Assembly: GCA_001785985.1 (NCBI GenBank)
Contig: MFVE01000005.1
Location: 233,771 to 297,770 of the forward strand
Length of the DNA stretch: 64,000 nt
Direction: 5' to 3'
From: Candidatus Nomurabacteria bacterium RIFCSPLOWO2_01_FULL_42_17
GTDB lineage: Bacteria > Patescibacteriota > Minisyncoccia > Phycocordibacterales > UBA9973
Shown: positions 1-64,000 of the stretch, one piece after another
How positions within the stretch are numbered: the stretch's first letter is position 1
How the letters are laid out: every line of letters begins with the position of its first letter
Notes under the pieces: generated by a model
Told to the model about the DNA's origin: nothing
The model's input: the letters and a program-made list of their open reading frames with translations, nothing else
The model's database searches: none
Made by a program: the position numbers and the translations under genes

Positions 1-1096
1 CATGGTCGAGAGCTTTACCGATGTCGTGTACCAATGCTCCGGCTTTGGCGATGGCGACATCTGCGCCGAGCTCTTCAGCAAGCATTCCGGCAATGTGCGC
101 CATTTCTATAGAGTGTTGCAGGACGTTTTGTCCATAACTGGTGCGGAAATATAAGCGTCCGATAATAGCCACAATGCGCGGATCGAAATTTAATATTCCA
201 CATTCGTAGACTGCTTGTTCGCCTTTCTCTTTAATTATTTTATTTATTTCTTCTTTGGCTCTTTCCACCAGCTCTTCTATCTTGGCCGGCTGAATGCGTC
301 CGTCCAGAATTAAATTCTCTAGTGCCAAACGCGCCACTTGTCTCCTGATTGGATCAAAGGAAGAGATGACAATGGATCCAGGAGTGTCGTCAACAATTAG
401 CTCTACTCCGGAAGCTCGTTCAAAAGCGCGGATATTTCTGCCTTCTTTTCCTATTATTTTTCCCTTAATTTCATTGTTCGGGATAGAGACGACAGTGGTC
501 ATCAATTCGGATGCCGTGCTGGATGCCAGGCGTTGGATACTCGTCGCTAATATGTCTTTCGCTCTGCGGTCTAATTTTTCTTGGTTGCTATTTTCTAGCT
601 TTTGAATCCTAGTCAAGATATCTTCTTCGTATTTCTTTTCAATATCTTTCAAAAGTTCTTCTTTAGCGTCTCCCTCTGTCAATTTCGCCACTCTTTCTAA
701 TTCTACTCTTTTTTCTTCCTCTATTTTTACCACTTTTTCTTGGATCTTTTTTATTTCTTCTACTTTGTTTTTTATATTATCAACTTCTTTATTTATCTCC
801 ACTTGACGTGTATCCAGAAACTCGTCTTTTTTCACGAGTCTTAATTCTTTTTCTTTCCATTCGATATCTTTTTTCTTTTCTTCCTCTTTTAATTCTACTA
901 GTTTCTTTTCCGACGCTTTCTTTGCCTCGTCAGTAATTTTCTGCGCTTCTTCTTTGGCCGCTACCATCATCTGCTTGATATCAATTTCGATGGATCGTCT
1001 CTTGCCGAGGGCGACTATGACGCGCAAATAATATCCTACACCCACACCTAAAACAAGCGCTACTGCGCTTATCAGAATTATCATTAATGTACTCAT
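1..1096 (-). CDS. rny: Ribonuclease Y (RNase Y), 3' end truncated by window edge; start codon ATG at 1096
   Basis: Manual reverse-strand translation from 1096 gives an N-terminal TM helix (MSTLMIILISAVALVLGVGVGYYL), a coiled-coil, a KH motif (IIGKEGRNIRAFERASGVELIVDD) and the start of an HD domain (HSIEMAHIAGMLAEELGADV...HDIGK). No stop codon before position 1. Confidence 0.8.
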   Translation of the reverse strand, partial: MSTLMIILISAVALVLGVGVGYYLRVIVALGKRRSIEIDIKQMMVAAKEEAQKITDEAKKASEKKLVELKEEEKKKDIEWKEKELRLVKKDEFLDTRQVEINKEVDNIKNKVEEIKKIQEKVVKIEEEKRVELERVAKLTEGDAKEELLKDIEKKYEEDILTRIQKLENSNQEKLDRRAKDILATSIQRLASSTASELMTTVVSIPNNEIKGKIIGKEGRNIRAFERASGVELIVDDTPGSIVISSFDPIRRQVARLALENLILDGRIQPAKIEELVERAKEEINKIIKEKGEQAVYECGILNFDPRIVAIIGRLYFRTSYGQNVLQHSIEMAHIAGMLAEELGADVAIAKAGALVHDIGKALDH

Positions 1097-1278
1097 AAGC
1101 TTATGTCAGCTTACAAGAATACGCCACTATATTTGCGGTTGTATTTCCTCCAAGGTAAAGATTTGAAAATTTTCGCTAGGACACTTCATAATATATTGGA
1201 TATTCTCCTAAACCGATAAAATAAAATTTCTAAAATTCAACGAGTTTAGTATAACAAACAATATATTAAATGTCCAGT

Positions 1279-1893
1279 CTAATTATCGGATTTTCCTTTG
1301 TTTTTCTCTGGAGCTTTGGATTTAGTGACTATTTCGTCGATAATTCCATAGTTTTTTGCCTCCGGCGCATCCATGAAAAAATCTCTTTCGACATCTTTTT
1401 CTATTTGTGGCAGGGACTTGCCGGTATTTTTCGCTAAAAGTTTATTTAAATTATCTCTGGTTTTCAGAATGTGTTTGGCGGTAATGGCGATGTCTGTCGC
1501 CTGGCCTTCTACGCCGCCCATCGGTTGGTGGATCATAACTTCAGCATTCGGCAAGATGTAACGCTTGCCTTTTTTGCCAGCCGACAAAATAATCGCTCCG
1601 CCGGAGGCAGCTAGGCCGACGCAAAAAGTGGAAATGTCTGGACGCACATGATTCATCGTGTCCACGATCGCCATCGTGGAAGTGACGGATCCGCCGGGGG
1701 AATTGATGTAAAGAAAAATATCTTTTTTACTATCTTCTGACTCTAAAAAGAGTAATTGAGCAATGACAATGTTGGCGGTATGATCGTCTATTGGTCCGCC
1801 CAAAAATATGATGCGCTCTCTTAGGAGCCTAGAATAAATATCATAAGCCCGCTCCCCAAATTGTGATTTTTCTATGACTGTAGGTATTAACAT
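1279..1893 (-). CDS. clpP: ATP-dependent Clp protease proteolytic subunit ClpP
   Basis: 204 aa. Typical ClpP sequence with the Ser-His-Asp catalytic context ([24 protein letters not shown]). It lies directly downstream of tig, the classical tig-clpP order. Confidence 0.92.
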
Positions 1894-1928
1894 ACTTACA
1901 TAGTATATCTAATTTAAAAATTTTTCAA

Positions 1929-2978
1929 CTATTGACTCTCTAAAAATTGAAAGATTTTTTCGTTAGTGAAAACATTTTCGGCGTGCATGCGGGCGCGGTC
2001 GGGGTCGGCTTCTTTGTAGTGTTCTAAGATGTGGGCGACTTCTTTAGCGACCGCCTCTTCGTCGGCCACTATTTTTTCCGCTTTGGCTATTTCATTCAAG
2101 ATTAAGGCCAGCTTGGCTTTCTTTTCCGCTTCAATTCTGAATTCACTACGCAAATTTTCTTTTGTTTTATTTAAATGTTTCAAATAATCTTCAAACTTCA
2201 GTCCCATCTGGGTGATGTCGGACTCCATTCTGTATAAAATTTTATCCAATTCGGCTTCTACCAGGATATTTGGCACATCCATCGTGCTCTCTTCTATGAT
2301 TTTTTCAATGATTTTTAATCTTGTTTTTTCTTTTAGCTGATTTTCCTTTTCCAGCTTGATATTTTCTTTGAGTTTTATTTTAAAATCATTTATATCTTTG
2401 AATGGTCCGAGAGCTTGCACAAATGCATCATCGAATGGAGGAAGTTCTGGTTCCGGATGTGTTTCTCCTTCTTTGTGCTGATGTTCAGTCACATTTACCT
2501 TTGGCGCGCGAGATTTTCTGATATCCATGATGGTATCTTCCAGATCTTTTTCGGTCACAGTTATATTTTTTTCGGCTTCGGTGATGCTCTGATTTACCCC
2601 TTTAGCGATATTTTTGTAATCCGGGAGTTTAATTTCCGGCAAAATCGCTGTCTTGATCTTAAATTCGAGCGGATTTTTGCGAACAAGCTTGGTGATGGCG
2701 ATTTCTGGCCGGCCGATGGCGTCGATCTTTTCTCCTTCTATTATTTTTGGATAATGCTCCGAGAGCGCGAGATTGGCCATCTCTTCCAAGATGGTAATTT
2801 CGGGTATTTTAGACAGCAAAACATTTTCTGGTATTTTACCTTTTCTAAAACCGTCTAATTCTAAATTTTCACCGAGCCTTTTTAAAGCTTTAGTAAAGTA
2901 AGTTTCGAAAATATCAGCCTCTAATTCTCCCTCGACTTCTACCTCGCTTTTCGGTAATTTTTTAACTGTTATTTTCAT
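1929..2978 (-). CDS. tig: Trigger factor (short form, 349 aa)
   Basis: N-terminal ribosome-binding domain motif GFRKGKIP. Position upstream of clpP. A coiled C-terminal chaperone arm. Confidence 0.8.
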   Translation of the reverse strand: MKITVKKLPKSEVEVEGELEADIFETYFTKALKRLGENLELDGFRKGKIPENVLLSKIPEITILEEMANLALSEHYPKIIEGEKIDAIGRPEIAITKLVRKNPLEFKIKTAILPEIKLPDYKNIAKGVNQSITEAEKNITVTEKDLEDTIMDIRKSRAPKVNVTEHQHKEGETHPEPELPPFDDAFVQALGPFKDINDFKIKLKENIKLEKENQLKEKTRLKIIEKIIEESTMDVPNILVEAELDKILYRMESDITQMGLKFEDYLKHLNKTKENLRSEFRIEAEKKAKLALILNEIAKAEKIVADEEAVAKEVAHILEHYKEADPDRARMHAENVFTNEKIFQFLESQ

Positions 2979-2995
2979 TTCGTCTAGTTTACAGC

Positions 2996-3220
2996 CTAGT
3001 TTACAGTATTGGCATCAACGCCGGTATTTGAATCTGTGGATTCAGCTTCTAACTCTAATGAGTCTAAGGTTTCGCTATCCTCATGCGTCAAATTTTCCGA
3101 TGGAGTTTGTTCCGCCCCTTTTGGATTTGACATCCAGATATATATACCGCCGATGATGAGGATGATAATGATAACTACTAAGCCAACGAGCGATCCATTT
3201 GATTTTTTTTCTGGTTCCAT
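2996..3220 (-). CDS. Small hypothetical membrane protein (74 aa, one TM helix)
   Basis: ORF with a strong hydrophobic segment (LVGLVVIIIILIIGGIYIW). No recognisable family. Confidence 0.35.
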   Translation of the reverse strand: MEPEKKSNGSLVGLVVIIIILIIGGIYIWMSNPKGAEQTPSENLTHEDSETLDSLELEAESTDSNTGVDANTVN

Positions 3221-3238
3221 TTTTTGTTTAGTTAAAAG

Positions 3239-3883
3239 TTATAAAGTTTCGGCCTCAACTTTCATCTCAGCTTCCATTTTTATCTTCACTGCATCTTTTA
3301 GTGATTTTATTGCCTCACGGAGAGCTTGATGAGTTTCTTTGATCAGAGCTTGGATATCTTTGGCCAGTGTCCTCAAGGCTGTTTTATTTTCTGCCGTTAG
3401 TTCGTCACTGGAGGCCGATAATAGGGCATTAGCTTCTGCGATCTTATCCTTGGCGCCAGTTAATTTCAATTCGGCTGTTGCGACCAAATTTTCTGCGATC
3501 GTGACGTCCACTCCTTTCCCGCTCAATTTGGTTATATTGGCTTCGACTTTGTTTGTTAGGTTGGACATTCTCTCTACCGCTCCATCGAATCTATGCAAAG
3601 CTCTCTCTCGTCCGACTATTCTTTCCTCTTTCATCTTTGCCTTCATCACATCTCTCTCAGTTTTAATTTGGGCTCTCAAATCCTCGATTTTTTTCTTCGA
3701 TTCTTCCCTTTTAGTTTTTATCTCAGCTTCCAAAGCTTGACGAGTGATTTTAAAATCAGCCTTAGCCTTGATTCTAGCCTCTACCGATGCGCTTATCTCT
3801 GCTTTTGCCGTTTGTGTATTTGCAATAAACGTCATTGCCAAAACAACAAACAAACCAACTGAAAATCCTAAATATTTTTTCAT
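3239..3883 (-). CDS. Secreted coiled-coil hypothetical protein (signal peptide plus long helical repeats)
   Basis: N-terminal signal peptide (MKKYLGFSVGLFVVLAMTFIANTQTAKA) followed by K/E/A-rich helical sequence. No family recognised. Confidence 0.5.
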   Translation of the reverse strand: MKKYLGFSVGLFVVLAMTFIANTQTAKAEISASVEARIKAKADFKITRQALEAEIKTKREESKKKIEDLRAQIKTERDVMKAKMKEERIVGRERALHRFDGAVERMSNLTNKVEANITKLSGKGVDVTIAENLVATAELKLTGAKDKIAEANALLSASSDELTAENKTALRTLAKDIQALIKETHQALREAIKSLKDAVKIKMEAEMKVEAETL

Positions 3884-3941
3884 AGTTTTGTAAGTTAAAA
3901 AACTAATAATCTTGACCTTATCTCATTATACACACAACAAA

Positions 3942-4478
3942 TTATTTTCCAAACTTGGCTGCGTATAGTTTTTGACCATGCTTGATGGTTTCGATCGCTT
4001 CAGCTTTGCCTTTCCATCCGTGCACTTTTACAATTACAGGCTTTTTCTTTAGGAGTTTTCCGGTTTCGTAAAAGTGAGAATATTCGCGCAAAGAGTGTTT
4101 GTTTAAATCTGCCAAATCTTTTACATCATCCCAGCGCATGTCGTCTATAGGCACAGCTATGATTTTATTGTCCGATTCTCCGTCGTCCGTCATCTCCATC
4201 AGGGCGACTGGACGAGCATTGACCAGTATTCCAGGATGAATCGGGTAGGTAGAGAGCAGAATCACATCGAGGGCATCGCCATCTTCCCATAATGTCTTTG
4301 GAATAAAACCGTAATCATACGGAAAAGCGGCGGGCCCGTAGTTTGCCCGATCTAATTTTATGAGGCCGGTTTCTTTGTCGATCTCATATTTATTATGAGA
4401 TCCTTTTGGAATTTCAATTATGCAATTGAATTCCTCCGGAGCATTTTTGCCTATTGTTATGTCGTGCCAAAGGTTCAT
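3942..4478 (-). CDS. ppa: Inorganic pyrophosphatase (family I)
   Basis: NLWHDITIG...EIPKGSHNKYEIDKETG...PYDYGFIP...DGDALDVIL match family I PPase. The tracked ORF continues to a TTG at 4550, but that 24-codon extension is made of a GC-rich hairpin repeat. The ATG at 4478 (MNLWHD) is taken as the real start. Confidence 0.85.
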   Translation of the reverse strand: MNLWHDITIGKNAPEEFNCIIEIPKGSHNKYEIDKETGLIKLDRANYGPAAFPYDYGFIPKTLWEDGDALDVILLSTYPIHPGILVNARPVALMEMTDDGESDNKIIAVPIDDMRWDDVKDLADLNKHSLREYSHFYETGKLLKKKPVIVKVHGWKGKAEAIETIKHGQKLYAAKFGK

Positions 4479-4502
4479 ACTATTGAGTATAACTTTATTT
4501 TT

Positions 4503-4539
4503 CCCCGCCTGCAACGCTTTGCGTAGCATTACGGGCAGG
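4503..4539. repeat. GC-rich palindromic repeat, family A, copy 1 (CCTGCCCGyAATGCT...GCAGGCGGGG)
   Basis: The minus-strand reading, cctgcccgtaatgctacgcaaagcgttgcaggcgggg, shares both termini with the copies at 13660-13698 and 35053-35092. Confidence 0.7.
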
Positions 4540-4550
4540 TTTTTTTTCAA

Positions 4551-4590
4551 GCCCGACGCTTGCGGTCGGGCCCCCGACTTTACGTCGGGG
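4551..4590 (-). terminator. Tandem GC-rich hairpins downstream of nusA (overlapping its stop codon)
   Basis: gcccgac-gcttgcg-gtcgggc and ccccgac-tttac-gtcgggg lie back to back. On the minus strand they follow the nusA stop. Confidence 0.45.
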
Positions 4591-5740
4591 ACTGTTCGCT
4601 TTTGATCTCTTCGTCGCTTGCTACTGTTTTGCCGTCGCCTTTGATATCTATTCTCCAGCCGGTGAGTTTGGCTGCGAGGCGCACATTTTGTCCGCCTTTG
4701 CCGATAGCGAGCGAGAGCTGATCATCCGCCACTTCGATGGTGGCTTTGTGCGCTTCTTCGTCGATTTCAATGGAAATAACTTTAGCTGGTGAGATTGAAT
4801 TCGCCACAAAAACTTTGGTATCGAGAGACCAAGGTATTATGTCAATCTTCTCACCGCCTAATTCCTGCGTAATGGTGTTCACTCGGGTGCCTTTTTGCCC
4901 GACGCATGAGCCGACAGCATCGATGTGCTCGTCATTTGAATGGACTGCTATTTTGGAACGAGCGCCCGGTTCTCGCGCTATAAATTTTATTTCAACAATT
5001 CCATTTTGGATTTCTGGCGCCTCGATCGCAAAAAGTTTCTCGATGAATTTCGGATGAGTGCGAGAGAGACGCAGGTTGATACCTCTGGGCGTATCCTCTA
5101 CGTTGTAGAGGTATGCTCGTACACGCTGTCCTCTTTGGAAAAATTCTCCGGGAATCTGTTCTTCGGCCGGCAATATGCCAGTGGCGCGGTTGAAGTCAAT
5201 ATACACATTTCCTCTTTCGACTTTTTGCACGATTCCTCCGATTATTTCTCCTTCTTTTGTCCCGTATTCATCAATGATAGATGTGCGTTCCGCTTCGCGA
5301 ATCTTCTGGATTATGACTTGCTTGGCAGTCTGGGCGGCGATGCGTCCGTAATCTTCTTTTGTTTCAAGTGGAAAGACAATTTCATCATTCAGCTCCACCC
5401 CTTTTTTTATTTTTTTTGCGTCTTCCAAAAGGATATGATGCTCTGCATTAAAATGCACGCGCTCATCATCTTTTTCCTTTAATGAATATTCGCCTTCGTT
5501 TTTTTTGTCTGCATCTATGATCGCGATGGTTTCATCTACCACGATTTTTATTTGAAAGAACTCCGTTTTACCTGTTTCCAGGTCAAATTTTGATCGGATG
5601 ATTTGTCCTTTTTTGCCGTAATCTTTTTTGTAGGCGGCCGCCATCGCTTGCTCGATCGCGTCGAGTATTTTTTCTTTGGGAATTTTTCTTTCTTCTTCTA
5701 ATTGCTCTAAAGCTGATTTAAATGTTTTTAGATCTAACAT
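4580..5740 (-). CDS. nusA: Transcription termination/antitermination factor NusA
   Basis: 386 aa. N-terminal NusA domain, S1 domain and two KH domains (GEKIDIIPWS, AIGKGGQNVRLAAKLTGWRIDIK). Confidence 0.9.
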   Translation of the reverse strand: MLDLKTFKSALEQLEEERKIPKEKILDAIEQAMAAAYKKDYGKKGQIIRSKFDLETGKTEFFQIKIVVDETIAIIDADKKNEGEYSLKEKDDERVHFNAEHHILLEDAKKIKKGVELNDEIVFPLETKEDYGRIAAQTAKQVIIQKIREAERTSIIDEYGTKEGEIIGGIVQKVERGNVYIDFNRATGILPAEEQIPGEFFQRGQRVRAYLYNVEDTPRGINLRLSRTHPKFIEKLFAIEAPEIQNGIVEIKFIAREPGARSKIAVHSNDEHIDAVGSCVGQKGTRVNTITQELGGEKIDIIPWSLDTKVFVANSISPAKVISIEIDEEAHKATIEVADDQLSLAIGKGGQNVRLAAKLTGWRIDIKGDGKTVASDEEIKSEQSPT

Positions 5741-5760
5741 AGTGATTTATTAAATTTTAT

Positions 5761-5785
5761 AAAAAAAGCCCTGTTTCGACAGGAC
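5761..5785 (-). promoter_or_regulatory. Hairpin plus U7 tract in the nusA 5' leader (possible NusA-autoregulatory attenuator)
   Basis: On the minus strand, gtcctgtcgaaacagggc is followed by ttttttt about 20 nt before the nusA AUG. Confidence 0.3.
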
Positions 5786-5960
5786 TCATACGGAGTGATA
5801 ATATCACAATTTATCTTTCAATGCAACTTTTTTGGATGGGTGTGGACAGGGTAGTAGATTTTGACGAAGCCCTTTGGGCGCGCTACGCGCATCGCCAAAA
5901 TTCACTACCCTGTGGATAAGTGAGATTGAGGCACTCTATAATAGAGAGTATAATGTGATT

Positions 5961-7178
5961 ATGAAAATTTCTTCTTTAAAAATTTCTTTTGGACTAGCTT
6001 TTTCTTTTTTTTCTTTCTTATTTTTCTTATTCTACTTATTCTCTTTGCCTTTTATCGCGGGAGCTGGAGATGATGACAATATGGCCGGCTACGCTTGGTC
6101 TTCAAACATCGGCTGGATCAGTTTTAATAACACAAGCGGCGGCGGGAGTGTAGATTATGGTGTGAACAAGAACGCTGATGGCACATTAACCGGCTACGCT
6201 TGGTCTTCAAACATCGGCTGGATAAAATTCGGTGGTCTTTCTGGTTTTCCTTCTGGGGCGCAGACATATGCGCAGAATGCAAATGTGAGTGACGGTGAGC
6301 TAAGAGGATGGGCGAGAGCTTGTGCTGGTATGGATGATGAACCGCCTACACCGCCGAACCAAACAACTCCCAATAATACTTGTAGTGGTGATTCACGTAC
6401 TGATGGTTGGGACGGTTGGATCTCTCTTGCTGGCACGGGCTATGGCGTAACTTTGTCCGGTACTAGTTTCGAGGGTTATGCTTGGGGCTCGGATGTTGTA
6501 GGCTGGGTTGATTTTAGTGGTGTTGTTGTCGGCGCCGGCACTGGTACCTGCACTGATAGCACCCAAAATGGAGACGAAACAGGCATTGATGCCGGCGGTC
6601 GTTGCGACGAGGGTACTTGCTCGGATGGCATCCAGAACGGAAATGAAACTGCGGAAGATAGTGGCGGCCGTTGCGGAGCTGGCACCTGCACTGATGGCAG
6701 TCAAAATGGAGATGAAACAGATATTGACACTGGTGGCCGTTGTGACGAGGGCACTTGCTCGGATGGCATCCAGAACGGAAATGAAACTGCGGAAGATAAC
6801 GGCGGCCGTTGCGGAGTTAGCACTTGCTCGGATGATACCAAGAACGGTAATGAAACTGCAGTTGATTATGGCGGTCGTTGTATTGTAGAAGGCGACTGGA
6901 GTGATTGGAGCCCATGCGTGGGCGGTGATCAAACTCGTACTTGTACGAATCCGCCACCTTCCGGCGGTGGAGCTAATTGTAGCGGACCTTCTTCGCGAGT
7001 TTGCGGTTCTTCCGAAGACGGTACTTGTTCCCAAACTCATTACGACTGTTCTTCTCAAGAGACGAGCATCAATCAGATCAGCAGCCCTACCAAGTGGACA
7101 TGGACTTGTCCTGGCTCAGATGGCGGCGCAGATATAATCTGCACCGAAACCAAACGGCCCGGATTTATAGAGGATTAA
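5961..7178 (+). CDS. Secreted Cys-rich repeat protein with thrombospondin-like motifs (pilus-adjacent putative adhesin)
   Basis: The start is moved to the ATG at 5961 (MKISSLKISFGLAF... signal peptide, preceded by tataat). The protein has three GYAWSSNIGWIxF repeats, five to six tandem ~21-aa units of TC(S/T)DGxQNG(N/D)ETxxDxGGRC, and then DWSDWSPCVGGDQTRTCTNPPP..C.G, which resembles a TSP type-1 repeat. Confidence 0.65.
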   Translation: MKISSLKISFGLAFSFFSFLFFLFYLFSLPFIAGAGDDDNMAGYAWSSNIGWISFNNTSGGGSVDYGVNKNADGTLTGYAWSSNIGWIKFGGLSGFPSGAQTYAQNANVSDGELRGWARACAGMDDEPPTPPNQTTPNNTCSGDSRTDGWDGWISLAGTGYGVTLSGTSFEGYAWGSDVVGWVDFSGVVVGAGTGTCTDSTQNGDETGIDAGGRCDEGTCSDGIQNGNETAEDSGGRCGAGTCTDGSQNGDETDIDTGGRCDEGTCSDGIQNGNETAEDNGGRCGVSTCSDDTKNGNETAVDYGGRCIVEGDWSDWSPCVGGDQTRTCTNPPPSGGGANCSGPSSRVCGSSEDGTCSQTHYDCSSQETSINQISSPTKWTWTCPGSDGGADIICTETKRPGFIED

Positions 7179-7194
7179 ATGTTATACTGTAAGG

Positions 7195-8958
7195 ATGCAA
7201 ATCGATGAGGAACAGTTTAAGAAATTTATTTTAGAATCCGGACTTGTTTCTAAAACAGACTTTGATTCCGCCGCCAAGACAGCGGAGGAAAAAAAACAAA
7301 AAATTGGAAATATTTTGCTTTCCGAAGGAAAAATATCTGAAACCGATCTAAAGCGAACGGAAGCTTTCGTTTTAGGGGTGCCATTCATTAGTTTGCTCAA
7401 TGAAAAAATTGATTCGGCTGTGCTTTCTCTGATCCCTGAGCCGATCGCGCGCAATTACAACATAGTTGCCTATACCAAAAGCGAGCATGGACTGGAAGTC
7501 GCGATGCTGGATATTGATGACTTGCCAGTAATTGATTTTATTAAAAAAACTTCCGGGCTGAAAATTTTACCCAGGTTGACCGACACTTCTTCGATCAAAG
7601 CGGTACTTGTGCAATATAGGAAAAGTCTCAAAGCGGAATTTCAAAATATTATCCAGAAGGAATCTTCCACCTCTTTTGGAACTCCCGCAGATGTTGACGC
7701 GGGGAAAGAAGGCGAAAAATCGGAAAAGGCGTTAAAAGATCTGGCCGAAGATTTGCCCGTGATAAAGATTGTTGACTCTTTGATTTTTCACGCAATTTTG
7801 CAAAACGCGTCCGACATTCATATCGAACCTGGAGAACGCGAGCTCACGGTGCGCTACCGGATAGACGGTATCTTGCATGATGCCATGGTGCTCGATAAAA
7901 CCGCCGGTTCAGGGATCACTGCTCGCATCAAAGTGTTGGCGAATCTGAAACTGGATGAAAAAAGACTGCCTCAAGATGGAAGATTCAAGAAAGAACAGGA
8001 TGGAGAAAAGATTTCTTTTCGTGTTTCCACCTTACCCACTTTTTTTGGAGAAAAAACTGTCATGAGAATTTTAAAAGAAAACGCGCACGGATTTTCTCTA
8101 GAAACTCTCGGCTTCCACGGCGAAGCACTGGAGCGCATCCATAATTCTTTAATCCAAAAGACGGGAATGGTGCTAGCCACGGGACCCACAGGCTCCGGCA
8201 AGACGACGACCCTTTACACCATGCTGGATATTTTAAATAAGCCGGAAGTCAATATCTCTACGGTGGAAGATCCGATTGAATATCAAATGCCGCGGGTGAA
8301 TCAGACTCAAGTCAAGCCGGAAATCGGTTTGACTTTTGCGAATGGTCTTCGCTCGCTCCTGCGCCAAGATCCAGACATCATCATGGTGGGCGAGATACGC
8401 GATGGCGAGACGGCGGGACTGGCGGTAAATGCATCGCTGACCGGACACTTGGTTCTCTCCACTATTCATACCAATAGCGCCGCGGGTGCGATCCCGAGAC
8501 TCATCGACATGGGTATCGAACCTTTTTTGATCACCGCGACGGTGAAAGTGATCATCGCGCAGAGATTGGTGCGCAGGCTTACTTCAAATAAGGAAAAATA
8601 TTTTTTGTCGGATGCCGAATTTAAAAATTTAGCTAGAGTTGTGGATCTAGATCGGGTCCTGACATTTCTGAAAACTGAAAACATTGTAGGCGCTAAAGAT
8701 ACTTGGGATAAAATTTCTTTTTATAAACCAGTCAAGAGTACTGAGTTCGAAGATGGCTATTCAAACCGGATCGGCATGCATGAAGTTTTAAAGATTTCGC
8801 CTACTATCAAAGATATGATTATTACCGGAAAGTCTCAAGATGATATAGAGGTACAGGCGAAAAAAGAAGGCATGATGACCATGTTAGAAGACGGAGTCTA
8901 TCAAGCCGTCCTCGGCGTGACTAGCCTAGAAGAAGTATTTCGAGTTGTTTCGGAGTAA
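7195..8958 (+). CDS. pilB: Type IV pilus assembly ATPase PilB (GspE family)
   Basis: T2SSE N-domain, Walker A GPTGSGKTTT, the Asp box and His box (VGEIRD, LTGHLVLSTIHTN). 587 aa. Confidence 0.9.
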   Translation: MQIDEEQFKKFILESGLVSKTDFDSAAKTAEEKKQKIGNILLSEGKISETDLKRTEAFVLGVPFISLLNEKIDSAVLSLIPEPIARNYNIVAYTKSEHGLEVAMLDIDDLPVIDFIKKTSGLKILPRLTDTSSIKAVLVQYRKSLKAEFQNIIQKESSTSFGTPADVDAGKEGEKSEKALKDLAEDLPVIKIVDSLIFHAILQNASDIHIEPGERELTVRYRIDGILHDAMVLDKTAGSGITARIKVLANLKLDEKRLPQDGRFKKEQDGEKISFRVSTLPTFFGEKTVMRILKENAHGFSLETLGFHGEALERIHNSLIQKTGMVLATGPTGSGKTTTLYTMLDILNKPEVNISTVEDPIEYQMPRVNQTQVKPEIGLTFANGLRSLLRQDPDIIMVGEIRDGETAGLAVNASLTGHLVLSTIHTNSAAGAIPRLIDMGIEPFLITATVKVIIAQRLVRRLTSNKEKYFLSDAEFKNLARVVDLDRVLTFLKTENIVGAKDTWDKISFYKPVKSTEFEDGYSNRIGMHEVLKISPTIKDMIITGKSQDDIEVQAKKEGMMTMLEDGVYQAVLGVTSLEEVFRVVSE

Positions 8959-8963
8959 CAAAT

Positions 8964-8993
8964 TTGACAGATCTCCGTCATATTTAGCATAAT
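8964..8993 (+). promoter_or_regulatory. Sigma70-like promoter (TTGACA-N18-CATAAT) driving the inserted gene at 9054
   Basis: ttgaca at 8964-8969 and cataat at about 8988-8993, immediately after the pilB stop. Confidence 0.4.
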
Positions 8994-9024
8994 GTACAGG
9001 TAGGGTGTTCCTCAAAAATAAACA

Positions 9025-9038
9025 GGGCACATGTGCCC
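9025..9038. promoter_or_regulatory. Perfect 14-bp palindrome GGGCACATGTGCCC between promoter and SD (candidate operator)
   Basis: Seen directly. It lies 15 nt upstream of the ATG at 9054, just before an AGGAG Shine-Dalgarno. Confidence 0.35.
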
Positions 9039-9053
9039 AGAAAGGAGTAAGAC

Positions 9054-9530
9054 ATGTCTTACTTTTCGTCGGGTCAGTTGAACCAGCTCGGGGACGCGCT
9101 GGAGAGAGCGGGATGGCTTCCCGAAGATGTGACTAATCTTGGTCAAGCGGGGAAAGCTCGCCTGGCTGAGATCAGACTGTCGCTCCAGAGAAATGACATC
9201 ATCACTCTGATTGAGACGAAGCAAACAGAGCCTTGGCTCCATGACGATCAAAAAGCGGATTTGATTGTTCAGGGCTATAAGATCTTGGCGTACCTCGATC
9301 AAAATGGCTTGCTTGATTCCTGCGCCAATCTCGGCGAACTGCGGTCCATCCAGTTCAAAGGGATAGAATTTTTCCAGCGATATTTCGCCGGCAAAGTTAT
9401 CTTTGGCTGGGGAGGGGTTGATGGTGAGAGCGTGCCATGCTTGTTCGTGTTTCAAGGGGAGGTGGTGCAGTCTCGGCGCCAACTCAACAATCGTTGGCAT
9501 ATAGATGACCCTGGTTTACGTCGCATTTGA
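9054..9530 (+). CDS. Hypothetical protein (158 aa) on a GC-rich insert inside the pilus operon
   Basis: Strong SD (aaaggag, N6, ATG). It has its own promoter and terminator and about 50% GC against a 35-40% background. No family recognised. The antisense ORF 9012..9500 is rejected. Confidence 0.55.
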   Translation: MSYFSSGQLNQLGDALERAGWLPEDVTNLGQAGKARLAEIRLSLQRNDIITLIETKQTEPWLHDDQKADLIVQGYKILAYLDQNGLLDSCANLGELRSIQFKGIEFFQRYFAGKVIFGWGGVDGESVPCLFVFQGEVVQSRRQLNNRWHIDDPGLRRI

Positions 9531-9561
9531 TTGCCACGGCGATAACGTCCATCCACACACA

Positions 9562-9607
9562 GGTGAGCTGTCGGATTATTCCGCGCTCACCCGTTTTTTA
9601 TTTTTAT
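9562..9607 (+). terminator. Rho-independent terminator after the 9054 gene
   Basis: ggtgagc-tgtcggattattccgc-gctcacc followed by ccgttttttatttttat. Confidence 0.6.
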
Positions 9608-9628
9608 ATGTTAAAATATAACCTACCG

Positions 9629-10846
9629 ATGCTTTTTTCTTACACAGCAAAATCAAAAGCGGGTGGAATCGTAGAAGGCGTGCAAAGCTCGGCGGATCGC
9701 CTCGCGCTCGCCCGGGAATTGCGCAGTCGCGGGGACATACCCTTGTCGATCAGAGAAAAAGATAAAAATTTTTTAGCTAAAATATCGACTCTTACAAATA
9801 TTTTTTCCAAAGTCAGTGTCAATGAGCAGATTATTTTCACCAAGAATCTAAGCGGGATGGTCAAGGCGGGGCTGTCCCTCTACCGAGCTTTATCTGTTTT
9901 AAAAAAGCAGACTAAAAATCCTAAAATGAGTACTATTCTAGCGTCTCTGACAGACGAGATAAATTCTGGAGGGACGCTTTCCTCTGGGCTGGCAAAATTT
10001 CCTGATGTTTTTTCAACTCTTTTTGTCTCAATGGCTAAAGCCGGTGAAGAGTCCGGCAATCTCGCCGGGGCGCTCTCGGATATTGGATTGAATTTAGAGA
10101 AGTCGCATGCTTTGACGAAAAAAATAAAAAGCGCGCTCATTTATCCGGGAGTTATTCTCTCCGCGATGGTGGTGATTGCCGTGCTGATGTTTGCTTTTGT
10201 GGTGCCGACTCTGGCCGGCACCTTCAAAGAGCTCGGGGTTACGCTACCCACTTCTACTCGCGTCCTCATTTTCATTGGTAATTTTTTCTCTCATCATTTA
10301 ATATTCACTTTTATTATTATCATTGGCATGGCTTTGGGCTTGTATCTGATTTTTCGCTCTAAATTTATGGCTAGATATATTGATTATATTATTGTTAGGC
10401 TTCCAATCATCGGGAATTTAGCCAAAGAATTAAATACCGCTCGCACTGCTCGCACCATGTCTTCTCTCTTGTCTTCTGGAGTCCCCATCACTCGTGCAGT
10501 CGAGATCACGGGAGACGTGGTTCAGAATATTTATTATAAAAAAGTTTTGAATGAAGCTAAAACTGGCATAGAAAAAGGCGCCCCATTTTCTAGAGCCTTT
10601 GAAATGAATAATAAACTTTATCCGGTTATGATGTCGGAAATGGTTCAAGTCGGGGAAGAAACCGGAAAATTGTCAGATATGCTGTTAGAAATTTCTTTGT
10701 TCTATGAAGGTGAAATTGAAAATAAAACTAAAAATCTCTCCACGATTATTGAGCCTCTCTTGATGATCGTGATCGGCGCGGGAGTTGGCTTTTTCGCCAT
10801 CTCGATGATTTCGCCACTTTATTCGATTTTAGGCAGTATAAAATAA
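9629..10846 (+). CDS. pilC: Type IV pilus platform protein PilC (GspF family)
   Basis: Two T2SSF repeats and three to four TM segments. The tracked ORF starts at a TTG at 9527. The start chosen is the ATG giving MLFSYTAKSKAGGIVEG (typical PilC N-terminus). An alternative ATG lies at 9608. Confidence 0.85.
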   Translation: MLFSYTAKSKAGGIVEGVQSSADRLALARELRSRGDIPLSIREKDKNFLAKISTLTNIFSKVSVNEQIIFTKNLSGMVKAGLSLYRALSVLKKQTKNPKMSTILASLTDEINSGGTLSSGLAKFPDVFSTLFVSMAKAGEESGNLAGALSDIGLNLEKSHALTKKIKSALIYPGVILSAMVVIAVLMFAFVVPTLAGTFKELGVTLPTSTRVLIFIGNFFSHHLIFTFIIIIGMALGLYLIFRSKFMARYIDYIIVRLPIIGNLAKELNTARTARTMSSLLSSGVPITRAVEITGDVVQNIYYKKVLNEAKTGIEKGAPFSRAFEMNNKLYPVMMSEMVQVGEETGKLSDMLLEISLFYEGEIENKTKNLSTIIEPLLMIVIGAGVGFFAISMISPLYSILGSIK

Positions 10847-11307
10847 TGACCAAAAACTTTTTTAAAAAGGGAATAACTCTCGTAGAAGTATTGATTGTCT
10901 GCTCCGTACTCGGCATAATCCTTGCGGTTGTTATCCCACAATTTGCAAAGACTAGAGAACTGCAAGTGCTGAAGTCCGCCACAGGCGATATTTTGTCTTC
11001 TTTAAATAAAGCGCGTTCGCAGACGTTGGCGTCCCTAAATTCTTCTTCATATGGAGTGCATTTTCAATCTAATAAAGTTATAATTTTCAAAGGCACAGTT
11101 TTCTCACAAAGCGATATAAACAATGAAACGGTAGCCATCACTTCGCCCGCGACTATATCATCCATCACCTTGGTGGGAGGAGGCGCAGATATTTATTTTA
11201 ATAGGCTAAGCGGTGTGCCCAGCAAGACGGGATCGGTAATTGTTTCCGGCCCGAATTTTACTAAAACTATCACAATAGATGCTACGGGTGCTGCAAGTGT
11301 GAATTAA
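10846..11307 (+). CDS. Type IV (pseudo)pilin, prepilin-type N-terminal cleavage/methylation domain
   Basis: KKG|ITLVEVLIVCSVLGIILAVVIP (G-1, E+5, hydrophobic helix). Confidence 0.75.
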   Translation: MTKNFFKKGITLVEVLIVCSVLGIILAVVIPQFAKTRELQVLKSATGDILSSLNKARSQTLASLNSSSYGVHFQSNKVIIFKGTVFSQSDINNETVAITSPATISSITLVGGGADIYFNRLSGVPSKTGSVIVSGPNFTKTITIDATGAASVN

Positions 11308-11844
11308 ATGATGAAAATTTTTTCAAAAAATAAAGGTTTCACCCCCACACCTTTTAAAAGAAAAGGTGTGAGCCTACGAAGTAGGCGGGGGTTCATGGTA
11401 ATCGAAATATTAGTCGCTGTTTCGATCATCACTGCTTCGATCTTAGCGGCAATGACAGTTACTCAAAAATCCATTCATGTTTCCCGCCAAGCTTTTCACA
11501 CCACTCAGGCGGCATTTCTACTAGAAGAGGGAGCCGAAGCGATGCGCATTGCACGCGACAATGCGTGGAGCAATATTTCTGCACTCACTGTTGGCGCAAA
11601 TTATTATCCTACTTTTTCGGGAGGTACTTGGACATTGTCAGCTGTGGCGAATACGGTGGGAATTTTTACCCGTACGGTAGTTTTGGCAGATGTGAAGCGT
11701 GATAATACTACTAAAGACATCACGAGCTCGAGTGGAACAGTAGATGTCGGAACAAAGCTAGTCACTGTCACAGTATCCTGGATGGAGGGAGGAACGACAG
11801 TCGCTAAAACTTTGGAATTTTATATAATGGATATTTTTTCATGA
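11308..11844 (+). CDS. Prepilin-like protein (long leader peptide)
   Basis: RRG|FMVIEILVAVSIITASILAA has the prepilin motif, with a 28-aa basic leader. Confidence 0.6.
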   Translation: MMKIFSKNKGFTPTPFKRKGVSLRSRRGFMVIEILVAVSIITASILAAMTVTQKSIHVSRQAFHTTQAAFLLEEGAEAMRIARDNAWSNISALTVGANYYPTFSGGTWTLSAVANTVGIFTRTVVLADVKRDNTTKDITSSSGTVDVGTKLVTVTVSWMEGGTTVAKTLEFYIMDIFS

Positions 11845-12347
11845 TCAAAGTTACAAATTACAAAAATTTAAACGACGGTTATACAATATTTGAACTTCTG
11901 TTTTATATTTCTTTTTTCGCTCTGCTTTCTTTGTTAGTGATCAATGCGATGGTTACGATGACCAAATCATTTAAGGAAACTGCAATTCAAGCAGAGTTAG
12001 CGCAGAGCGGATCGATTATGGAAAAAATGTCTAGGGAAATCAGGCAAGCCTATGATATAAGTTCGATTAATTCTACTGACTTGAATTTGAATACTACGGA
12101 CAGCGCGGGCGCAGAAAAAACAGTGGAATTTTTACTTTCTGGCTCCAATGTACAATTTTTGGAAAATAGTGTTTTAACTGGCAATTTAAATGCACCGAAT
12201 ATCGTAGTCACGGGTCTCTCATTTACGCAAATAATTACTGCCAAAGGCAAAGCAGTCAAGATAGTTCTTTCTGTTCGCTCCAGTAATGATAGTCTCGCTC
12301 GCGTCCAAGATTTTTATGATACAGTCGTGTTGCGAGGAAACTATTAA
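11841..12347 (+). CDS. Prepilin-like protein
   Basis: NDG|YTIFELLFYISFFALLSLLVINA has the prepilin motif. The ORF overlaps the previous gene by 4 nt. Confidence 0.6.
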   Translation: MIKVTNYKNLNDGYTIFELLFYISFFALLSLLVINAMVTMTKSFKETAIQAELAQSGSIMEKMSREIRQAYDISSINSTDLNLNTTDSAGAEKTVEFLLSGSNVQFLENSVLTGNLNAPNIVVTGLSFTQIITAKGKAVKIVLSVRSSNDSLARVQDFYDTVVLRGNY

Positions 12348-12384
12348 TTATAAAGTTCGTAAAGTAGAAAGTTATAAAGTAAAA

Positions 12385-13641
12385 ATGCAGAAAAAAATAA
12401 AAATAAAAAAAAATAGTGGCGCGGCGATGCTGATATCTGTTATCTTTTTTCTTTTTATTTCCTTGGCAATAATTGCCGGGCTGGTTTCGCCCACCGTTCG
12501 TGAATTCAAGAATGCCAGTGTTAATTTAAATTCAAAGAAATCATATTTCTTGGCTGAATCGGGAGTGGAAGATGCATATTTTCGTTTGAAAACCGCTAAA
12601 ACAATTGGATCCACTGAAACTATTACTTTAGGAGGCAATTCGACTACGACCACGATCACAGATTCGGCATATAATGAGAAGACCATTTCTTCTTTGGGCG
12701 ATGTAAATTCTTTTCAAAGAAAAAGTAAAATTATATTAAATGTCGGGGACGGGGTCTCTTTCAGTTATGGTATTCAAGCTGGGGCTGGGGGCTTTGTTCT
12801 CGGAAATGCAACAATCTTTGGCAATGTTTATTCAAACGGAACTATTATAGGAACTAACGGCGCCACTATCACTGGATCTGCTTTTTCCGCTGGAGCTTCT
12901 GGTCTGATTGATAATATCAATATAGGACTGGCAGGCACAGGGGATGCTAGAGCTCACACTGTTACTGGTTCCACTATTGCTGGCAATCTTTATTGTCAAA
13001 CTGGAACCGGCAACAATAAATCCTGTAATACTTCAGAGCTTGATCCGGATCCAGTCGACATGCCTATTACGGAAGCTATGTTTGATGAATGGAAAGCCGA
13101 TGCTGAATTAGGGGGAACCATTGTTGGTAATTTAACTATCTCGTCGCCGACAACCTTAGGACCTAAAAAGATTACTGGTAATTTAGCCATCAATAGCGAT
13201 CTAACCATTACCGGCACTATTTATGTGGTTGGAAACATAACCACCAACAACGGCGCGGAAGTTTCTTTAAGTAGTTCTTATGAATCTACCGGTGGTATTA
13301 TTGTCACTGATGGACAGGTGACTCTCTCTAATAATGTTATGTTTTTTGGTTCCGGCAGTGAAGGGTCTTATGTGCTACTGACGACCACCAGCGCTTGTCC
13401 CTCTGGATGTTCTGGCGTAAATGCGATGGAGATTTTAAATAACGTCGGAGCAATACTTGTAAATGCTCAAAATGGTACGGTGCATCTAAACAACAATGTC
13501 GAATTAAGTGAAGTGGTGGGGTACAAAATTATCGTGGATAATAGCGCGGAGGTGACTTACCTATCTGGTTTAGCAAACACTCTTTTTACTTCGGGTCCTT
13601 CCGGCGGATGGGATATTACAAGCTGGGGGGAAGCTCAATAG
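12385..13641 (+). CDS. Large pilus-associated protein (N-terminal TM helix, Gly/Thr/Asn-rich beta-helix-like repeats); possible tip adhesin or minor pilin
   Basis: The start is moved to the ATG at 12385 (MQKKIKIKKNSGAAMLISVIFFLFISLAIIAGLV). Repetitive G/N/T-rich sequence follows. It is the last gene of the pilin cluster. Confidence 0.5.
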   Translation: MQKKIKIKKNSGAAMLISVIFFLFISLAIIAGLVSPTVREFKNASVNLNSKKSYFLAESGVEDAYFRLKTAKTIGSTETITLGGNSTTTTITDSAYNEKTISSLGDVNSFQRKSKIILNVGDGVSFSYGIQAGAGGFVLGNATIFGNVYSNGTIIGTNGATITGSAFSAGASGLIDNINIGLAGTGDARAHTVTGSTIAGNLYCQTGTGNNKSCNTSELDPDPVDMPITEAMFDEWKADAELGGTIVGNLTISSPTTLGPKKITGNLAINSDLTITGTIYVVGNITTNNGAEVSLSSSYESTGGIIVTDGQVTLSNNVMFFGSGSEGSYVLLTTTSACPSGCSGVNAMEILNNVGAILVNAQNGTVHLNNNVELSEVVGYKIIVDNSAEVTYLSGLANTLFTSGPSGGWDITSWGEAQ

Positions 13642-13659
13642 ATTAGCTTGTAGCTTGTA

Positions 13660-13698
13660 CCTGCCCGCAATGCTGAAGCATAGCTTTTGCAGGCGGGG
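13660..13698. repeat. GC-rich palindromic repeat, family A, copy 2
   Basis: cctgcccgcaatgctgaagcatagcttttgcaggcgggg. It is nearly identical to the copy at 35053-35092. Confidence 0.7.
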
Positions 13699-13721
13699 TT
13701 TGTAGGTGTTAGAATGAAATA

Positions 13722-14504
13722 ATGGCAAAGAAAATTATTATTGGTAATTGGAAAATGAATCCACTTACATTTAAAGAGGCGGAAAAAATTTTTAAATCTG
13801 TACTACAAGCTACGCACTACAAGCTAACTGCTGAAATAGTTATCTGCCCGCCATTTATTTATCTTGAGTCGTTTTCACGTTTACTACAAGCTACACGCTA
13901 CAAGCTAAAACCTAGTTTAGGCGCGCAAGACGCTTTTTGGGAACAAACGGGCGCTTTTACCGGAGAAGTTTCAGCAGAGATGCTCTATGGCGCTGGCGCT
14001 AAATATGTAATTTTAGGGCATTCGGAAAGGCGAGCAATGGGGGAGAATGACAATGATGTAAATCAAAAAATAAAAGCATCACTGCGAGCTGGCCTCATAC
14101 CGATACTCTGCGTGGGGGAAAACGTGCGAGATGAAAATCATGATTATTTTAATCTGGTCAAAACGCAGTTGCGGGAATGTCTGGCGGGGGTTTCTAAAAA
14201 CTCAATTGCAAAAGTTATTATCGCCTACGAGCCGGTCTGGGCTATCTCTACGACGATCGGCCGCAAAGATGCGACGGCTGTCGACTCTCTCGAAATGTCT
14301 ATTTTTATTCGTAAAGTGCTTTCCGATAAATTTGGTTCTGATGCCGAGAAGACGAAGATTATTTATGGTGGCTCGGTGAATGAGAAAGACGCTGGTGAAT
14401 TTTTGAAAAATGGTGGCGTGGATGGTCTTCTCGTCGGTCGCGCGAGTTTGGATGCTAAAAAGTTTTCTGAGATTATTCATATCGCTGAAAATTTAGTAAA
14501 GTGA
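13722..14504 (+). CDS. tpiA: Triosephosphate isomerase
   Basis: GNWKMN, GHSERR, AYEPVWAI, YGGSV. It contains an in-frame tandem duplication (LQATHYKLTAE / LQATRYKLKPS). Confidence 0.9.
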   Translation: MAKKIIIGNWKMNPLTFKEAEKIFKSVLQATHYKLTAEIVICPPFIYLESFSRLLQATRYKLKPSLGAQDAFWEQTGAFTGEVSAEMLYGAGAKYVILGHSERRAMGENDNDVNQKIKASLRAGLIPILCVGENVRDENHDYFNLVKTQLRECLAGVSKNSIAKVIIAYEPVWAISTTIGRKDATAVDSLEMSIFIRKVLSDKFGSDAEKTKIIYGGSVNEKDAGEFLKNGGVDGLLVGRASLDAKKFSEIIHIAENLVK

Positions 14505-14514
14505 AGTTTTTGCA

Positions 14515-14554
14515 TGGTCTGGCCGGGGTGGGGGGCCCCGGGGAACCGAGGACC
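14515..14554. repeat. GC-rich 40-nt palindromic repeat, family B, copy 1 (intergenic tpiA-pgk)
   Basis: tggtctggccggggtggggggccccggggaaccgaggacc. It is identical to the copy at 16584-16623. Confidence 0.8.
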
Positions 14555-14591
14555 TGAAAAAATTTTACTTTACTAAACTTTTTGTAAAAAC

Positions 14592-15728
14592 ATGCGAAGC
14601 ATTGAACAAATAAAAAATATAAAAGGAAAAACTGTACTTTTGCGGGTGGATTTTAATGTACCTATGAAGCCTGCCCGCCGAAGAGGAGGGGACGGCGTGG
14701 TGGAGGATGATTTTCGAATTAAAAAAGCTCTGCCGACGATAGAATTTTTACAGAAAAAAAATGCAAAAATAATTTTGATTACGCATTTAGGGACTGGCGG
14801 AGAGACTTTGGCCGGAGTGGCAAAAGTTTTAAATAAATTTATCAAAGTTACTTTTGTCCCCGAAATTGTTGGCCCAAAAGTTTCGCAGGTGGTTCGAGAC
14901 ATGAAAGAAGGCGAGGTAATCTTGTTGGAAAATTTGAGGAATGATAAGGGAGAAAAAGAATGTAACGAAATTTTTGCGATGAGTTTGGCAAAATTAGCCG
15001 ATATTTATGTAAACGAGGCTTTCCCTGTTGATCACAGAGAGGATGCTTCTATTGTTCTCTTGCCAAAGCTATTGCCTGCATACGCAGGTATCCAGTTATC
15101 CGAGGAAGTGAAAAACTTATCTCGCGCTTTCAAAAATTCCAAGCACCCCTTCTTATTTATTTTAGGTGGAGCTAAATTTTCCACTAAAATGCCTTTAATC
15201 GAGAAGTATTTGAAATTATCAGATTATGTTTTCGTCGGCGGAGCGCTGGCGAATGATTTTTTGAAAGCGCGTGGATATGAGATAGGCAAATCCCTTTTTG
15301 ATAACACTGATTATGATTTTAAAAAAGTATTAAAGAATCCAAAACTTATTTTACCAGTTGATGTTGTTGTCAAAAAAGGAGATAAATCAATTAATAAAAA
15401 GATAAACGAGATAGAAAAAGATGAAAACATTTTAGACATTGGAGAAGAGTCTGTGAAAAATCTTAGTCTACTTATTAAAAAGTCTAAATTTATATTATGG
15501 AATGGACCACTGGGTAAATATGAAGACGGCGGAGCAGAGTCTACGAAAGAAGTATTAAAATTGGTTGCAGCTTCAAAAGCGGAAAGTATTATCGGCGGAG
15601 GAGATACAGTCGCTCTAATCACCCAGATGAAAATGGAAAAAGATTTTTCTTTTATATCAACTGGTGGTGGAGCGACGCTAGATTTCCTCGCAGACGGCAC
15701 TCTGCCCGGCATCAAAGCGCTTGAGTGA
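14592..15728 (+). CDS. pgk: Phosphoglycerate kinase
   Basis: VLLRVDFNVP, a hinge and the C-terminal nucleotide-binding domain (GGGDT, GGGA). 378 aa. Confidence 0.9.
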   Translation: MRSIEQIKNIKGKTVLLRVDFNVPMKPARRRGGDGVVEDDFRIKKALPTIEFLQKKNAKIILITHLGTGGETLAGVAKVLNKFIKVTFVPEIVGPKVSQVVRDMKEGEVILLENLRNDKGEKECNEIFAMSLAKLADIYVNEAFPVDHREDASIVLLPKLLPAYAGIQLSEEVKNLSRAFKNSKHPFLFILGGAKFSTKMPLIEKYLKLSDYVFVGGALANDFLKARGYEIGKSLFDNTDYDFKKVLKNPKLILPVDVVVKKGDKSINKKINEIEKDENILDIGEESVKNLSLLIKKSKFILWNGPLGKYEDGGAESTKEVLKLVAASKAESIIGGGDTVALITQMKMEKDFSFISTGGGATLDFLADGTLPGIKALE

Positions 15729-16065
15729 TTTTTTGAGCGTTTCCTTTTAGATCTTTTTCATTGCCAGTAATTTCTGGCCAGACCCAGATATGGGCATGAG
15801 GAATTTCTTCCCCATAAATTTGAGAGCGGACGATTTCCGCGTTAAATGCTTTTTTCTGAGCCAAAGCTATTTTTTTAGCAACTTCAAAATATTCTCCAAC
15901 ATTTGGCACATCCCAAACCCATCTATAATGTTGTTTCGGTATTATCTGGGTATGTCCCGCGGCTTTCGGATGTATGTCTAAAAAAGCCAAAAAGTTTTCA
16001 TCTTCGTAGACTATTTCGGCCGGTATTTCTTTTTTAACTATTTTACAAAAAATACAATCATTCAT
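15712..16065 (-). CDS. HIT-family (histidine triad) hydrolase
   Basis: CIFCKI...YEDENFLAFLDIHPKAAGHTQIIPKQH. The 3' end overlaps pgk convergently by 17 nt. Confidence 0.75.
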   Translation of the reverse strand: MNDCIFCKIVKKEIPAEIVYEDENFLAFLDIHPKAAGHTQIIPKQHYRWVWDVPNVGEYFEVAKKIALAQKKAFNAEIVRSQIYGEEIPHAHIWVWPEITGNEKDLKGNAQKITQAL

Positions 16066-16101
16066 AAGTATATTGTATCAAATTATGTTAAAATTTTCTC
16101 T

Positions 16102-17856
16102 ATGTCTGAATTACTTGATATTTTGCTTGAAAAAAGGGGGATTACACCCGAACAGAAAGATATTTTTTTGAATCCGGATTACAAGCGAGATTTACACGAC
16201 CCTTTTTTGATGCGAGATATGGAAAAGGCCTGCGTACGACTCTATGAAGCAATAGATAATAAAGAAAAAATCTTAATTTATGCGGATTATGATTGCGATG
16301 GGATACCCGGAGCGGTGATTTTGAATGACCTTTTTAAATTGATAGGGTATAAAAATTATGAAGTTTATATTCCGCAAAGAAATTCCGAAGGCTATGGACT
16401 CAATCTGGAAGCAATAAAAAAATTTGCTGAATCAGGCGTGAAACTTCTGATCACGATTGACCTCGGCATTACAGCCGTAGCGGAAGTGGCTCAAGCAGAA
16501 GTGGATGGCATTGATGTGATAATTACAGACCATCACTTGCCTCGCCTAGCTCAAAAAGATTCGCAAGCAGAGGATTTTCGAGCTGGTCTGGCCGGGGTGG
16601 GGGGCCCCGGGGAACCGAGGACCCGAGAAAATCCTCTGGTTGCTGAATCTTTCATTCTTCCTCGTGCTTGTGCAATCTTGAATCCGAAGGTAGACAGTTA
16701 TCCCGAAAAGATGTTGTGCGGGGCGGGGGTTGTTTTCAAATTTGTACAGGGATTTATAAAAAAATATGGCGAATATTTTAAGATTCGAGAGGGCGCAGAA
16801 AAATGGATGTTAGATATGGCTGGGCTCGCGACGCTTTCTGATATGGTTCCACTAACAGGAGAGAATAGAGCTTTGGCGTATTTTGGAATGAAGGTGTTAA
16901 AGAAATCTCCTCGTCCGGGCTTGCAAAAACTTTTAGCCAAGATGAATATTGAGCAGAAATATCTCTCGCCGGACGATATAGGCTTTATGGTTACGCCACG
17001 GCTGAACGCCGCGTCTAGGATGGATGATCCGATGCGGGCGTTTGAACTTTTGGCGACAGAAGACGAAGCGCAAGGTGGGATACTCGCGAATCATTTGTCT
17101 AAAATAAATGATGAAAGGAAAACCATTGTGACAAGTATCATGCGAGAAGTTCATAAGAAATTTGAAACGGAAACGACGTCTGAGGTGATAGTGATAGGCA
17201 ATCCGAAATGGCGAGTCGGCATCCTCGGATTAGTAGCGGGAAAAATTTGTGATCAATATGAAAAGCCCGTCTTTGTTTGGGGTAAAGATGAGAATGATTG
17301 CATCAAGGGGTCTTGTCGGAGCGATGGCTCGGTCTCGGTGGTAGAACTCATGACTGAAACTGCGGGATCTTTTATAGATTTTGGCGGTCATGAGCTGGCT
17401 GGGGGTTTTACGGTTGAAACTGAGAAAATTCATTTCTTACAAGAGCAATTGTCTTTGAATTTTAAAAAAGTGAAGCGAGATAAACTGGATGATATCGCAA
17501 ATTATGATATTAAGTCCGGCTTAGATATTGTCAATATGAAAAGCTGGCGTGAAATAGAGAAGCTTGAGCCTTTCGGACTGGGTAATTCCAAACCCATCTT
17601 CCTTTTTGAGGGAGCAAAAATAGAAAAAATAAAAAAATTCGGCAAAAATGGCTCTGGCGAGCATTTGGAAATTATTTTTTCTGATTCATCTAATTCTCAC
17701 GGTAAAAAAGCTAAAGCTATTTCTTTTTTCTCTAATATTGATTCTTTTAAAAAGAAATTGGAAGAAGGACTTGGTGTAAATTTGCTCGCCACTTTTGATT
17801 TATCTAGATTTAGAGGTAGGGAAGAGCTAAGATTGCGGATAGAAGATATTTTTTAA
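16102..17856 (+). CDS. recJ: Single-stranded-DNA-specific exonuclease RecJ (DHH/DHHA1)
   Basis: DYDCDGI and ITDHH motifs and a DHHA1 C-terminal region. It carries the in-frame 40-nt GC-rich repeat, translated as AGLAGVGGPGEPRT. Confidence 0.85.
   Translation: MSELLDILLEKRGITPEQKDIFLNPDYKRDLHDPFLMRDMEKACVRLYEAIDNKEKILIYADYDCDGIPGAVILNDLFKLIGYKNYEVYIPQRNSEGYGLNLEAIKKFAESGVKLLITIDLGITAVAEVAQAEVDGIDVIITDHHLPRLAQKDSQAEDFRAGLAGVGGPGEPRTRENPLVAESFILPRACAILNPKVDSYPEKMLCGAGVVFKFVQGFIKKYGEYFKIREGAEKWMLDMAGLATLSDMVPLTGENRALAYFGMKVLKKSPRPGLQKLLAKMNIEQKYLSPDDIGFMVTPRLNAASRMDDPMRAFELLATEDEAQGGILANHLSKINDERKTIVTSIMREVHKKFETETTSEVIVIGNPKWRVGILGLVAGKICDQYEKPVFVWGKDENDCIKGSCRSDGSVSVVELMTETAGSFIDFGGHELAGGFTVETEKIHFLQEQLSLNFKKVKRDKLDDIANYDIKSGLDIVNMKSWREIEKLEPFGLGNSKPIFLFEGAKIEKIKKFGKNGSGEHLEIIFSDSSNSHGKKAKAISFFSNIDSFKKKLEEGLGVNLLATFDLSRFRGREELRLRIEDIF
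16584..16623. repeat. GC-rich 40-nt palindromic repeat, family B, copy 2 (in-frame inside recJ)
   Basis: An exact copy of 14515-14554, positioned by counting codons from the recJ start. Confidence 0.8.
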
Positions 17857-17877
17857 TACTAATGATAAGATAAACTT

Positions 17878-18384
17878 ATGCCAGAGAAGAAAGGAGAAAA
17901 AATTACTATTTATACTGATGGCGCGGCAAAGGGGAATCCTGGGAGTGCCGGCTGGGGCGCGGTAATTATTTCCCATAATGACAAGTTGAAAGTTGAAAGT
18001 GAAAAGTTGAAAGTGGTAGAGATAGGTGGGAAAGTAGATCATGCAACAAACAACCAAATGGAATTAACCGCGCCAATAGAAGCGCTGAAATATCTAAAGA
18101 ATACAGAGGTTAAACCTATGTATTTAGAGATAATTTCCGACTCTAAATATGTAATACTTGGGATTACCGAATGGATTTTCAACTGGCAGAAAAATAATTG
18201 GCGGAATGCTAATAAAAAACCGGTTTTAAACCGCGAACTCTGGGAAGAATTGTATTCGCTCGTGTCGGCATTGAAACCAAGATGGACCTATGTCAAAGGC
18301 CACAATGAAGACAAATACAACGATCGCGCGGACCTCATCGCCACCAGTTTCGCGGAAGGCGAACCAGTGGAACTTAAAAAATGA
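17878..18384 (+). CDS. rnhA: Ribonuclease HI
   Basis: ITIYTDGAAKGNPGSAGWGAVI, HATNNQMEL and GHNEDKYNDRAD. It has an in-frame GTTGAAAGT-type tandem repeat coding KLKVESEKLKVVE. Confidence 0.85.
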   Translation: MPEKKGEKITIYTDGAAKGNPGSAGWGAVIISHNDKLKVESEKLKVVEIGGKVDHATNNQMELTAPIEALKYLKNTEVKPMYLEIISDSKYVILGITEWIFNWQKNNWRNANKKPVLNRELWEELYSLVSALKPRWTYVKGHNEDKYNDRADLIATSFAEGEPVELKK

Positions 18385-19922
18385 GGGATAGAATTTTTTA
18401 TGTAGTTTGTTTTGGTTTTATTTTTGGAGTGCTTTGGCGATCTTTTTTATTTATAGATTTATATTTAGTTTTACTTATTTTTCTGTTAGCATTAGCCTTA
18501 CTTCTCTACTTTAGCGCACTAAAGAACTTTAGTTCGATAAAGTATCGCTGGGATATAATATCGACCGTCTTTGTTTTAACTTTTTGTCTGGGAATTTTTC
18601 GATTTCATACGGTTGATGTGCCGGCGTCTAGAATTTTCGCATTGCAAATAGATCAAAAAGTATCTTTTTCTGGAATTATTATAGACGAACCGAATATTAG
18701 AGAAAATAATCAAAAATTAACTATAAGGACGGTCCTTAAAGAAGTTTCCCCAAGGACCGTCCTTGAAAAACCGGCTAAAACAAAAATTCTAGCTACCGTG
18801 AATCTCGGGGAGAATTTTAAATATGGCGATGAAGTTAATTTTTCGGGTAAATTAGAAAAACCAGAGAATTTTGTTACCGATCAAGGCAAAGATTTTGATT
18901 ACATAAATTATTTACGCAAAGATGGGATTTTTTATGTGATGAGTTATCCGGAAATTGAAATTGTCTCGCGCGGAAATGGAAATAAAATAAAAAGCACCCT
19001 GTTTTCTATCAAAGAAAAATTTTTAGAAAAAATGAATTTAGCGATCAAGCCGCCTGAATCGCTCTTGATGGGTGGGCTTATTTTAGGAGAGAAAGCTTCT
19101 TTCAGTCAGGAGCTCAGGCAAGATTTCATCGACACTGGCACGATCCATATCGTGGCTCTCTCTGGCTACAACATCACCATCATTGCGGAATGGATCATGA
19201 AATTATTTTCAAAAGTTCCTTATGTGGCAAAAAATTTTGGCATCGGCATGGGTATTTTTGCAATTTTTCTTTTCGTATTGATGACGGGTGCTAGCTCTAC
19301 TGCGATACGAGCGGGGATCATGGCGATCTTAGCACTCGTCGCTCGCGCGACTGGTAGGAATTATGATGTCGCTCGAGCTCTGATCTTGGCGGCGGTGGGA
19401 ATGATTTTATTAAACCCCTTTATTCTCGTCTATGATGTTTCTTTTCAGCTTTCTTTTATCGCCACCGTCGCGGTAATATTCCTCACGCCCAGAATTGAAA
19501 AATATTTTCTCTGGGTGACAGATTCTTTCAAGCTACGAGATGTAGTGTCAGTGACTTGCGCCGCGTATATTTTCGTTTTGCCTTTTATTCTGTATAAAAT
19601 GGGCAATCTTTCGCTGGTCGCCTTGCCGGCAAACATTTTTATTTTACCCTTTATTCCTTTCACGATGGGCTTGGGTTTTTTGACCGGCTTGCTGGGTCTG
19701 ATACATTATATTTTAGCCGTGCCTGCGGGCTACATTTCATATTTGTTTTTACACTATGAGCTCAGCATCATAAGTTTTTTTGCAAATCTGCCATTCGCCT
19801 CATTTATCATTCCAAATTTTCCGCTCATCTTAACGATTCTGATTTATGTCTATTTTATTTACCGACTTTTTGGCAGAAATATAAAGAATTTTTTTATTGA
19901 CAAACAGGGCATCACCTGTTAA
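18381..19922 (+). CDS. comEC: Competence protein ComEC/Rec2, membrane channel part (DUF4131 plus Competence domain), without the MBL domain
   Basis: Polytopic membrane protein with DTGTIHIVALSGYNITII (the ComEC signature). It ends with a stop before any MBL domain. Confidence 0.8.
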   Translation: MRDRIFYVVCFGFIFGVLWRSFLFIDLYLVLLIFLLALALLLYFSALKNFSSIKYRWDIISTVFVLTFCLGIFRFHTVDVPASRIFALQIDQKVSFSGIIIDEPNIRENNQKLTIRTVLKEVSPRTVLEKPAKTKILATVNLGENFKYGDEVNFSGKLEKPENFVTDQGKDFDYINYLRKDGIFYVMSYPEIEIVSRGNGNKIKSTLFSIKEKFLEKMNLAIKPPESLLMGGLILGEKASFSQELRQDFIDTGTIHIVALSGYNITIIAEWIMKLFSKVPYVAKNFGIGMGIFAIFLFVLMTGASSTAIRAGIMAILALVARATGRNYDVARALILAAVGMILLNPFILVYDVSFQLSFIATVAVIFLTPRIEKYFLWVTDSFKLRDVVSVTCAAYIFVLPFILYKMGNLSLVALPANIFILPFIPFTMGLGFLTGLLGLIHYILAVPAGYISYLFLHYELSIISFFANLPFASFIIPNFPLILTILIYVYFIYRLFGRNIKNFFIDKQGITC

Positions 19923-19980
19923 AAAGAGTTTAAATAGTAGTTGACAACAAAAAACAACAAAGCAGAAAGAGAGCGCAGTT

Positions 19981-20991
19981 ATGAAAAAAATAAAAAACCA
20001 GTCGAGCGTCAAGCTTGGAGTGGTAATGGTTCACCGTGGCTTCAATGCGCACAAGATGAATGGTAATCGCTTCGATTATGTGGTCGGGCTCGACTGGCTG
20101 ATTAAGCATTCACCCGTCGAGATCAGCGCGGTTCAGGTCCCCCTGTTTCCGGATCATCTCCGTGAAGGCAAGGGACTTGCCAAAACCAAGAGGCTTTTCA
20201 AGGAGCTGAGGAAACGCGTGAGATATGTTGTTCCTGTTCTGATGCTAACTACGAATCCACTCGATCCAAAAAACAAGTCGGAGGCGATAGAAACTCTTCG
20301 CAACGGTCTGGTGCAGTCTGGTGAACTTGGATCTGAGGTCTGTGCTGCAACATCCTTCGAGGCGTGGCTTGATGGAACCATTAATGGTCTAAAGCCGCTC
20401 AAGGGCAAAAAACTCAGGAAGGCGATTGATCTTCTGGTGGATATCCATGTCAGTGCAATACACGCTGCATATCAAGAGAGGTGTGGTGTGCAACGCTTGG
20501 ACATGGAGTATTTGCGTCCTGGTGAGTTCATCACCTTTACGAACATGCGCATCGCGCTTCGGGTGATTGGTGAAATCAATCGGAAATTGCAATGTGGCTT
20601 CATTTGCCGTCTACTCGACGACACTGCTCACGCCAAGGATTCCGGTCTCTCCATGAAAGATCAAAACAAAGTGCGGGGTATTTGTTCTTGTTCTGATAAT
20701 CATCATATAGGTACATGTCACGCATCCGAACCCACTACTCGTGGCGCACTTGGTAGCGGAGGTTCTGCTGTGGTGCAAGGCATTCGTTCCATGTACCGCC
20801 ATGGAAATCCTCGTACTCTCATGGTTGAAATCTTTGATTGTGAGGGGGAAGAAACGGCGCCGATGCGCCAGTACATCAAAGGATATGGGAAAAAGACCTA
20901 CCGTGACATCAACGTCGCCGTGGTAGAGGGTCTCATCCTGGTCCAGAATACTCTCAACCAGCTTGCTGGTGAAAGAAATCTCCTGGACTAA
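19981..20991 (+). CDS. Hypothetical protein, 336 aa, on a GC-rich (~50%) segment; no family recognised
   Basis: A long ORF with a compositional shift relative to its neighbours. It has an RBS-like agaaagagag upstream and a terminator hairpin downstream. Confidence 0.5.
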   Translation: MKKIKNQSSVKLGVVMVHRGFNAHKMNGNRFDYVVGLDWLIKHSPVEISAVQVPLFPDHLREGKGLAKTKRLFKELRKRVRYVVPVLMLTTNPLDPKNKSEAIETLRNGLVQSGELGSEVCAATSFEAWLDGTINGLKPLKGKKLRKAIDLLVDIHVSAIHAAYQERCGVQRLDMEYLRPGEFITFTNMRIALRVIGEINRKLQCGFICRLLDDTAHAKDSGLSMKDQNKVRGICSCSDNHHIGTCHASEPTTRGALGSGGSAVVQGIRSMYRHGNPRTLMVEIFDCEGEETAPMRQYIKGYGKKTYRDINVAVVEGLILVQNTLNQLAGERNLLD

Positions 20992-21010
20992 ACAAAATAT
21001 CGAAATCAAA

Positions 21011-21044
21011 CACCCCGGATAGCAATATCTGGGGTGCCTTTTTT
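21011..21044. terminator. Bidirectional terminator hairpin between the 19981 gene and the SOD gene
   Basis: caccccggata-gcaa-tatctggggtg followed by ccttttttatttt. The T-tract overlaps the SOD stop codon. Confidence 0.55.
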
Positions 21045-21636
21045 ATTTTGCTTTAGCAAAATTTTCTTCTATTACCTCCCAATTTAGATTTTCAAAAAAA
21101 GCTTCCACATATTTTTTCTTTTCGGAAGTTGGATAATCATATACGAAGGCGTGTTCCCACATATCGAGTCCGAGTATCCATTCCACACCGTTTAATTGTC
21201 CCAAATGCTGTTCGTCTATCCAGATGTGCACAAACTGGTCTGTTTTCTTGTCATAGCCCAAAACTGCCCAACCCACTCCGCGCGTCATGGCCAATATTTT
21301 AAAACTAGTCAGCCATAAATCAAAAGAAGGGGCCTGTTTTTCTATCGCCGCTTTCAATTTAGAATTTGCGGGCAGTGCTTTCTTTCCGCCTTCAAGAGAT
21401 TTGAAATAATATTCGTGATTTCTGATTCCGTTAAATTCGAAACTAAATCTTCTCTGCAATTCCCCGAGAATGTACATATTTTTTTCCGGGTCCGACATCA
21501 ATTCTCCTATTTTCTCCACGATTAAATTAGTGCTTTTCACATAGCCCGCATACAGCTTCAAATGTTCTTCTACATTTTTGGCCGATATGCCTTCGAGTGT
21601 CCCAATATTAAATTTTATTTCTTCAAATTTTTTCAT
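21043..21636 (-). CDS. sodA: Fe/Mn superoxide dismutase
   Basis: HEYYFKSLEGG and DMWEHAFVYDY (the DxWEHAYY motif). 197 aa. Confidence 0.88.
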   Translation of the reverse strand: MKKFEEIKFNIGTLEGISAKNVEEHLKLYAGYVKSTNLIVEKIGELMSDPEKNMYILGELQRRFSFEFNGIRNHEYYFKSLEGGKKALPANSKLKAAIEKQAPSFDLWLTSFKILAMTRGVGWAVLGYDKKTDQFVHIWIDEQHLGQLNGVEWILGLDMWEHAFVYDYPTSEKKKYVEAFFENLNWEVIEENFAKAK

Positions 21637-21652
21637 ATGCTAACATTATACC

Positions 21653-22522
21653 ATGATTCGAGACAAGAAAGGTTATGGTTTATTTATATTTGTTTTAATT
21701 CTGATTGCAATAAATATTTTCTTGTTTCATCAAGATTTTCGTTCTTTGGAAAAGAATCTTACTTTTGCGATGCTGGATGTTGGCCAGGGCGATGCGCTTT
21801 TTATCGAGTCGCCGACCGGTACGCAAATATTGATAGACGGAGGACCGCCCGGGAAAATAATGGGCGCTTTGCACCGCGTCATGTCTCCATTTGATAGACG
21901 GATAGATGCAATCATTATTACCAACCCAGATCAAGATCATATTGGCGGCTTTGCTGATATTCTGAAAGTTTATAAAGTGAATGGAGTATTTGAGCCTGGC
22001 ACGTTTAATGATTCTAAAATTTATCAAAATCTGAAAGAAGAAATAAAAAATAAAAATATTCCGGATATTTTAGCGAAAAAAGGGATGCGGCTTCATATCG
22101 GAGGCGGAGCGGTGATCGATATTTTATTTCCTGATCGCGATGTCTCGTTGTGGGATACAAATGATGGTTCAGTCGTGGCAAGGCTCTCTTATGGCGAGAC
22201 GTCTATAATGCTTACTGGTGACTCAACTTCAATAACAGAGAAAATAATTCTCAAAGAAAATTCTCCTGCGCGACTAGAGAGCACTATTTTGAAAGTTGGA
22301 CATCATGGTTCACGCACTTCTACTTCTCACGATTTTGTTAAAGCAGTTTCCCCGAAGTTCGCGCTTATCTCAAACGGCAAAGACAATAAATATGGTCATC
22401 CGCATCAGGATACACTGAGTACTTTAGCTCAGTTTGGCGCTAAAATTCTACGTACAGACCTGCTCAGAACTATTGTTGTTAAATCAAATGGATCCATGTT
22501 AAGATGGGAACATGCGAGATAA
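21653..22522 (+). CDS. ComEC-type MBL-fold metallo-hydrolase domain protein (standalone ComEC C-terminal domain with an N-terminal TM helix)
   Basis: FAMLDVGQGDALFIESP...ILIDGG, ITNPDQDHIGG, GHHGSRTS and HPHQDTL are the characteristic motifs of the ComEC Lactamase_B domain. Confidence 0.8.
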   Translation: MIRDKKGYGLFIFVLILIAINIFLFHQDFRSLEKNLTFAMLDVGQGDALFIESPTGTQILIDGGPPGKIMGALHRVMSPFDRRIDAIIITNPDQDHIGGFADILKVYKVNGVFEPGTFNDSKIYQNLKEEIKNKNIPDILAKKGMRLHIGGGAVIDILFPDRDVSLWDTNDGSVVARLSYGETSIMLTGDSTSITEKIILKENSPARLESTILKVGHHGSRTSTSHDFVKAVSPKFALISNGKDNKYGHPHQDTLSTLAQFGAKILRTDLLRTIVVKSNGSMLRWEHAR

Positions 22523-23756
22523 ACTAGTAGAAAAACTAATTAAAAGCGAAGAAAAAAGGCAGAGGGAGGGCTTGGAGCTTATTCCTTCAGAAAATTATGT
22601 CTCCGAAGATGTTTTGAAGGCGAATGGTTCTGTGTTTACCAATAAATATTCCGAGGGCTATCCCGGACGGCGTTATTACGGCGGACAGGAGTTTACTGAT
22701 GGGATAGAGCGTTTGGCTATTGAACGAATCTGTAAATTATTTAATTGTAAATTTGCAAATGTTCAACCGCATTCTGGCGCGCCGGCGAATCTCGCAGTGT
22801 ATGCTGCGTTACTTCAACCCGGAGACACAGTACTCGGCATGGATCTTTCTCACGGAGGACATTTGACGCACGGACATCCGATGACTCTGCCAGCGAAGAT
22901 CTATAAATTCGTAACATATAAGATGAAGAATCCGGAAACCGGAGAAATTGACTATGAAGATATGAGACGGGTGGCAATCGCAAACAAACCTAAATTAATT
23001 ATTGCTGGATTTTCTGCTTATCCGCGAACATTGGATTATAAAAAATTCGTGGAAATCGCGCGCGAAGTGGGCGCCGTCACGATGGCGGATATGGCGCATA
23101 TTGCGGGGCTCATCGCCGCGGGGGTTCTTCGTAATCCGTTTGATGATGGTTTTGATATCATCACTTCTACGACGCATAAAACTCTACGTGGTCCGCGCGG
23201 GGGAATAATTCTGACACGAGAGAGTGAAGAAATTGCCAAGAAAATTGATAAATCAATTTTCCCCGGTATCCAAGGCGGTCCGCATATGCACATCATTGCC
23301 GCTAAAGCTGTCGCTTTCGGCGAAGCCATGACGCCAAAATTCAAAAAGTACGCAGCGCAGATTCTGAAAAATGCCAAAGCGATGGCCGAAGTCTTGCGAA
23401 AAAATAAAATTCGCATGATCGGTGGTGGGACTGACAACCATCTCATTTTAGCGGATATTTTCGGCTCGCTGGGCGTGACTGGCAAAGAAGCGCAGACAGT
23501 GCTGGATGAAGTGGGTATCACTCTTAATATGAATTCGATTGCAGGGGATACAAGAAAACCTCTTGATCCGTCAGGTATTCGTTTCGGCACACCAGCGATT
23601 ACAACGCGAGGTTTTAAAGAGCGTGAATGCGCAAAAGTAGCGGAGCTGATGATCAGAGTTCTGAAAAATAAAGACGATAAAAAAGTAAAAGAGTCCGTCC
23701 ACAAAGAAATAAAAGCTCTAGCCAAAAAATTCCCGATACCAAAGAGGTTTGTGTAG
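22512..23756 (+). CDS. glyA: Serine hydroxymethyltransferase
   Basis: SHGGHLTHG and a PLP-binding context (TTHKTLRGPRGG). 414 aa. Confidence 0.92.
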   Translation: MRDKLVEKLIKSEEKRQREGLELIPSENYVSEDVLKANGSVFTNKYSEGYPGRRYYGGQEFTDGIERLAIERICKLFNCKFANVQPHSGAPANLAVYAALLQPGDTVLGMDLSHGGHLTHGHPMTLPAKIYKFVTYKMKNPETGEIDYEDMRRVAIANKPKLIIAGFSAYPRTLDYKKFVEIAREVGAVTMADMAHIAGLIAAGVLRNPFDDGFDIITSTTHKTLRGPRGGIILTRESEEIAKKIDKSIFPGIQGGPHMHIIAAKAVAFGEAMTPKFKKYAAQILKNAKAMAEVLRKNKIRMIGGGTDNHLILADIFGSLGVTGKEAQTVLDEVGITLNMNSIAGDTRKPLDPSGIRFGTPAITTRGFKERECAKVAELMIRVLKNKDDKKVKESVHKEIKALAKKFPIPKRFV

Positions 23757-23765
23757 AAAATAAAT

Positions 23766-24458
23766 ATGGCGAAACGAGGCAAACTCATTGTAATAGACGG
23801 TATCGATGGCAGTGGGAAAGCGACACAGATAGAGCTTCTGATCAAACATTTGAGGAAAGACGGACGAAAAGTTCGGATCATTGATTTTCCAGACTATTAT
23901 TCGAACTTTTTCGGCAAATTTATCGGGCATTGTTTGTCGGAGCAATATTATAATTTCGTAAAGATCCATCCAAAGATTGCTTCGGTGCTTTTTGCCGCCG
24001 ACCGCTACGAGTCAAAAGTAAAGATTGAAAAGTGGTTGAAAGAAGGCAGTATCGTAGTTGCAAACAGGTATGCCAGCGCGAATCAGATTCATCAGGGCGG
24101 TAAAATTGGGAGTACAAAGAAGCGAGAAAGTTTTTTGAAGTGGCTGGCGGAGATGGAATATAAAGTTTTTAAAATTCCCAGACCGGATGTTATATTTTAT
24201 CTGAGTGTGCCGGTTCCTGTGGTACTAAAATTGATCAAAGAGAGAAATAAGAAAGGCGGCAGAAATTATTTAGGCAAGAAGCAGGATGTCCATGAAAAAG
24301 ATGTCCGATTTTTAACAAATTCCCGCAAGAGCGCGCTGTGGCTCGCAAAAACCCAAAAGGGCTGGATCAAAATAGAATGCGCTAAAAATGGCGAGATGAA
24401 TACTCGGGAAAATATTCACAAAGAAATTTATGAGAAAATTGAAAAGATTTTGAAATGA
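23766..24458 (+). CDS. tmk: Thymidylate kinase
   Basis: KLIVIDGIDGSGKATQ P-loop, DRY-like DRYESK and a lid region. Confidence 0.85.
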   Translation: MAKRGKLIVIDGIDGSGKATQIELLIKHLRKDGRKVRIIDFPDYYSNFFGKFIGHCLSEQYYNFVKIHPKIASVLFAADRYESKVKIEKWLKEGSIVVANRYASANQIHQGGKIGSTKKRESFLKWLAEMEYKVFKIPRPDVIFYLSVPVPVVLKLIKERNKKGGRNYLGKKQDVHEKDVRFLTNSRKSALWLAKTQKGWIKIECAKNGEMNTRENIHKEIYEKIEKILK

Positions 24459-24880
24459 AACTCAAAGTAAAAAAATTAAACAAAGATGCAACATTGCCCA
24501 CACACGGGCATCCTGGAGATGCTGGAATGGATTTTTATACTGTGCAAGACGTTACGTTTCCTCCAGGTAAACAGGCAAAGGTCCACACAGGAGTTGCTGT
24601 TGAGATACCAGAAGGGTATGCGGGCTTGATATGGGACAAATCTAGTATTTCCTTTAATTTTGGGCTCAAAGTTATGGGCGGAGTAATCGATGCGAGTTAT
24701 AGGGGTGAAATAATAATGAATCTTTTAAATGTTACAGAGAAGGAAGTGAAATTAGAAAAAGGGCACAAAATTGCTCAAATGCTAATACAAAAATTTGAAC
24801 ATTGTGATATTCTAGAAGTAGATGAACTTTCGGAAACTGTTCGGGGGGCAGGGCGAGAAGGCAGTACGGGACGGAAGTAG
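24455..24880 (+). CDS. dut: dUTP diphosphatase
   Basis: GDAGMDFY, GVIDASYRGEI and the C-terminal R..G motif. 141 aa. Confidence 0.88.
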   Translation: MKLKVKKLNKDATLPTHGHPGDAGMDFYTVQDVTFPPGKQAKVHTGVAVEIPEGYAGLIWDKSSISFNFGLKVMGGVIDASYRGEIIMNLLNVTEKEVKLEKGHKIAQMLIQKFEHCDILEVDELSETVRGAGREGSTGRK

Positions 24881-24914
24881 TAGAAAGTTATAAAGTTAAT
24901 AAAGTGAAAAGTAG

Positions 24915-26678
24915 ATGCAAGAAGAAATAAAAAATTTAATCAGAGAAGCTTTGAAAAATCTCAGCATAGAAGTCGAGGATATTACCCTAGAACATCCGGC
25001 AGATTTGGCGCGGGGAGATTATTCCACGAATATCGCCATGGCGATAGCCAAAAATGTAAAAGAAAATCCGAAAAAGCTGGCTGAAAAGATAGTGGCGGAA
25101 ATATCGAGATTAAATCTAGAAAAAAATATCGAAAAAGTAGAGGTTGCCGGCGTGGGTTTTATTAATTTTTATTTATCACGGAAATTCTTTAGCAAGAGTG
25201 TTGAAGAAATTGTAAATAAAGTAGAAAGTTTTGGGAAGAATGACGTTTTAGCTGACAAAAAAATAATGATCGAGTATACCGATCCGAACCCTTTCAAGCC
25301 TTTCCATATCGGGCACTTGATGACCAATGCCATCGGTGAATCGATCGCGAGAATTTTGGAACATTCCGGCGCGGTGGTGTCTCGGGCCAATTATCAAGGC
25401 GACGTCGGGTTGCATATAGCTAGGGCGATCTACGGACTTTTACAAAATGAAAAATTACAGGATAAAAAGGGTTCGAATGCTTTTCAGGCGGCGAATATCG
25501 GACGCGCTTATGCCCTGGGCTCTGGCGCATATGAAAATGACGTCGGTGGTTTTTTGGCAAAAAAAGAAATAGATGAAATAAATAAAAAAATTTACCACAA
25601 GAGCGATAAAAAAATAAATGAGATATACGACTGGGGATTTAAGGTGACGATGCAGGCCTTTGAGGATTTATATAAAATTCTTGGCACAAAATTTGATTTT
25701 TATTTTCTAGAGAGTCAAATGGCGCCGATCGGGGAGAGGATTGTCAGAGATAATTTAGACAAAATTATAGATTCTCCACACAGCAAGATGATTTTTGAAA
25801 AGTCTGACGACGCTATTGTGTTCAAGGCTGAAAAATATAATAAGGAAGGCCAGCCGAAACTGCATACGAGAGTTTTCATAACTTCACAGGGCTTACCTAC
25901 TTATGAAACAAAAGAGCTGGGCTTAACGTTTGAGAAATTTAAAACAAATCCAGAAATGAATTTGTCTATTATTGTCACCGCCAGCGAGCAGATGGATTAT
26001 ATGCGTGTTGTTGCCAAAGCCGTATCCCTTCTCCATCCAGATTTTGAAAGTAAAATGAAACACATCACCCACGGCATGATGCGCCTGCCTTCAGGCAAGA
26101 TGGGTTCGCGTAAAGGTAACGCAATTACTGGAGAGTCGCTATTAAATGATGCTCGGGACTTTATTTTGGAAAAAATGACGGATAGAGATTTCTCAAATGA
26201 GGAAAGAGAAAAAATTGCTTCTGACGTAGGTGTGGCAGCAGTGAAATACTCAATATTGAAACAAGCTACAGGCGGGGATATTGTTTACGATTTTGAAAAA
26301 TCTATATCTCTAGATGGGGATTCCGGTCCGTACTTGCAATATTCATTTGCCCGAGCCAATTCTGTTTTAGAAAAAGCAAAAATTGCAGAAATCTTGCCCG
26401 ATCCGCACGTTTTTCCGCCGGAGATTTTTGAAGTTGAAAAATTATTGTACAAATTCCCGGAAATCGTCTTGCGTTCCGCTAAAGAATACGAACCGCACTA
26501 TATCGCGAATTATTTGATCGAAGTCGCCCGTGCCTTCAACAGTTTTTATGGCAATAATCTGATTGTGAAGAAAGAAGACAAGGCCTCGTCCTACAAAGTA
26601 GCCCTAACTTACGCCTTCACTTTCGTGATGAAAACTGGTCTGCACCTGCTCGGCATTGAAACTCCAGAGAAGATGTAA
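24915..26678 (+). CDS. argS: Arginine--tRNA ligase
   Basis: Class I HIGH (PFHIGHLM), a DALR anticodon-binding domain and a KMSKS-like region. 587 aa. Confidence 0.9.
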   Translation: MQEEIKNLIREALKNLSIEVEDITLEHPADLARGDYSTNIAMAIAKNVKENPKKLAEKIVAEISRLNLEKNIEKVEVAGVGFINFYLSRKFFSKSVEEIVNKVESFGKNDVLADKKIMIEYTDPNPFKPFHIGHLMTNAIGESIARILEHSGAVVSRANYQGDVGLHIARAIYGLLQNEKLQDKKGSNAFQAANIGRAYALGSGAYENDVGGFLAKKEIDEINKKIYHKSDKKINEIYDWGFKVTMQAFEDLYKILGTKFDFYFLESQMAPIGERIVRDNLDKIIDSPHSKMIFEKSDDAIVFKAEKYNKEGQPKLHTRVFITSQGLPTYETKELGLTFEKFKTNPEMNLSIIVTASEQMDYMRVVAKAVSLLHPDFESKMKHITHGMMRLPSGKMGSRKGNAITGESLLNDARDFILEKMTDRDFSNEEREKIASDVGVAAVKYSILKQATGGDIVYDFEKSISLDGDSGPYLQYSFARANSVLEKAKIAEILPDPHVFPPEIFEVEKLLYKFPEIVLRSAKEYEPHYIANYLIEVARAFNSFYGNNLIVKKEDKASSYKVALTYAFTFVMKTGLHLLGIETPEKM

Positions 26679-26725
26679 CTTTATTTTTGCTTGAATATTT
26701 TGGCTAAAAATGTATAATCAGGCGA

Positions 26726-29530
26726 ATGTTTACAATGTTTACATCGAAACATAAATGCCTATGTTTTTTATGTTTTTTGTTTCTTCTCTTTATTTTTATT
26801 TTTCCTTTTGCTCCAAAAGTCCTGGCAGAACAGACTTTTGTAAATATTACTTCAGACCTTACTCTCAATCAGTCTCCTGGAAGTGTCTGTGGCTGGTATT
26901 CCGGAACCTTTAATGCTAAAAAGGTGTTCGGCATTGCCATTTATCGTGGTAATTTCCCTGATACTACCAATTTTGCTAAACAAAGAAAGATGCATGCTCT
27001 TAATTCTTATCTTTCTGATTGCTCCGACGACCCTTATTCGCTTGAATACAATTTTATTTATTCGGCGATTCCCACGCCCGATGGAACATATTGGGTTAGA
27101 ATGACTGCAAATGGTTACCCGTATTTGCCTGATTATCACTCTGTCAGTTATTATTTTGAAGCAAGGCGTTTAAACGGCGTTTGGTCTCTTCTCGAACCGT
27201 CTTCTTGCACTGACGGAATACAAAATCAAGACGAGACGGGTGTCGACATCGGCGGAGTGTGTACAGTCCCCAGCTCCGAAGATGATTCAACGCAAGAGGA
27301 TTTACAGGTTGAAACTCCTACACCTCTGGAAGAGCCAGCTTGCACAGAAAACTGCAACTCAAATGTTCTTTTCTTTCCGGGTATAATGGGTTCAAAGTTG
27401 TATGAACGCGGCGTTGTTTGTGATTCTGATATAAATATTGGCGAATGTGTAGAACAAAAATTATGGTTCTCGACAAACGATTCACTGCAGGCCGATTTAT
27501 CTCTTGATACAAATGGGAAAAGTGTGGGCAGTATTTATACAAAAAATGACACGCAAAAATTAAGCGAAGGTGAAGACGAGACAGGCGTTATCGACAAAAT
27601 AGATGTTATTAATTTATACAAATCTTTTTTCGCTGACCTTAAAAATCTCAAAGATGAGGGGGAAATAGTAGACTATGCCTTCGTTCCGTACGACTGGCGG
27701 CTTTCACTAAATGACATTGTAACAAACGGAAAGGCTTTGTCAGAAAATAGATTGTCTTATGTTACATCACAGGATTTTTCTGAATCATTTATTCTTCAAA
27801 AATTGGAAGAACTTCAGGCAAGCTCGAGGACCGGCAAAGTGACGATCATTGCCCATTCCAACGGTGGATTGGTAACTAAAGCTTTGATCCAAAAATTAAA
27901 AGATACAAATAATCCTCTTTATGAAAAAATAGACAAAATTATTTTTGTCGCCGTGCCGCAAGTAGGTACACCGGATGCTATGGCTGCTTTGTTGCACGGG
28001 AGCGATCTCGGCCCTTTTGGTCTAATCATGAGTGCTAGCAGACATAGACAGCTTGCTGAAAATATGTCTACTGTGTATCACCTACTTCCCTCGGCGGCTT
28101 ATTTTACAACCGTTGACCCCGGTTTTGCAATAGATAAACTAGTTTCTTTCGAAGATCAAACATTCTTTACTCCACAAACATCTCAATATGGAGTTTTTGT
28201 TTCGAATGCCACCGAACTTAAAAATTATATTTTAGGCACAGATGGTCGAGCCAAACCATCTTCTGGGGAAATTGTTCTGCCAAACATTGGGAATGCTGAT
28301 CTATATGCGGAAGCGGAAAGTGTGCATGCTATTCTTGATTCTTGGATGCCGTTTTCAGAAACAAAAGTGATACAGGTGGCTGGCTGGGGAGAAGAGACTC
28401 TAGCAGGCCTGGATTACATGACGCTAAAAGATTCAACCGAACATCTTTCTTATAAACCTCGTATGGTGATTGATGGAGACGCTAGCGTGTTAGTCCCGAG
28501 TGCTTTATGGATGTCGGATTCTAGTCCGAATATTGAGAGGTGGTGGGTTAATTTGGAAGAAGATGAGCCTTTTTCAGTCAACAGAGAACACAGAGATATT
28601 TTAGAAATTTCCAATCTTCGAAAATTTATTGAATTTAGGATTACCCAAGATGAAGACGATAATTCATTATTTACTGACGAAGATAATATAATTGTTAACA
28701 ATGACTCAACTCTAATTTCTGACAAGCCTCGTCTCCATTTTACCTTACATTCTCCTTTAACTCTTAGTATCGTGGATTCACAAGACAGGTATACCGGGTT
28801 GGATCCAGACACGATGGAAATCCGAGAAGAAATTCCAGGTGCGACTTATAAAAAAATAGGTGAGGTGCAGTTCATCTCTGTCCCGGCCGGTGTTTCATAC
28901 ACCTTACTTCTGGATGGTTACGAAAATGGATTCTTTACACTCGATATAGATGAACAGACGGGTAATGAGATTACCGACTCGATCTCCTTTGAGGGTATTT
29001 CTAGCTCGAATTTAACCTTGGTTACTATGGACATTTCTTCGTCTTTCGGAACCGAAAATTCAGAGTTAAGAATAGATGAGGACGGGAATGGCAGTATTGA
29101 TAAAGTTTACAATGTTGTTAATGGAGTAACACAGTATATAGATCAGACCCCGATAATTACCCCGATAATTAGCTCATCAGGTTCACAAAGCAGGAACAGA
29201 ACTTCAAATATCACTGTCCAGGAAACAGTGCCAGTAGAAGAAAAGATAGAAGTTGAGGAGGAAATAAATGTTGATTTTGTTCCGGTGATAGAAGACCCCG
29301 GGGAATCTGATGATGTAGTTATAGATGTAGAAAAAGAATCTAAAAAAGAAATACAGCCTCAGGAAACATCTGAAACTGAAATATTAGAAGAAGCACCAGT
29401 GCCCGAGGACTTACCTTTGTCAGCTTCCGCCGCAGATTCAGGATTTGCGAATAATTTTTCACCATATGCTATGATATTAGGTGTAGTCGGTCTCGCCTAT
29501 TTATCTAAAATGTTTTTTATTAAAGTATAA
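26726..29530 (+). CDS. Large secreted/surface protein (934 aa) with an alpha/beta-hydrolase lipase-like domain and a C-terminal hydrophobic anchor
   Basis: Signal peptide, VLFFPGIMGSKLYERG, a nucleophile elbow IIAHSNGGLV (GxSxG-like) and a C-terminal TM (YAMILGVVGLAYL). It also contains SCTDGIQNQDETGVDIGGVCT, which matches the repeat unit of the protein at 5961. Confidence 0.6.
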   Translation: MFTMFTSKHKCLCFLCFLFLLFIFIFPFAPKVLAEQTFVNITSDLTLNQSPGSVCGWYSGTFNAKKVFGIAIYRGNFPDTTNFAKQRKMHALNSYLSDCSDDPYSLEYNFIYSAIPTPDGTYWVRMTANGYPYLPDYHSVSYYFEARRLNGVWSLLEPSSCTDGIQNQDETGVDIGGVCTVPSSEDDSTQEDLQVETPTPLEEPACTENCNSNVLFFPGIMGSKLYERGVVCDSDINIGECVEQKLWFSTNDSLQADLSLDTNGKSVGSIYTKNDTQKLSEGEDETGVIDKIDVINLYKSFFADLKNLKDEGEIVDYAFVPYDWRLSLNDIVTNGKALSENRLSYVTSQDFSESFILQKLEELQASSRTGKVTIIAHSNGGLVTKALIQKLKDTNNPLYEKIDKIIFVAVPQVGTPDAMAALLHGSDLGPFGLIMSASRHRQLAENMSTVYHLLPSAAYFTTVDPGFAIDKLVSFEDQTFFTPQTSQYGVFVSNATELKNYILGTDGRAKPSSGEIVLPNIGNADLYAEAESVHAILDSWMPFSETKVIQVAGWGEETLAGLDYMTLKDSTEHLSYKPRMVIDGDASVLVPSALWMSDSSPNIERWWVNLEEDEPFSVNREHRDILEISNLRKFIEFRITQDEDDNSLFTDEDNIIVNNDSTLISDKPRLHFTLHSPLTLSIVDSQDRYTGLDPDTMEIREEIPGATYKKIGEVQFISVPAGVSYTLLLDGYENGFFTLDIDEQTGNEITDSISFEGISSSNLTLVTMDISSSFGTENSELRIDEDGNGSIDKVYNVVNGVTQYIDQTPIITPIISSSGSQSRNRTSNITVQETVPVEEKIEVEEEINVDFVPVIEDPGESDDVVIDVEKESKKEIQPQETSETEILEEAPVPEDLPLSASAADSGFANNFSPYAMILGVVGLAYLSKMFFIKV

Positions 29531-29538
29531 ATAATTTT

Positions 29539-29955
29539 ATGAATCACACTTTAAGTTGGTTTAATAATAAAAAAGTTATATATATAAGTTTGTTCGGGGT
29601 GGTGATTTTTATCTTATCTTATTTCAGTAAAGATCTAGGAATATGTCCCAGAGGAGCAACTTATTGTGGTGATTATAGTGAGTACATAGCTATATATTCT
29701 ATATATAGCTTCGCTATACTATACACTGCGATACTCTATAATTTTCTCTCCCAAGGACATAGAAATACTTTTTTAAAGGTTTCTAAAATAGTTCTTTTTT
29801 TATGCTTAGTTTTGACGATTATAACTCCTCTTAAGACTGACGTGTTCGATTTAGTACCAGAAAAAGGAGTTTTAACTTTGTGGATTATCATCAGTTATTT
29901 CTTATTTATAAATATTTACTTTTTTTCACAAAAAAAATTATCTAGTCGAACCTAA
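29539..29955 (+). CDS. Hypothetical integral membrane protein (138 aa, 4 TM)
   Basis: Hydrophobic profile only. Confidence 0.4.
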   Translation: MNHTLSWFNNKKVIYISLFGVVIFILSYFSKDLGICPRGATYCGDYSEYIAIYSIYSFAILYTAILYNFLSQGHRNTFLKVSKIVLFLCLVLTIITPLKTDVFDLVPEKGVLTLWIIISYFLFINIYFFSQKKLSSRT

Positions 29956-30025
29956 AAATTTATTATCATAATAACTAGTAAGAATGGTTCTTTCAGACGC
30001 ACTAGCGAATTTTTGAAATAAAATT

Positions 30026-32728
30026 ATGATAAGTCTCAACGAAATTAAAAATCGTGCTCTCAATTTCTCAAAGGAATGGGAACGTGATTATAATGAAGAC
30101 GCAGAAGCAAAAAGTTTTTGGGATGGATTTTTTGATGTATTTGGAGTTTCTCGAAGACGAGTCGCTTCATTTGAATGGCCAGTAAAAAAGTTAGACAACA
30201 AGCAAGGATATATTGATGTACTTTGGAAGGGGGTTATGTTGGCTGAACATAAATCTAAAAACAAAGACTTAGATAAAGCATATACTCAGGCTAAGGATTA
30301 TTTTCCAGGACTTAAAGATGTAGAATTGCCTCGTTTTATTATAGTTTCCGATTTTGCAAAAATAAGGTTATATGATTTAGAAAAAAATTTAGCACAAGAA
30401 TTTGAACTGAAAGAACTTTCAAGAAATGTAGATTTATTTGATTTTATTTCTGGTCACAAATCAGTTGTTGATTATGGGAAAGAAGAAAAAGCAAGTATTG
30501 AAGCCGCTGAGTTAATGGCGGAATTTCATAATGAGATTGCTAAGACAGGATATTCTGGGCACGATCTTGAAGTCTTCCTGGTGCGTATTCTGTTTTGTCT
30601 GTTTGCTGACGATACCGATATTTTTTCAAAGCATTCCTTTCGTAATTATATAGAAAATAGAACTCAAATTGATGGAAGCGATCTGGGTCCAAAGATAGCT
30701 CAAGTTTTCCAAATTTTAAATACACCAATGGAAAAAAGACAGTCGAACCTAGATGAAGGTTTGGCTGTCTTTCCTTATGTGAATGGTGGAATTTTTTCAG
30801 AAAAGATTGAAATTGTTTCTTGCGATGCTAATGCATTAATTAGATTAATAAAATGTTGTGGTTTCGATTGGTCTGGAATTTCAGCTTCCATCTTCGGCTC
30901 CCTTTTTCAGGGTGTTATGAATGAAGATGAGAGAAGGCAACTGGGTGCTCATTATACTTCTGAACTAAATATTTTAAAAGTTATAAATTCTCTTTTTCTA
31001 GACGAATTGTATATAGAATTTGATAGTGTTAGATATGAACCAAAGAAACTTGAGGTATTTCACACAAAACTTTCTGAATTGAAGTTTTTAGACCCAGCTT
31101 GTGGCTGCGGAAATTTTCTCGTTGTTGCTTATATGGAGATCAGAAAATTAGAATTAGAAATTCTTATCCAAAAAGAAAGGAATGGAGAATTCATGCTCAT
31201 TCCAACTGAGGATATGTCTATTATTAATGTCAATCAATTCTATGGTATCGAAATTGAAGAGTTTCCTGCACTCATAGCCCGCGTCGCGATATATCTAGTG
31301 GATCATCAAATGAATAACGAGTTGTCTAAATACTTCGGTAAAATATATGCTCGTATTCCACTTCGCGAGCCAGCAAGCATAGTAAATGCCGATGCACTTA
31401 TTACTGATTGGGAAAGTGTTGTCCCTAAAAATAAACTTTCTTATATTTTAGGCAATCCACCTTTTGTCGGGGCTCGTTTGATGGGAAAAGGTCAGAAAGA
31501 GATTTTCTTGAAAGTTTTTGATAATGAAAAAGGTACAGGCAATCTTGATTTTGTGACGGCTTGGTATGAGAAAGCATCTCGATATATGGTTGGTACAAAA
31601 ATAAAAACAGCTTTTGTTTCCACTAACTCTATATGTCAGGGCGAACAAGTTGGCATTCTTTGGAAAAGATTAAAGGAAAAATATGGAGTGATAATACATT
31701 TTGCCCATCAGACTTTTAAATGGAATAATGATGCACCTGGTGTTGCAGCGGTCTACTGCATTATTGTAGGTTTTGCTTGTTTTGATACACCCAAAAAGTA
31801 TCTGTATGAATATGAAGATATAAAAGCTGAACCGAAAGAAAAAGAGGTTAAAAATATAAATGCGTATTTAGTAGCGGGGGATGATGTATTTATAGAAAAT
31901 ACAAGGACACCTACTTGCGATGCTCCAGAAATAGTTTTCGGAAGTATGCCAAACGATGGCGGAAATTTTCTTTTTACTGAGGAAGAAAAAAATCAATTTC
32001 TTAATGAAGAACCCAATGCTGAAAAATATATAAAAGAATTAATAAGTGCGAGAGAATATTTAAATGGTGAAAAAAGGTATTGTTTATGGCTGAAAGACAT
32101 TGATCCAAGTATTTTAAAAAAATTGCCAAAAGTTTTAGAACGAATTGACAATGTCAGAAAATTACGAAGTGAAAGTAATCGCAAAGAAACTAAAGATCTT
32201 GCAAAAACTCCCGCATTATTTGGTGAAATAAGACAACCTAAAAGTGATTATATTTTTATCCCACTTACTTCTTCTGAACATAGAGAATATATTCCAATGG
32301 GATTTTTTGATAAAGAAAAAATTTCCAACAATACGGGCAGTCTTGTTACTGATGCAACATTATATCATTTTGGCATTCTTGAATCAGAAATGCATATGAC
32401 TTGGGTTAGATATGTCTGTGGAAGACTAAAAGGGGATTATCGTTATTCAAATACCCTAGTCTATAATAATTTTCCTTGGCCTAAAAATGTAAAAGACGAA
32501 CAGAAAAAGAAAGTTGAAGATTGTGCGCAGAAAGTTCTAGATGTACGTTTGCAGTTTTCTAATAGTTCACTTTCTGACCTATATGATCCAAACACTATGC
32601 CGTCAGATTTAGTAGAAGCGCATAATAATCTCAATAGGGCAGTAGATGTGTGTTATAGAAGCAAGTTTAAAGACTTAGAAGAAAGAATCGAATTTTTGTT
32701 TGAGTTATATAAAAAATACATTAAATAA
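30026..32728 (+). CDS. MmeI-family Type IIL restriction-modification enzyme (single-chain endonuclease, N6-adenine methyltransferase and target-recognition domain)
   Basis: N-terminal PD-(D/E)xK motif GYIDVLWKGVMLAEHKSK (D64...E74-x-K76, matching MmeI D70/E80/K82). MTase motif I FLDPACGCGNFLV and motif IV ILGNPPFVGA. 900 aa, the size of MmeI and its relatives. Confidence 0.8.
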   Translation: MISLNEIKNRALNFSKEWERDYNEDAEAKSFWDGFFDVFGVSRRRVASFEWPVKKLDNKQGYIDVLWKGVMLAEHKSKNKDLDKAYTQAKDYFPGLKDVELPRFIIVSDFAKIRLYDLEKNLAQEFELKELSRNVDLFDFISGHKSVVDYGKEEKASIEAAELMAEFHNEIAKTGYSGHDLEVFLVRILFCLFADDTDIFSKHSFRNYIENRTQIDGSDLGPKIAQVFQILNTPMEKRQSNLDEGLAVFPYVNGGIFSEKIEIVSCDANALIRLIKCCGFDWSGISASIFGSLFQGVMNEDERRQLGAHYTSELNILKVINSLFLDELYIEFDSVRYEPKKLEVFHTKLSELKFLDPACGCGNFLVVAYMEIRKLELEILIQKERNGEFMLIPTEDMSIINVNQFYGIEIEEFPALIARVAIYLVDHQMNNELSKYFGKIYARIPLREPASIVNADALITDWESVVPKNKLSYILGNPPFVGARLMGKGQKEIFLKVFDNEKGTGNLDFVTAWYEKASRYMVGTKIKTAFVSTNSICQGEQVGILWKRLKEKYGVIIHFAHQTFKWNNDAPGVAAVYCIIVGFACFDTPKKYLYEYEDIKAEPKEKEVKNINAYLVAGDDVFIENTRTPTCDAPEIVFGSMPNDGGNFLFTEEEKNQFLNEEPNAEKYIKELISAREYLNGEKRYCLWLKDIDPSILKKLPKVLERIDNVRKLRSESNRKETKDLAKTPALFGEIRQPKSDYIFIPLTSSEHREYIPMGFFDKEKISNNTGSLVTDATLYHFGILESEMHMTWVRYVCGRLKGDYRYSNTLVYNNFPWPKNVKDEQKKKVEDCAQKVLDVRLQFSNSSLSDLYDPNTMPSDLVEAHNNLNRAVDVCYRSKFKDLEERIEFLFELYKKYIK

Positions 32729-32951
32729 ATTTTAAGCCCGCTGTTTTATTCAGCGGGCTTCGGATGGAATTAAGAGATGTATCACAAGCAATCTTTGACT
32801 TATCCTCTCTATGTGAATTATTTTTTTCTGTGTTTTGCCATTCTCGAGGTGAGTTGCAAGTTTGGTACCGAACTTTTCTTCCGACCGGTTAGTAGATTTA
32901 TTTCTTATTTTTATCCACTCTGCTTTATATGCTTTCGAGCATAATCTTTAT

Positions 32952-33299
32952 TTACAAGGTCGTTATTTTATCCCGCGCCAGTTCCTCTTTTTTTATAAAA
33001 GAAGGTTCCGGGAAGGGTGCATTTTTCGACCGAGCTAGTTTGAGGTGTATTGTAGACAGTAATTTTTTACATCTTTCCACATAAGGACGTCGCACACCTA
33101 GCGTGGCAAGATTAGAATCTAATGCAACAAGAATGTCAGGGGATGATTGCACGTTTGTTCTTTCCACCATTTCTCGTATTGCAAATAAACCGTTCTTTAC
33201 TGCATTTTCTCGAGCTCTATCTTGGAACCACTGAAAAGATAAAATAAGAGTAAGTATGATGTTGATTACTTCAGAGAATCCAAAATTAATTTCAGTCAT
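32952..33299 (-). CDS. Hypothetical protein (115 aa, N-terminal TM helix)
   Basis: ORF only. No family recognised. Confidence 0.35.
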   Translation of the reverse strand: MTEINFGFSEVINIILTLILSFQWFQDRARENAVKNGLFAIREMVERTNVQSSPDILVALDSNLATLGVRRPYVERCKKLLSTIHLKLARSKNAPFPEPSFIKKEELARDKITTL

Positions 33300-33479
33300 A
33301 TTATTTTATTTTTTACAGCTTTTTACTGAGCTCGACTATTCTCTGCTGTACTATGTGCATATTATTAGTAGGCGTATATGGATGTAAAGTGGATAACTGG
33401 CATTTTCAGCATTAAAACACAAAATAAAAATTATAAAATACCAATACAGCCTACGAAATAGGTATGATAGGATAATAGT

Positions 33480-33701
33480 GTGAAATACATCCACTGTAAA
33501 GTTGTTGCTTCGGCTAGAAGGGAATCGTTTAAGGTAAAATCCGAGGATCATTTTGAAATTTCAGTCAGAGAAAAAGCTGAAAGAAATATGGCGAATAATC
33601 GCGTCATTTCTCTCGTGGCAGAGCATTTCAAAGTTCCCGTAAATAAGGTCAGGATAATAAACGGGCACAAGCATCCGAGCAAGCTTCTGGTGGTGGACTA
33701 A
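33480..33701 (+). CDS. DUF167 / YggU-family small protein
   Basis: ISVREKAERNMANNRVISLVAEHFKVPVNKVRIINGHKHPSKLLVV matches the UPF0235/YggU pattern (G.AN..L...L...l.v....v.i..G..s..K.v). Confidence 0.55.
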   Translation: MKYIHCKVVASARRESFKVKSEDHFEISVREKAERNMANNRVISLVAEHFKVPVNKVRIINGHKHPSKLLVVD

Positions 33702-33742
33702 CTAAGATTACCTTTAAGTTCTATTTGTGCTAAAATAAATAT

Positions 33743-34117
33743 ATGAAATACATTGATGGATTTGTGATACCTCTAAAGAAAAAAGATGTTGCGGCTTATC
33801 GCAAGATGGCGCAGTGGGGAGCGAAGACTTGGAAAAAATACGGCGCCTTGGAATATTTTGAGTGCATCGGCGATGATCTGAAAGTAAAGAAAGGCATGGG
33901 GCAGGGTTTTGTCAAACTCGCCAAATTGAAAAAAGGGGAGACAGTTGCTTTCTCCTGGATCGTCTACAAGTCTCGCGCGCACCGAGATGCCGTCAACAAA
34001 AAAGTAATGAAAGAAATGGATGCTCCTCTAAACAAAGAAAAGTATAAAAATATGCCGATGCCTTTCGATATGAAGCGCTTTGCTTATGCAGGATTCAAAG
34101 CAATCGTGGAAGCTTGA
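33743..34117 (+). CDS. DUF1428-family protein
   Basis: MKYIDGFVIPLKKKDVAAYRKMAQ...GALEYFECIGDD resembles DUF1428 (YbaA-like) proteins. Confidence 0.45.
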   Translation: MKYIDGFVIPLKKKDVAAYRKMAQWGAKTWKKYGALEYFECIGDDLKVKKGMGQGFVKLAKLKKGETVAFSWIVYKSRAHRDAVNKKVMKEMDAPLNKEKYKNMPMPFDMKRFAYAGFKAIVEA

Positions 34118-34283
34118 TGGATCAAAAGTACTTGATTTTTAGAAGCAAGAGGAGTATAAAATACTCGAAGCTGTAGTCGAGTAAAGACGTCTTAGAGCCT
34201 TAGAGCCATCGGATGATGGATTCTAAGTACACACCTTAGCTGTCTTTTCTCAAAGATAGTGCTGTTCGAAAACCCGAAAACCT

Positions 34284-34598
34284 ATGAAAAAAGTGCAAGT
34301 GTTTAACTCACGCGAGATGATCCATGCCCGTCGTTTAAAACGCAACGCGGTGTATCGGAAGAAACACAATGGTTCAGCTCGACTGGACCAGACGTCCCTA
34401 GCACTCCAGCCGGAGCTGACACCACCAAGTGCAGTTCGGCTGGATCGGAAACCCGAACCAGCAGAGCAACCACCATCGCACTCGCTACAAGCATGGCGAA
34501 AGTGGACCGATGAGGAGCTGGAGAAAGCGGCCGCCACAATCAATGGCCAAAACGGGGGTAAGAAGGACAAAAAGGCGCGCTGGCTTAATTACAGGTAA
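34284..34598 (+). CDS. Hypothetical basic protein (104 aa) on a GC-rich segment
   Basis: An ORF followed directly by a strong terminator. About 58% GC. Its reality is uncertain because GC-rich DNA yields ORFs in all frames. Confidence 0.4.
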   Translation: MKKVQVFNSREMIHARRLKRNAVYRKKHNGSARLDQTSLALQPELTPPSAVRLDRKPEPAEQPPSHSLQAWRKWTDEELEKAAATINGQNGGKKDKKARWLNYR

Positions 34599-34622
34599 AT
34601 TGCCCGGATCGGGCCAATCAGA

Positions 34623-34661
34623 CAGCCCGGAACCCATACGGTTCCGGGCTGTTATTTATTT
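34623..34661 (+). terminator. Rho-independent terminator (cagcccggaac-ccatacg-gttccgggctg followed by ttatttatt)
   Basis: An 11-bp perfect GC-rich stem with a T-rich tail, 25 nt after the stop at 34598. Confidence 0.7.
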
Positions 34662-34664
34662 ACT

Positions 34665-34695
34665 AAATAAAAAAGGAATGGACGAGTGCCATTCC
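34665..34695 (-). terminator. Rho-independent terminator for the minus-strand zinc-ribbon gene (ggaatgg-cactcgt-ccattcc plus U-tract)
   Basis: The hairpin at 34675-34695 is followed on the minus strand by TTTTTTATTT. It converges with the plus-strand terminator. Confidence 0.6.
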
Positions 34696-34723
34696 TGCCC
34701 ATCCGTAGATAGGACTTTGTTTG

Positions 34724-34912
34724 TCATTCTCGGTGGTGGCATACCATGGTATGATGTCCCACCTCCTCCCGAGCGACCCCATTTTTTTTAGGGTCCTCCA
34801 GCTGCCAACCGTCCAAGCACTCATATGAACAAAAGTACTTGTCGTGTCGCCTGTCCCACAGGGCGTGTTCTTCCTCCAACCTTTGCTTGCAGTATGAGCA
34901 TTTTATTTCCAT
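34724..34912 (-). CDS. Small TRASH/zf-FCS-type zinc-ribbon protein (62 aa from the ATG; the tracked ORF starts at a GTG at 34930)
   Basis: C-x2-C-x19-C-x3-C with an FCS motif (CSYCKQ...KYFCSYEC). A perfect SD AAGGAG lies 8 nt upstream of the ATG (MEIKCSYC). Confidence 0.55.
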   Translation of the reverse strand: MEIKCSYCKQRLEEEHALWDRRHDKYFCSYECLDGWQLEDPKKNGVAREEVGHHTMVCHHRE

Positions 34913-35037
34913 AAGAAAGGTCTCCTTCACATATAATTTTATGCCTTTAAATAAAAAAGTAAAGGAAATTGGTGCATAACTCTATGAAGATGTAGGCATA
35001 GGTCTTTTATGGCCTTTTATGTTAAAATCAACTAATA

Positions 35038-38000
35038 ATGGCTGAAAAAGAACCTGCCCGCAATGCTTTCAGCATAGCTGATGCAGGCGGGGAAAAAAGT
35101 AATAAGAGTGATGTAGCGCTTCCAGCCTCCGCTGGTAGCTCTGGCGTGGCGAAGCGCGAGGAAGCAATTTTGCAGTTTTGGAAGAAGAATAAAATTTTCC
35201 AGAAATCTTTAGATAAAAATTCACCAAAGGGGAATTATGTTTTTTATGATGGTCCGCCTTTCGCTACCGGCCTGATACATTATGGACACATTTTAGGGAG
35301 TACTGCCAAAGATGCCGTGGCGCGTTATCAGACGATGAGGGGATATCATGTGCCTAGAAAGTGGGGCTGGGATTGTCATGGACTTCCGATTGAAAACATT
35401 GTTGAAAAAGATTTGAATATTGCCGGACATAAGGAAATAGAAAAGATTGGTATAGATAAATTTGTCGAACATGCGCGGAGTCTTGTCTTGCAATACGATA
35501 AGGAATGGGAAAGCGGGGTAGAGCGCATCGGACGATGGGTGGACTTTCGGGGCGGATACAAAACGATGGACAATACTTTCATCGAATCCGTCTGGTGGGC
35601 GTTTAGCGAGCTAAATAAAAAAGGACTTATCTATGAAGGGGTGAGAGTTCTGGCCTATTGCGCAAGATGCGAGACGCCGATCGCGAATTCCGAAATTGCG
35701 ATGGATAACAGCTATAAAGATATTGCGGATCTTTCTATTTATGTAAAGTTTGAACTGGAAAATGAATCGGGAACATATCTGCTTGCTTGGACCACCACTC
35801 CGTGGACATTGCCGGGGAACACTGCGATTGCGGTAAATAAAAATATTACATATGTAAAAGTGAGAATAGGAAATGATGTGTTGATACTTGCAAAAGACAC
35901 CCTCCAGAATGTATTAAAAGAAAAAGAATATTCTGTGGTAGAGGAAATCAAAGGGAGTGAATTAATAGGCAAAAAATATAAACCGGTATTTCCATACTAT
36001 CGGAATGTTGATCTGCCAAATAAAGAAAACATTTGGAAGGTCTGGTCGGCGGATTTCGTGACGACCGAGAAAGGTACGGGGATCGCGCACGAAGCGCCGG
36101 CTTTCGGCGAGGACGATATGAATCTGGCAAAGCAGTATAGTATTCCCTGGATTATTCACGTGGATGAGACGGGCAGATTTAAGCCCGAAGTTACTGATTT
36201 TTCTGGTTTAAAAGTCAAACCAAAAGATACGCCGGAAGACAAAGATGCGCATATGCGGAGCGATATTGAAATCATTAAATATCTGCAAAAAACCGGAGCA
36301 TATTTTGATAAAGAAAAAATAATCCATTCATATCCGCATTGCATGCGTTGCGATACGCCGATTATTTATTACGCGCTGCCATCCTGGTTCATAAATATTC
36401 AGAAAGTTAAAAAAAATATTTTGAAAAGAGCTGAGAGTATGAATTGGGTTCCTGCACATCTAAAAGAGGGCAGATTTAAAAATATAGTCGAAAATGCGCC
36501 TGATTGGAATGTGTCCAGAAATCGTTACTGGGCTTCGCCTTTACCCGTCTGGAAATGTGAAAAATGCACCGAACAAGTTTTTATTAGTTCGCTCGCAGAT
36601 CTGAAAGTCAAAACAAAAAAGTCCGGTAATAAATATTTTGTAATGCGGCACGGGGAGGCGGAAAATAACGCAAAAAATATTTATTCTTCCAACCAGAAAA
36701 TAAACCACCTGACAGAAAAAGGTCGCACGCAAGTCCTGCAGACGATAGGGCACCTAAAAAGTAAAAAAATCACTAAAATATATTGTTCACCTTTTTTGCG
36801 TACCCGCGAGACGGCGCAAATGGTAGCCGAGAAAATTGGTTTTCCGCTCGAGAAAATTATTTACGATGACAGAATTCGCGAATTAGAATTTGGTGATTTT
36901 TCAGAGCGTCCGGTTTCGGATTACTGGGATTATATGAAAGACAAAATATGGGAATTTGATAAAAAAGTTCCCGGAGGGGAAAGTTTTCAGGATGGCAAGA
37001 ATCGTATTGGAAATTTTCTGTACGATATCGATCAGAAAAATAAAAATGAGTGCATCCTGATCATCTCTCATGGCATTGCAGTCGAGATGGTGCCAGCGGT
37101 GATCGAAGCAGCTGATAAAAAGCGTTCAGCAGAAGTTTTTCATTTGCATATGAAAAATAAAACTGCAGAATTGCATCGTGAACATGAATTTTCTCCTCTT
37201 CCACATAATGCAAATTATGAACTAGATTTTCATAGACCCTATATAGATGAGATAAGACTCGTTTGCAGTTGTAAATCCGAAATGAAGAGAGTGCCCGAAG
37301 TTTTAGATTCTTGGTTGGAGTCTGGTTCCATGCCTTTTGCGCAGAATCACTATCCATTTGAAAATCGAGATTGGCAGAAGAATAATTTTCCGGCTGGTTT
37401 CGTGGCGGAATATATCGCGCAGACCAGAACATGGTTTTATTATACTCATGTGCTCTCGACAATTCTCTTTGATCATGCACCATTTGATAATGTGGTCACC
37501 ACTGGCACGCTGCTCTCGGAAGATGGTCAGAAAATCTCAAAATCTAAAAAGAATTATCCAGACCCATGGATATTTATAGATAAGTATGGAGTGGACGCGC
37601 TTCGTATGTATCTGATGACGAGTCCCCTAATGAAAGGCGAAGATGCAAACTTCTCCGAAAAATTAGTACAGGAAATTTCAAGTAAAATTATCGGAAGACT
37701 TGGTAATGTGGTTTCTTTCTATGAACTCTACCCCGCGCCAGAGCAAGCCAGGTACGAGGCAGGTAGTGATGTTAAAAAGTCTGGAGATATCTTGGATAAA
37801 TGGATTCTGGCGCGATTGAATCAACTGGTGAGTGAAGTTACAAACGGCATGGAAGCCTACGATATGAATGAAGCCTCTCGCCCCATCGAGGGCTTCATTG
37901 AGGATCTTTCTGTGTGGTATCTGCGTCGTTCCAGAGAGCGAATAAAAGATGGGGACAAGGAAGCGAAACAGACTTTATATTTTCTACTAAAAACCGTGGC

Positions 38001-38658
38001 GAAAATCATGGCGCCGTTTGCGCCTTTCACTGCCGATGATATTTGGTTGCGCTTAAAAAATAAAAATGATGCGGAAAGTGTGCATCTGACGCAGTGGCCA
38101 AAAATGTCGAAGCCGGTTTTTGACATTTTTGGCAGTTCGCAAGATAAAATCTTAGGTAGTATGCAAAAAGTTAGAAATATCGTTTCTCTAGGACTGGAGG
38201 CTCGGCAAAAAGCAGGCATAAAAGTGCGACAACCGCTTGCTAGATTAGAAATAAAAGATTTCAATTTGGGAAAAGAATATGTTGAGCTTATAAAAGATGA
38301 ATTGAATGTGAAAGAAGTGAAACAAAATAAAAATCTTGAAAGTGAAGTCAGTCTAGATTTAAATATCACCGAAGAATTAAAGCAAGAGGGAGATTATCGA
38401 GAATTGGTTCGTGCTTTGCAAGATATGCGCAAAAAGATTGGGTTAACCCCGAGTGATGTCGTCGCGCTTACTTTTGAAACAAATGATATGGGTAAAGAAT
38501 TAATTCAAAAGTTTGAACTCGATATAAAGAAAACTGTACTCGTGTCTGAAATAAAATTCAAAGAAAATACTGGTCCTGCTTTCGCCGAAGGCTACAGCGA
38601 GGCGAGGGATGAAATAAAAATAGATGATTTAGTATTTAAGGTAAAAATTGAGAAATAG
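35038..38658 (+). CDS. ileS: Isoleucine--tRNA ligase (type 2) carrying an inserted histidine-phosphatase (PGAM-like) domain
   Basis: PPFATGLIHYGH (HIGH), a CP1 editing domain, WKCEKC ... DFHRPYIDEIRLVCSCK ... KISKSKKN (KMSKS). About 200 extra residues (~aa 521-729) contain FVMRHGEAENN, CSPFLRTRETAQ, ELEFGDF and ILIISHGIAVE. The true start may be the GTG near 35146, because codons 5-18 are a GC-rich repeat. Confidence 0.85.
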   Translation: MAEKEPARNAFSIADAGGEKSNKSDVALPASAGSSGVAKREEAILQFWKKNKIFQKSLDKNSPKGNYVFYDGPPFATGLIHYGHILGSTAKDAVARYQTMRGYHVPRKWGWDCHGLPIENIVEKDLNIAGHKEIEKIGIDKFVEHARSLVLQYDKEWESGVERIGRWVDFRGGYKTMDNTFIESVWWAFSELNKKGLIYEGVRVLAYCARCETPIANSEIAMDNSYKDIADLSIYVKFELENESGTYLLAWTTTPWTLPGNTAIAVNKNITYVKVRIGNDVLILAKDTLQNVLKEKEYSVVEEIKGSELIGKKYKPVFPYYRNVDLPNKENIWKVWSADFVTTEKGTGIAHEAPAFGEDDMNLAKQYSIPWIIHVDETGRFKPEVTDFSGLKVKPKDTPEDKDAHMRSDIEIIKYLQKTGAYFDKEKIIHSYPHCMRCDTPIIYYALPSWFINIQKVKKNILKRAESMNWVPAHLKEGRFKNIVENAPDWNVSRNRYWASPLPVWKCEKCTEQVFISSLADLKVKTKKSGNKYFVMRHGEAENNAKNIYSSNQKINHLTEKGRTQVLQTIGHLKSKKITKIYCSPFLRTRETAQMVAEKIGFPLEKIIYDDRIRELEFGDFSERPVSDYWDYMKDKIWEFDKKVPGGESFQDGKNRIGNFLYDIDQKNKNECILIISHGIAVEMVPAVIEAADKKRSAEVFHLHMKNKTAELHREHEFSPLPHNANYELDFHRPYIDEIRLVCSCKSEMKRVPEVLDSWLESGSMPFAQNHYPFENRDWQKNNFPAGFVAEYIAQTRTWFYYTHVLSTILFDHAPFDNVVTTGTLLSEDGQKISKSKKNYPDPWIFIDKYGVDALRMYLMTSPLMKGEDANFSEKLVQEISSKIIGRLGNVVSFYELYPAPEQARYEAGSDVKKSGDILDKWILARLNQLVSEVTNGMEAYDMNEASRPIEGFIEDLSVWYLRRSRERIKDGDKEAKQTLYFLLKTVAKIMAPFAPFTADDIWLRLKNKNDAESVHLTQWPKMSKPVFDIFGSSQDKILGSMQKVRNIVSLGLEARQKAGIKVRQPLARLEIKDFNLGKEYVELIKDELNVKEVKQNKNLESEVSLDLNITEELKQEGDYRELVRALQDMRKKIGLTPSDVVALTFETNDMGKELIQKFELDIKKTVLVSEIKFKENTGPAFAEGYSEARDEIKIDDLVFKVKIEK
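35053..35092. repeat. GC-rich palindromic repeat, family A, copy 3 (inside the annotated 5' end of ileS)
   Basis: cctgcccgcaatgctttcagcatagctgatgcaggcgggg. Confidence 0.7.
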
Positions 38659-38662
38659 ACTT

Positions 38663-39310
38663 ATGAAAAAAATTTCAGAAATTTATACTGAATATAAGAT
38701 CATGCCGAATTTACAGGAGCATATGCTTCGCGTAGCGGCGGTGGCATCTTTGATTTGTGATAATTTTAATGAGCCAGTCTCAAAAGCAGAACTAGTGACA
38801 GCATGCTTGCTGCATGATATGGGAAATATCATAAAGTCTCAATTGGAATATTTTCCAGAATTTTTAGAGCCAGAAGGACTAGAGTATTGGCAAGGTGTTA
38901 AAAATGAATATATAAATAAATATGGAAGAGATGAACATAAGGCGACAGAACAGATCATGAAAGAGCTTGGTGTATTTCCAAATTTAATTTCAGTTGTAGA
39001 TCAGATTAGATTTTCACTTATTCGTAATATCCGTGACAGCAACGATATGATGATGAAAATAATTATTTATTCCGACAATCGTGCGGATCCGCATGGAATA
39101 GTGTCTTACGAAGAGAGGATGGAAGAGGGGAAAAAGAGATATAAAAATAGAAAAGATGTTTTTGGTATTACAGGACGGGATGAATTGATCCAATGTGGTA
39201 AAGAAATTGAAAAACAAATTTTTTCCAAGTGTAAAATAAAGCCGGAAGATATAAATAACGAAACCGTTGCACCAATAGTTCTAAAATTGAAAAATTTTGT
39301 GGTAAAATAA
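38663..39310 (+). CDS. HD-domain phosphohydrolase
   Basis: The H...HD motif (LLHDMGN) with downstream His/Asp residues. The start is moved to MKKISEIY. It overlaps the end of ileS. Confidence 0.55.
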   Translation: MKKISEIYTEYKIMPNLQEHMLRVAAVASLICDNFNEPVSKAELVTACLLHDMGNIIKSQLEYFPEFLEPEGLEYWQGVKNEYINKYGRDEHKATEQIMKELGVFPNLISVVDQIRFSLIRNIRDSNDMMMKIIIYSDNRADPHGIVSYEERMEEGKKRYKNRKDVFGITGRDELIQCGKEIEKQIFSKCKIKPEDINNETVAPIVLKLKNFVVK

Positions 39311-39323
39311 GATGAAACTCTCT

Positions 39324-39359
39324 ATAGCATATTGGTAACGGCCGTCACCAATATGCTAT
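39324..39359. promoter_or_regulatory. 36-bp near-perfect palindrome ATAGCATATTGGTAACGGCCGTCACCAATATGCTAT
   Basis: 17 of 18 positions pair. It shares ATAGCA...ACGGCCGT...TGCTAT with the palindrome at 39942. Confidence 0.6.
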
Positions 39360-39368
39360 CATGTATTC

Positions 39369-39929
39369 ATGAAGATAATTGATAAAGAATCTAATGCAGG
39401 GAAAATAATTCGTGCGCTAGGTTTTGGGATTGGGATAACAGTGGCTTTATCAAACAGAAGGACTAGTTATAAAATCACTAAATTATTGATCAAAGAAATC
39501 TTTGGATTAAATAAAAGACCGCCTAATATGGCTGGCTACTTTTTAAAACTAAGAAAACAAAAATTGATTGAGATCAAAAAAGACGGGAATCATCATAGAA
39601 TTTTTCTAACAGAAGGTGGCAGAGAGATCTTTTTACGATTCAATTATGAGGAATTAAAAATAAGAAATCCAAAAATCTGGGACCGAAATTTTCGAGTGAT
39701 TGTTTTTGATATTCCAGAAAGAAAAAGAAATGCACGAAATTCTTTAAGAGAAAAGATGAAGGAGTTAGGTTTTATCAAATTTAACGATAGTGTTTGGATT
39801 TATCCTTATCCATGTCAAAAAGAGATTGATTTCATCGCTAATTATTGGGGAATAGGCAAGTATGTGCATTTTATTTTGGCTCGAGATATTACGAATCGCG
39901 ATTTATTAGAAAAGTCCTTCAATTTATAG
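39369..39929 (+). CDS. PaaX-like regulator-type protein (N-terminal wHTH-like region plus C-terminal Cas2-fold-like domain)
   Basis: WDRNFRVIVFDIPERKRNARNSLREKMKELGFIKFNDSVWIYPY resembles the PaaX C-terminal / Cas2-like core. There is no CRISPR array nearby. Confidence 0.4.
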   Translation: MKIIDKESNAGKIIRALGFGIGITVALSNRRTSYKITKLLIKEIFGLNKRPPNMAGYFLKLRKQKLIEIKKDGNHHRIFLTEGGREIFLRFNYEELKIRNPKIWDRNFRVIVFDIPERKRNARNSLREKMKELGFIKFNDSVWIYPYPCQKEIDFIANYWGIGKYVHFILARDITNRDLLEKSFNL

Positions 39930-39941
39930 TTTTTTAGATAG

Positions 39942-39977
39942 ATAGCACAATAGAGACGGCCGTCTCTATTGTGCTAT
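39942..39977. promoter_or_regulatory. 36-bp perfect palindrome ATAGCACAATAGAGACGGCCGTCTCTATTGTGCTAT
   Basis: All 18 pairs complementary. It lies 12 nt after the stop of the 39369 gene. Confidence 0.6.
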
Positions 39978-40040
39978 TACGTTATTATATATTGTCTATT
40001 TCTTTTTAATTTTTTATTTTGACTATGATATAATCAAGGA

Positions 40041-40682
40041 ATGAAGATTAAAAAACTCGGGCACTGTTGTTTGGTGATAGAGATAGACGGGAAAAGGATT
40101 ATGACCGATCCGAGTTTTCTGGATTACGGAGGAGAGTCTACGCTTGAGAGAAATATTTCTGCAATCTTAATTACACATGAACATGCGGATCATTTACATA
40201 TTGAAACTCTTAAACAAATTTTGCAATATAATCAAAATGCAATTGTGATTACTAATACCTCTGTGGGTAAATTGCTTAATGAGGCTGGAATCAAATATGT
40301 AAAAGTGGAAGACGGTGAAAGTTATGATTTGAACGGTGTTATACTTGCGGGCTTTGGTGATATGCACGCTCAAATATATGAAGACTACGGTCAAGTTCAA
40401 AACACTGGCTATATGATAAATGCACTATGCTATCCTGGGGATTCTTTTAACTTGCCTAATGCGCGCGTGGATATTTTGGCCTTGCCGGTCTTGGGTCCTT
40501 GGATGAAAATGAAAGATGCTATTGATTATGCAAAGGAACTTAAGCCCAGGGTTTGTTTCCCTGTGCATGATGCGCCTCTGAAGCCTTTTGCTACTTTTAT
40601 ATATAAAATACCAGAGAATTTTCTATCAAAAGTTGGAATTGAATTTAAGAAACTGGAATTAGGTAAAGAAGAAGAATTATAA
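40041..40682 (+). CDS. MBL-fold metallo-hydrolase
   Basis: ILITHEHADHL (HxHxDH), plus downstream His and Asp residues. 213 aa. Confidence 0.7.
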   Translation: MKIKKLGHCCLVIEIDGKRIMTDPSFLDYGGESTLERNISAILITHEHADHLHIETLKQILQYNQNAIVITNTSVGKLLNEAGIKYVKVEDGESYDLNGVILAGFGDMHAQIYEDYGQVQNTGYMINALCYPGDSFNLPNARVDILALPVLGPWMKMKDAIDYAKELKPRVCFPVHDAPLKPFATFIYKIPENFLSKVGIEFKKLELGKEEEL

Positions 40683-40683
40683 A

Positions 40684-41265
40684 ATGCACCACATTTATCA
40701 CACAGAGGGGATAATACTGAGCAGTCGGAATTTTGGGGAGGCGGGGAAACATTTTTCCATTTTTACCCGCGATCTGGGGATGATCACGGCCTTCGCGCAG
40801 GGAGTGCGCAAGATGTCTTCAAAGTTGCGTTTTGTTTTGCAAGATTTTGCTTATCTGAAGATCGATCTGGTGGCTGGGAAAAACATTTTTCGGGTGACGA
40901 ATGCGGCCAAAACAAATATGTTGGAACAAATCACCAGACAGCCGGAAACTTTTGCAGTTTTGGCAAACATTGCGCGCTTGCTCAAGCGCTTGCTCGCTGG
41001 AGTCGAGCCCAATGAAGCTCTGTTTACGGATCTGATCCACGGTTTCTCTGTTCTGGAAAAATTGAAAAAAGATGACGACCTGCGGAATCTGGAAGCAGTG
41101 ATCGTCTTGCGCATATTAAATAATTTAGGGTATATCGGGGAAAATGAGATCCTGAAAAATCTCACCAAATCTCCATTTGAAGAAGGCTTGGTGTTTGAAG
41201 TTTCAAAGGATAGAACAAAGGTATTGCATCAGATAAACAAAGCTCTAAAGGAGACACATCTATAG
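40684..41265 (+). CDS. recO: DNA repair protein RecO (short form)
   Basis: N-terminal OB-fold pattern TEGIILSSRNFGEAGKHFSIFTRDLGMITAFAQGVRKMSSKL. Confidence 0.55.
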   Translation: MHHIYHTEGIILSSRNFGEAGKHFSIFTRDLGMITAFAQGVRKMSSKLRFVLQDFAYLKIDLVAGKNIFRVTNAAKTNMLEQITRQPETFAVLANIARLLKRLLAGVEPNEALFTDLIHGFSVLEKLKKDDDLRNLEAVIVLRILNNLGYIGENEILKNLTKSPFEEGLVFEVSKDRTKVLHQINKALKETHL

Positions 41266-41287
41266 AAAAATATGGTACAATTCCAGA

Positions 41288-43249
41288 ATGCCAATAAACG
41301 ACAGGGATAAATTAAACAGAATAGAAGAACTCAAGGCTAAGCTTTTCAGTAAAAATTATCAAACAAAGATAGAGCATCGGGATAAATTTTCACATCCAAA
41401 GAGGAGCGATGTGCCAGAGGTCTGGGAAGAGGGCGAGAATCTGGGAACTGGCCCCACTGCTTACACTCAGAGATTTTTTATGAAAACATCAATGTTTAAA
41501 AATTTTTTCATTTTTTCGTCAGTTTTTTTTGTTTTGACGCTCTTGTATGCTTCCTATGTATTTTTTGCCGGAGGTAATACGGTTTCTAACGATAATATTG
41601 ATATTTCTATTCTTGGAAATAATTTTACCGCCGGCGGGGAAGATCTGTCCCTGATTGTTGGGATTACAAATAAAAATAGTTCTGCGCTGGATTTAGTAGA
41701 TCTGGTTTTGGAATATCCTAGGGGCTCTTCTGCCAATTCTGCGGATGGGGGCGCGGGTTCGTCTGCTGGGGTAGAGAGGTTTCGTCAATCTTTGGGCACT
41801 ATTCCTTCTGGAGGCGTGCGCAATGAAAATCTCAAAATAGTTCTTTTTGGCGAGCAAGGTTCGGTGCGCACTATAAAAATTTCTCTAGAGTACCGGGTCG
41901 AAGGCTCGAATGCGATTTTTGTTAAAGAAAAATCTTATGATGTTACTATCAGCTCCACACCCCTCAATATTTCTGTCGATGCGCCTGCGACCGTCAGCCC
42001 GAATCAAGATATCACCCTCAATATCAAGGCGACGTTGAACGCTACGAATACAGTTCCAAAGATGCTCCTCAAGGTTGATTATCCGGCTGGGTTTAAATTT
42101 GAATCCTCTGTGCCCGCCACAACTCTCGGCAACAATGTCTGGAGTTTGGGAGATCTGCCTCCGGGCGCTGAGCGCAATATCTCAATCACAGGCAAGATGC
42201 TCGATGTTTTTGATGGAGAAGAAAAAATATTTCACATTACGAGCGGTTCGCAAGGCGTGGGAGACAAGACTATGATCGATGTGATTTTTAATTCTATATC
42301 GCACATCGTTGCTATTAAAAAACCCTTCATCGAAGCGAAACTTTTTATCAATGGCGTATCAGGCAGGGAATATACTACGAATGCGCAGTCGCCAGTCCAT
42401 GGCGAGATTCGCTGGGTTAATAATTTGGACACCAAAGTGAATGATTTGGAGATTCGGGCAAAAATTTCCGGCAATGCAGTTGATCGCAAGACGATCAAAG
42501 CCGATGGTGGATTTTATGATTCGTCTAAAAATGTAATAATTTGGGACAAGCATTCAGAAGACGGATTCAGTGAGATAAATCCGGGTGATTCCGGGGCAGC
42601 AAATTTCTCCGTCTCTCCACTTTCTCTCTTTTCAGCTACGGGCGAAATGCTCTCTAGTCCCACCATTACTATAGACATTTCTATTTCCGGCAAACAATTA
42701 GTCTCTGGCTATACAGCTGCCGATTTGAATAATTCTAATACCTCTATCATTCGGATCATTTCTGATGTGGGATTAAACACAAAGGCGTTCTATTATTCCG
42801 GGCCTTTCACTAACACTGGCCCGATACCGCCGAAGGTTGAAAAAACGACTACCTACACTATAGTCTGGTCCGTATCTAATACAGCCAACAATATTTCGAG
42901 GGGCGTTGTCCGTTCTACCCTGCCTTCTTGGATCAAATTTGTGGGCGCTATTTCACCTTCGAATGAAGATTTGAATTACAATCCTTCTACCAGAGAAATA
43001 GTTTGGAATATTGGCAACATCCCGAGGGGTACAGATATCACCGGCTTGCCTCGCAGTGTCGCTTTCCAGATCAGCTTTACTCCGTCACTTTCTCAAGTTC
43101 GCACTACGCCGATCATTATCAATGAAGCAGTTTTGACTGGCCATGATGATTTTGCTAATGTGGATGTGAGAGCGAGCAAAGGGTCGCTTCGCACTCAGCT
43201 TTCGAGCGACCCTCAGTTTCCCTCCGCTGGCGGCACGGTAGTTGAATAA
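41288..43249 (+). CDS. Membrane-anchored cell-surface protein with DUF11-like repeats
   Basis: N-terminal TM (FFIFSSVFFVLTLLYASYVFF), then repeated beta-rich modules (TYTIVWSVSNTANN, REIVWNIGNIPRG). Confidence 0.5.
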   Translation: MPINDRDKLNRIEELKAKLFSKNYQTKIEHRDKFSHPKRSDVPEVWEEGENLGTGPTAYTQRFFMKTSMFKNFFIFSSVFFVLTLLYASYVFFAGGNTVSNDNIDISILGNNFTAGGEDLSLIVGITNKNSSALDLVDLVLEYPRGSSANSADGGAGSSAGVERFRQSLGTIPSGGVRNENLKIVLFGEQGSVRTIKISLEYRVEGSNAIFVKEKSYDVTISSTPLNISVDAPATVSPNQDITLNIKATLNATNTVPKMLLKVDYPAGFKFESSVPATTLGNNVWSLGDLPPGAERNISITGKMLDVFDGEEKIFHITSGSQGVGDKTMIDVIFNSISHIVAIKKPFIEAKLFINGVSGREYTTNAQSPVHGEIRWVNNLDTKVNDLEIRAKISGNAVDRKTIKADGGFYDSSKNVIIWDKHSEDGFSEINPGDSGAANFSVSPLSLFSATGEMLSSPTITIDISISGKQLVSGYTAADLNNSNTSIIRIISDVGLNTKAFYYSGPFTNTGPIPPKVEKTTTYTIVWSVSNTANNISRGVVRSTLPSWIKFVGAISPSNEDLNYNPSTREIVWNIGNIPRGTDITGLPRSVAFQISFTPSLSQVRTTPIIINEAVLTGHDDFANVDVRASKGSLRTQLSSDPQFPSAGGTVVE

Positions 43250-43292
43250 TATGAAAAAAGAGAAAAAAGAAAATTTGCAGGAGAATGATTTG

Positions 43293-44597
43293 ATGGAGAA
43301 AATAGTCTCGCTCTGTAAAAGGCGCGGGTTTGTCTTTCAGGGTTCGGAAATATATGGGGGATTAGGGGGTACTTATGACTGGGGGCATTTCGGAGTGGCG
43401 TTAAAAAATAATATCAAGCAATCTTGGTGGAAAAAATTTGTGGATTCCAGGAGAGATATGTATGGCATCGATGCGGCTATTTTGATGCGCCAAGAAGTCT
43501 GGCAAGCGTCCGGCCATGTGGCGGGATTTGCAGATCCCATGTCCGAATGCGAGAAATGCAAGATGCGATTTCGCGCAGATCAACTTGAAGATGCGAAGAA
43601 ATGTCCCGAATGCGGGGGAAAACTGGGCGAAGTGAAGCAATTTAATATGATGTTCTCTACCAGAGTCGGCGCATCGCAAGATTCTTCGGCCACTTCCTAT
43701 CTGCGTCCGGAAACAGCGCAGGGAATGTTTGTAAATTTCAAAAATACTGTGGATGCTTTTCATCCCAGGTTGCCTTTCGGCCTGGCGCAGATCGGCAAGG
43801 CGTTTCGAAACGAGATCACGCCTAGAGATTTTCTTTTCCGACAGCGCGAATTTGAACAGATGGAGATAGAATATTTTATCAGAGAAGAAGATTGGGAAAA
43901 ACATTTTGAATATTGGAGGGGCGAGATGCTGAGCTGGATGCAGGAAGTCGGGCTAGATATGGCAAAAGTCCATGAGCTAGAGGTGTTAAAGGAAGATCGG
44001 GCGCATTACTCTAGCCGGACAGTGGATTTCGAATTTGATTATCCTTTTGGCAAAAAAGAGCTCTTTGGGCTGGCATATCGCACGGATTTTGATTTGAAAA
44101 ATCACAAACTTGAATACATAGACGAACCCGCCGACGCTGAAGCTATGTCGGGCAAGGGAAAAAGTCAAAAAATAGTTCCGCATGTCATCGAGCCGACCTT
44201 CGGCGTCGATCGCGCGGTGCTGGCTCTGATTCTTTCTGTCTATGTGGAAGATGAAAAAGACGGAGAAGTGCGTTCATATCTAAAATTTAAGCCAAACATC
44301 GCTCCAGTGATCTGCGCTGTTTCGCCTTTACTTAAAAATAAGCCAGAGCTCGTGGAATATGCGAATAAAAAAGTTTACGAGCCGCTCAAGGCAGAATTTG
44401 GACGTGTAGCCTGGGATGACAATGGCAATATCGGCAAGCGTTATCGTCGACAAGATGAAATCGGCACGCCGTTTTGCATCGTGGTAGATTTTGATACGCT
44501 CACGGATGATAGCGTGACTGTCCGCGACCGCGATACGGGGGAACAAGAGAGAATAAAAGTAGCGGATTTAAAAAAATATATAAAAGAAAAGATTTAA
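43293..44597 (+). CDS. glyQS: Glycine--tRNA ligase (alpha2 dimeric type)
   Basis: MEKIVSLCKRRGFVFQGSEIYGGLGGTYDWGHFG and class II motifs. The start is moved to MEKIV. The tracked ORF begins at 43242. Confidence 0.85.
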   Translation: MEKIVSLCKRRGFVFQGSEIYGGLGGTYDWGHFGVALKNNIKQSWWKKFVDSRRDMYGIDAAILMRQEVWQASGHVAGFADPMSECEKCKMRFRADQLEDAKKCPECGGKLGEVKQFNMMFSTRVGASQDSSATSYLRPETAQGMFVNFKNTVDAFHPRLPFGLAQIGKAFRNEITPRDFLFRQREFEQMEIEYFIREEDWEKHFEYWRGEMLSWMQEVGLDMAKVHELEVLKEDRAHYSSRTVDFEFDYPFGKKELFGLAYRTDFDLKNHKLEYIDEPADAEAMSGKGKSQKIVPHVIEPTFGVDRAVLALILSVYVEDEKDGEVRSYLKFKPNIAPVICAVSPLLKNKPELVEYANKKVYEPLKAEFGRVAWDDNGNIGKRYRRQDEIGTPFCIVVDFDTLTDDSVTVRDRDTGEQERIKVADLKKYIKEKI

Positions 44598-45866
44598 ATG
44601 CACTTCTCCAAAAAAGTTTTGCATAATGGGTTGCGGGTTATTACGGTGCCGATGAAAGACAATCCGACGGTGACGGTGTTATTTTTAGTGGAAGCGGGAT
44701 CAAAATATGAAGAGAAAAAAATCAATGGCATTTCTCATTTTTTAGAGCATATGTGTTTCAAGGGCACCACCAAGAGGCCGAAAGCGGTGGGTATCTCCAA
44801 AGAACTCGATAGTCTCGGCAGTCAATACAATGCCTTCACTGCGCAAGAATACACGGGCTATTATGCAAAGAGTGACGCCCGGCACTTCAGCCGAATTTTC
44901 GATATCGTCTCCGACATTTACCTCAATTCTACTTTTCCGGATGCAGAAATGCAGAAAGAGAAGGGCGTGATCATCGAAGAGATAAATATGTACGAAGACA
45001 TGCCGCACAAGCATGTGCAAGACTTGATGATGCAGTTGCTTTATGGAGACCAGCCAGCCGGCTGGAACGTCGCAGGCTCCAAAGCAAGCATTTTGAATAT
45101 GAAACGCGAAGATTTTGTGGAGTATCATCAGAAACATTATCTGCCGGAGTCTACGGTGCTCATCGTCGCAGGGGCTGTGAAAGAGCGGCAGGTGCTGAAG
45201 GAAGTTTCTAAAATTTTTAGCAAGGTTTCGCGCGGTAAAAAAGGCAAAAAATTGAAAGTCAGAGAAAAGCAAAAGCGTCCGCAAGCCCTGATTGATTTTA
45301 AAAAAACAGATCAGACGCATTTTATTTTAGGCGTTCGGACATATGATTTGTTTAATAAGAAAAATGCTATTCTCTCTGTGCTCGGCTGCGTGCTCGGCGG
45401 AGGGATGAGTTCTCGTCTTTTTGTGAAGCTTCGAGAAGAAATGGGTGTCGGTTATTATGTTCGCGCGCATAACGATGCTTACACTGATCATGGATTTCTT
45501 CAGATTTCCGCCGGGGTAGACAATAAAAGAATAGAGGAAGTAATCTACGCTGTCTTAGAAGAATGCAGAAAATTAAAAAGCTACAAAGTTTCTGAAGAAG
45601 AATTAAATAGAGTCAAGGAATGTATGATCGGCAACATGAAATTATCTTTGGAAGCGACCGATGATATCGCGAACTTTTATGGCGGGCAGGAGCTTTTAAG
45701 ACGCAAGATTCATGGAGCAGGTGAAAAAGCTCGAGAAATACGCAAAGTTACCGGGAGCCAAATCCAAGCTCTAGCCAAAGATATTTTTAAAAATAGCAAA
45801 CTCAACCTGGCGCTCATTGGGCCTTTCAAGAACCGAAAGCAATTTCTGGAAATACTTAAATTTTAA
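44598..45866 (+). CDS. M16-family zinc metallopeptidase (insulinase-like)
   Basis: The HxxEH motif (HFLEHMCFKGT) and a downstream E. Confidence 0.8.
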   Translation: MHFSKKVLHNGLRVITVPMKDNPTVTVLFLVEAGSKYEEKKINGISHFLEHMCFKGTTKRPKAVGISKELDSLGSQYNAFTAQEYTGYYAKSDARHFSRIFDIVSDIYLNSTFPDAEMQKEKGVIIEEINMYEDMPHKHVQDLMMQLLYGDQPAGWNVAGSKASILNMKREDFVEYHQKHYLPESTVLIVAGAVKERQVLKEVSKIFSKVSRGKKGKKLKVREKQKRPQALIDFKKTDQTHFILGVRTYDLFNKKNAILSVLGCVLGGGMSSRLFVKLREEMGVGYYVRAHNDAYTDHGFLQISAGVDNKRIEEVIYAVLEECRKLKSYKVSEEELNRVKECMIGNMKLSLEATDDIANFYGGQELLRRKIHGAGEKAREIRKVTGSQIQALAKDIFKNSKLNLALIGPFKNRKQFLEILKF

Positions 45867-45895
45867 TTTTAAGAATTCTGTGTTATCATACCTCT

Positions 45896-46969
45896 ATGTC
45901 TGAAATTACCCCTTCTACTTCTATTTCCATAACTACTGGCACGATGGTTCGGGTAGTGCTCGTGGCCCTTTGCGTCTTTTTGATATGGTTTTTGCGAGAT
46001 TTAGCGCTGGTGGTTCTGACTTCTATCGTTATTGCCTCTTTTGTCGAGTCCGCAGTGCCTCATTTTGCAAAAGTGGGGATCAATCGAATATTTGGGATTG
46101 TGATCCTGTATGCCGTATCGCTTCTCCTTTTGACCGGAGTGTTTTATCTGTTTGCTCCGCTTCTCATAACTGAGATTTATAATTTTGCCAACTTTGTTTC
46201 GACTTACATTCCCGGTGTTTCTTTCTTGAATTATTTTCAAAATGAAGCCTTCTCCGGCGCTAAAGATATCGTGAATTCTCTCGGGACCAATTTTTCTCTT
46301 TCCACCTTGCTTTCAGTTTCTCAGGCTTTTATCGTAAATCTTTCAGGAGGATTTTTCCAAGTGCTTTCCGTCGCTTTCGGCAGCGTTTTCAATTTCATTC
46401 TCATTATTTTAATTTCTTTTTATCTTGCAGTTCAAGAGAAGGGGATAGAAAATTTCCTGCGTCTTATTTGCCCAATTAAATATGAGAACTATGTGGTGGA
46501 TCTCTGGGACAGATCCCGTCGCAAGATCGCATTATGGCTGAAAGGGCAGGTAGTTCTGGGAGTGGTGGTCGGAGTGCTCATTTACCTGATTCTGTCACTG
46601 CTCGGTGTCGAGTATGCTCTCCTTCTGGCTATCATCGCAGGAGTGATGGAAATGGTTCCTTATGGTATTTGGGTTGCTTTGATTCCGGCTTTTACTTTCT
46701 CTTATCTTTCCGACGGAGTTTCAAAAGCTTTGATGGTAGCTGGAGCTTATATCATTCTTCATCAATTTGAAGTTTTTCTTTTTGCTCCGCTGATCATCAA
46801 AAAGATAGTCGGCTTGTCTCCGATCGTCATTATCCTTTCTGCTTTGATCGGTTTTGAATTGGGCGGATTCTGGGGATTGGTGTTAGCTATACCGCTGACC
46901 GTCATCGTCATGGAATTTTTGAGTGATATTGAAAAAAATAAAAATTTAGCCAGAACTCAAAATAAATAA
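45896..46969 (+). CDS. AI-2E/PerM-family (UPF0118) membrane transporter-like protein
   Basis: About 350 aa with 7-8 predicted TM helices, the size and topology typical of AI-2E transporters. Confidence 0.4.
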   Translation: MSEITPSTSISITTGTMVRVVLVALCVFLIWFLRDLALVVLTSIVIASFVESAVPHFAKVGINRIFGIVILYAVSLLLLTGVFYLFAPLLITEIYNFANFVSTYIPGVSFLNYFQNEAFSGAKDIVNSLGTNFSLSTLLSVSQAFIVNLSGGFFQVLSVAFGSVFNFILIILISFYLAVQEKGIENFLRLICPIKYENYVVDLWDRSRRKIALWLKGQVVLGVVVGVLIYLILSLLGVEYALLLAIIAGVMEMVPYGIWVALIPAFTFSYLSDGVSKALMVAGAYIILHQFEVFLFAPLIIKKIVGLSPIVIILSALIGFELGGFWGLVLAIPLTVIVMEFLSDIEKNKNLARTQNK

Positions 46970-47011
46970 CTGACAAATAAGAAAAAATAACTGATAAATA
47001 ACTGACTCCTC

Positions 47012-48493
47012 ATGACGAGCAAAGACAAAAAATATTTCTATATCTCTACGACGATTCCTTATGTAAACGCAGATCCTCACATTGGTTTTGCGCTGGAGCT
47101 GGTGCAGTCTGATGTGATTGCGAGATATCAACGCCTCATCGGACGTGAAGTATTTTTTAGCACTGGCACAGATGAATACGGACAAAAGATCTGGGAAGCG
47201 AGCCAAAAAGAAGGAAAAAATGTTCAGGATTATGTAGACCATTATGCGCAAAAATTTATAGAGCTCAAAGAGATACTCAATTTATCTTATGATAATTTTA
47301 TCCGAACTACCAGCAAAGAACACAACCTAGCGGCTCAAGAATTTTGGCGTCTTTGCGAGAGGAAAGGTGATATTTATAAAAAAATATACCGAGGACTTTA
47401 TTGTATCGGGTGCGAGAGATTTATCACCGAGAAAGATTTGTTGGATGGATATTGTTCTCTGCATCCGGGCAAGAAACCCGAGATGGTGGAAGAGGAAAAT
47501 TATTTTTTCAGACTGACAAACTATAAAAAACAGCTTCTAGAATATCTTTCAGATGAAAAAGTCGTCTTTCCGGAGTGGAGGAGGAAAGAAGCCATTGATT
47601 TTGTAAATGAGGGCATGGAAGATTTCTCGATCTCGCGCAGTGCCGAACGTTTTTCTTGGGGTATACCGATACCGGGGGATGATACGCAGGTGATGTATGT
47701 CTGGTTCGGCGCTTTCATAAATTATCTCTCGACCTTGGGATGGCCCGGAAGAACCTCACCCCAGCCCTCTCCTTATAAAGGAGAGGGAGGAAGTAATTTT
47801 GAAAAATTCTGGCAAAGAGGGCAGACGGTCCAGATGGCCGGCAAAGACATGGTCAAATTTCAGTCTGTCATGTGGCAGGGGATGTTGATGTCCGCAGGTA
47901 TGCCTACCACTGGTACTATTGTTTATCATGGCTTTATCACTGGTGAAGGCGGAGTAAAAATTTCTAAATCTGTGGGGAATGGGATACACCCGAACGATAT
48001 TGTGTCCGAATATGGCACGGATGCCCTGCGATATTTTCTTTTGCGCGAAATTTCGACATTCGAAGATAGCCCCTTTACGATAGAACGATTTAAGGAAGCC
48101 TACAATGCGAATCTCGCGAATGGTTTGGGGAATTTGGTTTCACGTATTCTTACTCTTTCTGAAAAATATTTAGACAAGTGTCCAGAAATTGGAGAGGGAT
48201 CTGATTTTAGAGAATATTTTAGCTTTTTTGAAAAATTTGATCTGAAACAAGCAGCAGACTATGTCTGGAATGAGATAGGAGAGCTGGATAAATTTATTCA
48301 AGAAACAGAGCCGTTCAAGGTGGTGAAGGTAGATGCGCAAAAAGGGAAGGAAATAATAGCAAACATGGTCCTTCGTTTATATCAAATAGCTCAAATGCTG
48401 GATCCAATCATGCCGGAGACAAATATATTGCTAAAAAAATTAATTCGAGAAAACAAAAAACCGGAAGCCCCTTTATTCCCACGCAAAGATTAA
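47012..48493 (+). CDS. metG: Methionine--tRNA ligase (minimal form)
   Basis: The HIGH region (ADPHIGFA), a CxxC knuckle and VKISKS (KMSKS). It contains the in-frame GC-rich hairpin coding SPQPSPYKGEGGS. Confidence 0.88.
   Translation: MTSKDKKYFYISTTIPYVNADPHIGFALELVQSDVIARYQRLIGREVFFSTGTDEYGQKIWEASQKEGKNVQDYVDHYAQKFIELKEILNLSYDNFIRTTSKEHNLAAQEFWRLCERKGDIYKKIYRGLYCIGCERFITEKDLLDGYCSLHPGKKPEMVEEENYFFRLTNYKKQLLEYLSDEKVVFPEWRRKEAIDFVNEGMEDFSISRSAERFSWGIPIPGDDTQVMYVWFGAFINYLSTLGWPGRTSPQPSPYKGEGGSNFEKFWQRGQTVQMAGKDMVKFQSVMWQGMLMSAGMPTTGTIVYHGFITGEGGVKISKSVGNGIHPNDIVSEYGTDALRYFLLREISTFEDSPFTIERFKEAYNANLANGLGNLVSRILTLSEKYLDKCPEIGEGSDFREYFSFFEKFDLKQAADYVWNEIGELDKFIQETEPFKVVKVDAQKGKEIIANMVLRLYQIAQMLDPIMPETNILLKKLIRENKKPEAPLFPRKD
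47765..47787. repeat. GC-rich hairpin repeat, family C, copy 1 (CCCTCTCCTT-ATAA-AGGAGAGGG), in-frame inside metG
   Basis: The same hairpin occurs at 51975-51997 and, in a variant form, at 52034-52058. Confidence 0.7.
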
Positions 48494-48534
48494 ATAGCAA
48501 TACATAGGTTTAACCTATGTATTGCTTAAACTAT

Positions 48535-49113
48535 ATGTATAAGAATATTAAAATAATTGCGGAAGTAAAGACGCAATCGCCCTTTGGTTATAAATCAGAT
48601 AATACATGGAATGAATTATTTAAAGTTGCTAATAAAATAGGAGATATTATTTCTATTCATACAGATGATAGATGGGGTGGCTCGTTTGATTTAATTAAAA
48701 AAGCTAGATCATTGACTAAAAAGCCAATTTTAGCCAAAGGAATACACGAGAGGGATGAAGATATACAAAAAGCAATTGATGCTGGGGCAGATTGGGTGTT
48801 GGTCGTAGGTAGAATTCCTAGAGTTCATCTAGAAAAATGTTTGATTGAACCTTTAACCCTTCAGGAACTTAAAAATATTCCAGAAAGTTACAAAGCGGTA
48901 TGGAATAGTCGTGATTTATTGAATGGAAAATTTAAAAAAGAAAGTTTTGAAGAAGCCAGGGGTCTATTTAAAGGTTGGCTTTGCCAAGCAAGCAATATCA
49001 AGACAGTGGATGATATTAAAAAGGGAGCTGAAGCTGTTCTTGTCGGTACGTATTTATTGGATTTTGAAAAATCTGTGAGTTATACACAGATAAACTCTAA
49101 ATACATAGGTTAA
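48535..49113 (+). CDS. Indole-3-glycerol-phosphate synthase-like (TrpC-like, divergent and short) TIM-barrel protein
   Basis: IIAEVKTQSPFGY, ISIHTDDRWGGSFDLIKKAR and PILAKGI...AIDAGADWVLV resemble IGPS motifs (IIAE.K.ASPS.G, ISVLTD...F.GS). No other trp genes are in the window. The start is moved to MYKNIKII. Confidence 0.45.
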   Translation: MYKNIKIIAEVKTQSPFGYKSDNTWNELFKVANKIGDIISIHTDDRWGGSFDLIKKARSLTKKPILAKGIHERDEDIQKAIDAGADWVLVVGRIPRVHLEKCLIEPLTLQELKNIPESYKAVWNSRDLLNGKFKKESFEEARGLFKGWLCQASNIKTVDDIKKGAEAVLVGTYLLDFEKSVSYTQINSKYIG

Positions 49114-49141
49114 ACCTATGTATTTATGTTATCATATACTT

Positions 49142-49816
49142 ATGAATAGAAAAGTGCCATTTGTGGAAGGGGAATATTATCATGTATACAATCGCGGGGT
49201 TGATAAACGGGTTATTTTTCAAGATGTTGTAGATTATAAAAGATTAATTTTGCTATTGAAAATATTAAATACTACACAAAATATAATTGTGCGCGATCTT
49301 TTTAAAAATAAAACTTATGAAGAAATTATTTCTGAAAAAATAGCTGATCCTATTGTGGCAATAGGTGCGTATTGCTTAATGCCGAATCATTTTCATATAT
49401 TAATTACCCCATTGGTTGAAAAGGGTGTAGAAAAATATATGCAAAAAATACAAACAGCCTATACAATGTATTTTAATAATAAAAATGAAAGATCTGGGGC
49501 TTTATTGCAGGGGACATTTAAGTCTCAACATTTAGATACTGATGAATATTTGAAATATATTTATTCATACATACATTTAAACCCAGCAAAATTGAAAGAT
49601 AAAGACTGGAAGGAAAAAGGGCCCAGAGATTTTCAATCTTTGAAAGAATTTGTGTTGAGCTATAAATATTCAAGTATAGGGGAGTATTTAAAAGATGATT
49701 TCGTTATTATAAATAATACTCCTTTCCCGACTTACATGGAAGATTATAAATCCAAAGAGGAATATTTTAAGATGATGGTCGATGATTGGCTTAGATACCA
49801 AAATACAGAGGTTTAA
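49142..49816 (+). CDS. REP-associated tyrosine transposase (RAYT) / IS200-like Y1 HUH transposase
   Basis: GEYYHVYNRG, the HuH motif MPNHFHILI and the catalytic Tyr motif YIYSYIHLNPA. The start is moved to MNRKVPF. Confidence 0.8.
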   Translation: MNRKVPFVEGEYYHVYNRGVDKRVIFQDVVDYKRLILLLKILNTTQNIIVRDLFKNKTYEEIISEKIADPIVAIGAYCLMPNHFHILITPLVEKGVEKYMQKIQTAYTMYFNNKNERSGALLQGTFKSQHLDTDEYLKYIYSYIHLNPAKLKDKDWKEKGPRDFQSLKEFVLSYKYSSIGEYLKDDFVIINNTPFPTYMEDYKSKEEYFKMMVDDWLRYQNTEV

Positions 49817-49833
49817 CCTATGTATTTCAATTT

Positions 49834-50748
49834 ATGTCCCCTAAATACATAGACATCCATAGCCACGTGAATTTTAAAGCTTTTGATGCAGATCGAGACG
49901 AGGTAATTAAGCGTGCTTTAGAAAACGATACTTGGGTGATAAATGTTGGCACGCAGGTGGATACCTCTAAAAAGGCCGTTGAGATGGCGCATCAATACGA
50001 GGAGGGTGTGTATGCGATTATCGGACTTCATCCGATCCATACGGGAGTTTCTTTTCACGATGAAAAAGAATTAGGCCCCGCCTTCGCTAAAGCTTCGGAC
50101 GGGCAAGGGAGGGAGGAAGGGTTCACTTCCCGCGGAGAAGTTTTTGATAAAGAATCTTACAGAGAACTTTTGAAAAATCCTAAGACAAATAAAAAAATAG
50201 TTGGAATAGGGGAGTGTGGTCTTGATTATTATAGATGTACACCGGAATCAGTCGAAAAACAGAAAAAAGATTTTATTGCGCAGATAGAACTGGCAAATGA
50301 ATTCAATAAACCTCTCATGCTTCACATTCGCAACAATTCGGAAAAGATCCACCCCGACTTGAAAGTCACCCCTCAAGAGGGGAATAATGCGTATGTTGAT
50401 GCGTTAGAAATTTTAAAGAAACATGCAAAGGTCAAAGGCAATGTGCATTTTTTTGCTGGCAGGTGGGAAGAGGCGAAAGCGTTTCTGGATTTCGGCTTCG
50501 CTCTTTCTTTCACTGGCGTTATCACATTTACAAATGATTATAATGAGATTATCAAAAATACTCCCCTCGATATGATCATGTCTGAGACCGATTCTCCATA
50601 TGTTACGCCTGCTCCTTATAGAGGCAAGAGGAACGAGCCATCTTATGTAAAGGAAGTGGTCAAAAAAATCGCTGAAGTCAAAAATCTACCTGAAAACGAG
50701 GTGGCGCAGGCCATAATTGCCAATGCAAAACGCATCTTTACTTTATAA
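49834..50748 (+). CDS. tatD: TatD-family metal-dependent DNase/hydrolase
   Basis: IDIHSHV, GECGLDYY, LHIRN and SETDSPY. It contains an extra ~35-aa GC-rich insert (GPAFAKASDGQGREEGFTSRGEVF). Confidence 0.8.
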   Translation: MSPKYIDIHSHVNFKAFDADRDEVIKRALENDTWVINVGTQVDTSKKAVEMAHQYEEGVYAIIGLHPIHTGVSFHDEKELGPAFAKASDGQGREEGFTSRGEVFDKESYRELLKNPKTNKKIVGIGECGLDYYRCTPESVEKQKKDFIAQIELANEFNKPLMLHIRNNSEKIHPDLKVTPQEGNNAYVDALEILKKHAKVKGNVHFFAGRWEEAKAFLDFGFALSFTGVITFTNDYNEIIKNTPLDMIMSETDSPYVTPAPYRGKRNEPSYVKEVVKKIAEVKNLPENEVAQAIIANAKRIFTL

Positions 50749-50763
50749 AGTGTTTTTGCTAGT

Positions 50764-51261
50764 ATGAAGTTCATGCCAGAAAATGAAAATGAAATAGTTT
50801 CAGAGACGAATTCCCAGATTTACGAACTTGGCTATCTTTTGGCGCCATCAATCAAAGAAGAGGATTTGCCAGTAAATTATGGCAATATCAAAGAACTTGT
50901 AACATCTTTTGGCGCAGAAGTTATCGCGGATGAGATGCCGAAAATGATCGGTCTCGCATATGCCATGCAAAAAGTCACATCCAATGTGCGCAATAAATTT
51001 AACACGGCGTATTTTGGTTGGATAAAGTTTGCGATGGGGCCCGACAAAATACTCGAGTTGAAGAAACGCCTAGATCTAGATCCGAATTTTATTCGATTTT
51101 TGATATTGAAAACAGTCAAGGAAAATACTATTGCGGCAAAAAGATTTGTGCGCGGAGAGACGTATAGGAGACCAAGATCAAAGAGTCCAGCAAATGAAAC
51201 AGCTGTGCCTATCAACAAAGAAGAGATAGATAAAGAAATTGATGCGTTAATAGCAGTCTAG
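50764..51261 (+). CDS. rpsF: 30S ribosomal protein S6 (with N- and C-terminal extensions)
   Basis: YELGYLLAP...LAYAMQK...Y..IKF fits the S6 pattern. It sits in the rpsF-ssb-rpsR order. Confidence 0.6.
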   Translation: MKFMPENENEIVSETNSQIYELGYLLAPSIKEEDLPVNYGNIKELVTSFGAEVIADEMPKMIGLAYAMQKVTSNVRNKFNTAYFGWIKFAMGPDKILELKKRLDLDPNFIRFLILKTVKENTIAAKRFVRGETYRRPRSKSPANETAVPINKEEIDKEIDALIAV

Positions 51262-51287
51262 AGTAGTTATAAAGTAAAATCAAAATC

Positions 51288-51749
51288 ATGTTTTTAAATA
51301 AAGCAATTTTAATAGGAAATCTTACTCGCGATCCAGAGCTCCGCTCACTCCCAACAGGGATCAAAGTCTGTTCATTTTCTCTGGCTACCAATCGTGTCTG
51401 GAAAGACAAGAACGGCGCGCGCCAAGAGGCGGCTGATTATCACAATGTCGTAGTCTTCGGACGCCAAGCCGAGACAGTCGCGCAGTACATGAAGAAGGGA
51501 AGCTCGATATTAGTGGAGGGCCGCATGCAGACTCGCAGCTGGGACGACAAGACCAGCGGAGAAAAAAAATATCGTACCGAAGTCATAGCTGATCGTACAC
51601 AATTTGGTCCCAAGGGTTCGGGAGGTTCTGGAGGGGGAGCTACAGGAGCAGCTCAAAGCACACCAAAAGATTCAAGTGCCAAGGGCGGCGAAATCGACAG
51701 TATAGAATATCCCGAAGAAGACATTAATCCTGAAGACATTCCATTTTAA
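51288..51749 (+). CDS. ssb: Single-stranded DNA-binding protein
   Basis: OB fold ([16 protein letters not shown]), a Gly-rich linker and the acidic tip [11 protein letters not shown]. Confidence 0.9.
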
Positions 51750-51766
51750 CAATTTATAAATCAGCC

Positions 51767-51967
51767 ATGAAACAAGATTATTTTTCAGCCAACAATATAA
51801 AATATATAGATTACAAGGATGTTGAAATCCTAAAGAAATTCATCAATCCTAATGGCAAGATCATCAGCCACAAGCGCACAGGCGTGACTGCGAAAAATCA
51901 GCGCCAATTAACTTCTGCTATTAAACACGCTCGATTCTTGGGCTTGCTTCCTTTTGTGGTGAAATAG
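51767..51967 (+). CDS. rpsR: 30S ribosomal protein S18
   Basis: [39 protein letters not shown]. Confidence 0.85.
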
Positions 51968-51974
51968 TATTTCC

Positions 51975-52058
51975 CCCTCTCCTTAATAAGGAGAGGGTTG
52001 GGGTGAGGTGAATTAATTAAGAACCGCCCCTCATTCCCCTCCTTGTTAAGGAGGGGAG
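51975..52058. terminator. Two family-C GC-rich hairpins in the convergent rpsR/efp intergenic region
   Basis: ccctctcctt-aataa-ggagaggg (51975-51997) and ttcccctcctt-gtt-aaggaggggagg (52034-52058). Neither has a clear U-tract. Confidence 0.45.
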
Positions 52059-52068
52059 GAATAAAATT

Positions 52069-52650
52069 CTAAACGCGCTCCACGTATTCTCCAGTTTCGG
52101 TATTTACAACGACTACATCTCCATCAGCTATAAACATCGGCGCGTTGAGGGTTGCTCCATTTTCTAGCGTGATGATCTTCATCCCGCCCTTAGAGGTGTC
52201 TCCACGAACGGCAGGGGGAGCTTCTTTTACTTTAAAATTCATTTTGATAGGTAAAGTAATTTTAATTATTTTTTCTTCATCTTCGTCATTAGTCCATACT
52301 AGAGCCGTGACATTGCCATTTTGTTTTAAAAATTTTACTGCGTCTCCGATCAGCGCGATATCTAATTTAAATCTATTGCTTTTGTCATTTGGATCGCAGA
52401 ACCAATATTCACCTTTATTTGAATACAAAAAAGTTACCTCTTTTTTATCTATATCCGCTTCGTCTGCTGATTCAGAAACATGAAAAGTAGCATTAATGGT
52501 TTTGCCTGAGATCAAAGTTTTGAGTTTTACCTGGTTTTGAGGCTTTCTTTGCTGGGTACGTGCGACATGAGACTCGATCACCTCACATGGCTCACCATCA
52601 TAAATGATTATTTTCTTTTCGCGAATTTCGCTGTATTCAAGTTTTGACAT
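52069..52650 (-). CDS. efp: Elongation factor P (variant beta3-beta4 loop)
   Basis: The three-domain EF-P pattern and the C-terminus TGEYVERV. The loop reads HVARTQQRKPQNQ instead of HVKPGKGQ. Confidence 0.7.
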   Translation of the reverse strand: MSKLEYSEIREKKIIIYDGEPCEVIESHVARTQQRKPQNQVKLKTLISGKTINATFHVSESADEADIDKKEVTFLYSNKGEYWFCDPNDKSNRFKLDIALIGDAVKFLKQNGNVTALVWTNDEDEEKIIKITLPIKMNFKVKEAPPAVRGDTSKGGMKIITLENGATLNAPMFIADGDVVVVNTETGEYVERV

Positions 52651-52668
52651 GGCACCATCCTAGCAAAT

Positions 52669-53742
52669 TTATACTTCTTCCGCAAACTTCTTTCGGATCT
52701 CTTTTAGGATTTGGTCGGATATTTTGTGGTTTTCTTTCAAGAATGTGCGAGTCGCATCATAACCTACGCCTAGCTTTACTTTTTCCTTCGCCTCGCCAGA
52801 GCTTTTAGCGTCGGCGGGTTTTTCGCCGCCCGCAACGTAGAAATACGAATTTCCAGTTTTTTCTATGATTTTAAATTTTTCTCCGAGCGCCATTATTTCT
52901 CCTTCTTTGGAAATTCCTTCGTTGTAAATAATATCAAACTCTGTCTGTTTGAAAGGGGCAGCGACTTTGTTTTTTACTATTTTTACTCGCGTACGGCTAC
53001 CGACTACGTCCTCTCCTTTTTTTATCTGAGCGATTTTGCGGATATCCAGGCGTACCGAGGTGTAAAATTTTAATGCTTTTCCTCCTGGAGTAGTTTCTGG
53101 ATTTCCAAACATCACGCCGATCTGCATGCGGATCTGATTGATGAAAATAACAACAGTTTTTGACCTAGCGACGATGGCCGTCAATTTGCGAAGCGCCTGA
53201 CTCATGAGTCGCGCCTGTTTGCCGACATGATACGCGCCCATATCTCCCTCGATCTCATCTTTGGGAGTGAGCGCCGCGACTGAATCAATCACAATGACAT
53301 CGATCTTGCCTGTGCGCACCAGCGACTCCACGATTTCGAGCGCTTGTTCGCCGTTGTCTGGCTGAGAAATGAGTAAATTATTTATATTCACTCCAAGTTT
53401 TTTGGTATATTCCGGATCCATGGCATGCTCGGCATCTATGTACGCGCAAACCCCGCCCTTTTTTTGAGCTTCGGCTACGATGTGCAAGGAGAGGGTAGTC
53501 TTTCCAGAAGATTCAGGGCCGAATATTTCAATAATTCTGCCTCTAGGTATCCCGCCGACTCCGAGTGCCATGTCGAGTCCGATAGAGCCAGTCGGTATGA
53601 CATTGACGTCCACTTTCGGCGAATCGCCGAACTTCATTATTGATCCTTCACCAAATTTAGTCTGAATTGATTTCAGAGTGTCCTCCAACACAGCCATTCC
53701 CACAGTCTTGTCCTCCTTTTTATCTTTTGGTTTTTTAAGCAT
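52669..53742 (-). CDS. recA: Recombinase RecA
   Basis: Walker [11 protein letters not shown], the RecA core and the L1/L2 loops. 357 aa. Confidence 0.93.
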
Positions 53743-53746
53743 TATT

Positions 53747-54094
53747 TTAGTATATTAATTTATAATTTTTCTCATCCGTATATCCAAATTTATCTTTGGC
53801 GGTTATATTGATTATATTATAGCCTACCAGCAGGGCAAAAGTCTCGTTAAAATCACCCTCTTTATTTATGGAAATTTCCCGGCCGTTTAGGGTCAAGTTT
53901 ATCGCATTCTTTGCATTGCCGGTGATTTTCAGAATATTATCTCCAACTTTTGCGCCATCTGTGAGATTTACATTTTTTATTTGCACCCCGAAGATCAAGT
54001 CATGAGAGCGAAAAAAGGCGTAGATCAGAATCAAAAGAAAAAAAATAGAAAGGGCGGATATTTGTAACACCTTTTTAGATAATATTCTCTCCAT
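53747..54094 (-). CDS. Hypothetical secreted/membrane protein (115 aa)
   Basis: N-terminal hydrophobic segment. No family recognised. It overlaps the ftsK 3' end by 20 nt. Confidence 0.35.
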
Positions 54095-56297
54095 TTTCAG
54101 TGCGTTCGATTTTTTCTAATACTTCTCTTGGTTTGGCGCCATCTCCCGGGCCAATTACTCCTTTTTCTTCGAGTCTATCCATCAACCTGGCCGCTCTCGC
54201 ATAGCCTAACTTTAATTTTCTCTGCAGATAAGAAGTGGATGCGCGGCCCGCTTCGATGACGCAGATCCTCGCCTCCTCATAGAGCTCATCATCGTCTTCC
54301 GAGTCTTCATCTTCAAGCGTGCTTTCGAAAATGCTTTTATCGGCGGATATTGAACCAGAAGTCAGAGCGATTTCCTCGGATATCTCATCTTTATATTCAT
54401 CGGCCAAATATTTGACGACTTTTTTCACTTCCGCTTCTGAAATAAACGCGCTCTGCAAGCGCTCGGGCTGAGCTTCGCCCGAAGAATAGAGCATATCGCC
54501 GGCGCCCAAAAGTTTTTCCGCTCCGCCTGCGTCTAAAATCGTGCGCGAATCCACCTGTGAAGACACTTTCAAAGCGATGCGGGCCGGAATATTGGCCTTG
54601 ATCAGACCAGTAATGACATTTACTTCGGGCCGCTGAGTGGAAAGTATCAGATGAATGCCGACGGCTCTGGACATTTGCGCTAAGCGTACGATCGCCGCTT
54701 CCAGCTCTCTCGGGTACGAGCTCATTATATCTGCCAATTCGTCTATAATGATGACGATGTAGGGGAGGCGGTCAGGACCCGCTTCTTCACTGTCATTTTT
54801 TGTTTTAGCTTTGCCAAAGACATTGTTGTGATATGACTCGATGTCTCGCACACTCTCGGATTCCAAGATATCATAACGGCGGTCCATTTCTTTTGCTGCC
54901 CACTTTAGAGCCAGAATTGTCTTTTTGGCCTCAGTGATCACGGGCGTAAGCAAGTGCGGAATATTGTTATAAAGAGTCAATTCTACGCGTTTTGGATCTA
55001 TCAGGATGAATTTCAAGTCATCCGGGCCATTTCGGTATAAGAGAGAAGTGATCATGGAGTGGATCGTGACTGATTTTCCAGATCCGGTCGTGCCGGCGAC
55101 CAGCGCGTGTGGCATCTTGGCAAGGTTGCCAAATACTGATTTGCCTCCTATGTTGCGGCCGAGGGCGATGGTGAGCGGTTTGGCCGAATTTTGGAATTTA
55201 TCATCAGCGAGAAGAGTAGCTAGGCCGACTAGGGACTTTGTTCTATTAGGAATTTCAATTCCAACCAAAGATTTTCCCGGGATCGGCGCTTCTATGCGTA
55301 GCGGATGCGCCGCGAGCGCTAGCGAGAGGTCATTCGTCAGAGCGATAATGCGAGAGAGTTTCATTCCTTCGGCTGGTTTCAGCGCATAACGGGTGACGGT
55401 CGGTCCGATTGTTATCTCGTCCATTTCTACTTCGATGCCAAAGTTTAGGAGGGTGCGCTTTATTATATTTGCATTCGCTTTTATGTCGCCCGTGTTTGGT
55501 TTGCCTTGATCTTCCTCTAGGAGTGACAGCGGGGGAGGGGTGTAGTTAGGCGCTAGGCCATAGGCTTTAGGCTTTAGCTTTTTGAATTCTATCTCGTCTT
55601 CTTGTTCCACATCTTTATTCAGGCCCAATGCTTTTTTGACTTTCTCCTTCACGCTTTCTTTGTTTTCTTCTTCAGAATCCTGATCCTCTTCATCTTCGCC
55701 CTCTTCTAGTTCCTCTTCTTTGGGTTTCTCAATCTCCAGAGAGTCTTCGGCGTCAGCGAGTTTTTTTCTTGTTATAAAAGCCCAGAGTTTCTTAAATCCT
55801 GACGTTAATTGGAGTGGTTCATTGAATATCAAGAGAATCGAGATTATTAAAATTGCCCCGAGGAAAATAATGCTGACATATATATCAAACAGTGTCACGA
55901 GCGGTATGGATAAAATTTCTCCAAATAGTCCGCCGGCATGCCTGCCTACTCCAAAGGAGTCTGTGCCCGAAGCGATGTCGATGATGCCTAGACTCGAAAG
56001 TAGAAACATTACTGCGCTGATGCCACTCCTCCAGCCGATATCCGGAGTTCGCGATTTGATGAAGGAAATTCCAAGTAAAATAAAAAGAGTGGGGAGGAGC
56101 AGGTCGCCGATGCCGAGCAAGAGGTGAAGCTTTTCATTAACAAATGCGCCGGCGACTCCTGCGACATTGAATTTAGACATCAAAAAGAAAGTTGCTAAAA
56201 CAAAAAAAATGATCGCTATAATTATGTTTTTTGTTTGAGTTTTTATTCCGTCTCCGGAATCTTTGTCATCTTTTTTTTCTTTTTCCCTTTTTGCCAT
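54075..56297 (-). CDS. ftsK: DNA translocase FtsK/SpoIIIE
   Basis: N-terminal TM helices, an acidic linker, the motor domain with Walker A (HALVAGTTGSGKSV) and a gamma-domain wHTH at the C-terminus. Confidence 0.9.
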   Translation of the reverse strand: MAKREKEKKDDKDSGDGIKTQTKNIIIAIIFFVLATFFLMSKFNVAGVAGAFVNEKLHLLLGIGDLLLPTLFILLGISFIKSRTPDIGWRSGISAVMFLLSSLGIIDIASGTDSFGVGRHAGGLFGEILSIPLVTLFDIYVSIIFLGAILIISILLIFNEPLQLTSGFKKLWAFITRKKLADAEDSLEIEKPKEEELEEGEDEEDQDSEEENKESVKEKVKKALGLNKDVEQEDEIEFKKLKPKAYGLAPNYTPPPLSLLEEDQGKPNTGDIKANANIIKRTLLNFGIEVEMDEITIGPTVTRYALKPAEGMKLSRIIALTNDLSLALAAHPLRIEAPIPGKSLVGIEIPNRTKSLVGLATLLADDKFQNSAKPLTIALGRNIGGKSVFGNLAKMPHALVAGTTGSGKSVTIHSMITSLLYRNGPDDLKFILIDPKRVELTLYNNIPHLLTPVITEAKKTILALKWAAKEMDRRYDILESESVRDIESYHNNVFGKAKTKNDSEEAGPDRLPYIVIIIDELADIMSSYPRELEAAIVRLAQMSRAVGIHLILSTQRPEVNVITGLIKANIPARIALKVSSQVDSRTILDAGGAEKLLGAGDMLYSSGEAQPERLQSAFISEAEVKKVVKYLADEYKDEISEEIALTSGSISADKSIFESTLEDEDSEDDDELYEEARICVIEAGRASTSYLQRKLKLGYARAARLMDRLEEKGVIGPGDGAKPREVLEKIERTENGENII

Positions 56298-56311
56298 GTG
56301 AGTATTTTAGC

Positions 56312-56400
56312 ATAAATTAGCTTTCTAGCTAAATAGCTTCTTAGCTTCTTAGAAAGGTTAGAGAATCCGTAAAAAGCTAACAAGCTAAAAAGCTAACTAA
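56312..56400. promoter_or_regulatory. Imperfect long inverted repeat of TTAGCTT / AAGCTAA units in the divergent ftsK/56460 promoter region
   Basis: tagctttctagctaaatagcttcttagcttcttag ... aaagctaacaagctaaaaagctaactaagct. Confidence 0.3.
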
Positions 56401-56459
56401 GCTCGAGAAAAATGCTATTGCATTTTTCTTTGTCCTAGATATAATGGACAACATCAGCC

Positions 56460-57251
56460 ATGAATAAAGACATGCATAAAAATCTCAGCGACACTCTAAA
56501 GGACACGAAAAATGTGCCTACCTCATATCAATCGGAAGCACTTCGTGCAAGCTTCTACAACAAGGCTCAAAAGCTTATTACTGCGCTTTACATGGTAACG
56601 GACATAATAGAAAAAGAAGAACCAATTAGGTTTAGATTAAGGACATTAGGGTTAGAAATTCTATCGGACATATCTGCCATGTCAAGGTCGAACCTTGATA
56701 CGAGCGGAAAGGTTGATCAGATGATGTCCTTTTTAAACATTGCTTCTGCTATGAATTTTATTTCCGAAATGAACTACGCGATTCTCAATAAAGAATTTAT
56801 TGCGTTAAAGGGTTCTATCCAGGAATCAACACAAATAAAGCCTATGTGGCTCGAAGAGTTTTTGACTGAACCTCCCGTCCTTGAGGAATTTAAATCTTCC
56901 GCCAAAGGCGGATCCGCCTCGGGCGGAAAAGGACACACTAGAATTGGTGTCCAAAAGGGAAGTACTTTGCTGAGAGCACTAAATAAAGTGTCCGATAAGA
57001 ATCCTGCCACGCCTGCTCAAGATTTTGAGATGCTAAGAAAAGAAAGAAGATATAATATAGTTACTATAATTAAAAATAATGGAGGGAGCGCCACTATAAA
57101 GGACATCAAGGACAAGGCAGAGACTGAGGTAAAGGGGTCCTTTACTTTCAGCGAAAAAACATTACAAAGAGAGCTCATGTCCATGACCAAAGATGGTGTC
57201 CTTAATAAGACTGGTGAGAAGCGATGGAGCAGGTATTTCATTAGGGCCTAG
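56460..57251 (+). CDS. Hypothetical protein with a C-terminal winged-helix-like domain
   Basis: The C-terminal region (RYNIVTIIKNNGGSATIKDIKDKAE...LQRELMSMTKDGVLNKTGEKRWSRY) looks like a wHTH. Confidence 0.4.
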   Translation: MNKDMHKNLSDTLKDTKNVPTSYQSEALRASFYNKAQKLITALYMVTDIIEKEEPIRFRLRTLGLEILSDISAMSRSNLDTSGKVDQMMSFLNIASAMNFISEMNYAILNKEFIALKGSIQESTQIKPMWLEEFLTEPPVLEEFKSSAKGGSASGGKGHTRIGVQKGSTLLRALNKVSDKNPATPAQDFEMLRKERRYNIVTIIKNNGGSATIKDIKDKAETEVKGSFTFSEKTLQRELMSMTKDGVLNKTGEKRWSRYFIRA

Positions 57252-57682
57252 CTTCTAGGTGCTAGTAACTAGGTTTTCTTGCTTTTTGCTTAAAAGTATA
57301 CTAATATAGGCATATGGAGCTTGCTCGCCGACAAGGCGAGTTATCCACATAATATCTTGCTCTATATTTGAGTGATGTATTATAATGTATTTGTATTTGT
57401 TTTCACTTTATTTTTCGCTTGCGATTTCGTCGAAAAAATTCCAAGTGATAATAAAGAGAAATAGATAGCCCGCTTTAGTTTCAAAAGCTTTGGCGCGGTG
57501 AAGGTCATTGAAAACCGAATAGCTATGTTTTCAATGTAAGGTTATATCTGTTCATTGTTTATTTGTCCGCCGCATTATTAACAATTATTAGTTTATTGGC
57601 GGATGAGAAATAGTGATAGAAAAATACGCTTTTAGTTTTGTCGAAACTTATTAATGGCGTAGAAAAATTAGAAAAATTTATG

Positions 57683-59701
57683 AGTAATATATTAAACTTA
57701 AAAGGAGTAAAGTTTTTTGCCATCATCGTGTTGGCAGTGGCTCTACTCGCGACATTCGGAATTGCCGCACAACAGGCAAGCGCGGATACAGTTTCGCTTT
57801 CTTCATGTCCTACCTTGAGACAAGGTTCGAGTGGTGATTGCGTTATGACTCTCCAAGCAATGCTTGACGGAGGTTTGGTAAGTGATGGAAAGTTTGGTCC
57901 GAAGACTGCATTAGCAGTTTCCGTGTTCCAAGCTGCCCACAATCTTACCGCTGACGCAGTTGTCGGTCCTATGACTAAGGCAGCATTGATGGGTTCAGTA
58001 GCTACTGGAAACTTTCCAGCAGGCTGTACGTCAGCTGCAGGTTATAGTTCTACAACTGGAGTAAAATGCGATACTGGACCTTCGACTGGACTTCCAGCTG
58101 GATGTTCTACAACCGCAGGATATTCTCCTCTAACCGGTGCAAAGTGTGATAGTAGTGTTCCAGCAACTCCTTCCGGTCCTTTGGCTGGTGGAGCAGGAGA
58201 CATTACTCTAACTCTACGCGGAACTTATTCTGGTGAAGAAGTTGGCGAAGGGGAGAAAAATGTAAAAGTTCTCGCAGTTGATGTTGAAGCTGATGATGAC
58301 TCTGATGTAGAACTTGATTCAGTTAAGGTTGAGTTCTTCCAGGCAACAACAGCTGACGACCGAGATTTACCAGATTACGCAAGCGAGGTGTCAGTATGGC
58401 TTAAGGGAGTAAAAGTTGGTAGTGCTGATACAAGCGACTTTACAGAATCATCTAACTTCTTTTCTAAATCAATCAACCTTGACGGTGCGATTGTAAGAGC
58501 AGGAGATGAGGATGAGCTAGTGATAGCCGTTTCAGCTAATAGTAGCCTAGACAGTGGTGATATTGATACAGATGCATGGCAGGTAGATATCGTAAGTGTT
58601 CGCTTTACCGATGCTTCTGGAGTTACTACCACTGAGTCAGGTTCCGCTGCAGCTACGGCTGGAGCTGGTACATACGGAAAACTATTTGACTTTGCTTCTT
58701 TTGCTACCGCAAATGACGCAGAGTTGACATTGTCTCTTGATGATGAAGAAATTAACGATGTTCATCTTCTTGATTCTGACGATACAGATGACACAGATCA
58801 CGCGATTACATCAGTTCTTTTTGATGCATCAGGTGATTCAGACATCTGGGTAGATGAAGTTGTAGCAACCATTACAACAACTGGAGAGGCAAATGAATCT
58901 CTTATTGTTGTCTCTACATGGATAGAGGTAGATGGAGTACGCATCAGTGAAAAAGAGACTGTTGCTGACGCAGGAGCTATAACTTACGATGATCTTGATT
59001 ACACGATTGACGCTGGAGATGAAAAAGAATTCATTTTCTGGGTAACTATGCAGAATGTTGATGGAGCGCTTGATGAAGGCGATACCGTTCAACTTACTGT
59101 TACTACCGCTTCAACCGTAGCAGAAGACGAAGCTGGAGATACAGTTACAGCTGCAGGATCAAACCCTGTCGGTGGAGTGCATCTTCTATACAATGACGGT
59201 TTCCGACTTGTCGGACACAGTCAAGTCGCAACCGCCTTCAGTACTGATGGTGTAAATAACGACCGCGTAGAGCTTGAGCTTATCTTTGACGTGTTTAACT
59301 ATGGTGATGTAACATTGTATATTCCTGATGGCGATACCTTTACTAGTACATCAACGAGTTCTAATGTTAGTGCACCAAGCACGACTGAGGAAGTGGGATA
59401 CCACATCCAGACTTCTGGAACGGTAACACCTCCATCAGCTCAGGTTTCCGCAGTGTTGACTGAGAGTGATTCTGATCTTACTCTAAAGACCAATTCATAT
59501 GAATTGAAGTCAGGAAAGACAGGAACATTCAACCTGAAAGTTACTATTTCGGCAGACGAGAATCCATCAATTGATAACGTTGGATTCCGAGCATTACTAA
59601 CAGGACTTGGCTGGGCAACATCTGATGTTGCTACAGCTGCTGTAGTGTACACTGCTGATCTAGGAGACTACAAGACAAATTACGCAACAATTGCTGACTA
59701 A
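57683..59701 (+). CDS. Secreted surface protein with a peptidoglycan-binding domain and three Cys-repeat units
   Basis: Signal peptide, a PG_binding_1-like CPTLRQGSSGDCVMTLQAML...GKFGPKT, three GC(T/S)..AGYS..TG.KCD repeats and a long acidic T/S/D-rich region. The tracked ORF starts at 57638. Confidence 0.55.
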   Translation, partial: SNILNLKGVKFFAIIVLAVALLATFGIAAQQASADTVSLSSCPTLRQGSSGDCVMTLQAMLDGGLVSDGKFGPKTALAVSVFQAAHNLTADAVVGPMTKAALMGSVATGNFPAGCTSAAGYSSTTGVKCDTGPSTGLPAGCSTTAGYSPLTGAKCDSSVPATPSGPLAGGAGDITLTLRGTYSGEEVGEGEKNVKVLAVDVEADDDSDVELDSVKVEFFQATTADDRDLPDYASEVSVWLKGVKVGSADTSDFTESSNFFSKSINLDGAIVRAGDEDELVIAVSANSSLDSGDIDTDAWQVDIVSVRFTDASGVTTTESGSAAATAGAGTYGKLFDFASFATANDAELTLSLDDEEINDVHLLDSDDTDDTDHAITSVLFDASGDSDIWVDEVVATITTTGEANESLIVVSTWIEVDGVRISEKETVADAGAITYDDLDYTIDAGDEKEFIFWVTMQNVDGALDEGDTVQLTVTTASTVAEDEAGDTVTAAGSNPVGGVHLLYNDGFRLVGHSQVATAFSTDGVNNDRVELELIFDVFNYGDVTLYIPDGDTFTSTSTSSNVSAPSTTEEVGYHIQTSGTVTPPSAQVSAVLTESDSDLTLKTNSYELKSGKTGTFNLKVTISADENPSIDNVGFRALLTGLGWATSDVATAAVVYTADLGDYKTNYATIAD

Positions 59702-59744
59702 GGTCACTCTTGTCTCGTAGTTGCTTGATAGAATCAACAAAAAA

Positions 59745-59771
59745 CCACCCCAATAAAAGGGGTGGTTTTTT
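59745..59771 (+). terminator. Rho-independent terminator (ccacccc-aataaaa-ggggtgg followed by ttttttg)
   Basis: Seen directly, about 40 nt after the stop at 59701. Confidence 0.75.
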
Positions 59772-59818
59772 GTTGTGTATTTGAATTTATGATTTAAATG
59801 ATGTAATATGATGCTTAT

Positions 59819-61846
59819 ATGGAGGATAATACAAAAGATAGTCTATCACTAAAGATATTGCGAGTACTACTAATCAGTACTCCTTTTCTGTCTACTTTAA
59901 TATATATTCCAGGATTCACATTTCCCGGAAGTTTCCCTAAAGCTATATTCTTGTATATAGCTGTATCCATAATACTTGTTGTTTGGTTAATAAATATATA
60001 TAGATCGGGTGTTGTTGTGTTTAAAAAAAACTGGATAACTATAGCTGTATTCGTTTATATTTTAGTACTTTTTATTGGAGGGGTAGCTAGCGGGCACTTT
60101 GAAGAGTCCTTTTTCGGGGCTATTAGTCGTATGACTGGAATTGCCACCATGCTTTATATTTCCGGCTGGTATCTAGTAGCTTCTTCGGTATTAAAACCCC
60201 ACCACTTTACATATGTATTTCGAACGTTACTATTTTCAGGAGCTATTTTAGCGGTTATTTCTTTCTTGGGGATTAACGGTTTTAATTTGAAAGCGTTTAG
60301 TTTCTTGGAGCAAGGAGGGTCGTTATTCTCAAATAACACGTTTTCTGGAATTTATTATGTCTTTGCTTTTTTCTTTGGTGCTATATTATTTACAAAAAAG
60401 GACTCATTGAAGTGGCAAATATCATATGCGCTAGCCATGCTTGTTATTCTCATAAATCCTGACATTTTTAATTTTCAAATCTGGCAAAATATTGGAATGG
60501 TTAAAGAACTTTTTAGCCATCCTTTGCTTGTTTTAGGAACGGCGCGCGCTTCTGCTGCTGTGATGGGTATAGGGATCATTCTCACTCTCGTACTGTATGT
60601 CATTCATCGAATCCGTGTATCCGCCCTTGTTAAGGGCGTCTTATTTTCTTTTATTATGCTGGTATTGATAGGCATTTCTCTCGGGTTTGTGGGATCTACG
60701 ATTGCGCAAAAAGGGTTTGGAGCTGATTTTTTTGCAAGTCAAAATGATTTTCATCGCCCAACAGCCTGGAAGCAAGTAGCTAGCGGATTTTCAAATAGGC
60801 CACTGTTGGGATATGGTATCAATAATGTTGAATATGCTTTTCAAGATACACTAGGCCCAGAAATTCCATTTATAAAAGGAGATAAATGGTTTGATAAAGC
60901 GCACAACATTTGGCTAGACCTCGCGCTAGAAACAGGTATATTGGGTATTCTTAGTGTAATAATTTTATTTATTTTAGCTTGCTGGTATTCATTTAAACAT
61001 TATCGTGATACCCGCGACATATCTCTCCCTCTTGTTTTATTGTTGTTGGTTTTACATCTTATTCAAATACAAACCTCGTTTAATCTTGTTACGAGCATGT
61101 TTATGATATTTATACTATTTGCATATGTGTCGTCATTTAGTGGAGAGGAGATTTCTTATAGTATCTCGTCGCATAGGACTAAGTTGATAACATTGTGTGC
61201 TCTGGCTGTGCTAATTATAGGAGCAATGATATTTACTGCAATTATCCCCGCGAAACATAGTCGAGAACTTGTTGGCGCTCTCGTTTCGGCTAATTTTGAA
61301 AGACGTATGAATATGTATAAATCCTCATATTCAATATATGGCTATTCCGCATATTATGTTTACTTCGTAACTGAACAATTCACAAATGCATTACTTGAGA
61401 ACCCTGCTGAATTTGACAACGATGAAGCAAGAAAAGGAATAGCAGTTGAATATAATGCAATGATAGATTTATACGAGGCACATTATAATCAGTATAGAGA
61501 CAATTTGAGATACAATATGAACTATGCGCATACTATTTTTATTGCAAGATTGTTTGGTGTAGATCGTTTGGATCGTGCCGGAGCATTGATTGCACGAGCT
61601 CAAGAACTCTCAACTAGAATTCCCCAGGTATTTTGGCTAGCATCTCTCCATGCCAAGTATACCGGCAATGAGAAATTGGCTTTGGAGGAAGCCGATAAGG
61701 CAATTGTATTATGTGAAGCTGTTCGCGCAAAGTTTGATGAAAATCAGTTAGGTCATTTTTGTGGCGTATCGTACAGTCTGCGTGGTTTTCTAGAAAAAAC
61801 CAAGGGCTTAAAAAATAAACTTTATTTTCATTTACAAGAGGTATAG
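59819..61846 (+). CDS. O-antigen ligase/polymerase-family (Wzy_C) membrane protein with a C-terminal TPR-like extension
   Basis: About 12 TM helices and the loop motif WFDKAHNIWLDLALETGILG (the H-N...E.G signature). A soluble helical C-terminal domain follows. Confidence 0.5.
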   Translation: MEDNTKDSLSLKILRVLLISTPFLSTLIYIPGFTFPGSFPKAIFLYIAVSIILVVWLINIYRSGVVVFKKNWITIAVFVYILVLFIGGVASGHFEESFFGAISRMTGIATMLYISGWYLVASSVLKPHHFTYVFRTLLFSGAILAVISFLGINGFNLKAFSFLEQGGSLFSNNTFSGIYYVFAFFFGAILFTKKDSLKWQISYALAMLVILINPDIFNFQIWQNIGMVKELFSHPLLVLGTARASAAVMGIGIILTLVLYVIHRIRVSALVKGVLFSFIMLVLIGISLGFVGSTIAQKGFGADFFASQNDFHRPTAWKQVASGFSNRPLLGYGINNVEYAFQDTLGPEIPFIKGDKWFDKAHNIWLDLALETGILGILSVIILFILACWYSFKHYRDTRDISLPLVLLLLVLHLIQIQTSFNLVTSMFMIFILFAYVSSFSGEEISYSISSHRTKLITLCALAVLIIGAMIFTAIIPAKHSRELVGALVSANFERRMNMYKSSYSIYGYSAYYVYFVTEQFTNALLENPAEFDNDEARKGIAVEYNAMIDLYEAHYNQYRDNLRYNMNYAHTIFIARLFGVDRLDRAGALIARAQELSTRIPQVFWLASLHAKYTGNEKLALEEADKAIVLCEAVRAKFDENQLGHFCGVSYSLRGFLEKTKGLKNKLYFHLQEV

Positions 61847-61854
61847 TATTTATT

Positions 61855-62757
61855 ATGAAAATCATTGTTACCGGCGGGGCAGGGTTTATAGGGTCGCATA
61901 TTGCCGATGCACTTGTTGCTGAAGGGTATGAAGTGCACATTGTTGATAATTTATCATCTGGGAAAAAGGAAAATGTGAATTCAAAAGCAATTTTTCACAA
62001 TGTAGACATTCGAGATTATGCTAAATTGTTGCCGATATTTAAAGATGTAAAATATGTTTTTCATGAAGCGGCTTTACCCCAAGTGCAATATTCTATAGAA
62101 AATCCAATTGAAACTCATGAAATAAATGTTACCGGGCTATTGAATGTTTTAGAAGCTTCAAGATTAAATAATGTCCAAAGAGTCATTTTTGCTTCTTCTT
62201 CCGCTATTTATGGCAATCAAAAAACATTGCCACTTTTGGAAACGATGGAAGTATGTCCTCTTTCTCCATATGGAACGCATAAATATATCGGAGAAATTTA
62301 TTGTAGCTTATGGTCAAGAATTTACGGTTTGGAAACTGTCTCGCTAAGATATTTTAATGTTTATGGGCCGGGGCAATCTAGCACTGGCGCGTATGCTTCA
62401 GTTGTGCCAAGATTCATTGATTTCAAAAAAGAGGGCAAACCTTTGATGATTACAGCAGATGGCAAACAGACGCGCGACTTCATTAATGTAAAAGATATAG
62501 TTTCTGCTAATTTGAAAGCGATGAAATCTAAGAAAGTGGGCAAGGGTGAAGTTTTAAATATAGGCAGTACAGAGCGGACTTCTATTAATAAGATTGCGGA
62601 ACTGATAGGAGGTCGTGTAGAGTATATAGAGGCTCGGATTGAGCCTGCAGACACCCAGGCAGAGATAAATAAAGCTAAGGAATTATTAGACTGGGAGCCC
62701 AAAGTTTTACTATCCGAGGGGATCTCGGAGTTAAAGAGAATTAATAATTTAAATTAA
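61855..62757 (+). CDS. NAD-dependent sugar epimerase (UDP-glucose 4-epimerase-like, short-chain dehydrogenase fold)
   Basis: GGAGFIGSH, the Ser and YGTHK catalytic triad. Confidence 0.8.
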   Translation: MKIIVTGGAGFIGSHIADALVAEGYEVHIVDNLSSGKKENVNSKAIFHNVDIRDYAKLLPIFKDVKYVFHEAALPQVQYSIENPIETHEINVTGLLNVLEASRLNNVQRVIFASSSAIYGNQKTLPLLETMEVCPLSPYGTHKYIGEIYCSLWSRIYGLETVSLRYFNVYGPGQSSTGAYASVVPRFIDFKKEGKPLMITADGKQTRDFINVKDIVSANLKAMKSKKVGKGEVLNIGSTERTSINKIAELIGGRVEYIEARIEPADTQAEINKAKELLDWEPKVLLSEGISELKRINNLN

Positions 62758-62758
62758 T

Positions 62759-63727
62759 ATGAGCAATAAAAAAAGAGCATTAGTATGTGGTGCTGGAGGA
62801 TTTATTGGTAGCCACTTGGTAAAAAAATTAAAAAATGAAGGATATTGGGTGAGAGGCGTTGATCTAAAGAATCCAGATTTTAGTCCGACAGAAGCCGATG
62901 AATTTATCCTGGGTGATTTGCGGGATCAGACAGTATGCCGGAATGTCCTCGATCAATCGTTTGATGAGGTGTATCAATTGGCGGCTGATATGGGCGGTGC
63001 AGGTTATATTTTTACCGGAGAACATGATGCAGATGTGATGCATAATTCTGCATCTATTAATCTAAATATTGTTGAGCTTGCCCACAAGCAAAAAGTTGGC
63101 AAAATATTCTATTCTTCTTCTGCTTGTATGTACCCATCATACAACCAAGAAGATCCTAATAATCCAAAATGTTCTGAAGATTCTGCTTATCCAGCCGCAC
63201 CAGACAGTGAATATGGCTGGGAAAAACTTTTCAGTGAACGTCTTTATTTAAGTTATTTTCGTAACTATGGTTTGAATGTACGAATTGCCAGATTTCATAA
63301 TATTTTTGGACCTCTTGGAACATGGAAGGGTGGTAAAGAAAAAGCTCCTGCCGCACTTTGTAGAAAAGTTGCTGAAGCTAAAGATGGCGGAGAAATTGAG
63401 ATTTGGGGTGATGGCGAGCAGACACGTTCATTCCTGTATATTGATGAATGTATTGAAGGCGTGAGGCGTTTGATGGATTCTAATTTTACTGGACCTGTGA
63501 ATATTGGATCGGATGAAATGGTAACAATAAATCAATTAGCGAAGATGATTATGAAAAGCGCAGGTAAAAAACTTACCATAAAACATATTTCCGGACCTCT
63601 CGGTGTTCGGGGCAGGAATTCTGACAATACTCTCATTAAAGAGAAATTAAAATGGGCGCCGAGTCAACCACTTCAAGATGGATTAAAAATAACCTATGAG
63701 TGGATAAATAAGAAAATTAATCCTTAA
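62759..63727 (+). CDS. NAD-dependent epimerase/dehydratase (GDP-sugar epimerase-like)
   Basis: GAGGFIGSH and YGWEK (YxxxK). Confidence 0.75.
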   Translation: MSNKKRALVCGAGGFIGSHLVKKLKNEGYWVRGVDLKNPDFSPTEADEFILGDLRDQTVCRNVLDQSFDEVYQLAADMGGAGYIFTGEHDADVMHNSASINLNIVELAHKQKVGKIFYSSSACMYPSYNQEDPNNPKCSEDSAYPAAPDSEYGWEKLFSERLYLSYFRNYGLNVRIARFHNIFGPLGTWKGGKEKAPAALCRKVAEAKDGGEIEIWGDGEQTRSFLYIDECIEGVRRLMDSNFTGPVNIGSDEMVTINQLAKMIMKSAGKKLTIKHISGPLGVRGRNSDNTLIKEKLKWAPSQPLQDGLKITYEWINKKINP

Positions 63728-63736
63728 ATATAATTT

Positions 63737-64000
63737 ATGATCCAAGAAGAATTAAAAAATTTAATAGTTTATACCGGAGTTTTTTATCAAGACAATGAAA
63801 CTTACAGAACCCGCTCTCAAATATGGTTTAAGACTTTTGATAATGCGAAAAAACTGGGAATCAAAGTAGTTGTCAGAAATGACGGCGGTTTACCACTCGA
63901 GATGTTAGAAAGAATAAAAGCATATGACAACATAACTATCGTTGAAAAAGATCCATTAAAGAAAAATACTTTAGGAGGAGGAAGAAGAGAGGCTTTGCAA
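63737..64000 (+). CDS. Hypothetical protein, 5' part only (runs off the window)
   Basis: The ATG at 63737 follows the epimerase genes. No family recognised. Confidence 0.3.
   Translation, partial: MIQEELKNLIVYTGVFYQDNETYRTRSQIWFKTFDNAKKLGIKVVVRNDGGLPLEMLERIKAYDNITIVEKDPLKKNTLGGGRREALQ

Follow-up and report, generated by a model that had tools for sequence, protein, structure and literature searches.

The three hairpin repeats found in the window (the whole 64,000-nucleotide stretch of DNA analysed here) probably represent a family of selfish palindromic DNA elements that are very small and non-autonomous; these are REP-like in general and resemble Rickettsia palindromic elements (RPE) where they lie inside genes. 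The original prediction was of a three-copy repeat with common termini of about 15 nt and with centres that differ yet stay self-complementary, and both parts hold. The 15-mer CCTGCCCGYAATGCT occurs exactly three times in the window, at 4525-4539 (minus strand), 13660-13674 and 35053-35067 (both plus strand), GCAGGCGGGG is found exactly at the 3′ ends of all three copies, and pairing is kept in each. Searches for the 15-mer with up to three mismatches gave an average of only 1.6 matches in shuffled sequence. A covariance model of the family, run with filters off, recovers these three as the only full copies in the window (47-61 bits). The three loci stand as first given; their limits have been refined, and the ileS copy covers codons 6-18, not 5-18.

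4504-4539, minus strand: copy 1, 36 nt, CCTGCCCGTAATGCTACGCAAAGCGTTGCAGGCGGG, covariance-model match of 61.4 bits
13660-13697, plus strand: copy 2, 38 nt, CCTGCCCGCAATGCTGAAGCATAGCTTTTGCAGGCGGG, covariance-model match of 46.6 bits
35053-35091, plus strand: copy 3, 39 nt, ileS codons 6-18, PARNAFSIADAGG, covariance-model match

Copy 1 lies in the intergenic region that separates the nusA stop (4580) from the true ppa ATG (4478), 25 nt ahead of the latter. Copy 2, the length of which is not a multiple of 3, is also intergenic, 18 nt past the stop of the ORF at 12286-13641 and 24 nt ahead of the tpiA ATG (13722); it is base-for-base identical in an independent Logan assembly of SRR3989342. Each copy is co-oriented with the adjacent gene and located at its 5′ end, and in 3/3 cases the top strand of the copy lies on the leading strand suggested by GC skew, which is also the coding strand. 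Folding energies of the element strand range from -20 to -22 kcal/mol, with z-scores of -4.5 for copy 1, -3.1 for copy 3 and only -0.8 for copy 2.

A total of 83 distinct element sequences were collected. The unit is a 36-nt hairpin with a second size class of 39 nt, and most lengths are one or the other. The base of the hairpin, CCTGCCCGCAATGC...GCAGGCGGG, is fixed and asymmetric, consisting of a 5′ CCTG tail, a CCCGC/GCGGG stem, an AA/G internal loop and a TGC/GCA stem; part of this invariance comes from the search pattern, in which the base was a requirement. The apex is variable and compensatorily paired, and the apical stem can have any sequence so long as it is paired. The apical pair 16-26 was seen as UA, AU, GC and GU, paired cells make up 95.8% overall, and the covariation score was reached by none of 500 shuffles. 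Longer apices are unrelated in sequence and still fold at -9 to -12 kcal/mol, and the model-detected variants include changes from T-A to C-G at the basal pair 12-30. Mismatches in the stem are equally often G-T (17) and A-C (16), which argues against a constraint acting only on RNA from one strand. The curated covariance models of Rfam 15 gave no match to the window at gathering score, and a permissive E-value search around copies 1 and 3 returned only noise. With an apical stem that covaries and with copies recovered by their shared termini well beyond the source genome, the earlier proposal of a dispersed repeat under structural constraint is borne out.

It had also been proposed that the repeat is an annotation trap at two genes, with the real start codons of ppa and ileS lying downstream of it. 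This proved right for ppa and is probably wrong for ileS.

3942-4478, minus strand: ppa, corrected annotation, starting MNLWHD, based on a Pfam domain that begins at residue 43 of the long ORF and on alignments with PDB pyrophosphatases
35038-38658, plus strand: ileS, host gene of copy 3, with ATG 35038 as the most likely true start

Alignments with solved pyrophosphatases begin at residue 24-25 of the ppa ORF that starts at TTG, and residue 1 of the Thermococcus pyrophosphatase (178 aa) aligns to its M25. Because of these alignments, the start of ppa is placed at ATG 4478 and copy 1 in upstream non-coding DNA. The TTG extension to 4550, which runs through copy 1 and was attributed to it, is on this evidence spurious. 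For ileS, the predicted absence of the repeat peptide from orthologues was found, as none of the 120 IleRS orthologues examined carries it at the N-terminus; the predicted downstream start was not borne out. The residues on either side of the element, MAEKE and EKSNKSDVAL, match the N-termini of orthologues, e.g., MEEKDTNKKSEAALREE and MNDKEAIVKSDVALREE. The conserved KSDVAL is preceded by no in-frame start other than ATG 35038, the 39 nt of copy 3 preserve the reading frame, and in other genomes the element lies deep within conserved domains, where it must be translated. Copy 3 is most likely an in-frame insertion in the true ileS coding sequence, after codon 5; a start at GTG 35146 is less likely.

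Approximately 40% of copies lie inside real genes, e.g., IleRS, ValRS, IF-1, GyrA, RecG, LepA and RNR, and all ten host ORFs tested were real genes with the element within a Pfam domain. Comparisons of filled and empty sites give exact insertions of 39, 36 or 21 nt in RecG, ValRS and pgk. The RecG of locus L010 reads KS[PARNASSIAGAGG]GIY where the orthologue of L040, which has its own copy at another site, reads KSGTY; the ValRS of L106 reads LGW[12 aa]PDET; and the pgk gene of the window contains a remnant.

14670-14690, plus strand: pgk remnant, 21 nt, CCTGCCCGCCGAAGAGGAGGG, weak covariance-model match

The pgk remnant has kept the ends of the element and lost the apex. It encodes an additional PARRRGG, which is an exact 7-residue gap in the alignment with Thermotoga PGK (1vpe). 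Internally deleted remnants like this one are also present in L054, L018 and L020. Most loci hold a single copy; copies are nested in L015/L097 and in tandem in L101, and inverted or nested pairs are confined to a few PVC loci. No target-site duplication was found at the filled-versus-empty junctions of RecG, ValRS, PGK and IleRS, and neither GC class has a target consensus, the only biases being toward a purine at -1 and against A at +1. The lack of a duplication, together with element ends that are offset and not true inverted repeats, sets these copies apart from DDE-type MITEs.

Copies within long sense ORFs have a length that is a multiple of 3 in 41/41 cases, vs. 25 of 127 copies overall with a length that is not. 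At low-GC loci, intragenic copies are sense in 41 cases and antisense in 4, and intergenic copies between co-directional genes are sense in 17 and antisense in 8. One reading frame is strongly preferred (about 40 copies vs. 11), and the third sense frame, which contains a TAG stop, is never the frame in use. The intragenic copies add 12-13 residues, mostly reading PARNAxHSxAGG and less often LPAMLRIAMQAG, and are probably located mostly in Lys/Glu-rich loops. We infer that they must be translated, since some sit deep inside conserved domains. No presence/absence polymorphism was seen between strains, the sole second assembly being identical, and thus we infer present-day mobility from comparisons between species.

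A pattern scan of one genome per species resulted in at least 120 loci, from many Patescibacteria lineages and from high-GC Verrucomicrobiota, Kiritimatiellia and Lentisphaerae, with a 5-Mb deltaproteobacterial chromosome also among the matches. Several genomes supply more than one locus. A separate scan of IMG/VR found 13 viral loci carrying the element, and none was found in GenBank phages or PLSDB plasmids. All matches come from metagenome-assembled genomes (MAGs) or metagenomes, and the NCBI taxon labels of some co-assembly MAGs look unreliable. Neither the multi-phylum range nor the frequent intragenic location was part of the original prediction. Seven exact variants are common to low-GC and high-GC genomes, and one is common to the deltaproteobacterial chromosome and ten viral loci. 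AT-rich CPR genomes have 36-mers identical to those of GC-rich PVC genomes, which is hard to reconcile with ordinary lineage-specific REP evolution. We tentatively raise the possibility that one 36-nt hairpin sequence is now spreading across phyla (Patescibacteria, Verrucomicrobiota/Kiritimatiellia/Lentisphaeria, the deltaproteobacterial chromosome and phages), without target duplication or preference and outside the rules of REP/RAYT and IS200/IS605. Phages might carry the enzyme or template responsible, or episymbiotic CPR cells might exchange DNA with their hosts. In that event the element would serve to trace such exchange, and it would be a natural mutagen that inserts 12-residue loops into essential proteins.

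The copies are inserted exactly, without target-site duplication or a strong target motif, in intergenic and in coding DNA. Selection would then act as a filter, such that inside genes only sense-oriented copies with a length in multiples of 3 survive, and elsewhere copies would drift, gain indels or shed the apex to leave short remnants. In the window, copies 1 and 2 are upstream non-coding insertions at ppa and tpiA, and copy 3 is most likely a translated in-frame insertion in ileS. Movement may be via a folded single strand that is recognized by a trans-acting enzyme, and the most obvious candidate would be a Y1/HUH transposase of the RAYT/IS200 type. One such gene is encoded in the window.

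49118-49816, plus strand: RAYT-like Y1 (HUH) transposase gene, IS200-like family, Pfam Y1_Tnp at 35.6 bits (cut-off 23)

Against the NCBIfam model REP_Tyr_transpos the gene scores 41.5 bits, under the cut-off of 80, and no element copies flank it in the window. In 4 of 120 loci (out of at least 120 that match), a Y1 homologue is located 0.6-2 kb away from the element but is not flanked by copies; the mutual identity of these homologues is only 33-52%, although the elements are identical. The 80 loci of homologues of the RAYT-like gene, 555 kb in total, contain one copy of the element, and no Y1 homologue was found in PVC or viral element loci. Tight linkage of the element to any transposase was not found in the window, the element loci or the homologue loci, and the RAYT-like gene is a weak candidate for moving the element in trans.

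Small hairpin repeats with known or suspected mobility offer several comparisons. IS200/IS605 elements transpose as single strands, with Y1 HUH transposases recognizing subterminal hairpins, and insert 3′ of a specific tetra- or pentanucleotide target without target-site duplication. The element has in common with them a hairpin substrate whose short tail is conserved, insertion without duplication, a possible strand bias, and a gene of the same enzyme superfamily in the window. Unlike them, it has no specific adjoining target of 4-5 nt, is a single hairpin in place of distinct left and right ends, and has no internal or linked transposase. RPE are reportedly selfish DNA in protein-coding genes of Rickettsia. 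RPE-1 is 100-150 bp long and confined to that genus. Like RPE, the element is a palindromic selfish repeat found in-frame in housekeeping genes, including aminoacyl-tRNA synthetases, where it would be tolerated as an extra surface peptide, but it is 36-39 nt long and is found in Patescibacteria, PVC bacteria and phage contigs. Small dispersed repeats of cyanobacteria, said to be very small mobile elements of 21-27 nt, are likewise very short hairpin repeats; they act like mobile DNA, can be nested in one another, and no transposase is known for them. Their sequences and host taxa are different.

The REP/RAYT systems include GTAG- and CGTC-tagged superfamilies with intragenic members, and start-codon misannotation caused by N-terminal intragenic REPs has been discussed (Di Nocera et al., 2013; PMC3733652). 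The element is similar in being a GC-rich imperfect palindrome of 20-40 nt with an internal mismatch and a conserved 4-nt tail at one end, dispersed in many copies of which some are in-frame within genes and the N-terminal ones mislead start annotation. Three intact copies and a remnant within 64 kb, along with a RAYT-like gene, are also in keeping with such a system. In contrast, nearly all copies have CCTG as the 5′ tail, with no GTAG, CTAC or CGTC at either end, and the element peptides differ from every intragenic REP peptide in the supplement of PMC3733652, where PARNA is absent. The copies are mostly singletons and not inverted doublets, the intragenic fraction (~40%) is much higher than that of the mostly extragenic REPs, and identical sequences occur in different phyla. 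We did not find a REPtron arrangement at the window gene, the four nearby homologues or the 80 homologue loci.

An alternative, which we consider unlikely, is templated or ligation-type insertion, in which a phage, retroelement or plasmid keeps producing a small hairpin nucleic acid that is then joined in at nicks or replication gaps. This would account for identical sequences in distant phyla (the seven shared variants and the one found in both the deltaproteobacterial chromosome and viral loci) and for the missing target-site duplication and target motif. The presence of copies on viral contigs and the failure to find a linked transposase at the searched loci also favor it. However, the analysis revealed neither a candidate source locus nor a reverse transcriptase, the viral-contig copies occupy ordinary intergenic repeats, and several apex variants per genome, three in the window, would require several templates. 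To our knowledge, hairpin insertion of this kind is without precedent.

It is quite unlikely that the element is a cis-regulatory hairpin controlling ppa, tpiA and ileS, be it an RNA 5′-UTR stabilizer, an attenuator or terminator, a protein-binding site or a donor of a promoter -35 box. The window hairpins are stable, and their co-orientation with adjacent genes at the 5′ ends would suit such a role. In both intergenic copies, the 3′ arm gives TTGCAG, with a spacing of exactly 17 nt to a -10-like hexamer (TATACT or TAGAAT) that is 6-7 nt before the ATG, as in the geometry of a leaderless promoter, and a promoter scan reports the tpiA site (TTTGCA-18-TAGAAT with an upstream TG). The scan makes no call at the ppa site, however, and among 88 low-GC copies -10-like hexamers are not enriched at that offset. 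No Rfam family matched even at permissive thresholds, the intragenic copies sit in unrelated coding domains at non-homologous positions, both orientations are found among intergenic copies, and the G-T and A-C mismatches are symmetric. Very unlikely, and disfavored, is a protein-level module, i.e., PARNAxHSxAGG as a functional motif selected in many proteins. The preferred frame and sense orientation are what it would predict, but intergenic, second-frame and antisense copies exist, apex variation preserves base pairing and not amino acids, neither the host proteins nor the sites of insertion are related, and orthologues work without the insertion. An assembly, binning or library artefact, which the restriction to MAGs and metagenomes, the absence from GenBank phages and PLSDB plasmids and the doubtful taxon labels might suggest, is hardly credible, given an element seen across many independent projects and assemblers, an identical Logan assembly, and frame-preserving lengths, compensatory apex changes and decayed remnants that an artefact would not be expected to produce.

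The window may contain one further relative of the element, which, like the pgk remnant, was absent from the original prediction.

50077-50107, minus strand: possible diverged relative inside tatD, CTTGCCCGT...GCGGGG, uncertain covariance-model match of 9 bits (E=5)

This sequence is in antisense orientation and lies within an insertion of approximately 32 aa relative to solved TatD proteins.

Three full copies of the element, a palindromic hairpin repeat of 36-39 nt, are present in the 64 kb window, and these are the only ones that the family's covariance model finds with filters off. Their refined limits are:

copy 1: 4504-4539, minus strand, 36 nt, at ppa
copy 2: 13660-13697, plus strand, 38 nt, intergenic, at tpiA
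copy 3: 35053-35091, plus strand, 39 nt, in ileS

The 15-mer CCTGCCCGYAATGCT has exactly three exact occurrences in the window and each copy ends in GCAGGCGGGG, which bears out the original prediction of three dispersed copies with common ends; at up to three mismatches the 15-mer gives a mean of 1.6 matches in shuffled sequence. The match at 54521-54587 was discarded as a chance hit within ftsK, and a tRNA/tmRNA search returned nothing. The copy upstream of tpiA was reproduced exactly in an independent assembly of a raw sequencing run, and an exact TpiA look-up for strain polymorphism returned a single other contig, which was identical. Folding energies of the element strand are -20 to -22 kcal/mol; the z-scores are -4.5 for copy 1, -3.1 for copy 3 and a much weaker -0.8 for copy 2. 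In all three copies the top strand coincides with the leading strand as suggested by GC skew. The skew changes sign at window ~4000-6000, where the genes diverge (minus-strand left, plus-strand right), and this region may be the replication origin.

The element is recoverable well beyond the window. A pattern search with the common ends found it at at least 120 loci in a scan of one genome per species and at 13 IMG/VR viral loci, the latter in intergenic repeats, while GenBank phages and PLSDB plasmids gave zero matches. Among the matches listed, the patescibacterial hosts include Nomura-, Falkow-, Roizman-, Magasanik-, Levy-, Berkel- and Staskawiczbacteria and others. The element is also found in high-GC (54-60%) contigs from independent projects, labelled Verrucomicrobia, Kiritimatiellia and Lentisphaerae (PVC), and in one 5.08-Mb 'Deltaproteobacteria' chromosome. 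The labels 'Gammaproteobacteria', 'Bdellovibrionales' and 'Woesearchaeota' on low-GC co-assembly MAGs look unreliable, and one 'Saccharibacteria' locus is syntenic with Nomurabacteria loci; the cross-phylum claim therefore relies on just two sources, the 5-Mb chromosome and the high-GC PVC contigs. Seven exact variants are common to low-GC and high-GC loci among the matches listed, and one exact variant is common to the deltaproteobacterial chromosome and 10 viral loci. That AT-rich Patescibacteria (CPR, ultra-small bacteria), GC-rich PVC and phage contigs have identical copies suggests either recent horizontal spread or one mobilising agent common to them. A synthetic multi-variant peptide query against a protein database gave 399 candidates and 11 weak matches, which has little bearing on prevalence.

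The 83 distinct sequences among the matches listed fall chiefly into 36-nt and 39-nt classes, with the consensus CCTG-CCCGC-AA-TGC-T-[NCGC-ATA-GCGN]-T-GCA-G-GCGGG. The invariance of the conserved ends is partly by construction because the search pattern demanded them; the covariance model did recover copies with an altered base. Selection on structure, proposed earlier from compensatory changes in the centre, is upheld by the covarying apical stem. The apical pair 16-26 occurs as UA (10), AU (6), GU (3) and GC (2), overall 95.8% of cells pair, and none of 500 shuffles reached the covariation score. When the partner columns are slid, pairing falls to 31-50%. Longer apices have unrelated sequences and fold strongly, and in variants detected by the model the basal pair 12-30 is C-G in place of T-A. 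An RNA-specific G-U signature was ruled out: stem mismatches of the G-T and A-C types are equally common (17 vs 16), a symmetry that does not point to a constraint acting on one strand as RNA alone. Rfam searches at both gathering and permissive thresholds gave no matching family.

The data show a dispersed, structure-constrained repeat that inserts exactly and decays to remnants. Junctions show precisely 36 or 39 nt inserted with no target-site duplication, and the flanks have no consensus; their sole biases are towards a purine at -1 and away from A at +1. The RecG of one locus (L010) reads KS-PARNASSIAGAGG-GIYLANPEFEK where its counterpart at another (L040) reads KSGTYLANPEFEK; L040 has its own copy at another site. 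ValRS at L106 likewise reads TLGW[12 aa]PDET, and tandem copies are found at L101. Compared with Thermotoga PGK, the PGK of the window has exactly seven extra residues, PARRRGG (14670-14690, CCTGCCCGCCGAAGAGGAGGG), a remnant of the element with both ends kept and the apex lost, as found at other loci also. In one genome, Lentisphaerae GWF2_57_35, a copy is nested in an oppositely oriented copy at two loci (L015 7609-7644 and L097 5729-5764); the composite is the same at both, with flanks partly in common. Another GC-rich repeat family, GGTCTGGCCGGGGTGGGGGGCCCCGGGGAACCGAGGACC, occurs twice in the window, at ~14518-14556 in the tpiA-pgk spacer and at ~16585-16623 in the ORF 16102-17856, within a longer palindrome (-47.6 kcal/mol). 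Relative to solved homologues, tatD (49834-50748) carries a ~32-residue insertion at residues ~69-107, which is GC-rich, hairpin-forming and contains a weak antisense match to the element.

Among the matches listed, ~40% of copies lie within long ORFs, and here the element is filtered by frame and orientation. About 40 intragenic copies use the frame CCT GCC CGC AAT GCN (PARNAxHSxAGG) and 11 a second frame that gives LPAMLRIAMQAG; no copy uses the remaining sense frame, which has a TAG stop. All 41 copies in long sense ORFs are 33, 36, 39, 42 or 45 nt long, and among the matches listed 25 of the 127 copies overall have a length not divisible by three. These reading-frame and length constraints rule out a splicing-like removal. 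With simple gene calls at low-GC loci, intragenic copies are 41 sense vs 4 antisense even with all three antisense frames open, and intergenic copies between co-directional genes are 17:8. Ten host ORFs were checked, and all proved to be real genes in which the element lies within a Pfam domain. The domains hit are:

ValRS and IleRS catalytic domains
LepA GTPase domain
GyrA
ribonucleotide reductase barrel
Mur ligase
tyrosine integrase
HD domain of CCA/poly(A) polymerase

In RecG, the element directly follows the wedge domain. Intragenic flanks are A-rich with Lys/Glu codons (51% A vs 32% background; 40% in intergenic flanks), a pattern that suggests persistence of copies in hydrophilic loops, not a target preference. 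One locus (L008, CAYJQS010000014.1) has 4-5 copies, all sense, within 8 kb of a ribosomal-protein/IF-1 operon. These include insertions in IF-1 and the S9 N-terminus, and the S9 site is filled in a second genome too (L088).

In ileS the element has most likely been inserted in frame behind codon 5 of the genuine gene. The IleRS N-terminus produced by the copy had looked odd, and the element peptide is indeed absent from all 120 orthologue N-termini compared. The inference that the true start lies downstream of the copy is probably wrong. The residues flanking the insertion are orthologue-like (MAEKE before and EKSNKSDVAL after, vs MEEKDTNKKSEAALREE and MNDKEAIVKSDVALREE), and ATG 35038 is the sole in-frame start upstream of KSDVAL; together with the 39-nt length, this argues for an in-frame insertion. 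The predicted peptide spanning the element junction is NAFSIADAGGEK. A start at GTG 35146 is less probable but conceivable, since some orthologues have short N-termini. A second GC-rich in-frame insert of 33 nt (35122-35154, PASAGSSGVAK) lies between KSDVAL and REEAILQFW. It is not in orthologues, has the inverted repeat GCGCTTC/GAAGCGC at its edges, folds at about -25 kcal/mol and is of a different family, unrelated to the element. In mid-synthetase, residues 534-693 of IleRS (35038-38658) form a complete His_Phos_1 domain (histidine-phosphatase, phosphoglycerate-mutase-like; Pfam E=7.7e-30). Upstream of ileS, the ORFs in the GC-rich region 34250-34930 all overlap and look implausible, and Rfam matches there do not rise above noise; the region may be a decayed gene or an RNA not yet described.

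At ppa, the 24-codon extension from a TTG is spurious, as originally suspected. The alignment to solved pyrophosphatases begins at residue 24-25 of the ORF read from the TTG, residue 1 of a 178-aa pyrophosphatase aligns with M25, and the Pfam domain begins at residue 43. The ppa start is therefore the ATG at 4478, 25 nt downstream of copy 1. Copy 2 is placed similarly, 24 nt upstream of the tpiA ATG. In both, the 3'-arm TTGCAG is followed after 17 nt by a -10-like hexamer (TATACT or TAGAAT) 6-7 nt before the ATG. A promoter scan tool called the tpiA site but not the ppa site, and -10-like hexamers are not enriched at the matching offset across 88 other copies. Promoter donation was thus rejected as a general role and is a local possibility only. 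Between the nusA stop and copy 1 are two adjacent GC-rich hairpins, GCCCGACGCTTGCGGTCGGGC and CCCCGACTTTACGTCGGGG (4551-4591), which may be the 'first' hairpin family of the original prediction.

False N-terminal extensions, as at ppa, make the element a recurrent annotation trap in CPR genomes, and it also yields genuine but odd N-termini and internal loops (ileS, pgk and possibly tatD). The signature CCTGCCCGCAATGC...GCAGGCGGG, read PARNA..AGG, lets annotators and structure modellers spot and mask it. The Rickettsia RPEs are the classic in-frame selfish palindromes, and the element resembles them in its in-frame intragenic insertion. Selfish DNA in coding genes was known from intragenic REPs and RPEs; the element adds the streamlined patescibacterial genomes, in which it breaks into conserved domains of IF-1, aminoacyl-tRNA synthetases, GyrA, RecG, LepA, ribonucleotide reductase and Mur ligase. 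REPs inside genes, and start-codon misannotation from N-terminal REPs, are documented (PMC3733652). Like REPs, the element is a short dispersed palindrome; unlike them, it has no GTAG or CGTC tag, its peptides are missing from the intragenic-REP list of PMC3733652, and it has neither the REPtron nor the doublet arrangement of REP/RAYT systems. It shares the absence of target-site duplication with IS200/IS605, but not the target-site requirement. A full-text search with exact DNA and peptide strings of the element found no relevant paper, and a keyword search found only general REP, RPE and MITE work, with none tying RAYT or REP elements to CPR. What sets the element apart is that identical copies occur across phyla and that a very large share of copies is intragenic, within essential genes of streamlined genomes.

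Movement of the element would involve a folded single strand on which an enzyme acts in trans. A candidate is the RAYT-like gene at 49118-49816 (plus strand), whose protein matches Y1_Tnp (HUH) above the Pfam cut-off. Among NCBIfam models the protein fits REP-associated tyrosine transposase best, at a score below the cut-off, and homologues are labelled 'RayT' by JGI. Tblastn and profile HMM searches place a homologue 0.6-2 kb from the element at 4 of the 120 loci listed, all CPR, against a rough expectation of ~1 locus assuming a single-copy gene and a ~1-Mb genome; the mutual identity of these homologues is just 33-52%. The same searches across all element loci found none in PVC and viral loci. 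No copies flank the RAYT-like gene or the four nearby homologues, and the 555 kb surrounding 80 homologues holds one element. An all-against-all comparison of 1,763 ORFs from the 120 loci listed gave no family that occurs in more than 8 of them, and no other family is enriched beside the element. Since the RAYT linkage tests were negative and no neighbour family is enriched, we do not assign the element to any mobiliser; a phage-borne or templated source is possible. A perfect AT-rich palindrome, AAATACATAGGTTAAACCTATGTATTT, spans the start codon of the RAYT-like gene (49096-49125) and could control its translation.

Follow-up and report, generated by a model that had tools for sequence, protein, structure and literature searches.

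The pilB-pilC region and the inserted segment

The window, which is the whole 64-kb stretch of DNA that was analysed, includes the type IV pilus genes pilB and pilC separated by a segment that harbors a 158-aa ORF, annotated as hypothetical protein A2917_03345, together with a promoter-like sequence, two leader hairpins, a Shine-Dalgarno (SD) sequence, and an intrinsic terminator (Table 1). The pilB stop codon, the ORF, and the pilC start codon lie exactly where an earlier note on this DNA had located them, and the promoter, the 14-bp palindrome, the SD sequence, the terminator, and the antisense ORF described there were all present as well. The start codon of pilC is the ATG at 9629, and the product, with 405 aa, has the same length as its relatives.

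Table 1. Position of the genes and signals of the pilB-pilC region in the window (DGR, diversity-generating retroelement; VR, variable region).
Feature	Position	Strand	Remarks
pilB	7195..8958	+	Upstream context; type IV pilus assembly ATPase; T2SSE match, E 1.6e-120
Inserted segment	8959..9628	.	670 nt, 48.7% GC; from pilB stop codon to pilC start codon
Sigma-70-type promoter	8964..8993	+	TTGACA-N18-CATAAT; consensus match only, 11/12 positions
Antisense ORF	9012..9500	-	162 aa; shadow ORF, not a gene
Leader hairpin 1	9025..9038	+	14-nt perfect palindrome GGGCACATGTGCCC, the palindrome of the earlier note
Shine-Dalgarno sequence	9043..9047	+	AGGAG, 6 nt before ATG
Leader hairpin 2	9043..9066	+	10-bp stem, -8.1 kcal/mol; 9043-9052 pairs with 9057-9066
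158-aa ORF	9054..9530	+	A2917_03345; homologue of DGR variable proteins
N-terminal head module	9054..9215	+	Residues 1-54; MS..SGQLNQLGDALE.AGW..EDVT.LGQ
C-terminal domain	9216..9527	+	About 100 aa; widely conserved part of the family
VR-equivalent region	9417..9527	+	Codons 122-158; equivalent to the VR of active relatives
Intrinsic terminator	9559..9606	+	Hairpin 9559-9594, then U-tract TTTTTTATTTTT
Extended -10-like sequence	9609..9617	+	TGtTAAAAT, 11 nt 5' of the pilC ATG; read from sequence, possible restart promoter
pilC	9629..10846	+	Downstream context; platform protein; T2SSF match

The spacing of pilB and pilC in related genomes, a comparison recommended in the earlier note, agrees with the view expressed there that a module landed inside the pilus operon. 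In the three closest relatives (L171, L172, and L173), whose PilC proteins are 78-79% identical, the two genes abut, with gaps of 14, 3, and 5 nt respectively, versus 670 nt here, and the gene is absent from the site in all three. The earlier note had also considered that related genomes might carry the same gene at this position; besides its absence from these three relatives, in the syntenic relative L004 the homologous cassette sits elsewhere, between PGK and HIT. The L004 insert is bordered by a direct 20-nt repeat that duplicates the PGK/HIT overlap, and this duplication could equally have been selected for keeping the ends of PGK and HIT intact. In the window insert neither terminal repeats nor a duplication nor transposon-like ends were found, and the ORF list included no transposase or integrase within it; nothing in these results marks the insert as a transposable element or an integron cassette. 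The comparison of the loci supports the designation of the 670-nt segment as an insertion, a predicted self-contained transcription unit placed between pilB and pilC.

Transcription of this unit would start near position 9000. Matches to the promoter consensus at 11 or more of 12 positions occur twice in the 64 kb, compared with 2.4 ± 1.4 in shuffled sequences, which is chance level; homologous genes are preceded by their own TTGACA-type or extended -10 promoters, at a variable distance. The terminator hairpin has a predicted free energy of -19.2 kcal/mol (z = -5.4), a stability reached by none of 200 shuffles, and was overlooked by the program scan because that scan limited loops to 3-8 nt. 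The insertion separates pilC from a ribosome-binding site located within pilB and sets a terminator before it: in the relatives, a GGAG at the end of pilB acts as the pilC SD sequence, an arrangement that is broken in this genome. Since the cassette ends in a strong terminator, expression of pilC and the downstream pilin genes would need either read-through or a new promoter before pilC. The TGtTAAAAT sequence is a possible candidate and, if used as a promoter, would yield a nearly leaderless pilC mRNA.

The ORF is indeed richer in G+C than its flanks, as had been noted. Its G+C content (51.2%) and its GC3 (57.2%) are both the highest among the 48 genes in the window, the other genes averaging 40.3 ± 4.5% and 38.6 ± 7.1% respectively, so that the deviation, which the earlier note had suggested computing for GC3, amounts to a modest 2.4-2.6 standard deviations approximately. 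This excess had been interpreted as a sign of foreign origin; however, in each of 16 loci the family gene exceeds its host locus in G+C, with a mean excess of 13 points, and the property is therefore a family trait that does not prove recent transfer.

The protein and its relatives

Curated libraries gave no match to either strand (Pfam, NCBIfam, and PHROGs), in line with the earlier conclusion that the protein had no recognisable family. That conclusion nevertheless does not stand, as a profile search with the 158-aa ORF matched 855 protein clusters at E <= 1e-3, and the close homologues are target (variable) proteins that diversity-generating retroelements (DGRs) hypermutate in other bacteria of the Candidate Phyla Radiation (CPR), encoded near avd and a reverse transcriptase gene. 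The identity to P0002 is 59% (E 1.6e-47) and that to P0005 is 39%, with the proteins P0002-P0005 covering the range from 39 to 59%; VR/TR (variable region/template repeat) pairs are present in the genes of both P0002 and P0005. This homology places the protein in a large family of variable (target) proteins of CPR DGRs. No relatives were found in the viral contigs searched.

The N-terminal head module is also found in proteins with other variable C-terminal domains, and its AF2 model is helical, with low confidence. The predicted fold of the C-terminal domain resembles C-type lectin fold proteins only weakly; Foldseek searches against PDB and BFVD gave no significant match, and neither did a profile search of PDB sequences. 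Neither a signal peptide nor a prepilin leader nor a transmembrane segment is present in the protein sequence. Purifying selection is indicated outside the VR-equivalent region by a dN of 0.29-0.30 at saturated dS.

In the active relatives the last 110 nt or so of the gene, the VR, correspond to a template repeat (TR) located downstream, from which they are rewritten and from which they differ only at template adenines. In L002 the VR (1196-1305) and the TR (1716-1825) differ at 17 positions, all of them TR adenines, with no mismatch elsewhere, and the mismatches in L005 follow the same adenine-only pattern. A TR free of non-A mismatches was present in 15 of 26 superfamily loci, accompanied by a reverse transcriptase where the contig was long enough. 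The reverse transcriptases of the relatives include the motifs LGNLTSQ and YADD and match RVT_1, and their Avd proteins were detected as bAvd-like. At active loci the VR differs between samples, as seen between L154 and L155 and between L150 and L152.

A VR-equivalent region with a DGR footprint

The codons of the window gene found at the AAY positions of the relatives end in C or T in 10 of 11 cases, against a background of 51% (P = 0.007), and within the VR-equivalent region conservation is more frequent at non-A than at A positions of the template (P = 0.02). The dN in this region, 0.61-0.83, is about twice as high as that in the rest of the gene. From its codons, then, the region is seen to retain the AAY (Asn) template-codon footprint of the DGR design.

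The remaining components of a DGR were sought over a span from approximately -18.5 kb to +65 kb of the gene, that is, about 83 kb of the 326-kb contig. An A-tolerant scan of both strands of the 64-kb window found no TR, no TR or reverse transcriptase was found in an additional 9.5 kb (approximately) upstream or 10 kb downstream, and the L002 reverse transcriptase used as tblastn query had no match in the window or the flanking extensions. Among the best 120 of more than 8000 related reverse transcriptases none came from this genome. A candidate DGR (P0208, L165-L170) from a co-occurring GC-42 Nomurabacteria bin of the same samples was rejected: it has a different target protein, and the TR of its locus L167 does not match the VR-equivalent region. 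The second accession of this candidate is probably that of another bin.

Over 1800 nt this assembly and four others are 100% identical; all five were obtained from overlapping sample sets, and as consensus sequences they would hide minority variants. The sole variant protein, P0006, differs outside the VR. Given the lack of TR and reverse transcriptase within about 83 kb and the identity of the assemblies, this copy looks stranded and is probably static. We therefore consider it probable that the segment is a stand-alone expression cassette for a protein of the DGR variable family, inserted between the normally abutting pilB and pilC as a stranded copy whose expression is controlled at translation. 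Such a copy would most likely be made as a fixed-sequence binding protein with the conserved N-terminal head and a small C-terminal domain, possibly of C-type lectin-like fold.

The gene could instead be a still active target, with a distant TR, avd, and reverse transcriptase rewriting nucleotides 9417-9527 in trans. DGRs are able to act on targets more than 100 kb away, non-adjacent targets served in trans by avd, TR, and reverse transcriptase have been documented, and Treponema provides a precedent for such remote targets (Wu et al. 2018, PMC5758913); the pipeline of Roux et al. (PMC8144416) is blind to them. The ORF is intact and under purifying selection, the AAY footprint is still present, a TR or reverse transcriptase is likewise missing within 5-6 kb of seven other family members, and DGR reverse transcriptases are very common in Nomurabacteria. 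We nevertheless regard an active target as unlikely. Apart from the empty span around the gene, the five assemblies show no VR differences and the changes in the only variant protein lie outside the VR, whereas active relatives vary between samples; the one Nomurabacteria DGR candidate compared failed to match; and Wu et al. (PMC5758913) describe remote targets only for DGRs outside the CPR set, CPR DGRs being usually single-target. The 3' end of the VR also differs: it reads CCTGGTTTACGTCGCATT here, with only the terminator after it, and departs at non-A positions from the GC-rich CCCGCTCTCCGTCGCAA(G) that ends the VRs and TRs of active relatives, where inverted repeats follow. In the Bordetella phage model, retrohoming needs a GC-rich IMH at the 3' end of the VR and a hairpin or cruciform; after the 3' end of the window VR there is no GC-rich hairpin.

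Position within the pilus operon

The location of the cassette raises the question of whether the protein is a type IV pilus accessory, such as a variable adhesin or specificity factor, whose position is adaptive. A second, distantly related stand-alone member, L138, lies between pilM and pilO/pilB/pilT/pilC, about 3 kb separate the L004 copy from the pilin genes in the same region of synteny, and DGR targets in general bind ligands or serve in attachment (PMC8144416; PMC10221324). On balance a pilus role seems improbable, as the site is empty in the closest relatives, six other stand-alone copies are found among unrelated housekeeping genes, and the DGR-linked copies are located away from pilus genes. 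The lack of export or membrane signals in the protein also argues against it, as does the fact that a cassette with its own promoter and terminator breaks the coupling of pilB and pilC. It follows from this case that cassettes of this kind move and can split tightly coupled operons.

The leader region

As RNA, hairpin 1 would have a 5-bp stem and a CAUG loop (-8.1 kcal/mol), with its 3' end 15 nt before the AUG. Its position is kept in relatives, most of which have a stem of 9-12 bp with a non-palindromic 3-6 nt loop and G-U pairs, a longer form of the type GGACGAGTTC-loop-GAACGTGTCC. Perfect palindromes of 14 nt number 10 in the window, versus about 4 expected, and a generic best-upstream-hairpin statistic failed to tell family leaders and control genes apart (8.3 versus 7.2 pairs), so for hairpin 1 only the conservation of position and sequence is informative. 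An AAGGAG is kept in nearly all family leaders, and palindrome, SD sequence, and start region recur at equivalent positions when homologous genes at unrelated loci are compared. While promoter and palindrome are each near chance level when taken singly, the leader features are real because they are conserved across loci.

Hairpin 2 pairs the SD region and spacer with codons 2-5 and holds the AUG across its CAUG loop (9053-9056). It includes an 18-nt perfect palindrome, AGTAAGACA|TGTCTTACT (9046-9063), centred on the start codon and overlooked by the earlier note; about 0.24 such palindromes are expected per window. By register-aware counting, hairpin 2 was present in 23 of 24 family leaders, with a mean stem of 6.7 bp; at the starts of 45 other genes of the window the mean was 1.18 bp. 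In a gap-free sub-alignment of leaders, 83.6% of the cells were paired, compared with 28-41% in slid controls, and 11 cells had double changes, compared with 3.3 ± 2.2 in shuffles, none of 500 of which reached 11, so that the stem shows compensatory changes; as the stems overlap coding sequence, part of this conservation is due to protein constraint. RNAalifold returned no structure from a MAFFT alignment of the leaders, owing to the variable length of hairpin 1 and the two registers of hairpin 2.

Their structure and conservation suggest that the leader hairpins have a regulatory role and may control expression at the level of translation. Hairpin 2 would hide the SD sequence and the AUG, keeping initiation low unless it is opened; alternatively, a binding factor could hold it shut, in a switch like that of the MS2 operator.

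The earlier note took the 14-bp palindrome for an operator, which would make this a foreign gene under transcriptional control, with a dimeric DNA-binding regulator acting on the palindromes CACATGTG and GACATGTC. The DNA indeed has two perfect palindromes that share an ACATGT core, their centres (9031.5 and 9054.5) 23 bp apart, and the compensatory change seen in hairpin 1, GGCAC..GTGCC in L001, L005, and L159 versus GGCTC..GAGCC in L135, preserves the symmetry of the DNA as well. An operator is however difficult to reconcile with the non-symmetric loops of hairpin 1 in most relatives. Moreover, G-U (G-T) pairs are frequent and the mirror A-C mismatch is rare, which points to the sense-strand RNA, and the distance of the palindrome to the promoter ranges from about 15 to 135 nt while that to the SD sequence and AUG is fixed. 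No regulator gene accompanies the cassette. The fixed spacing to the SD and AUG, the variable spacing to the promoter, and the non-palindromic loops fit an RNA hairpin better than a DNA operator, and we give the latter little chance.

Even less can be said for the region being a structured non-coding RNA or for the antisense ORF being a real gene, both effectively refuted: although the region is GC-rich and bounded by promoter and terminator, and the antisense ORF is equally long, protein homologues of the + frame run into the hundreds, residues are conserved among them, dN is far lower than dS, the window has no Rfam matches, and the antisense ORF has neither homologues in the family libraries mentioned above nor translation signals, the lack of signals having been noticed before. 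Homology, codon-level conservation, and translation signals are all in the + frame. With Rfam 15 the window gave no matches at the gathering threshold, and at permissive thresholds, applied to 8800-9800, only chance-level ones; across 13 related loci only tRNAs were matched, and ARAGORN found no tRNA or tmRNA.

With the leader read as RNA, a broader proposal can be made, which we advance tentatively and consider rather unlikely: the conserved head, consisting of hairpin 1, the SD sequence, the start-codon hairpin, and the module of about 50 aa, joined to at least three different hypervariable C-terminal domains, may constitute an undescribed translational control unit for the variable proteins of CPR DGRs, possibly an autoregulatory operator to which the N-terminal module of the protein itself binds, with frozen stand-alone copies repeatedly domesticated, sometimes in pilus operons as in the window and L138.

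Relation to known systems

The CPR DGR variable proteins described as the CPR set and the 'unknown VR' classes UVR1-6 (Wu et al. 2018, PMC5758913) or as targets of DGR clade 2 (Roux et al. 2021, PMC8144416) are likewise small, with the VR at the extreme C-terminus, and likewise show neither a Pfam domain that can be recognised nor a signal peptide or transmembrane segment. The close homologues of the window protein fit these sets, as they adjoin a TR, an avd in reverse orientation, and a reverse transcriptase of CPR type; the window copy differs in having none of the three within about 83 kb and in being invariant between assemblies. With TvpA from Treponema denticola (PDB 2Y3C) and Mtd from the Bordetella phage BPP-1 (PDB 1YU0), the structurally defined DGR variable proteins with a C-type lectin fold, the window protein shares the location of the VR at the C-terminal end of a ligand-binding domain. 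TvpA and Mtd show no sequence similarity to the window protein, whose domain has only about 100 aa, and they are surface or phage-tail proteins, whereas the window protein has no export signal.

CPR DGR target proteins are abundant. Published surveys find DGR targets only beside a reverse transcriptase, and stand-alone copies are consequently uncatalogued and annotated as "hypothetical". The present case indicates that homology and the AAY footprint are by themselves enough to identify a GC-rich intergenic cassette of a CPR genome as a gene of the DGR family. What is new is a family member whose RNA leader matches no Rfam family; its kind, a DGR variable protein, is already known, and the current understanding of DGRs is not overturned.

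Leaders that sequester the SD sequence and AUG are found in RNA thermometers, and the replicase operator of MS2 and Qbeta is a start-codon hairpin bound by the coat protein. Hairpin 2 resembles operators of the latter type in being short, with the AUG across the loop and the SD region paired with the first codons. The window leader differs from them by a second, related hairpin (ACAUGU core) before the SD sequence, and the element is absent from Rfam and tied to one N-terminal module in CPR bacteria. A start-site-occluding leader common to the family offers a testable handle on when hypervariable proteins are made.

A cassette inserted between pilB and pilC

[quoted passage not shown] All the features that an earlier note had listed for this region were found, together with an 18-nt perfect palindrome that it had overlooked. 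The start of pilC corresponds to that of its homologues, which are 405 amino acids long.

Features of the pilB-pilC region and of the distal hairpin in related loci
Feature	Coordinates	Remarks
pilB	7195-8958	
Promoter TTGACA-N18-CATAAT	8964-8993	
Antisense ORF	9012-9500	
14-nt palindrome	9025-9038	
AGGAG (Shine-Dalgarno)	9043-9047	
18-nt perfect palindrome	9046-9063	start codon at its centre
158-aa ORF	9054-9530	
Terminator, strong	9559-9606	-19.2 kcal/mol, z = -5.4
pilC	start 9629	
Distal hairpin, related loci	L142 ~575-630; L147; L156; L162 ~5880-5935; L164; L001 3410-3470	

The proposal that this segment is a self-contained inserted module was borne out by comparison with related genomes, which favors insertion over a conserved gene at this site. 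The pilB-pilC gap is 14, 3, and 5 nt in the three closest relatives inspected (PilC 78-79% identical) as opposed to 670 nt in the window, and in these relatives the pilB-end GGAG provides the ribosome-binding site for pilC. Furthermore, the syntenic relative L004, which has the order pilins-TIM-PGK-HIT and flanking proteins that share 63-81% identity with their window counterparts, harbors a homologous cassette between PGK and HIT, a location where the window genome has none. Therefore the location of this type of cassette varies between related genomes. A 20-nt direct duplication, GCATCAAAGCGCTCGGATGA (L004 4577-4597 and 5288-5308), borders the L004 insert on both sides. It corresponds to the stretch in which the ends of the convergent PGK and HIT genes overlap, and the window has a single copy of it near 15705-15725. 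Either this is a target-site duplication, or the duplication was selected because it preserved both genes.

With a strong terminator closing the cassette, and with pilC (region 9596-9631) deprived of the pilB-end GGAG used as its Shine-Dalgarno sequence in the relatives, pilC would be expressed from a nearly leaderless mRNA or by read-through. The sole promoter-like element ahead of pilC is TGtTAAAAT (9609-9617), 11 nt from the ATG; initiation from it would leave only about 4-6 nt of 5' UTR. Alternatively, read-through could supply pilC.

A second independent case within a type IV pilus operon is found in L138 (4624-12281), from a distantly related CPR genome (PilB 40% identical). Here pilM is separated from a pilO-pilB-pilT-pilC cluster by a stand-alone and distantly related member of the family (5857-6348), which has promoter-like and terminator-like sequences of its own. 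In L004, some 3 kb separate the copy from the pilin genes. Six further stand-alone copies have unrelated housekeeping genes as neighbors, the copies linked to retroelements are located away from pilus genes, and an association of the family with pili is unproven.

The cassette gene belongs to a family of retroelement targets

The earlier note saw no recognizable family for the protein, and searches of Pfam, NCBIfam, PHROGs, and Rfam indeed gave no matches for the gene. However, a word-indexed protein search identified four homologues (39-59% identity), and a profile search of 1.8 billion cluster representatives identified 855 clusters at E <= 1e-3, 447 of them at E <= 1e-10. The conserved part of the family comprises residues ~55-157. 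Some members, such as P0007 (792 aa) and P0014 (658 aa), include three tandem copies of a variable-type domain of about 100 amino acids after a common N-terminal region, and P0014 has two distinct types of variable domain within one protein.

In the related loci L001, L002, and L003 the final 110 nt of the gene (L002 1196-1305) are repeated 520 nt downstream (1716-1825) with 17 differences, and in L002 all 17 are located at adenines of the downstream copy. This repeat is followed by a bAvd-like gene in reverse orientation and a gene for a 344-aa reverse transcriptase with the motifs LGNLTSQ and YADD. A diversity-generating retroelement (DGR) is recognized by four components, namely the variable region (VR) of its target gene, a template repeat (TR), avd, and a reverse transcriptase; the adenine-only differences, the bAvd-like gene, and the reverse transcriptase therefore identify these loci as DGRs. 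L005 has the same architecture as L002, and a metagenome scan added 35 loci of the wider superfamily. A TR free of non-A mismatches was found in 15 of the 26 superfamily loci scanned, accompanied, where the contig was long enough, by a reverse transcriptase sharing 54-65% identity with the L002 enzyme. Where one locus was recovered from different samples, its copies had different VRs (L154 versus L155; L150 versus L152), as expected of active DGRs. CPR genomes have abundant DGRs whose targets are small and lack recognizable domains or membrane anchors (PMC5758913, PMC8144416), and the homologues are exactly of the class described in these surveys. The window gene is thus an uncatalogued DGR variable-protein gene, of an already known kind, here without its retroelement.

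This identity changes the meaning of its base composition. The ORF has the highest G+C content (51.2%) and GC3 (57.2%) of the 48 window genes, about 2.5 sd over the mean, which had been taken as a sign of a foreign module. Family genes, however, are richer in G+C than the surrounding host locus in all 16 loci checked (mean +13 points; host 32-54%), and therefore the anomaly is a family hallmark that alone gives no insertion date. The VRs of family genes are low in A.

Two non-coding segments are conserved between L002 and L005, whose targets are only ~40% identical: the VR-TR spacer (L002 1310-1715, L005 915-1300) and the sequence just 3' of the TR (L002 1826-1870, L005 1427-1470). The conserved stretches, which include TAGGTGAATAT, CCAGTATCCAT..GAGTATC, TAGAGTGGTG, and TTCATTTCTCTC...GGAGAGTTTTGT, match nothing in Rfam and may represent structured elements within the DGR RNA. 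Directly upstream of several targets there are tRNA genes (L142 395-469; L147 354-523; L156 198-269 and 1001-1071), which may be integration hot spots.

The window copy

Several properties of the region equivalent to the VR (9417-9527) retain the mark of a DGR. At the AAY positions of the L002 template, a pyrimidine is the last base in 10 of 11 window codons (P = 0.007 against a background of 51%), conservation is 64% at template non-A positions versus 39% at A positions (P = 0.02), and dN is 0.61-0.83 in the VR versus 0.29-0.30 in the remainder of the gene, where dS is saturated. These results therefore define a real, selected coding sequence with a C-terminus shaped by adenine mutagenesis.

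An A-tolerant scan of both strands found no TR in the window, which also has no reverse transcriptase and no second family member. While a distant DGR, elsewhere in the contig (about one quarter of which was searched) or on other contigs, may act on this gene, neither TR nor reverse transcriptase was found in a further ~9.5 kb upstream and 10 kb downstream from other assemblies of the same organism, and five assemblies in all show no VR difference, the four others matching the window at 100% identity across 1800 nt surrounding the gene. The sole variant protein in the 90% cluster has a change at residue 106, outside the VR. The DGR of a GC-42 Nomurabacteria bin from the same samples was rejected as a partner: its TR is mismatched and it targets a different protein. 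In the window the 3' end of the VR has diverged at non-A positions from the GC-rich end common to active relatives and their TRs, and no inverted repeat is left after it. Our reading is that the window gene would be a stranded copy whose binding surface is now fixed. Stand-alone copies are common in the superfamily: seven other members, in each of which the flank on the side examined spans 5 kb or more, also lack TR and reverse transcriptase.

A conserved leader with two hairpins

Taken alone, neither the promoter match nor the 14-nt palindrome is rarer than chance in 64 kb, and their significance lies in conservation. Nucleotide similarity to the homologues starts near the palindrome (~9014-9026), and 24 non-redundant family genes share a constant layout: hairpin 1, an A-rich spacer, AAGGAG, and an AUG-containing hairpin 2. 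Hairpin 1 ends 14-19 nt ahead of the AUG. Its sequence in the window is GGGCA-CAUG-UGCCC, and the nearest relatives have either GGCAC..GUGCC or GGCUC..GAGCC. Most other members have a stem of 9-12 bp, GGACGAGUUC-loop-GAACGUGUCC, which includes G-U pairs and whose inner part varies with compensatory changes. In hairpin 2 of the window, nucleotides 9043-9052 (AGGAGUAAGA, Shine-Dalgarno inside) pair with 9057-9066 (codons 2-5), leaving CAUG as the loop. This stem is present in 23 of the 24 sequences, with a mean of 6.7 bp versus 1.18 bp (maximum 5) at 45 other window gene starts, and its positions 4-8 include AU, UA, GC, CG, and GU pairs. When 16 sequences were aligned without gaps, 83.6% of cells were paired versus 28-41% in slid registers, and there are 11 double-sided changes versus 3.3 +/- 2.2 in shuffles (0/500).

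The palindrome had been interpreted as an operator. In the leader, G-U pairs occur often and A-C mismatches seldom, the spacing is constant relative to the AUG and variable relative to the promoter, and hairpin 1 is non-palindromic in most members; these facts favor a sense-strand RNA structure over a DNA operator. No Rfam family matches the leader. It travels with the N-terminal module MS..S.GQ[LM]NQLGDALE.AG[WF]..[ED]DVT.L, a module that occurs in fusion with three or more kinds of variable C-terminal domain. Family members with other N-termini lack the leader. The leader is likely to exert translational control with the start site closed by default, possibly opened or locked by a helicase, by a physical signal, or by a protein, which might be the N-terminal module of the product itself. 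We found no earlier description of this conserved, start-site-occluding leader.

Many family leaders also have a conserved long distal hairpin (..CAUAGC.AAAAG..loop..CUUUUGCUAUG..) 60-110 nt ahead of the AUG. It is missing from the window copy, and L004 has only a remnant (GCTATGAC).

Other features of the window

The ORF upstream of pilB (5874-7178) has the second-highest G+C content among window genes (49.5%) and encodes a repeat protein, with four 69-nt tandem repeats (6536-6880), the repeat unit C..GxQNGxETxxDxGGRC, and two GYAWSSNIGWI motifs; a Pfam search with it was blank. Two GC-rich 49-nt sequences (TGGTCTGGCCGGGGTGGGGGGCCCCGGGGAACCGAGGACC...) with 96% identity form a direct repeat, one copy being located in the TIM-PGK spacer (14515-14563) and the other within the recJ ORF (16584-16632 in 16102-17856), where the inverted repeat GAGGATTTTCGAG / CGAGAAAATCCTC encloses it. 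The repeat may represent a miniature element that was inserted and is read through by the recJ frame. Similar long palindromic intergenic pairs (39324-39364 / 39942-39982 and 48484-48552 / 49085-49153, e.g. ATAGCATATTGGTAACGGCCGTCACCAATATGCTAT) are probably related bidirectional terminators, and one of these sequences holds the only other 18-nt perfect palindrome of the window (39951).

Follow-up and report, generated by a model that had tools for sequence, protein, structure and literature searches.

A 40-nt GC-rich sequence present twice in the window, by which we mean the whole 64-kb stretch of Candidatus Nomurabacteria DNA analysed here, is probably the conserved apical core of a family of non-autonomous, hairpin-forming DNA elements in Patescibacteria (Paceibacteria/Nomurabacteria). 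The elements have a common anatomy, they reside in frame in essential genes, and at the tpiA locus sequence comparison identifies one of the two arms as native.

In an exact search of the window the 40-mer, TGGTCTGGCCGGGGTGGGGGGCCCCGGGGAACCGAGGACC, was found at positions 14515-14554 and 16584-16623, both on the plus strand and with 0 mismatches, in agreement with the earlier note, which had reported an identical repeat with one intergenic copy and one copy in recJ. No further match with up to 3 mismatches was found in the window, and 100 dinucleotide shuffles gave 0 matches. A covariance-model search with filters off (model R1; 82.8 bits, E = 9e-23 for core copy 1 and 86.5 bits, E = 6e-24 for core copy 2) did not reveal any degenerate third copy in the 64 kb. 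The identity between the two copies ends at the 40-mer (49 nt at 96%), and the intergenic copy is thus not part of a longer duplicated segment.

The GC content of the 40-mer is 80%, as compared to 40.5% for the window, in line with the earlier description of a hairpin of about 80% GC. However, the 40-mer alone folds no better than shuffled sequences (z = -0.6 as RNA, -0.8 as DNA), and a significant hairpin is obtained only when the flanks are included (76-81-nt stretches, z = -3.2 to -4.2). The hairpins that contain these stretches span about 94-98 nt (14488-14581 and 16555-16652) with AT-rich arms of about 27-30 nt, and the proper unit is a hairpin of about 75-105 nt rather than the 40 nt first proposed. 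Neither copy was called in a terminator scan of the window, and the hairpins are not terminator-like in either orientation since, whichever strand is read, the T-run comes before the hairpin and the A-run 3' of it. No Rfam 15 family matched the window at the gathering threshold, and none overlapped either copy at E <= 10.

Core copy 1 (14515-14554, with the G-rich strand on plus) is located between tpiA (13722-14504) and pgk (14592-15728), and the flanking arms at 14488-14514 and 14555-14581 (both plus strand) form a 27-nt inverted repeat (I3) with 85% complementarity. The left arm comprises the native last codons of tpiA (..ENLVK) and the stop codon (14488-14504), followed by AGTTTTTGCA (14505-14514), which includes the T-run. 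The right arm, TGAAAAAATTTTACTTTACTAAACTTT, includes the A-run together with the 3' end of tpiA in inverted copy. That this 3' end is native is seen from TIM homologues, which finish in ..IAENLVK or ..IAENL.K, and from the orthologous DNA in the element-free locus L059. The spacer between tpiA and pgk comprises 87 nt in the window (14505-14591, plus strand) versus 18 nt, TTTTTTTTAATTAAAAAT, in L059, where the right-arm sequence is absent, and the element accounts for about 70 extra bases. As read from this comparison, the left arm belongs to the native gene, and the right arm is its inverted copy.

In L001, L003, L005, L051 and L052 the two genes have no spacer and instead overlap by 22 nt. 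A 109-nt insertion that split an ancestral 22-nt overlap and supplied TIM with a new C-terminus was considered and rejected, because ..IAENL.K followed by a stop is a common native TIM C-terminus, and because the orthologous locus of L059 is element-free with a spacer of 18 nt. The comparison with L059, the one well-defined empty site, reveals what may be a direct repeat, AGTTTTTGCA / ACTTTTTGTA, the first copy of which lies inside the hairpin.

Core copy 2 (16584-16623, plus strand, exact match) is located inside recJ (16102-17856, plus strand), which is intact with DHH, DHHA1 and RecJ_OB domains and open through the element. The core is translated in frame as (A)GLAGVGGPGEPRT, the in-frame reading of the 40-mer itself being AGLAGVGGPGEPRT. 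The full hairpin of 98 nt (16555-16652, plus strand) has the arms AAAGATTCGCAAGCAGAGGATTTTC(GAGC) and (CGA)GAAAATCCTCTGGTTGCTGAATCTTT around the core and contains an inverted repeat (I13) of 17 nt at 94%. The 81-nt stretch 16565-16645 folds with -40.9 kcal/mol as RNA (z = -3.3) and -21.6 kcal/mol as DNA (z = -4.2), and the 162-nt segment from DHH to LNPK, with the whole hairpin inside, folds with -61.0 kcal/mol.

Codons 146-185 of recJ (16537-16656, plus strand) read LPRLAQKDSQAEDFRAGLAGVGGPGEPRTRENPLVAESFI, where insert-free orthologues have five residues (LSQEI). The insert thus follows immediately on the DHH motif and amounts to 35 additional codons (105 nt), and comparison at the DNA level with L001 gave the same difference of 105 nt. 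The 14 residues noted earlier are the middle part of this insert; the suggestion of a length-compatible, in-frame insertion is correct as to the frame in recJ but not as to the unit, since 40 nt is not a multiple of three and the inserted unit is 105 nt. The peptide is not conserved in RecJ orthologues: in the alignment about 110 of 120 close homologues (74-84% identical) do not have the long insert, and many of these read DHHLPQEI-LPRAYAILNPK. Solved RecJ structures have 4 residues at this position versus 39 in the window (the PDB alignment skips query residues 146-184). An AF2 model of the protein, of low overall quality (mean pLDDT 58.6), shows coil with pLDDT <50 for residues 147-188, a weak hint that the insert may be a floppy, disordered loop of 35 residues.

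Six orthologous copies in recJ were found independently of the search pattern used for the family, and the core is intact in only two of these; in recJ orthologues the core is seen to degenerate, its apex being replaced or deleted, in genes that are themselves retained. Distance clustering of RecJ proteins was star-like and uninformative as to one or several gains of the insert; the insert-bearing proteins are scattered in the clustering, and their arms are homologous. Some RecJ proteins have short inserts of 8-11 residues (RQSVISGGLAFD, RLAQVGHASFD), which were considered as core-less arms; their DNA is not clearly palindromic.

The same core was found at unrelated loci, genic as well as intergenic, in many Patescibacteria genomes. 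In total 27 distinct copies were identified in about 15 Patescibacteria genomes and contigs (GTDB genomes, JGI contigs), and none in IMG/VR viral contigs. The search pattern required 26 fixed bases, and the conservation of the core is therefore partly a matter of ascertainment. Fifteen of the copies are in frame within long open reading frames (PolA, LeuRS, IleRS, ThrRS, PheT, UvrD, LigA and RecJ), where the core encodes Gly/Pro-rich linkers, and the remaining 12 are intergenic. The genic copies are found both sense (9) and antisense (6) to transcription, and all six frames are used. The core is free of stop codons in six of six frames in 25 of the 27 copies. The host frame is open through the element in 15/15 genic copies, compared to only about one third of the frames in the intergenic ones. 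The IleRS of L014 has 75 nt extra relative to the window and L053, and most relatives have no element at the recJ, tpiA-pgk and IleRS sites. Copy number is low, with 1-3 exact cores per genome (2 in the 64-kb window), unlike a typical selfish burst. A literature search on palindromic or MITE-like in-frame elements in CPR/Patescibacteria returned nothing relevant.

These data bear on one alternative, i.e. that the two 40-mers are a product of chance, low complexity or faulty assembly, or that the peptide is a selected protein module. The GC-richness and lowish complexity of the 40-mer, and the fact that on its own it folds no better than shuffled sequences, are compatible with such an origin. 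On the other hand, the shuffles contained no match, the core with its paired flanks recurs in independent NCBI, JGI and ENA assemblies, and the use of all six reading frames, together with the 12 intergenic copies, argues that no single peptide is selected. This alternative is refuted by these observations and we regard it as extremely improbable.

The core is an asymmetric GC-rich hairpin of about 39-40 nt (GGTCCTCGGTTCCCYGGGG-loop-CCCCRGCCAGACC on the C-rich strand), with a bulged structure in which 12 conserved pairs were modelled. Around the core there is a small internal loop, with a T-run on the 5' side and an A-run on the 3' side, and then outer AT-rich arms of about 15-30 nt that pair with each other and differ at every locus. 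Only the central 40-60 nt, i.e. the core with its short T-run and A-run flanks, are conserved among copies. The mean duplex energy was -26.3 kcal/mol for arms of the same copy versus -10.1 kcal/mol for arms of different copies. Differences between cores are concentrated in the 3-4-nt loop (alignment A2), and the core stem exhibits compensatory C-G to U-A double changes. Four of seven same-genome pairs have identical cores, compared to 5.8% of between-genome pairs (permutation p = 0.002).

The centre can also be found in the opposite orientation at the same site: the recJ element of the window matches that of L003 at 79/103 positions as the reverse complement and at 66/103 in the forward direction. 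Inversion between L001 and L003 is also seen for another hairpin family, in the HIT-recJ spacer, and at least three or four hairpin families co-exist in one genome. Relative to empty sites, both arms seem to be extra at recJ, IleRS, LigA and, in L044, the HIT-recJ spacer, and a model with one native arm and one inverted copy is therefore incomplete.

The window also encodes a RAYT-like Y1 transposase (49118-49816; PF01797, E = 1e-8) with HUH and catalytic Tyr motifs, and some of its homologues have been named 'REP element-mobilizing transposase RayT' by JGI. The core hairpin might then be the substrate of an HUH/Y1 transposase of the RAYT type, cut and pasted like REP/REPIN elements, with the diversity of the arms being secondary. 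The core is indeed an imperfect, bulged GC-rich palindrome like the REPs (20-40 nt), and the hairpin variant is uniform within genomes and different between genomes, which resembles the pattern of REPs that co-evolve with their own RAYT. However, the GC core never brackets a RAYT gene, neither in the window nor in two other genomes (L056, L057). The window gene is instead bracketed by AATACAKAGGTTWAACCTATGTATT, and the bracketing palindromes in the three genomes (AATACATAGGTTAAACCTATGTATT, TTACACAGGGnnnCCCTGTGTAA, GTAGCAAGGGnnnCCCTTGCTAC) are simple and 25-29 nt long, i.e. of another family. The RAYT homologues are syntenic (MetRS-x-RAYT-TatD), no Y1 gene is present within 3.5 kb of any of the 27 copies, no REP doublet is formed, and over half of the copies lie inside genes, in contrast to REPs. 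Furthermore, Y1 transposition leaves the locus-specific arms, and the arm copied from the target flank, unexplained. No link between the RAYT gene and the core was thus found, and we consider mobilisation by such an enzyme unlikely. In an all-against-all BLAST of open reading frames up to 3.5 kb from the copies only host genes recurred, and no mobilising enzyme or recurrent transposase-like neighbour was found within this distance of any copy.

The conservation of the core raises the question whether it is instead a functional hairpin selected by the host, e.g. as an mRNA-structure element or as the site on DNA or RNA to which a conserved factor binds, and recruited at several loci rather than being selfish DNA. 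Across species-level genomes the core shows strong conservation together with compensatory stem changes, and stems are kept by compensatory change also between orthologous copies (PolA in L008/L029; recJ in L003/L005/L053). The low copy number, and loop variants common within a genome as with a co-evolving trans-acting reader, point in the same direction. A strand-specific RNA function would, however, not tolerate both orientations relative to transcription, the copies do not keep to conserved positions, their host genes are essential but unrelated, the core decays in recJ orthologues although the gene is retained, and no Rfam family was matched. Taken together these observations make a host-selected function quite unlikely.

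The preferred reading, that of a non-autonomous element family, assumes an element that would act at the DNA level and whose copies would survive only where they are harmless, i.e. in spacers, or in frame where a surface loop of the protein tolerates them. One of the window copies would have expanded the tpiA-pgk spacer, and the other would have added 35 residues to RecJ after the DHH motif. We propose that copy-choice or gene conversion transfers the core of an existing copy to a new site or into an old hairpin, which would keep the cores identical within a genome. Fold-back (template-switch) synthesis, in which the flank at the site is copied inverted, would then create or lengthen the outer stem in place, and this would make the arms locus-specific and let the centre flip. 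Such a copy-choice and fold-back mechanism is tentatively put forward as one possible explanation, and it is weakened by the short homology available for core-to-core conversion (about 40-55 nt). A wider version is more speculative still: transposase-free, 'self-assembling' palindromes, with cores copied between loci by template switching at T-runs and locus-specific stems made by fold-back, might together with sister families continually write Gly/Pro-rich loops into aminoacyl-tRNA synthetases and replication and repair enzymes in CPR populations.

The closest analogues of the Patescibacteria element appear to be the Rickettsia palindromic elements (RPEs) and the GC clusters of yeast mitochondria. 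RPEs are found in spacers and in frame in housekeeping genes, where they are translated as an extra peptide compatible with the fold; each RPE encodes a conserved peptide, and 44 copies are present in R. conorii (PMC10969869). The RPE, a hairpin-forming repeat from a genome that is likewise reduced and AT-leaning, has a length of about 100-150 bp, not far from the hairpins of about 94-98 nt described here, and the in-frame location of 15/27 Patescibacteria copies, e.g. in aminoacyl-tRNA synthetases and enzymes of DNA metabolism, is a further likeness. RPE copies share a consensus over their whole length, whereas in the Patescibacteria element only the central 40-60 nt are conserved and the arms are locus-specific, which sets the two apart by description. 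Moreover, RPEs number dozens per genome as compared to 1-3 exact copies here, the present element uses six frames with no single conserved peptide, and RPE hosts are Alphaproteobacteria and not Patescibacteria.

Mitochondrial GC clusters (e.g. GC42 and the 48-nt cluster in var1/rps3) are GC-rich palindromes of about 40 nt in an AT-rich genome, which change mostly in the loops with stems kept, form species-specific variants and spread by recombination; one is found within a protein gene, and the mechanism of mobility is unresolved (PMC4478555). The Patescibacteria element shares the size, the GC-rich palindrome in an AT-rich genome, the loop variation, the compensated stem and the genome-specific variants. 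The clusters are, however, organellar and mostly intergenic with a putative short target duplication (AG/TAG), whereas the present element belongs to a free-living-type bacterial lineage and has a long, locus-specific AT-rich stem that is not defining for GC clusters.

MITEs (e.g. Correia/NEMIS, ERIC and Nezha) and MIRUs also resemble the element, being dispersed repeats that are small, non-coding and capable of forming hairpins. MIRUs sit at gene junctions within operons, as does the tpiA-pgk copy. MITEs are defined by terminal inverted repeats that are conserved, by a target-site duplication of fixed length and by a parent IS, and some fuse in frame with genes. In the Patescibacteria element the termini are variable and no related IS was found within 3.5 kb of the copies, and since conservation is confined to the centre, with ends that are specific to each locus, the element is no classical MITE. 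Of the MITE/REP-like character suggested in the earlier note, a small mobile palindrome that tolerates translation remains, but neither a classical MITE nor the REP of the RAYT-like gene in the window.

The inserts inflate and diversify housekeeping proteins of the CPR, and they should be masked by annotators and phylogeneticists; they are also usable as strain-level markers. The conserved centre, the locus-specific arms, the arm copied from the target, the homogenised cores and the flipping provide a handle on how such elements arise, which is likewise an open question for the mitochondrial GC clusters. It is from Rickettsia that essential genes with palindromes inserted in frame are best known, and yeast mitochondria offer a related case. 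The Candidate Phyla Radiation constitutes a third, unrelated group with reduced, AT-leaning genomes where in-frame palindromes are found, which supports the view that such insertions generally result where genome reduction and hairpin-prone mobile DNA come together.

The 40-mer TGGTCTGGCCGGGGTGGGGGGCCCCGGGGAACCGAGGACC was found at 14515-14554 and 16584-16623, exact and on the + strand in both cases, with no further match at ≤3 mismatches in the window; 100 shuffles produced no match either. By ORF calling and Pfam, the first copy lies between tpiA (13722-14504) and pgk (14592-15728) and the second inside recJ (16102-17856; DHH, DHHA1 and RecJ_OB domains), confirming the earlier note, which had reported an identical repeat in these two settings. 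The repeat, with 80% GC as compared with 40.5% for the window, is a real feature beyond chance. Its description as a 40-nt hairpin unit needs correcting: the 40-mer alone folds no better than shuffles. Significant folding, both as RNA and as DNA (z = -3.2 to -4.2), requires the flanks, which supply a long additional stem of complementary arms in each copy: AAAATTTAGTAAAGTGAAGTTTTTGCA / TGAAAAAATTTTACTTTACTAAACTTT at the tpiA-pgk copy (27 nt, 85% complementary) and GCAAGCAGAGGATTTTC / GAAAATCCTCTGGTTGC at the recJ copy (17 nt at 94%, reaching ~29 nt per arm). The arm sequences of the two copies are unrelated; identity ends at the 40-mer, and beyond it the copies share just a loosely similar YGARAAAAT immediately 3'. 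On both strands a T-run lies 5' and an A-run 3' of the hairpin. Neither window copy received a terminator-like call, and the element had no Rfam match. The element is a hairpin of ~100 nt with the 40-mer as its centre, and the original interpretation was correct in essence yet understated.

The RecJ matches place the host in Patescibacteria (Candidatus Nomurabacteria/Paceibacterota), and another window protein matches Candidatus Nomurabacteria bacterium RIFCSPLOWO2_01_FULL_42_17 at 100%. The core in recJ reads in frame as AGLAGVGGPGEPRT, and RecJ would carry the segment ..AEDFRAGLAGVGGPGEPRTRENPLV... In an alignment of 120 RecJ homologues (74-84% identity) many read DHHLPQEI-LPRAYAILNPK, with 5 residues where the window protein has 40; at the DNA level the window carries 105 more bases than the relative L001. 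The alignment to solved RecJ structures covers both flanks of the insert and skips query residues 146-184, and a poor AF2 model has residues 147-188 as coil with pLDDT <50. The peptide, without counterpart in many homologues and in the solved structures, is accordingly an insertion as proposed. The insertion is in frame, albeit 40 nt could not form an in-frame unit by itself.

Five other homologues have a long insert at the same RecJ site, with homologous arms (..QENFLGSS...QLENSLA.E.F..). In the relatives L003, L005 and L053 the orientation is opposite to that in the window, and against the L003 hairpin the window one has 79/103 matching positions as reverse complement vs 66/103 forward. L003 retains an intact core with compensatory changes, L005 has a replaced apex and L053 a deleted one, and the arms remain paired in all three. 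The site is a permissive hot spot, since a second, unrelated hairpin family occupies it in L052 and the homologue P0074, and short inserts of 8-11 residues are found there in many other homologues. The second family also has a conserved GC core (TCTCCCGCCTTCGCCCTCGG..GACAGGGGACCCACGGCTCC, peptide KNSPAFALG...) and AT-rich, locus-specific arms, with copies in recJ of L052 (10481-10590), ligA of L019 (~5095) and an intergenic region of L017 (~4008); LigA of L019 also carries a copy of the 40-mer's own family. A second RecJ hot spot lies ~10 residues downstream, with inserts of 13-14 residues (VSGVSVDGTPHDSA and similar) and shorter ones (DPRQGGAS, DPDDTVGAG), in the homologues P0017, P0029, P0031, P0032 and P0117 (after ..AILNPK) and P0042, P0059 and P0088.

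The HIT-recJ spacer, adjoining recJ, is another insertion hot spot. It measures 28-40 nt in five relatives, holds a GC-core element in L044 (4138-4209), and contains a hairpin of ~120 nt from a different family in L001 (9878-10000) and L003 (9860-10000). Between the latter two a 79-nt centre is inverted (47/79 matches forward, 74/79 as reverse complement). The centre thus flips between orthologous sites, both in the GC-core family (recJ) and in the different family of the HIT-recJ spacer.

At the other window locus, tpiA and pgk overlap by 22 nt in five syntenic relatives (L001, L003, L005, L051 and L052). A 109-nt insertion giving a new TIM C-terminus was ruled out: the clade has two native TIM C-termini, ..KICEALNK and ..KIAENL.K, each followed by the stop, and the window ending ..HIAENLVK is of the second type. 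L059, the proper comparator, has orthologous tpiA 3' DNA, an 18-nt spacer TTTTTTTTAATTAAAAAT and the same pgk start ATGCGAAGC. The window spacer is 87 nt vs 18 nt in L059, and therefore has ~70 nt extra. One arm is target-derived: the left arm consists of the native last tpiA codons, the stop and the T-run, and the right arm, its reverse complement, is without counterpart in L059. At this locus at least, the locus-specific stem was thus built from target sequence. When window positions 14476-14620 were compared with L001, L003, L005, L051, L052, L053 and L059, the genes were either overlapping by 22 nt (TIM ..KICEALNK) or separated (TIM ..KIAENL.K). The separated form keeps the old overlap sequence (G)TAAAAAYATGCG before pgk, which suggests that it arose via duplication of the overlap segment.

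The GC-core elements belong to one family of hairpins, dispersed and conserved at the centre. Scans of GTDB (one genome per species, 19 nt of core) and of JGI metagenome contigs (gapped pattern) gave 27 distinct copies after removal of duplicates and of chance matches in high-GC genomes; IMG/VR gave none. All copies share the core GGTCCTCGGTTCCCYGGGG-CCCnnnnCCCCRG-CCAGACC, a small internal loop, and the T-run 5' and A-run 3' of the core. The paired arms are locus-specific, as each outer arm (15-30 nt) pairs with its own partner but does not do so across copies (mean duplex energy -26.3 kcal/mol for own arms vs -10.1 kcal/mol between copies). A covariance model built from the family found only the 2 known copies in the window, also with filters off, and one more copy, a degenerate one, in L015, where it lies in the gene for UvrD.

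Residence in essential genes is compatible with translation: 15 copies lie within long ORFs, open and in frame every time, with hosts encoding PolA, LeuRS and LigA (2 species each), IleRS, ThrRS, PheT, UvrD and RecJ. The LigA copies of the two species share the same zinc-finger site and differ in arms and frame. Nine genic copies are sense and six antisense, and the core is read in all six frames, giving peptides such as GLAGVGGPGEPRT, WSGRGGGPRGTEDL, GSSVPRGPKPRPDQ, VLGSPGPLAPARP and GPRFPGAPHPGQT. The core is stop-free in every frame in 25/27 copies. With 28 nt added on each side, ~2/6 frames are open in intergenic copies, while the host frame is open in 15/15 genic copies (chance ~0.33^15), which argues that the genic copies are translated rather than spliced or bypassed. 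IleRS, where the relative L014 has 25 residues more than the window and L053, provides a third clean empty site, and insertion status is established at three loci.

Variation in the core is focused in a loop of 3-4 nt, and one stem pair (Y/R) shows a joint C-G to U-A change in L003, L014, L022 and L045. Cores evolve in concert: they are often identical within a genome despite different arms (the window, JBAYFP01, JAZKJK01 and contig Ga0265296_1000371), with identity in 4/7 same-genome pairs vs 5.8% of between-genome pairs (permutation p = 0.002). Across genomes, the orthologous LeuRS copies of L009 and L025 differ in the loop, and the PolA copies of L008 and L029 have the same loop and differ in one adjoining stem base. 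The identical pair in the window thus reflects a core, without its arms, that was homogenised within the genome or recently copied.

The main rival explanation is that a Y1 single-strand transposase of the RAYT type mobilises the GC core, and the window does encode such a protein (49118-49816, + strand, 232 aa, IS200-like, PF01797; HUH motif MPNHFHILI, Tyr motif YIYSYIHLNPAK). However, the palindromes that flank this gene and its syntenic homologues are different, simple ones, in no case the GC core, and none of the 27 GC-core copies has a Y1 neighbour within 3.5 kb. Perfect 25-nt palindromes AATACAKAGGTTWAACCTATGTATT (own palindrome AATACATAGGTTAAACCTATGTATT) bracket the window gene, at 48499-48523, 49100-49124 and 49802-49826, the downstream one containing its stop codon; a fourth (18100-18124) lies within the RNase H gene and is read as NTEVKPMYL in a variable loop. 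Homologues in L056 and L057 have the same MetRS-x-RAYT-TatD synteny and their own species-specific bracketing palindromes, and the whole resembles a REP/RAYT system that CPR bacteria inherit vertically. That the GC-core element is a host-selected functional motif is less likely, as its orientation is not fixed, its sites lack conservation and recJ orthologues show decay of the core.

For the copying of the element we infer a scheme without a dedicated enzyme. Copy-choice or gene conversion would bring in the core from an existing copy, the only homology shared being the T-run/A-run and the core ends; fold-back (template-switch) synthesis by the nascent strand would make the outer stem, or lengthen it, in place, and recombination between the arms would invert the centre. 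Such a scheme would account for the architecture but does not explain everything, because at recJ, IleRS, LigA and the L044 spacer the empty sites appear to lack both arms, native sequence being involved in only the outermost 6-8 nt.

Other repeats and features were seen in the window and in relatives. A separate family of GC-rich hairpins (36-39 nt, CCTGCCCGCAATGC..AGCATAGCT..TGCAGGCGGG, in-frame reading PARNAxSIAxAGG) has two window copies, at 35053-35091 (+, ileS N-terminus) and 4504-4539 (-), and copies in L019 (1285), L014 (5184) and L023 (737, 3254, 3548, 3806 and 7278; five in 8 kb, three inside pheT). Window IleRS also has an 11-residue insert GPAFAEGYSEAR near its C-terminus, missing from L014. 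Codons 27-34 of pgk (14670-14693) comprise an extra 24-nt GC-rich segment CCTGCCCGCCGAAGAGGAGGGGAC (PARRRGGD), missing from PGK of L001, L003, L005 and L059; its start resembles the PARNA-type hairpin, of which it may be a truncated member. Another hairpin repeat, ACCTCACCCCAGCCCTCTCCTTATAAAGGAGAGGG, is in frame in metG (47753-47792, MetRS peptide TSPQPSPYKGEGG) and recurs in opposite orientation at 51970-52061, in the spacer upstream of 52069-52650, beside a related second hairpin; a similar peptide, SQPSPGQERAKGE, occurs in an RNase H loop of L005. A 68-nt hairpin in the spacer upstream of nusA (5846-5913; arms ACAGGGTAGTAGATTTTG / CAAAATTCACTACCCTGT, GC-rich centre) may be one more element in which paired arms enclose a GC core. 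The 434-aa ORF at 5874-7178, without Pfam match, contains four tandem 69-nt units (23 codons, 67-87% identity) at 6536-6880, and in GC content this region is the highest kilobase of the window. The gene at 39369-39929 lies between two 36-nt palindromes, perfect or nearly so (39324-39359 and 39942-39977), that have the same ends (ATAGCA...CGG|CCG...TGCTAT) and could be paired operator-like or recombination sites. The window further holds a complete MmeI-family type IIL restriction-modification enzyme (30026-32728, all five MmeI domains). Compared with L001 it has an inserted 336-aa ORF (19981-20991, 49.5% GC, no Pfam match) that separates comEC from sodA. In L005, comEC is truncated by an integrated element (12278-21752) encoding a large serine recombinase, two N6/N4 methyltransferases and a Prim-Pol/AAA_25 primase.

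The GC-core family is like Rickettsia palindromic elements, hairpin repeats residing in frame within housekeeping genes (PMC10969869), but differs from them in having no whole-length consensus. A second likeness, given a GC-rich core of 40 nt within an AT-leaning genome, is to the GC clusters of yeast mitochondria, for example GC42 and the 48-nt var1 cluster; in both, change is biased to the loop, variants are specific to a genome and exchange is mediated by recombination (PMC4478555). The likeness to MITE/REP elements drawn in the earlier note is apt for a small mobile palindrome; a classical MITE would have conserved termini, which the family lacks, and a parent IS, of which no sign was found within 3.5 kb of any copy, and the lack of RAYT bracketing and of a strictly extragenic location sets it apart from REP/RAYT systems. 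No description of such elements in CPR/Patescibacteria was found in the literature, most subscription journals being outside the scope of the search. The family is phylum-wide and resides in essential genes, and its architecture, a conserved core with self-made arms, is unusual.
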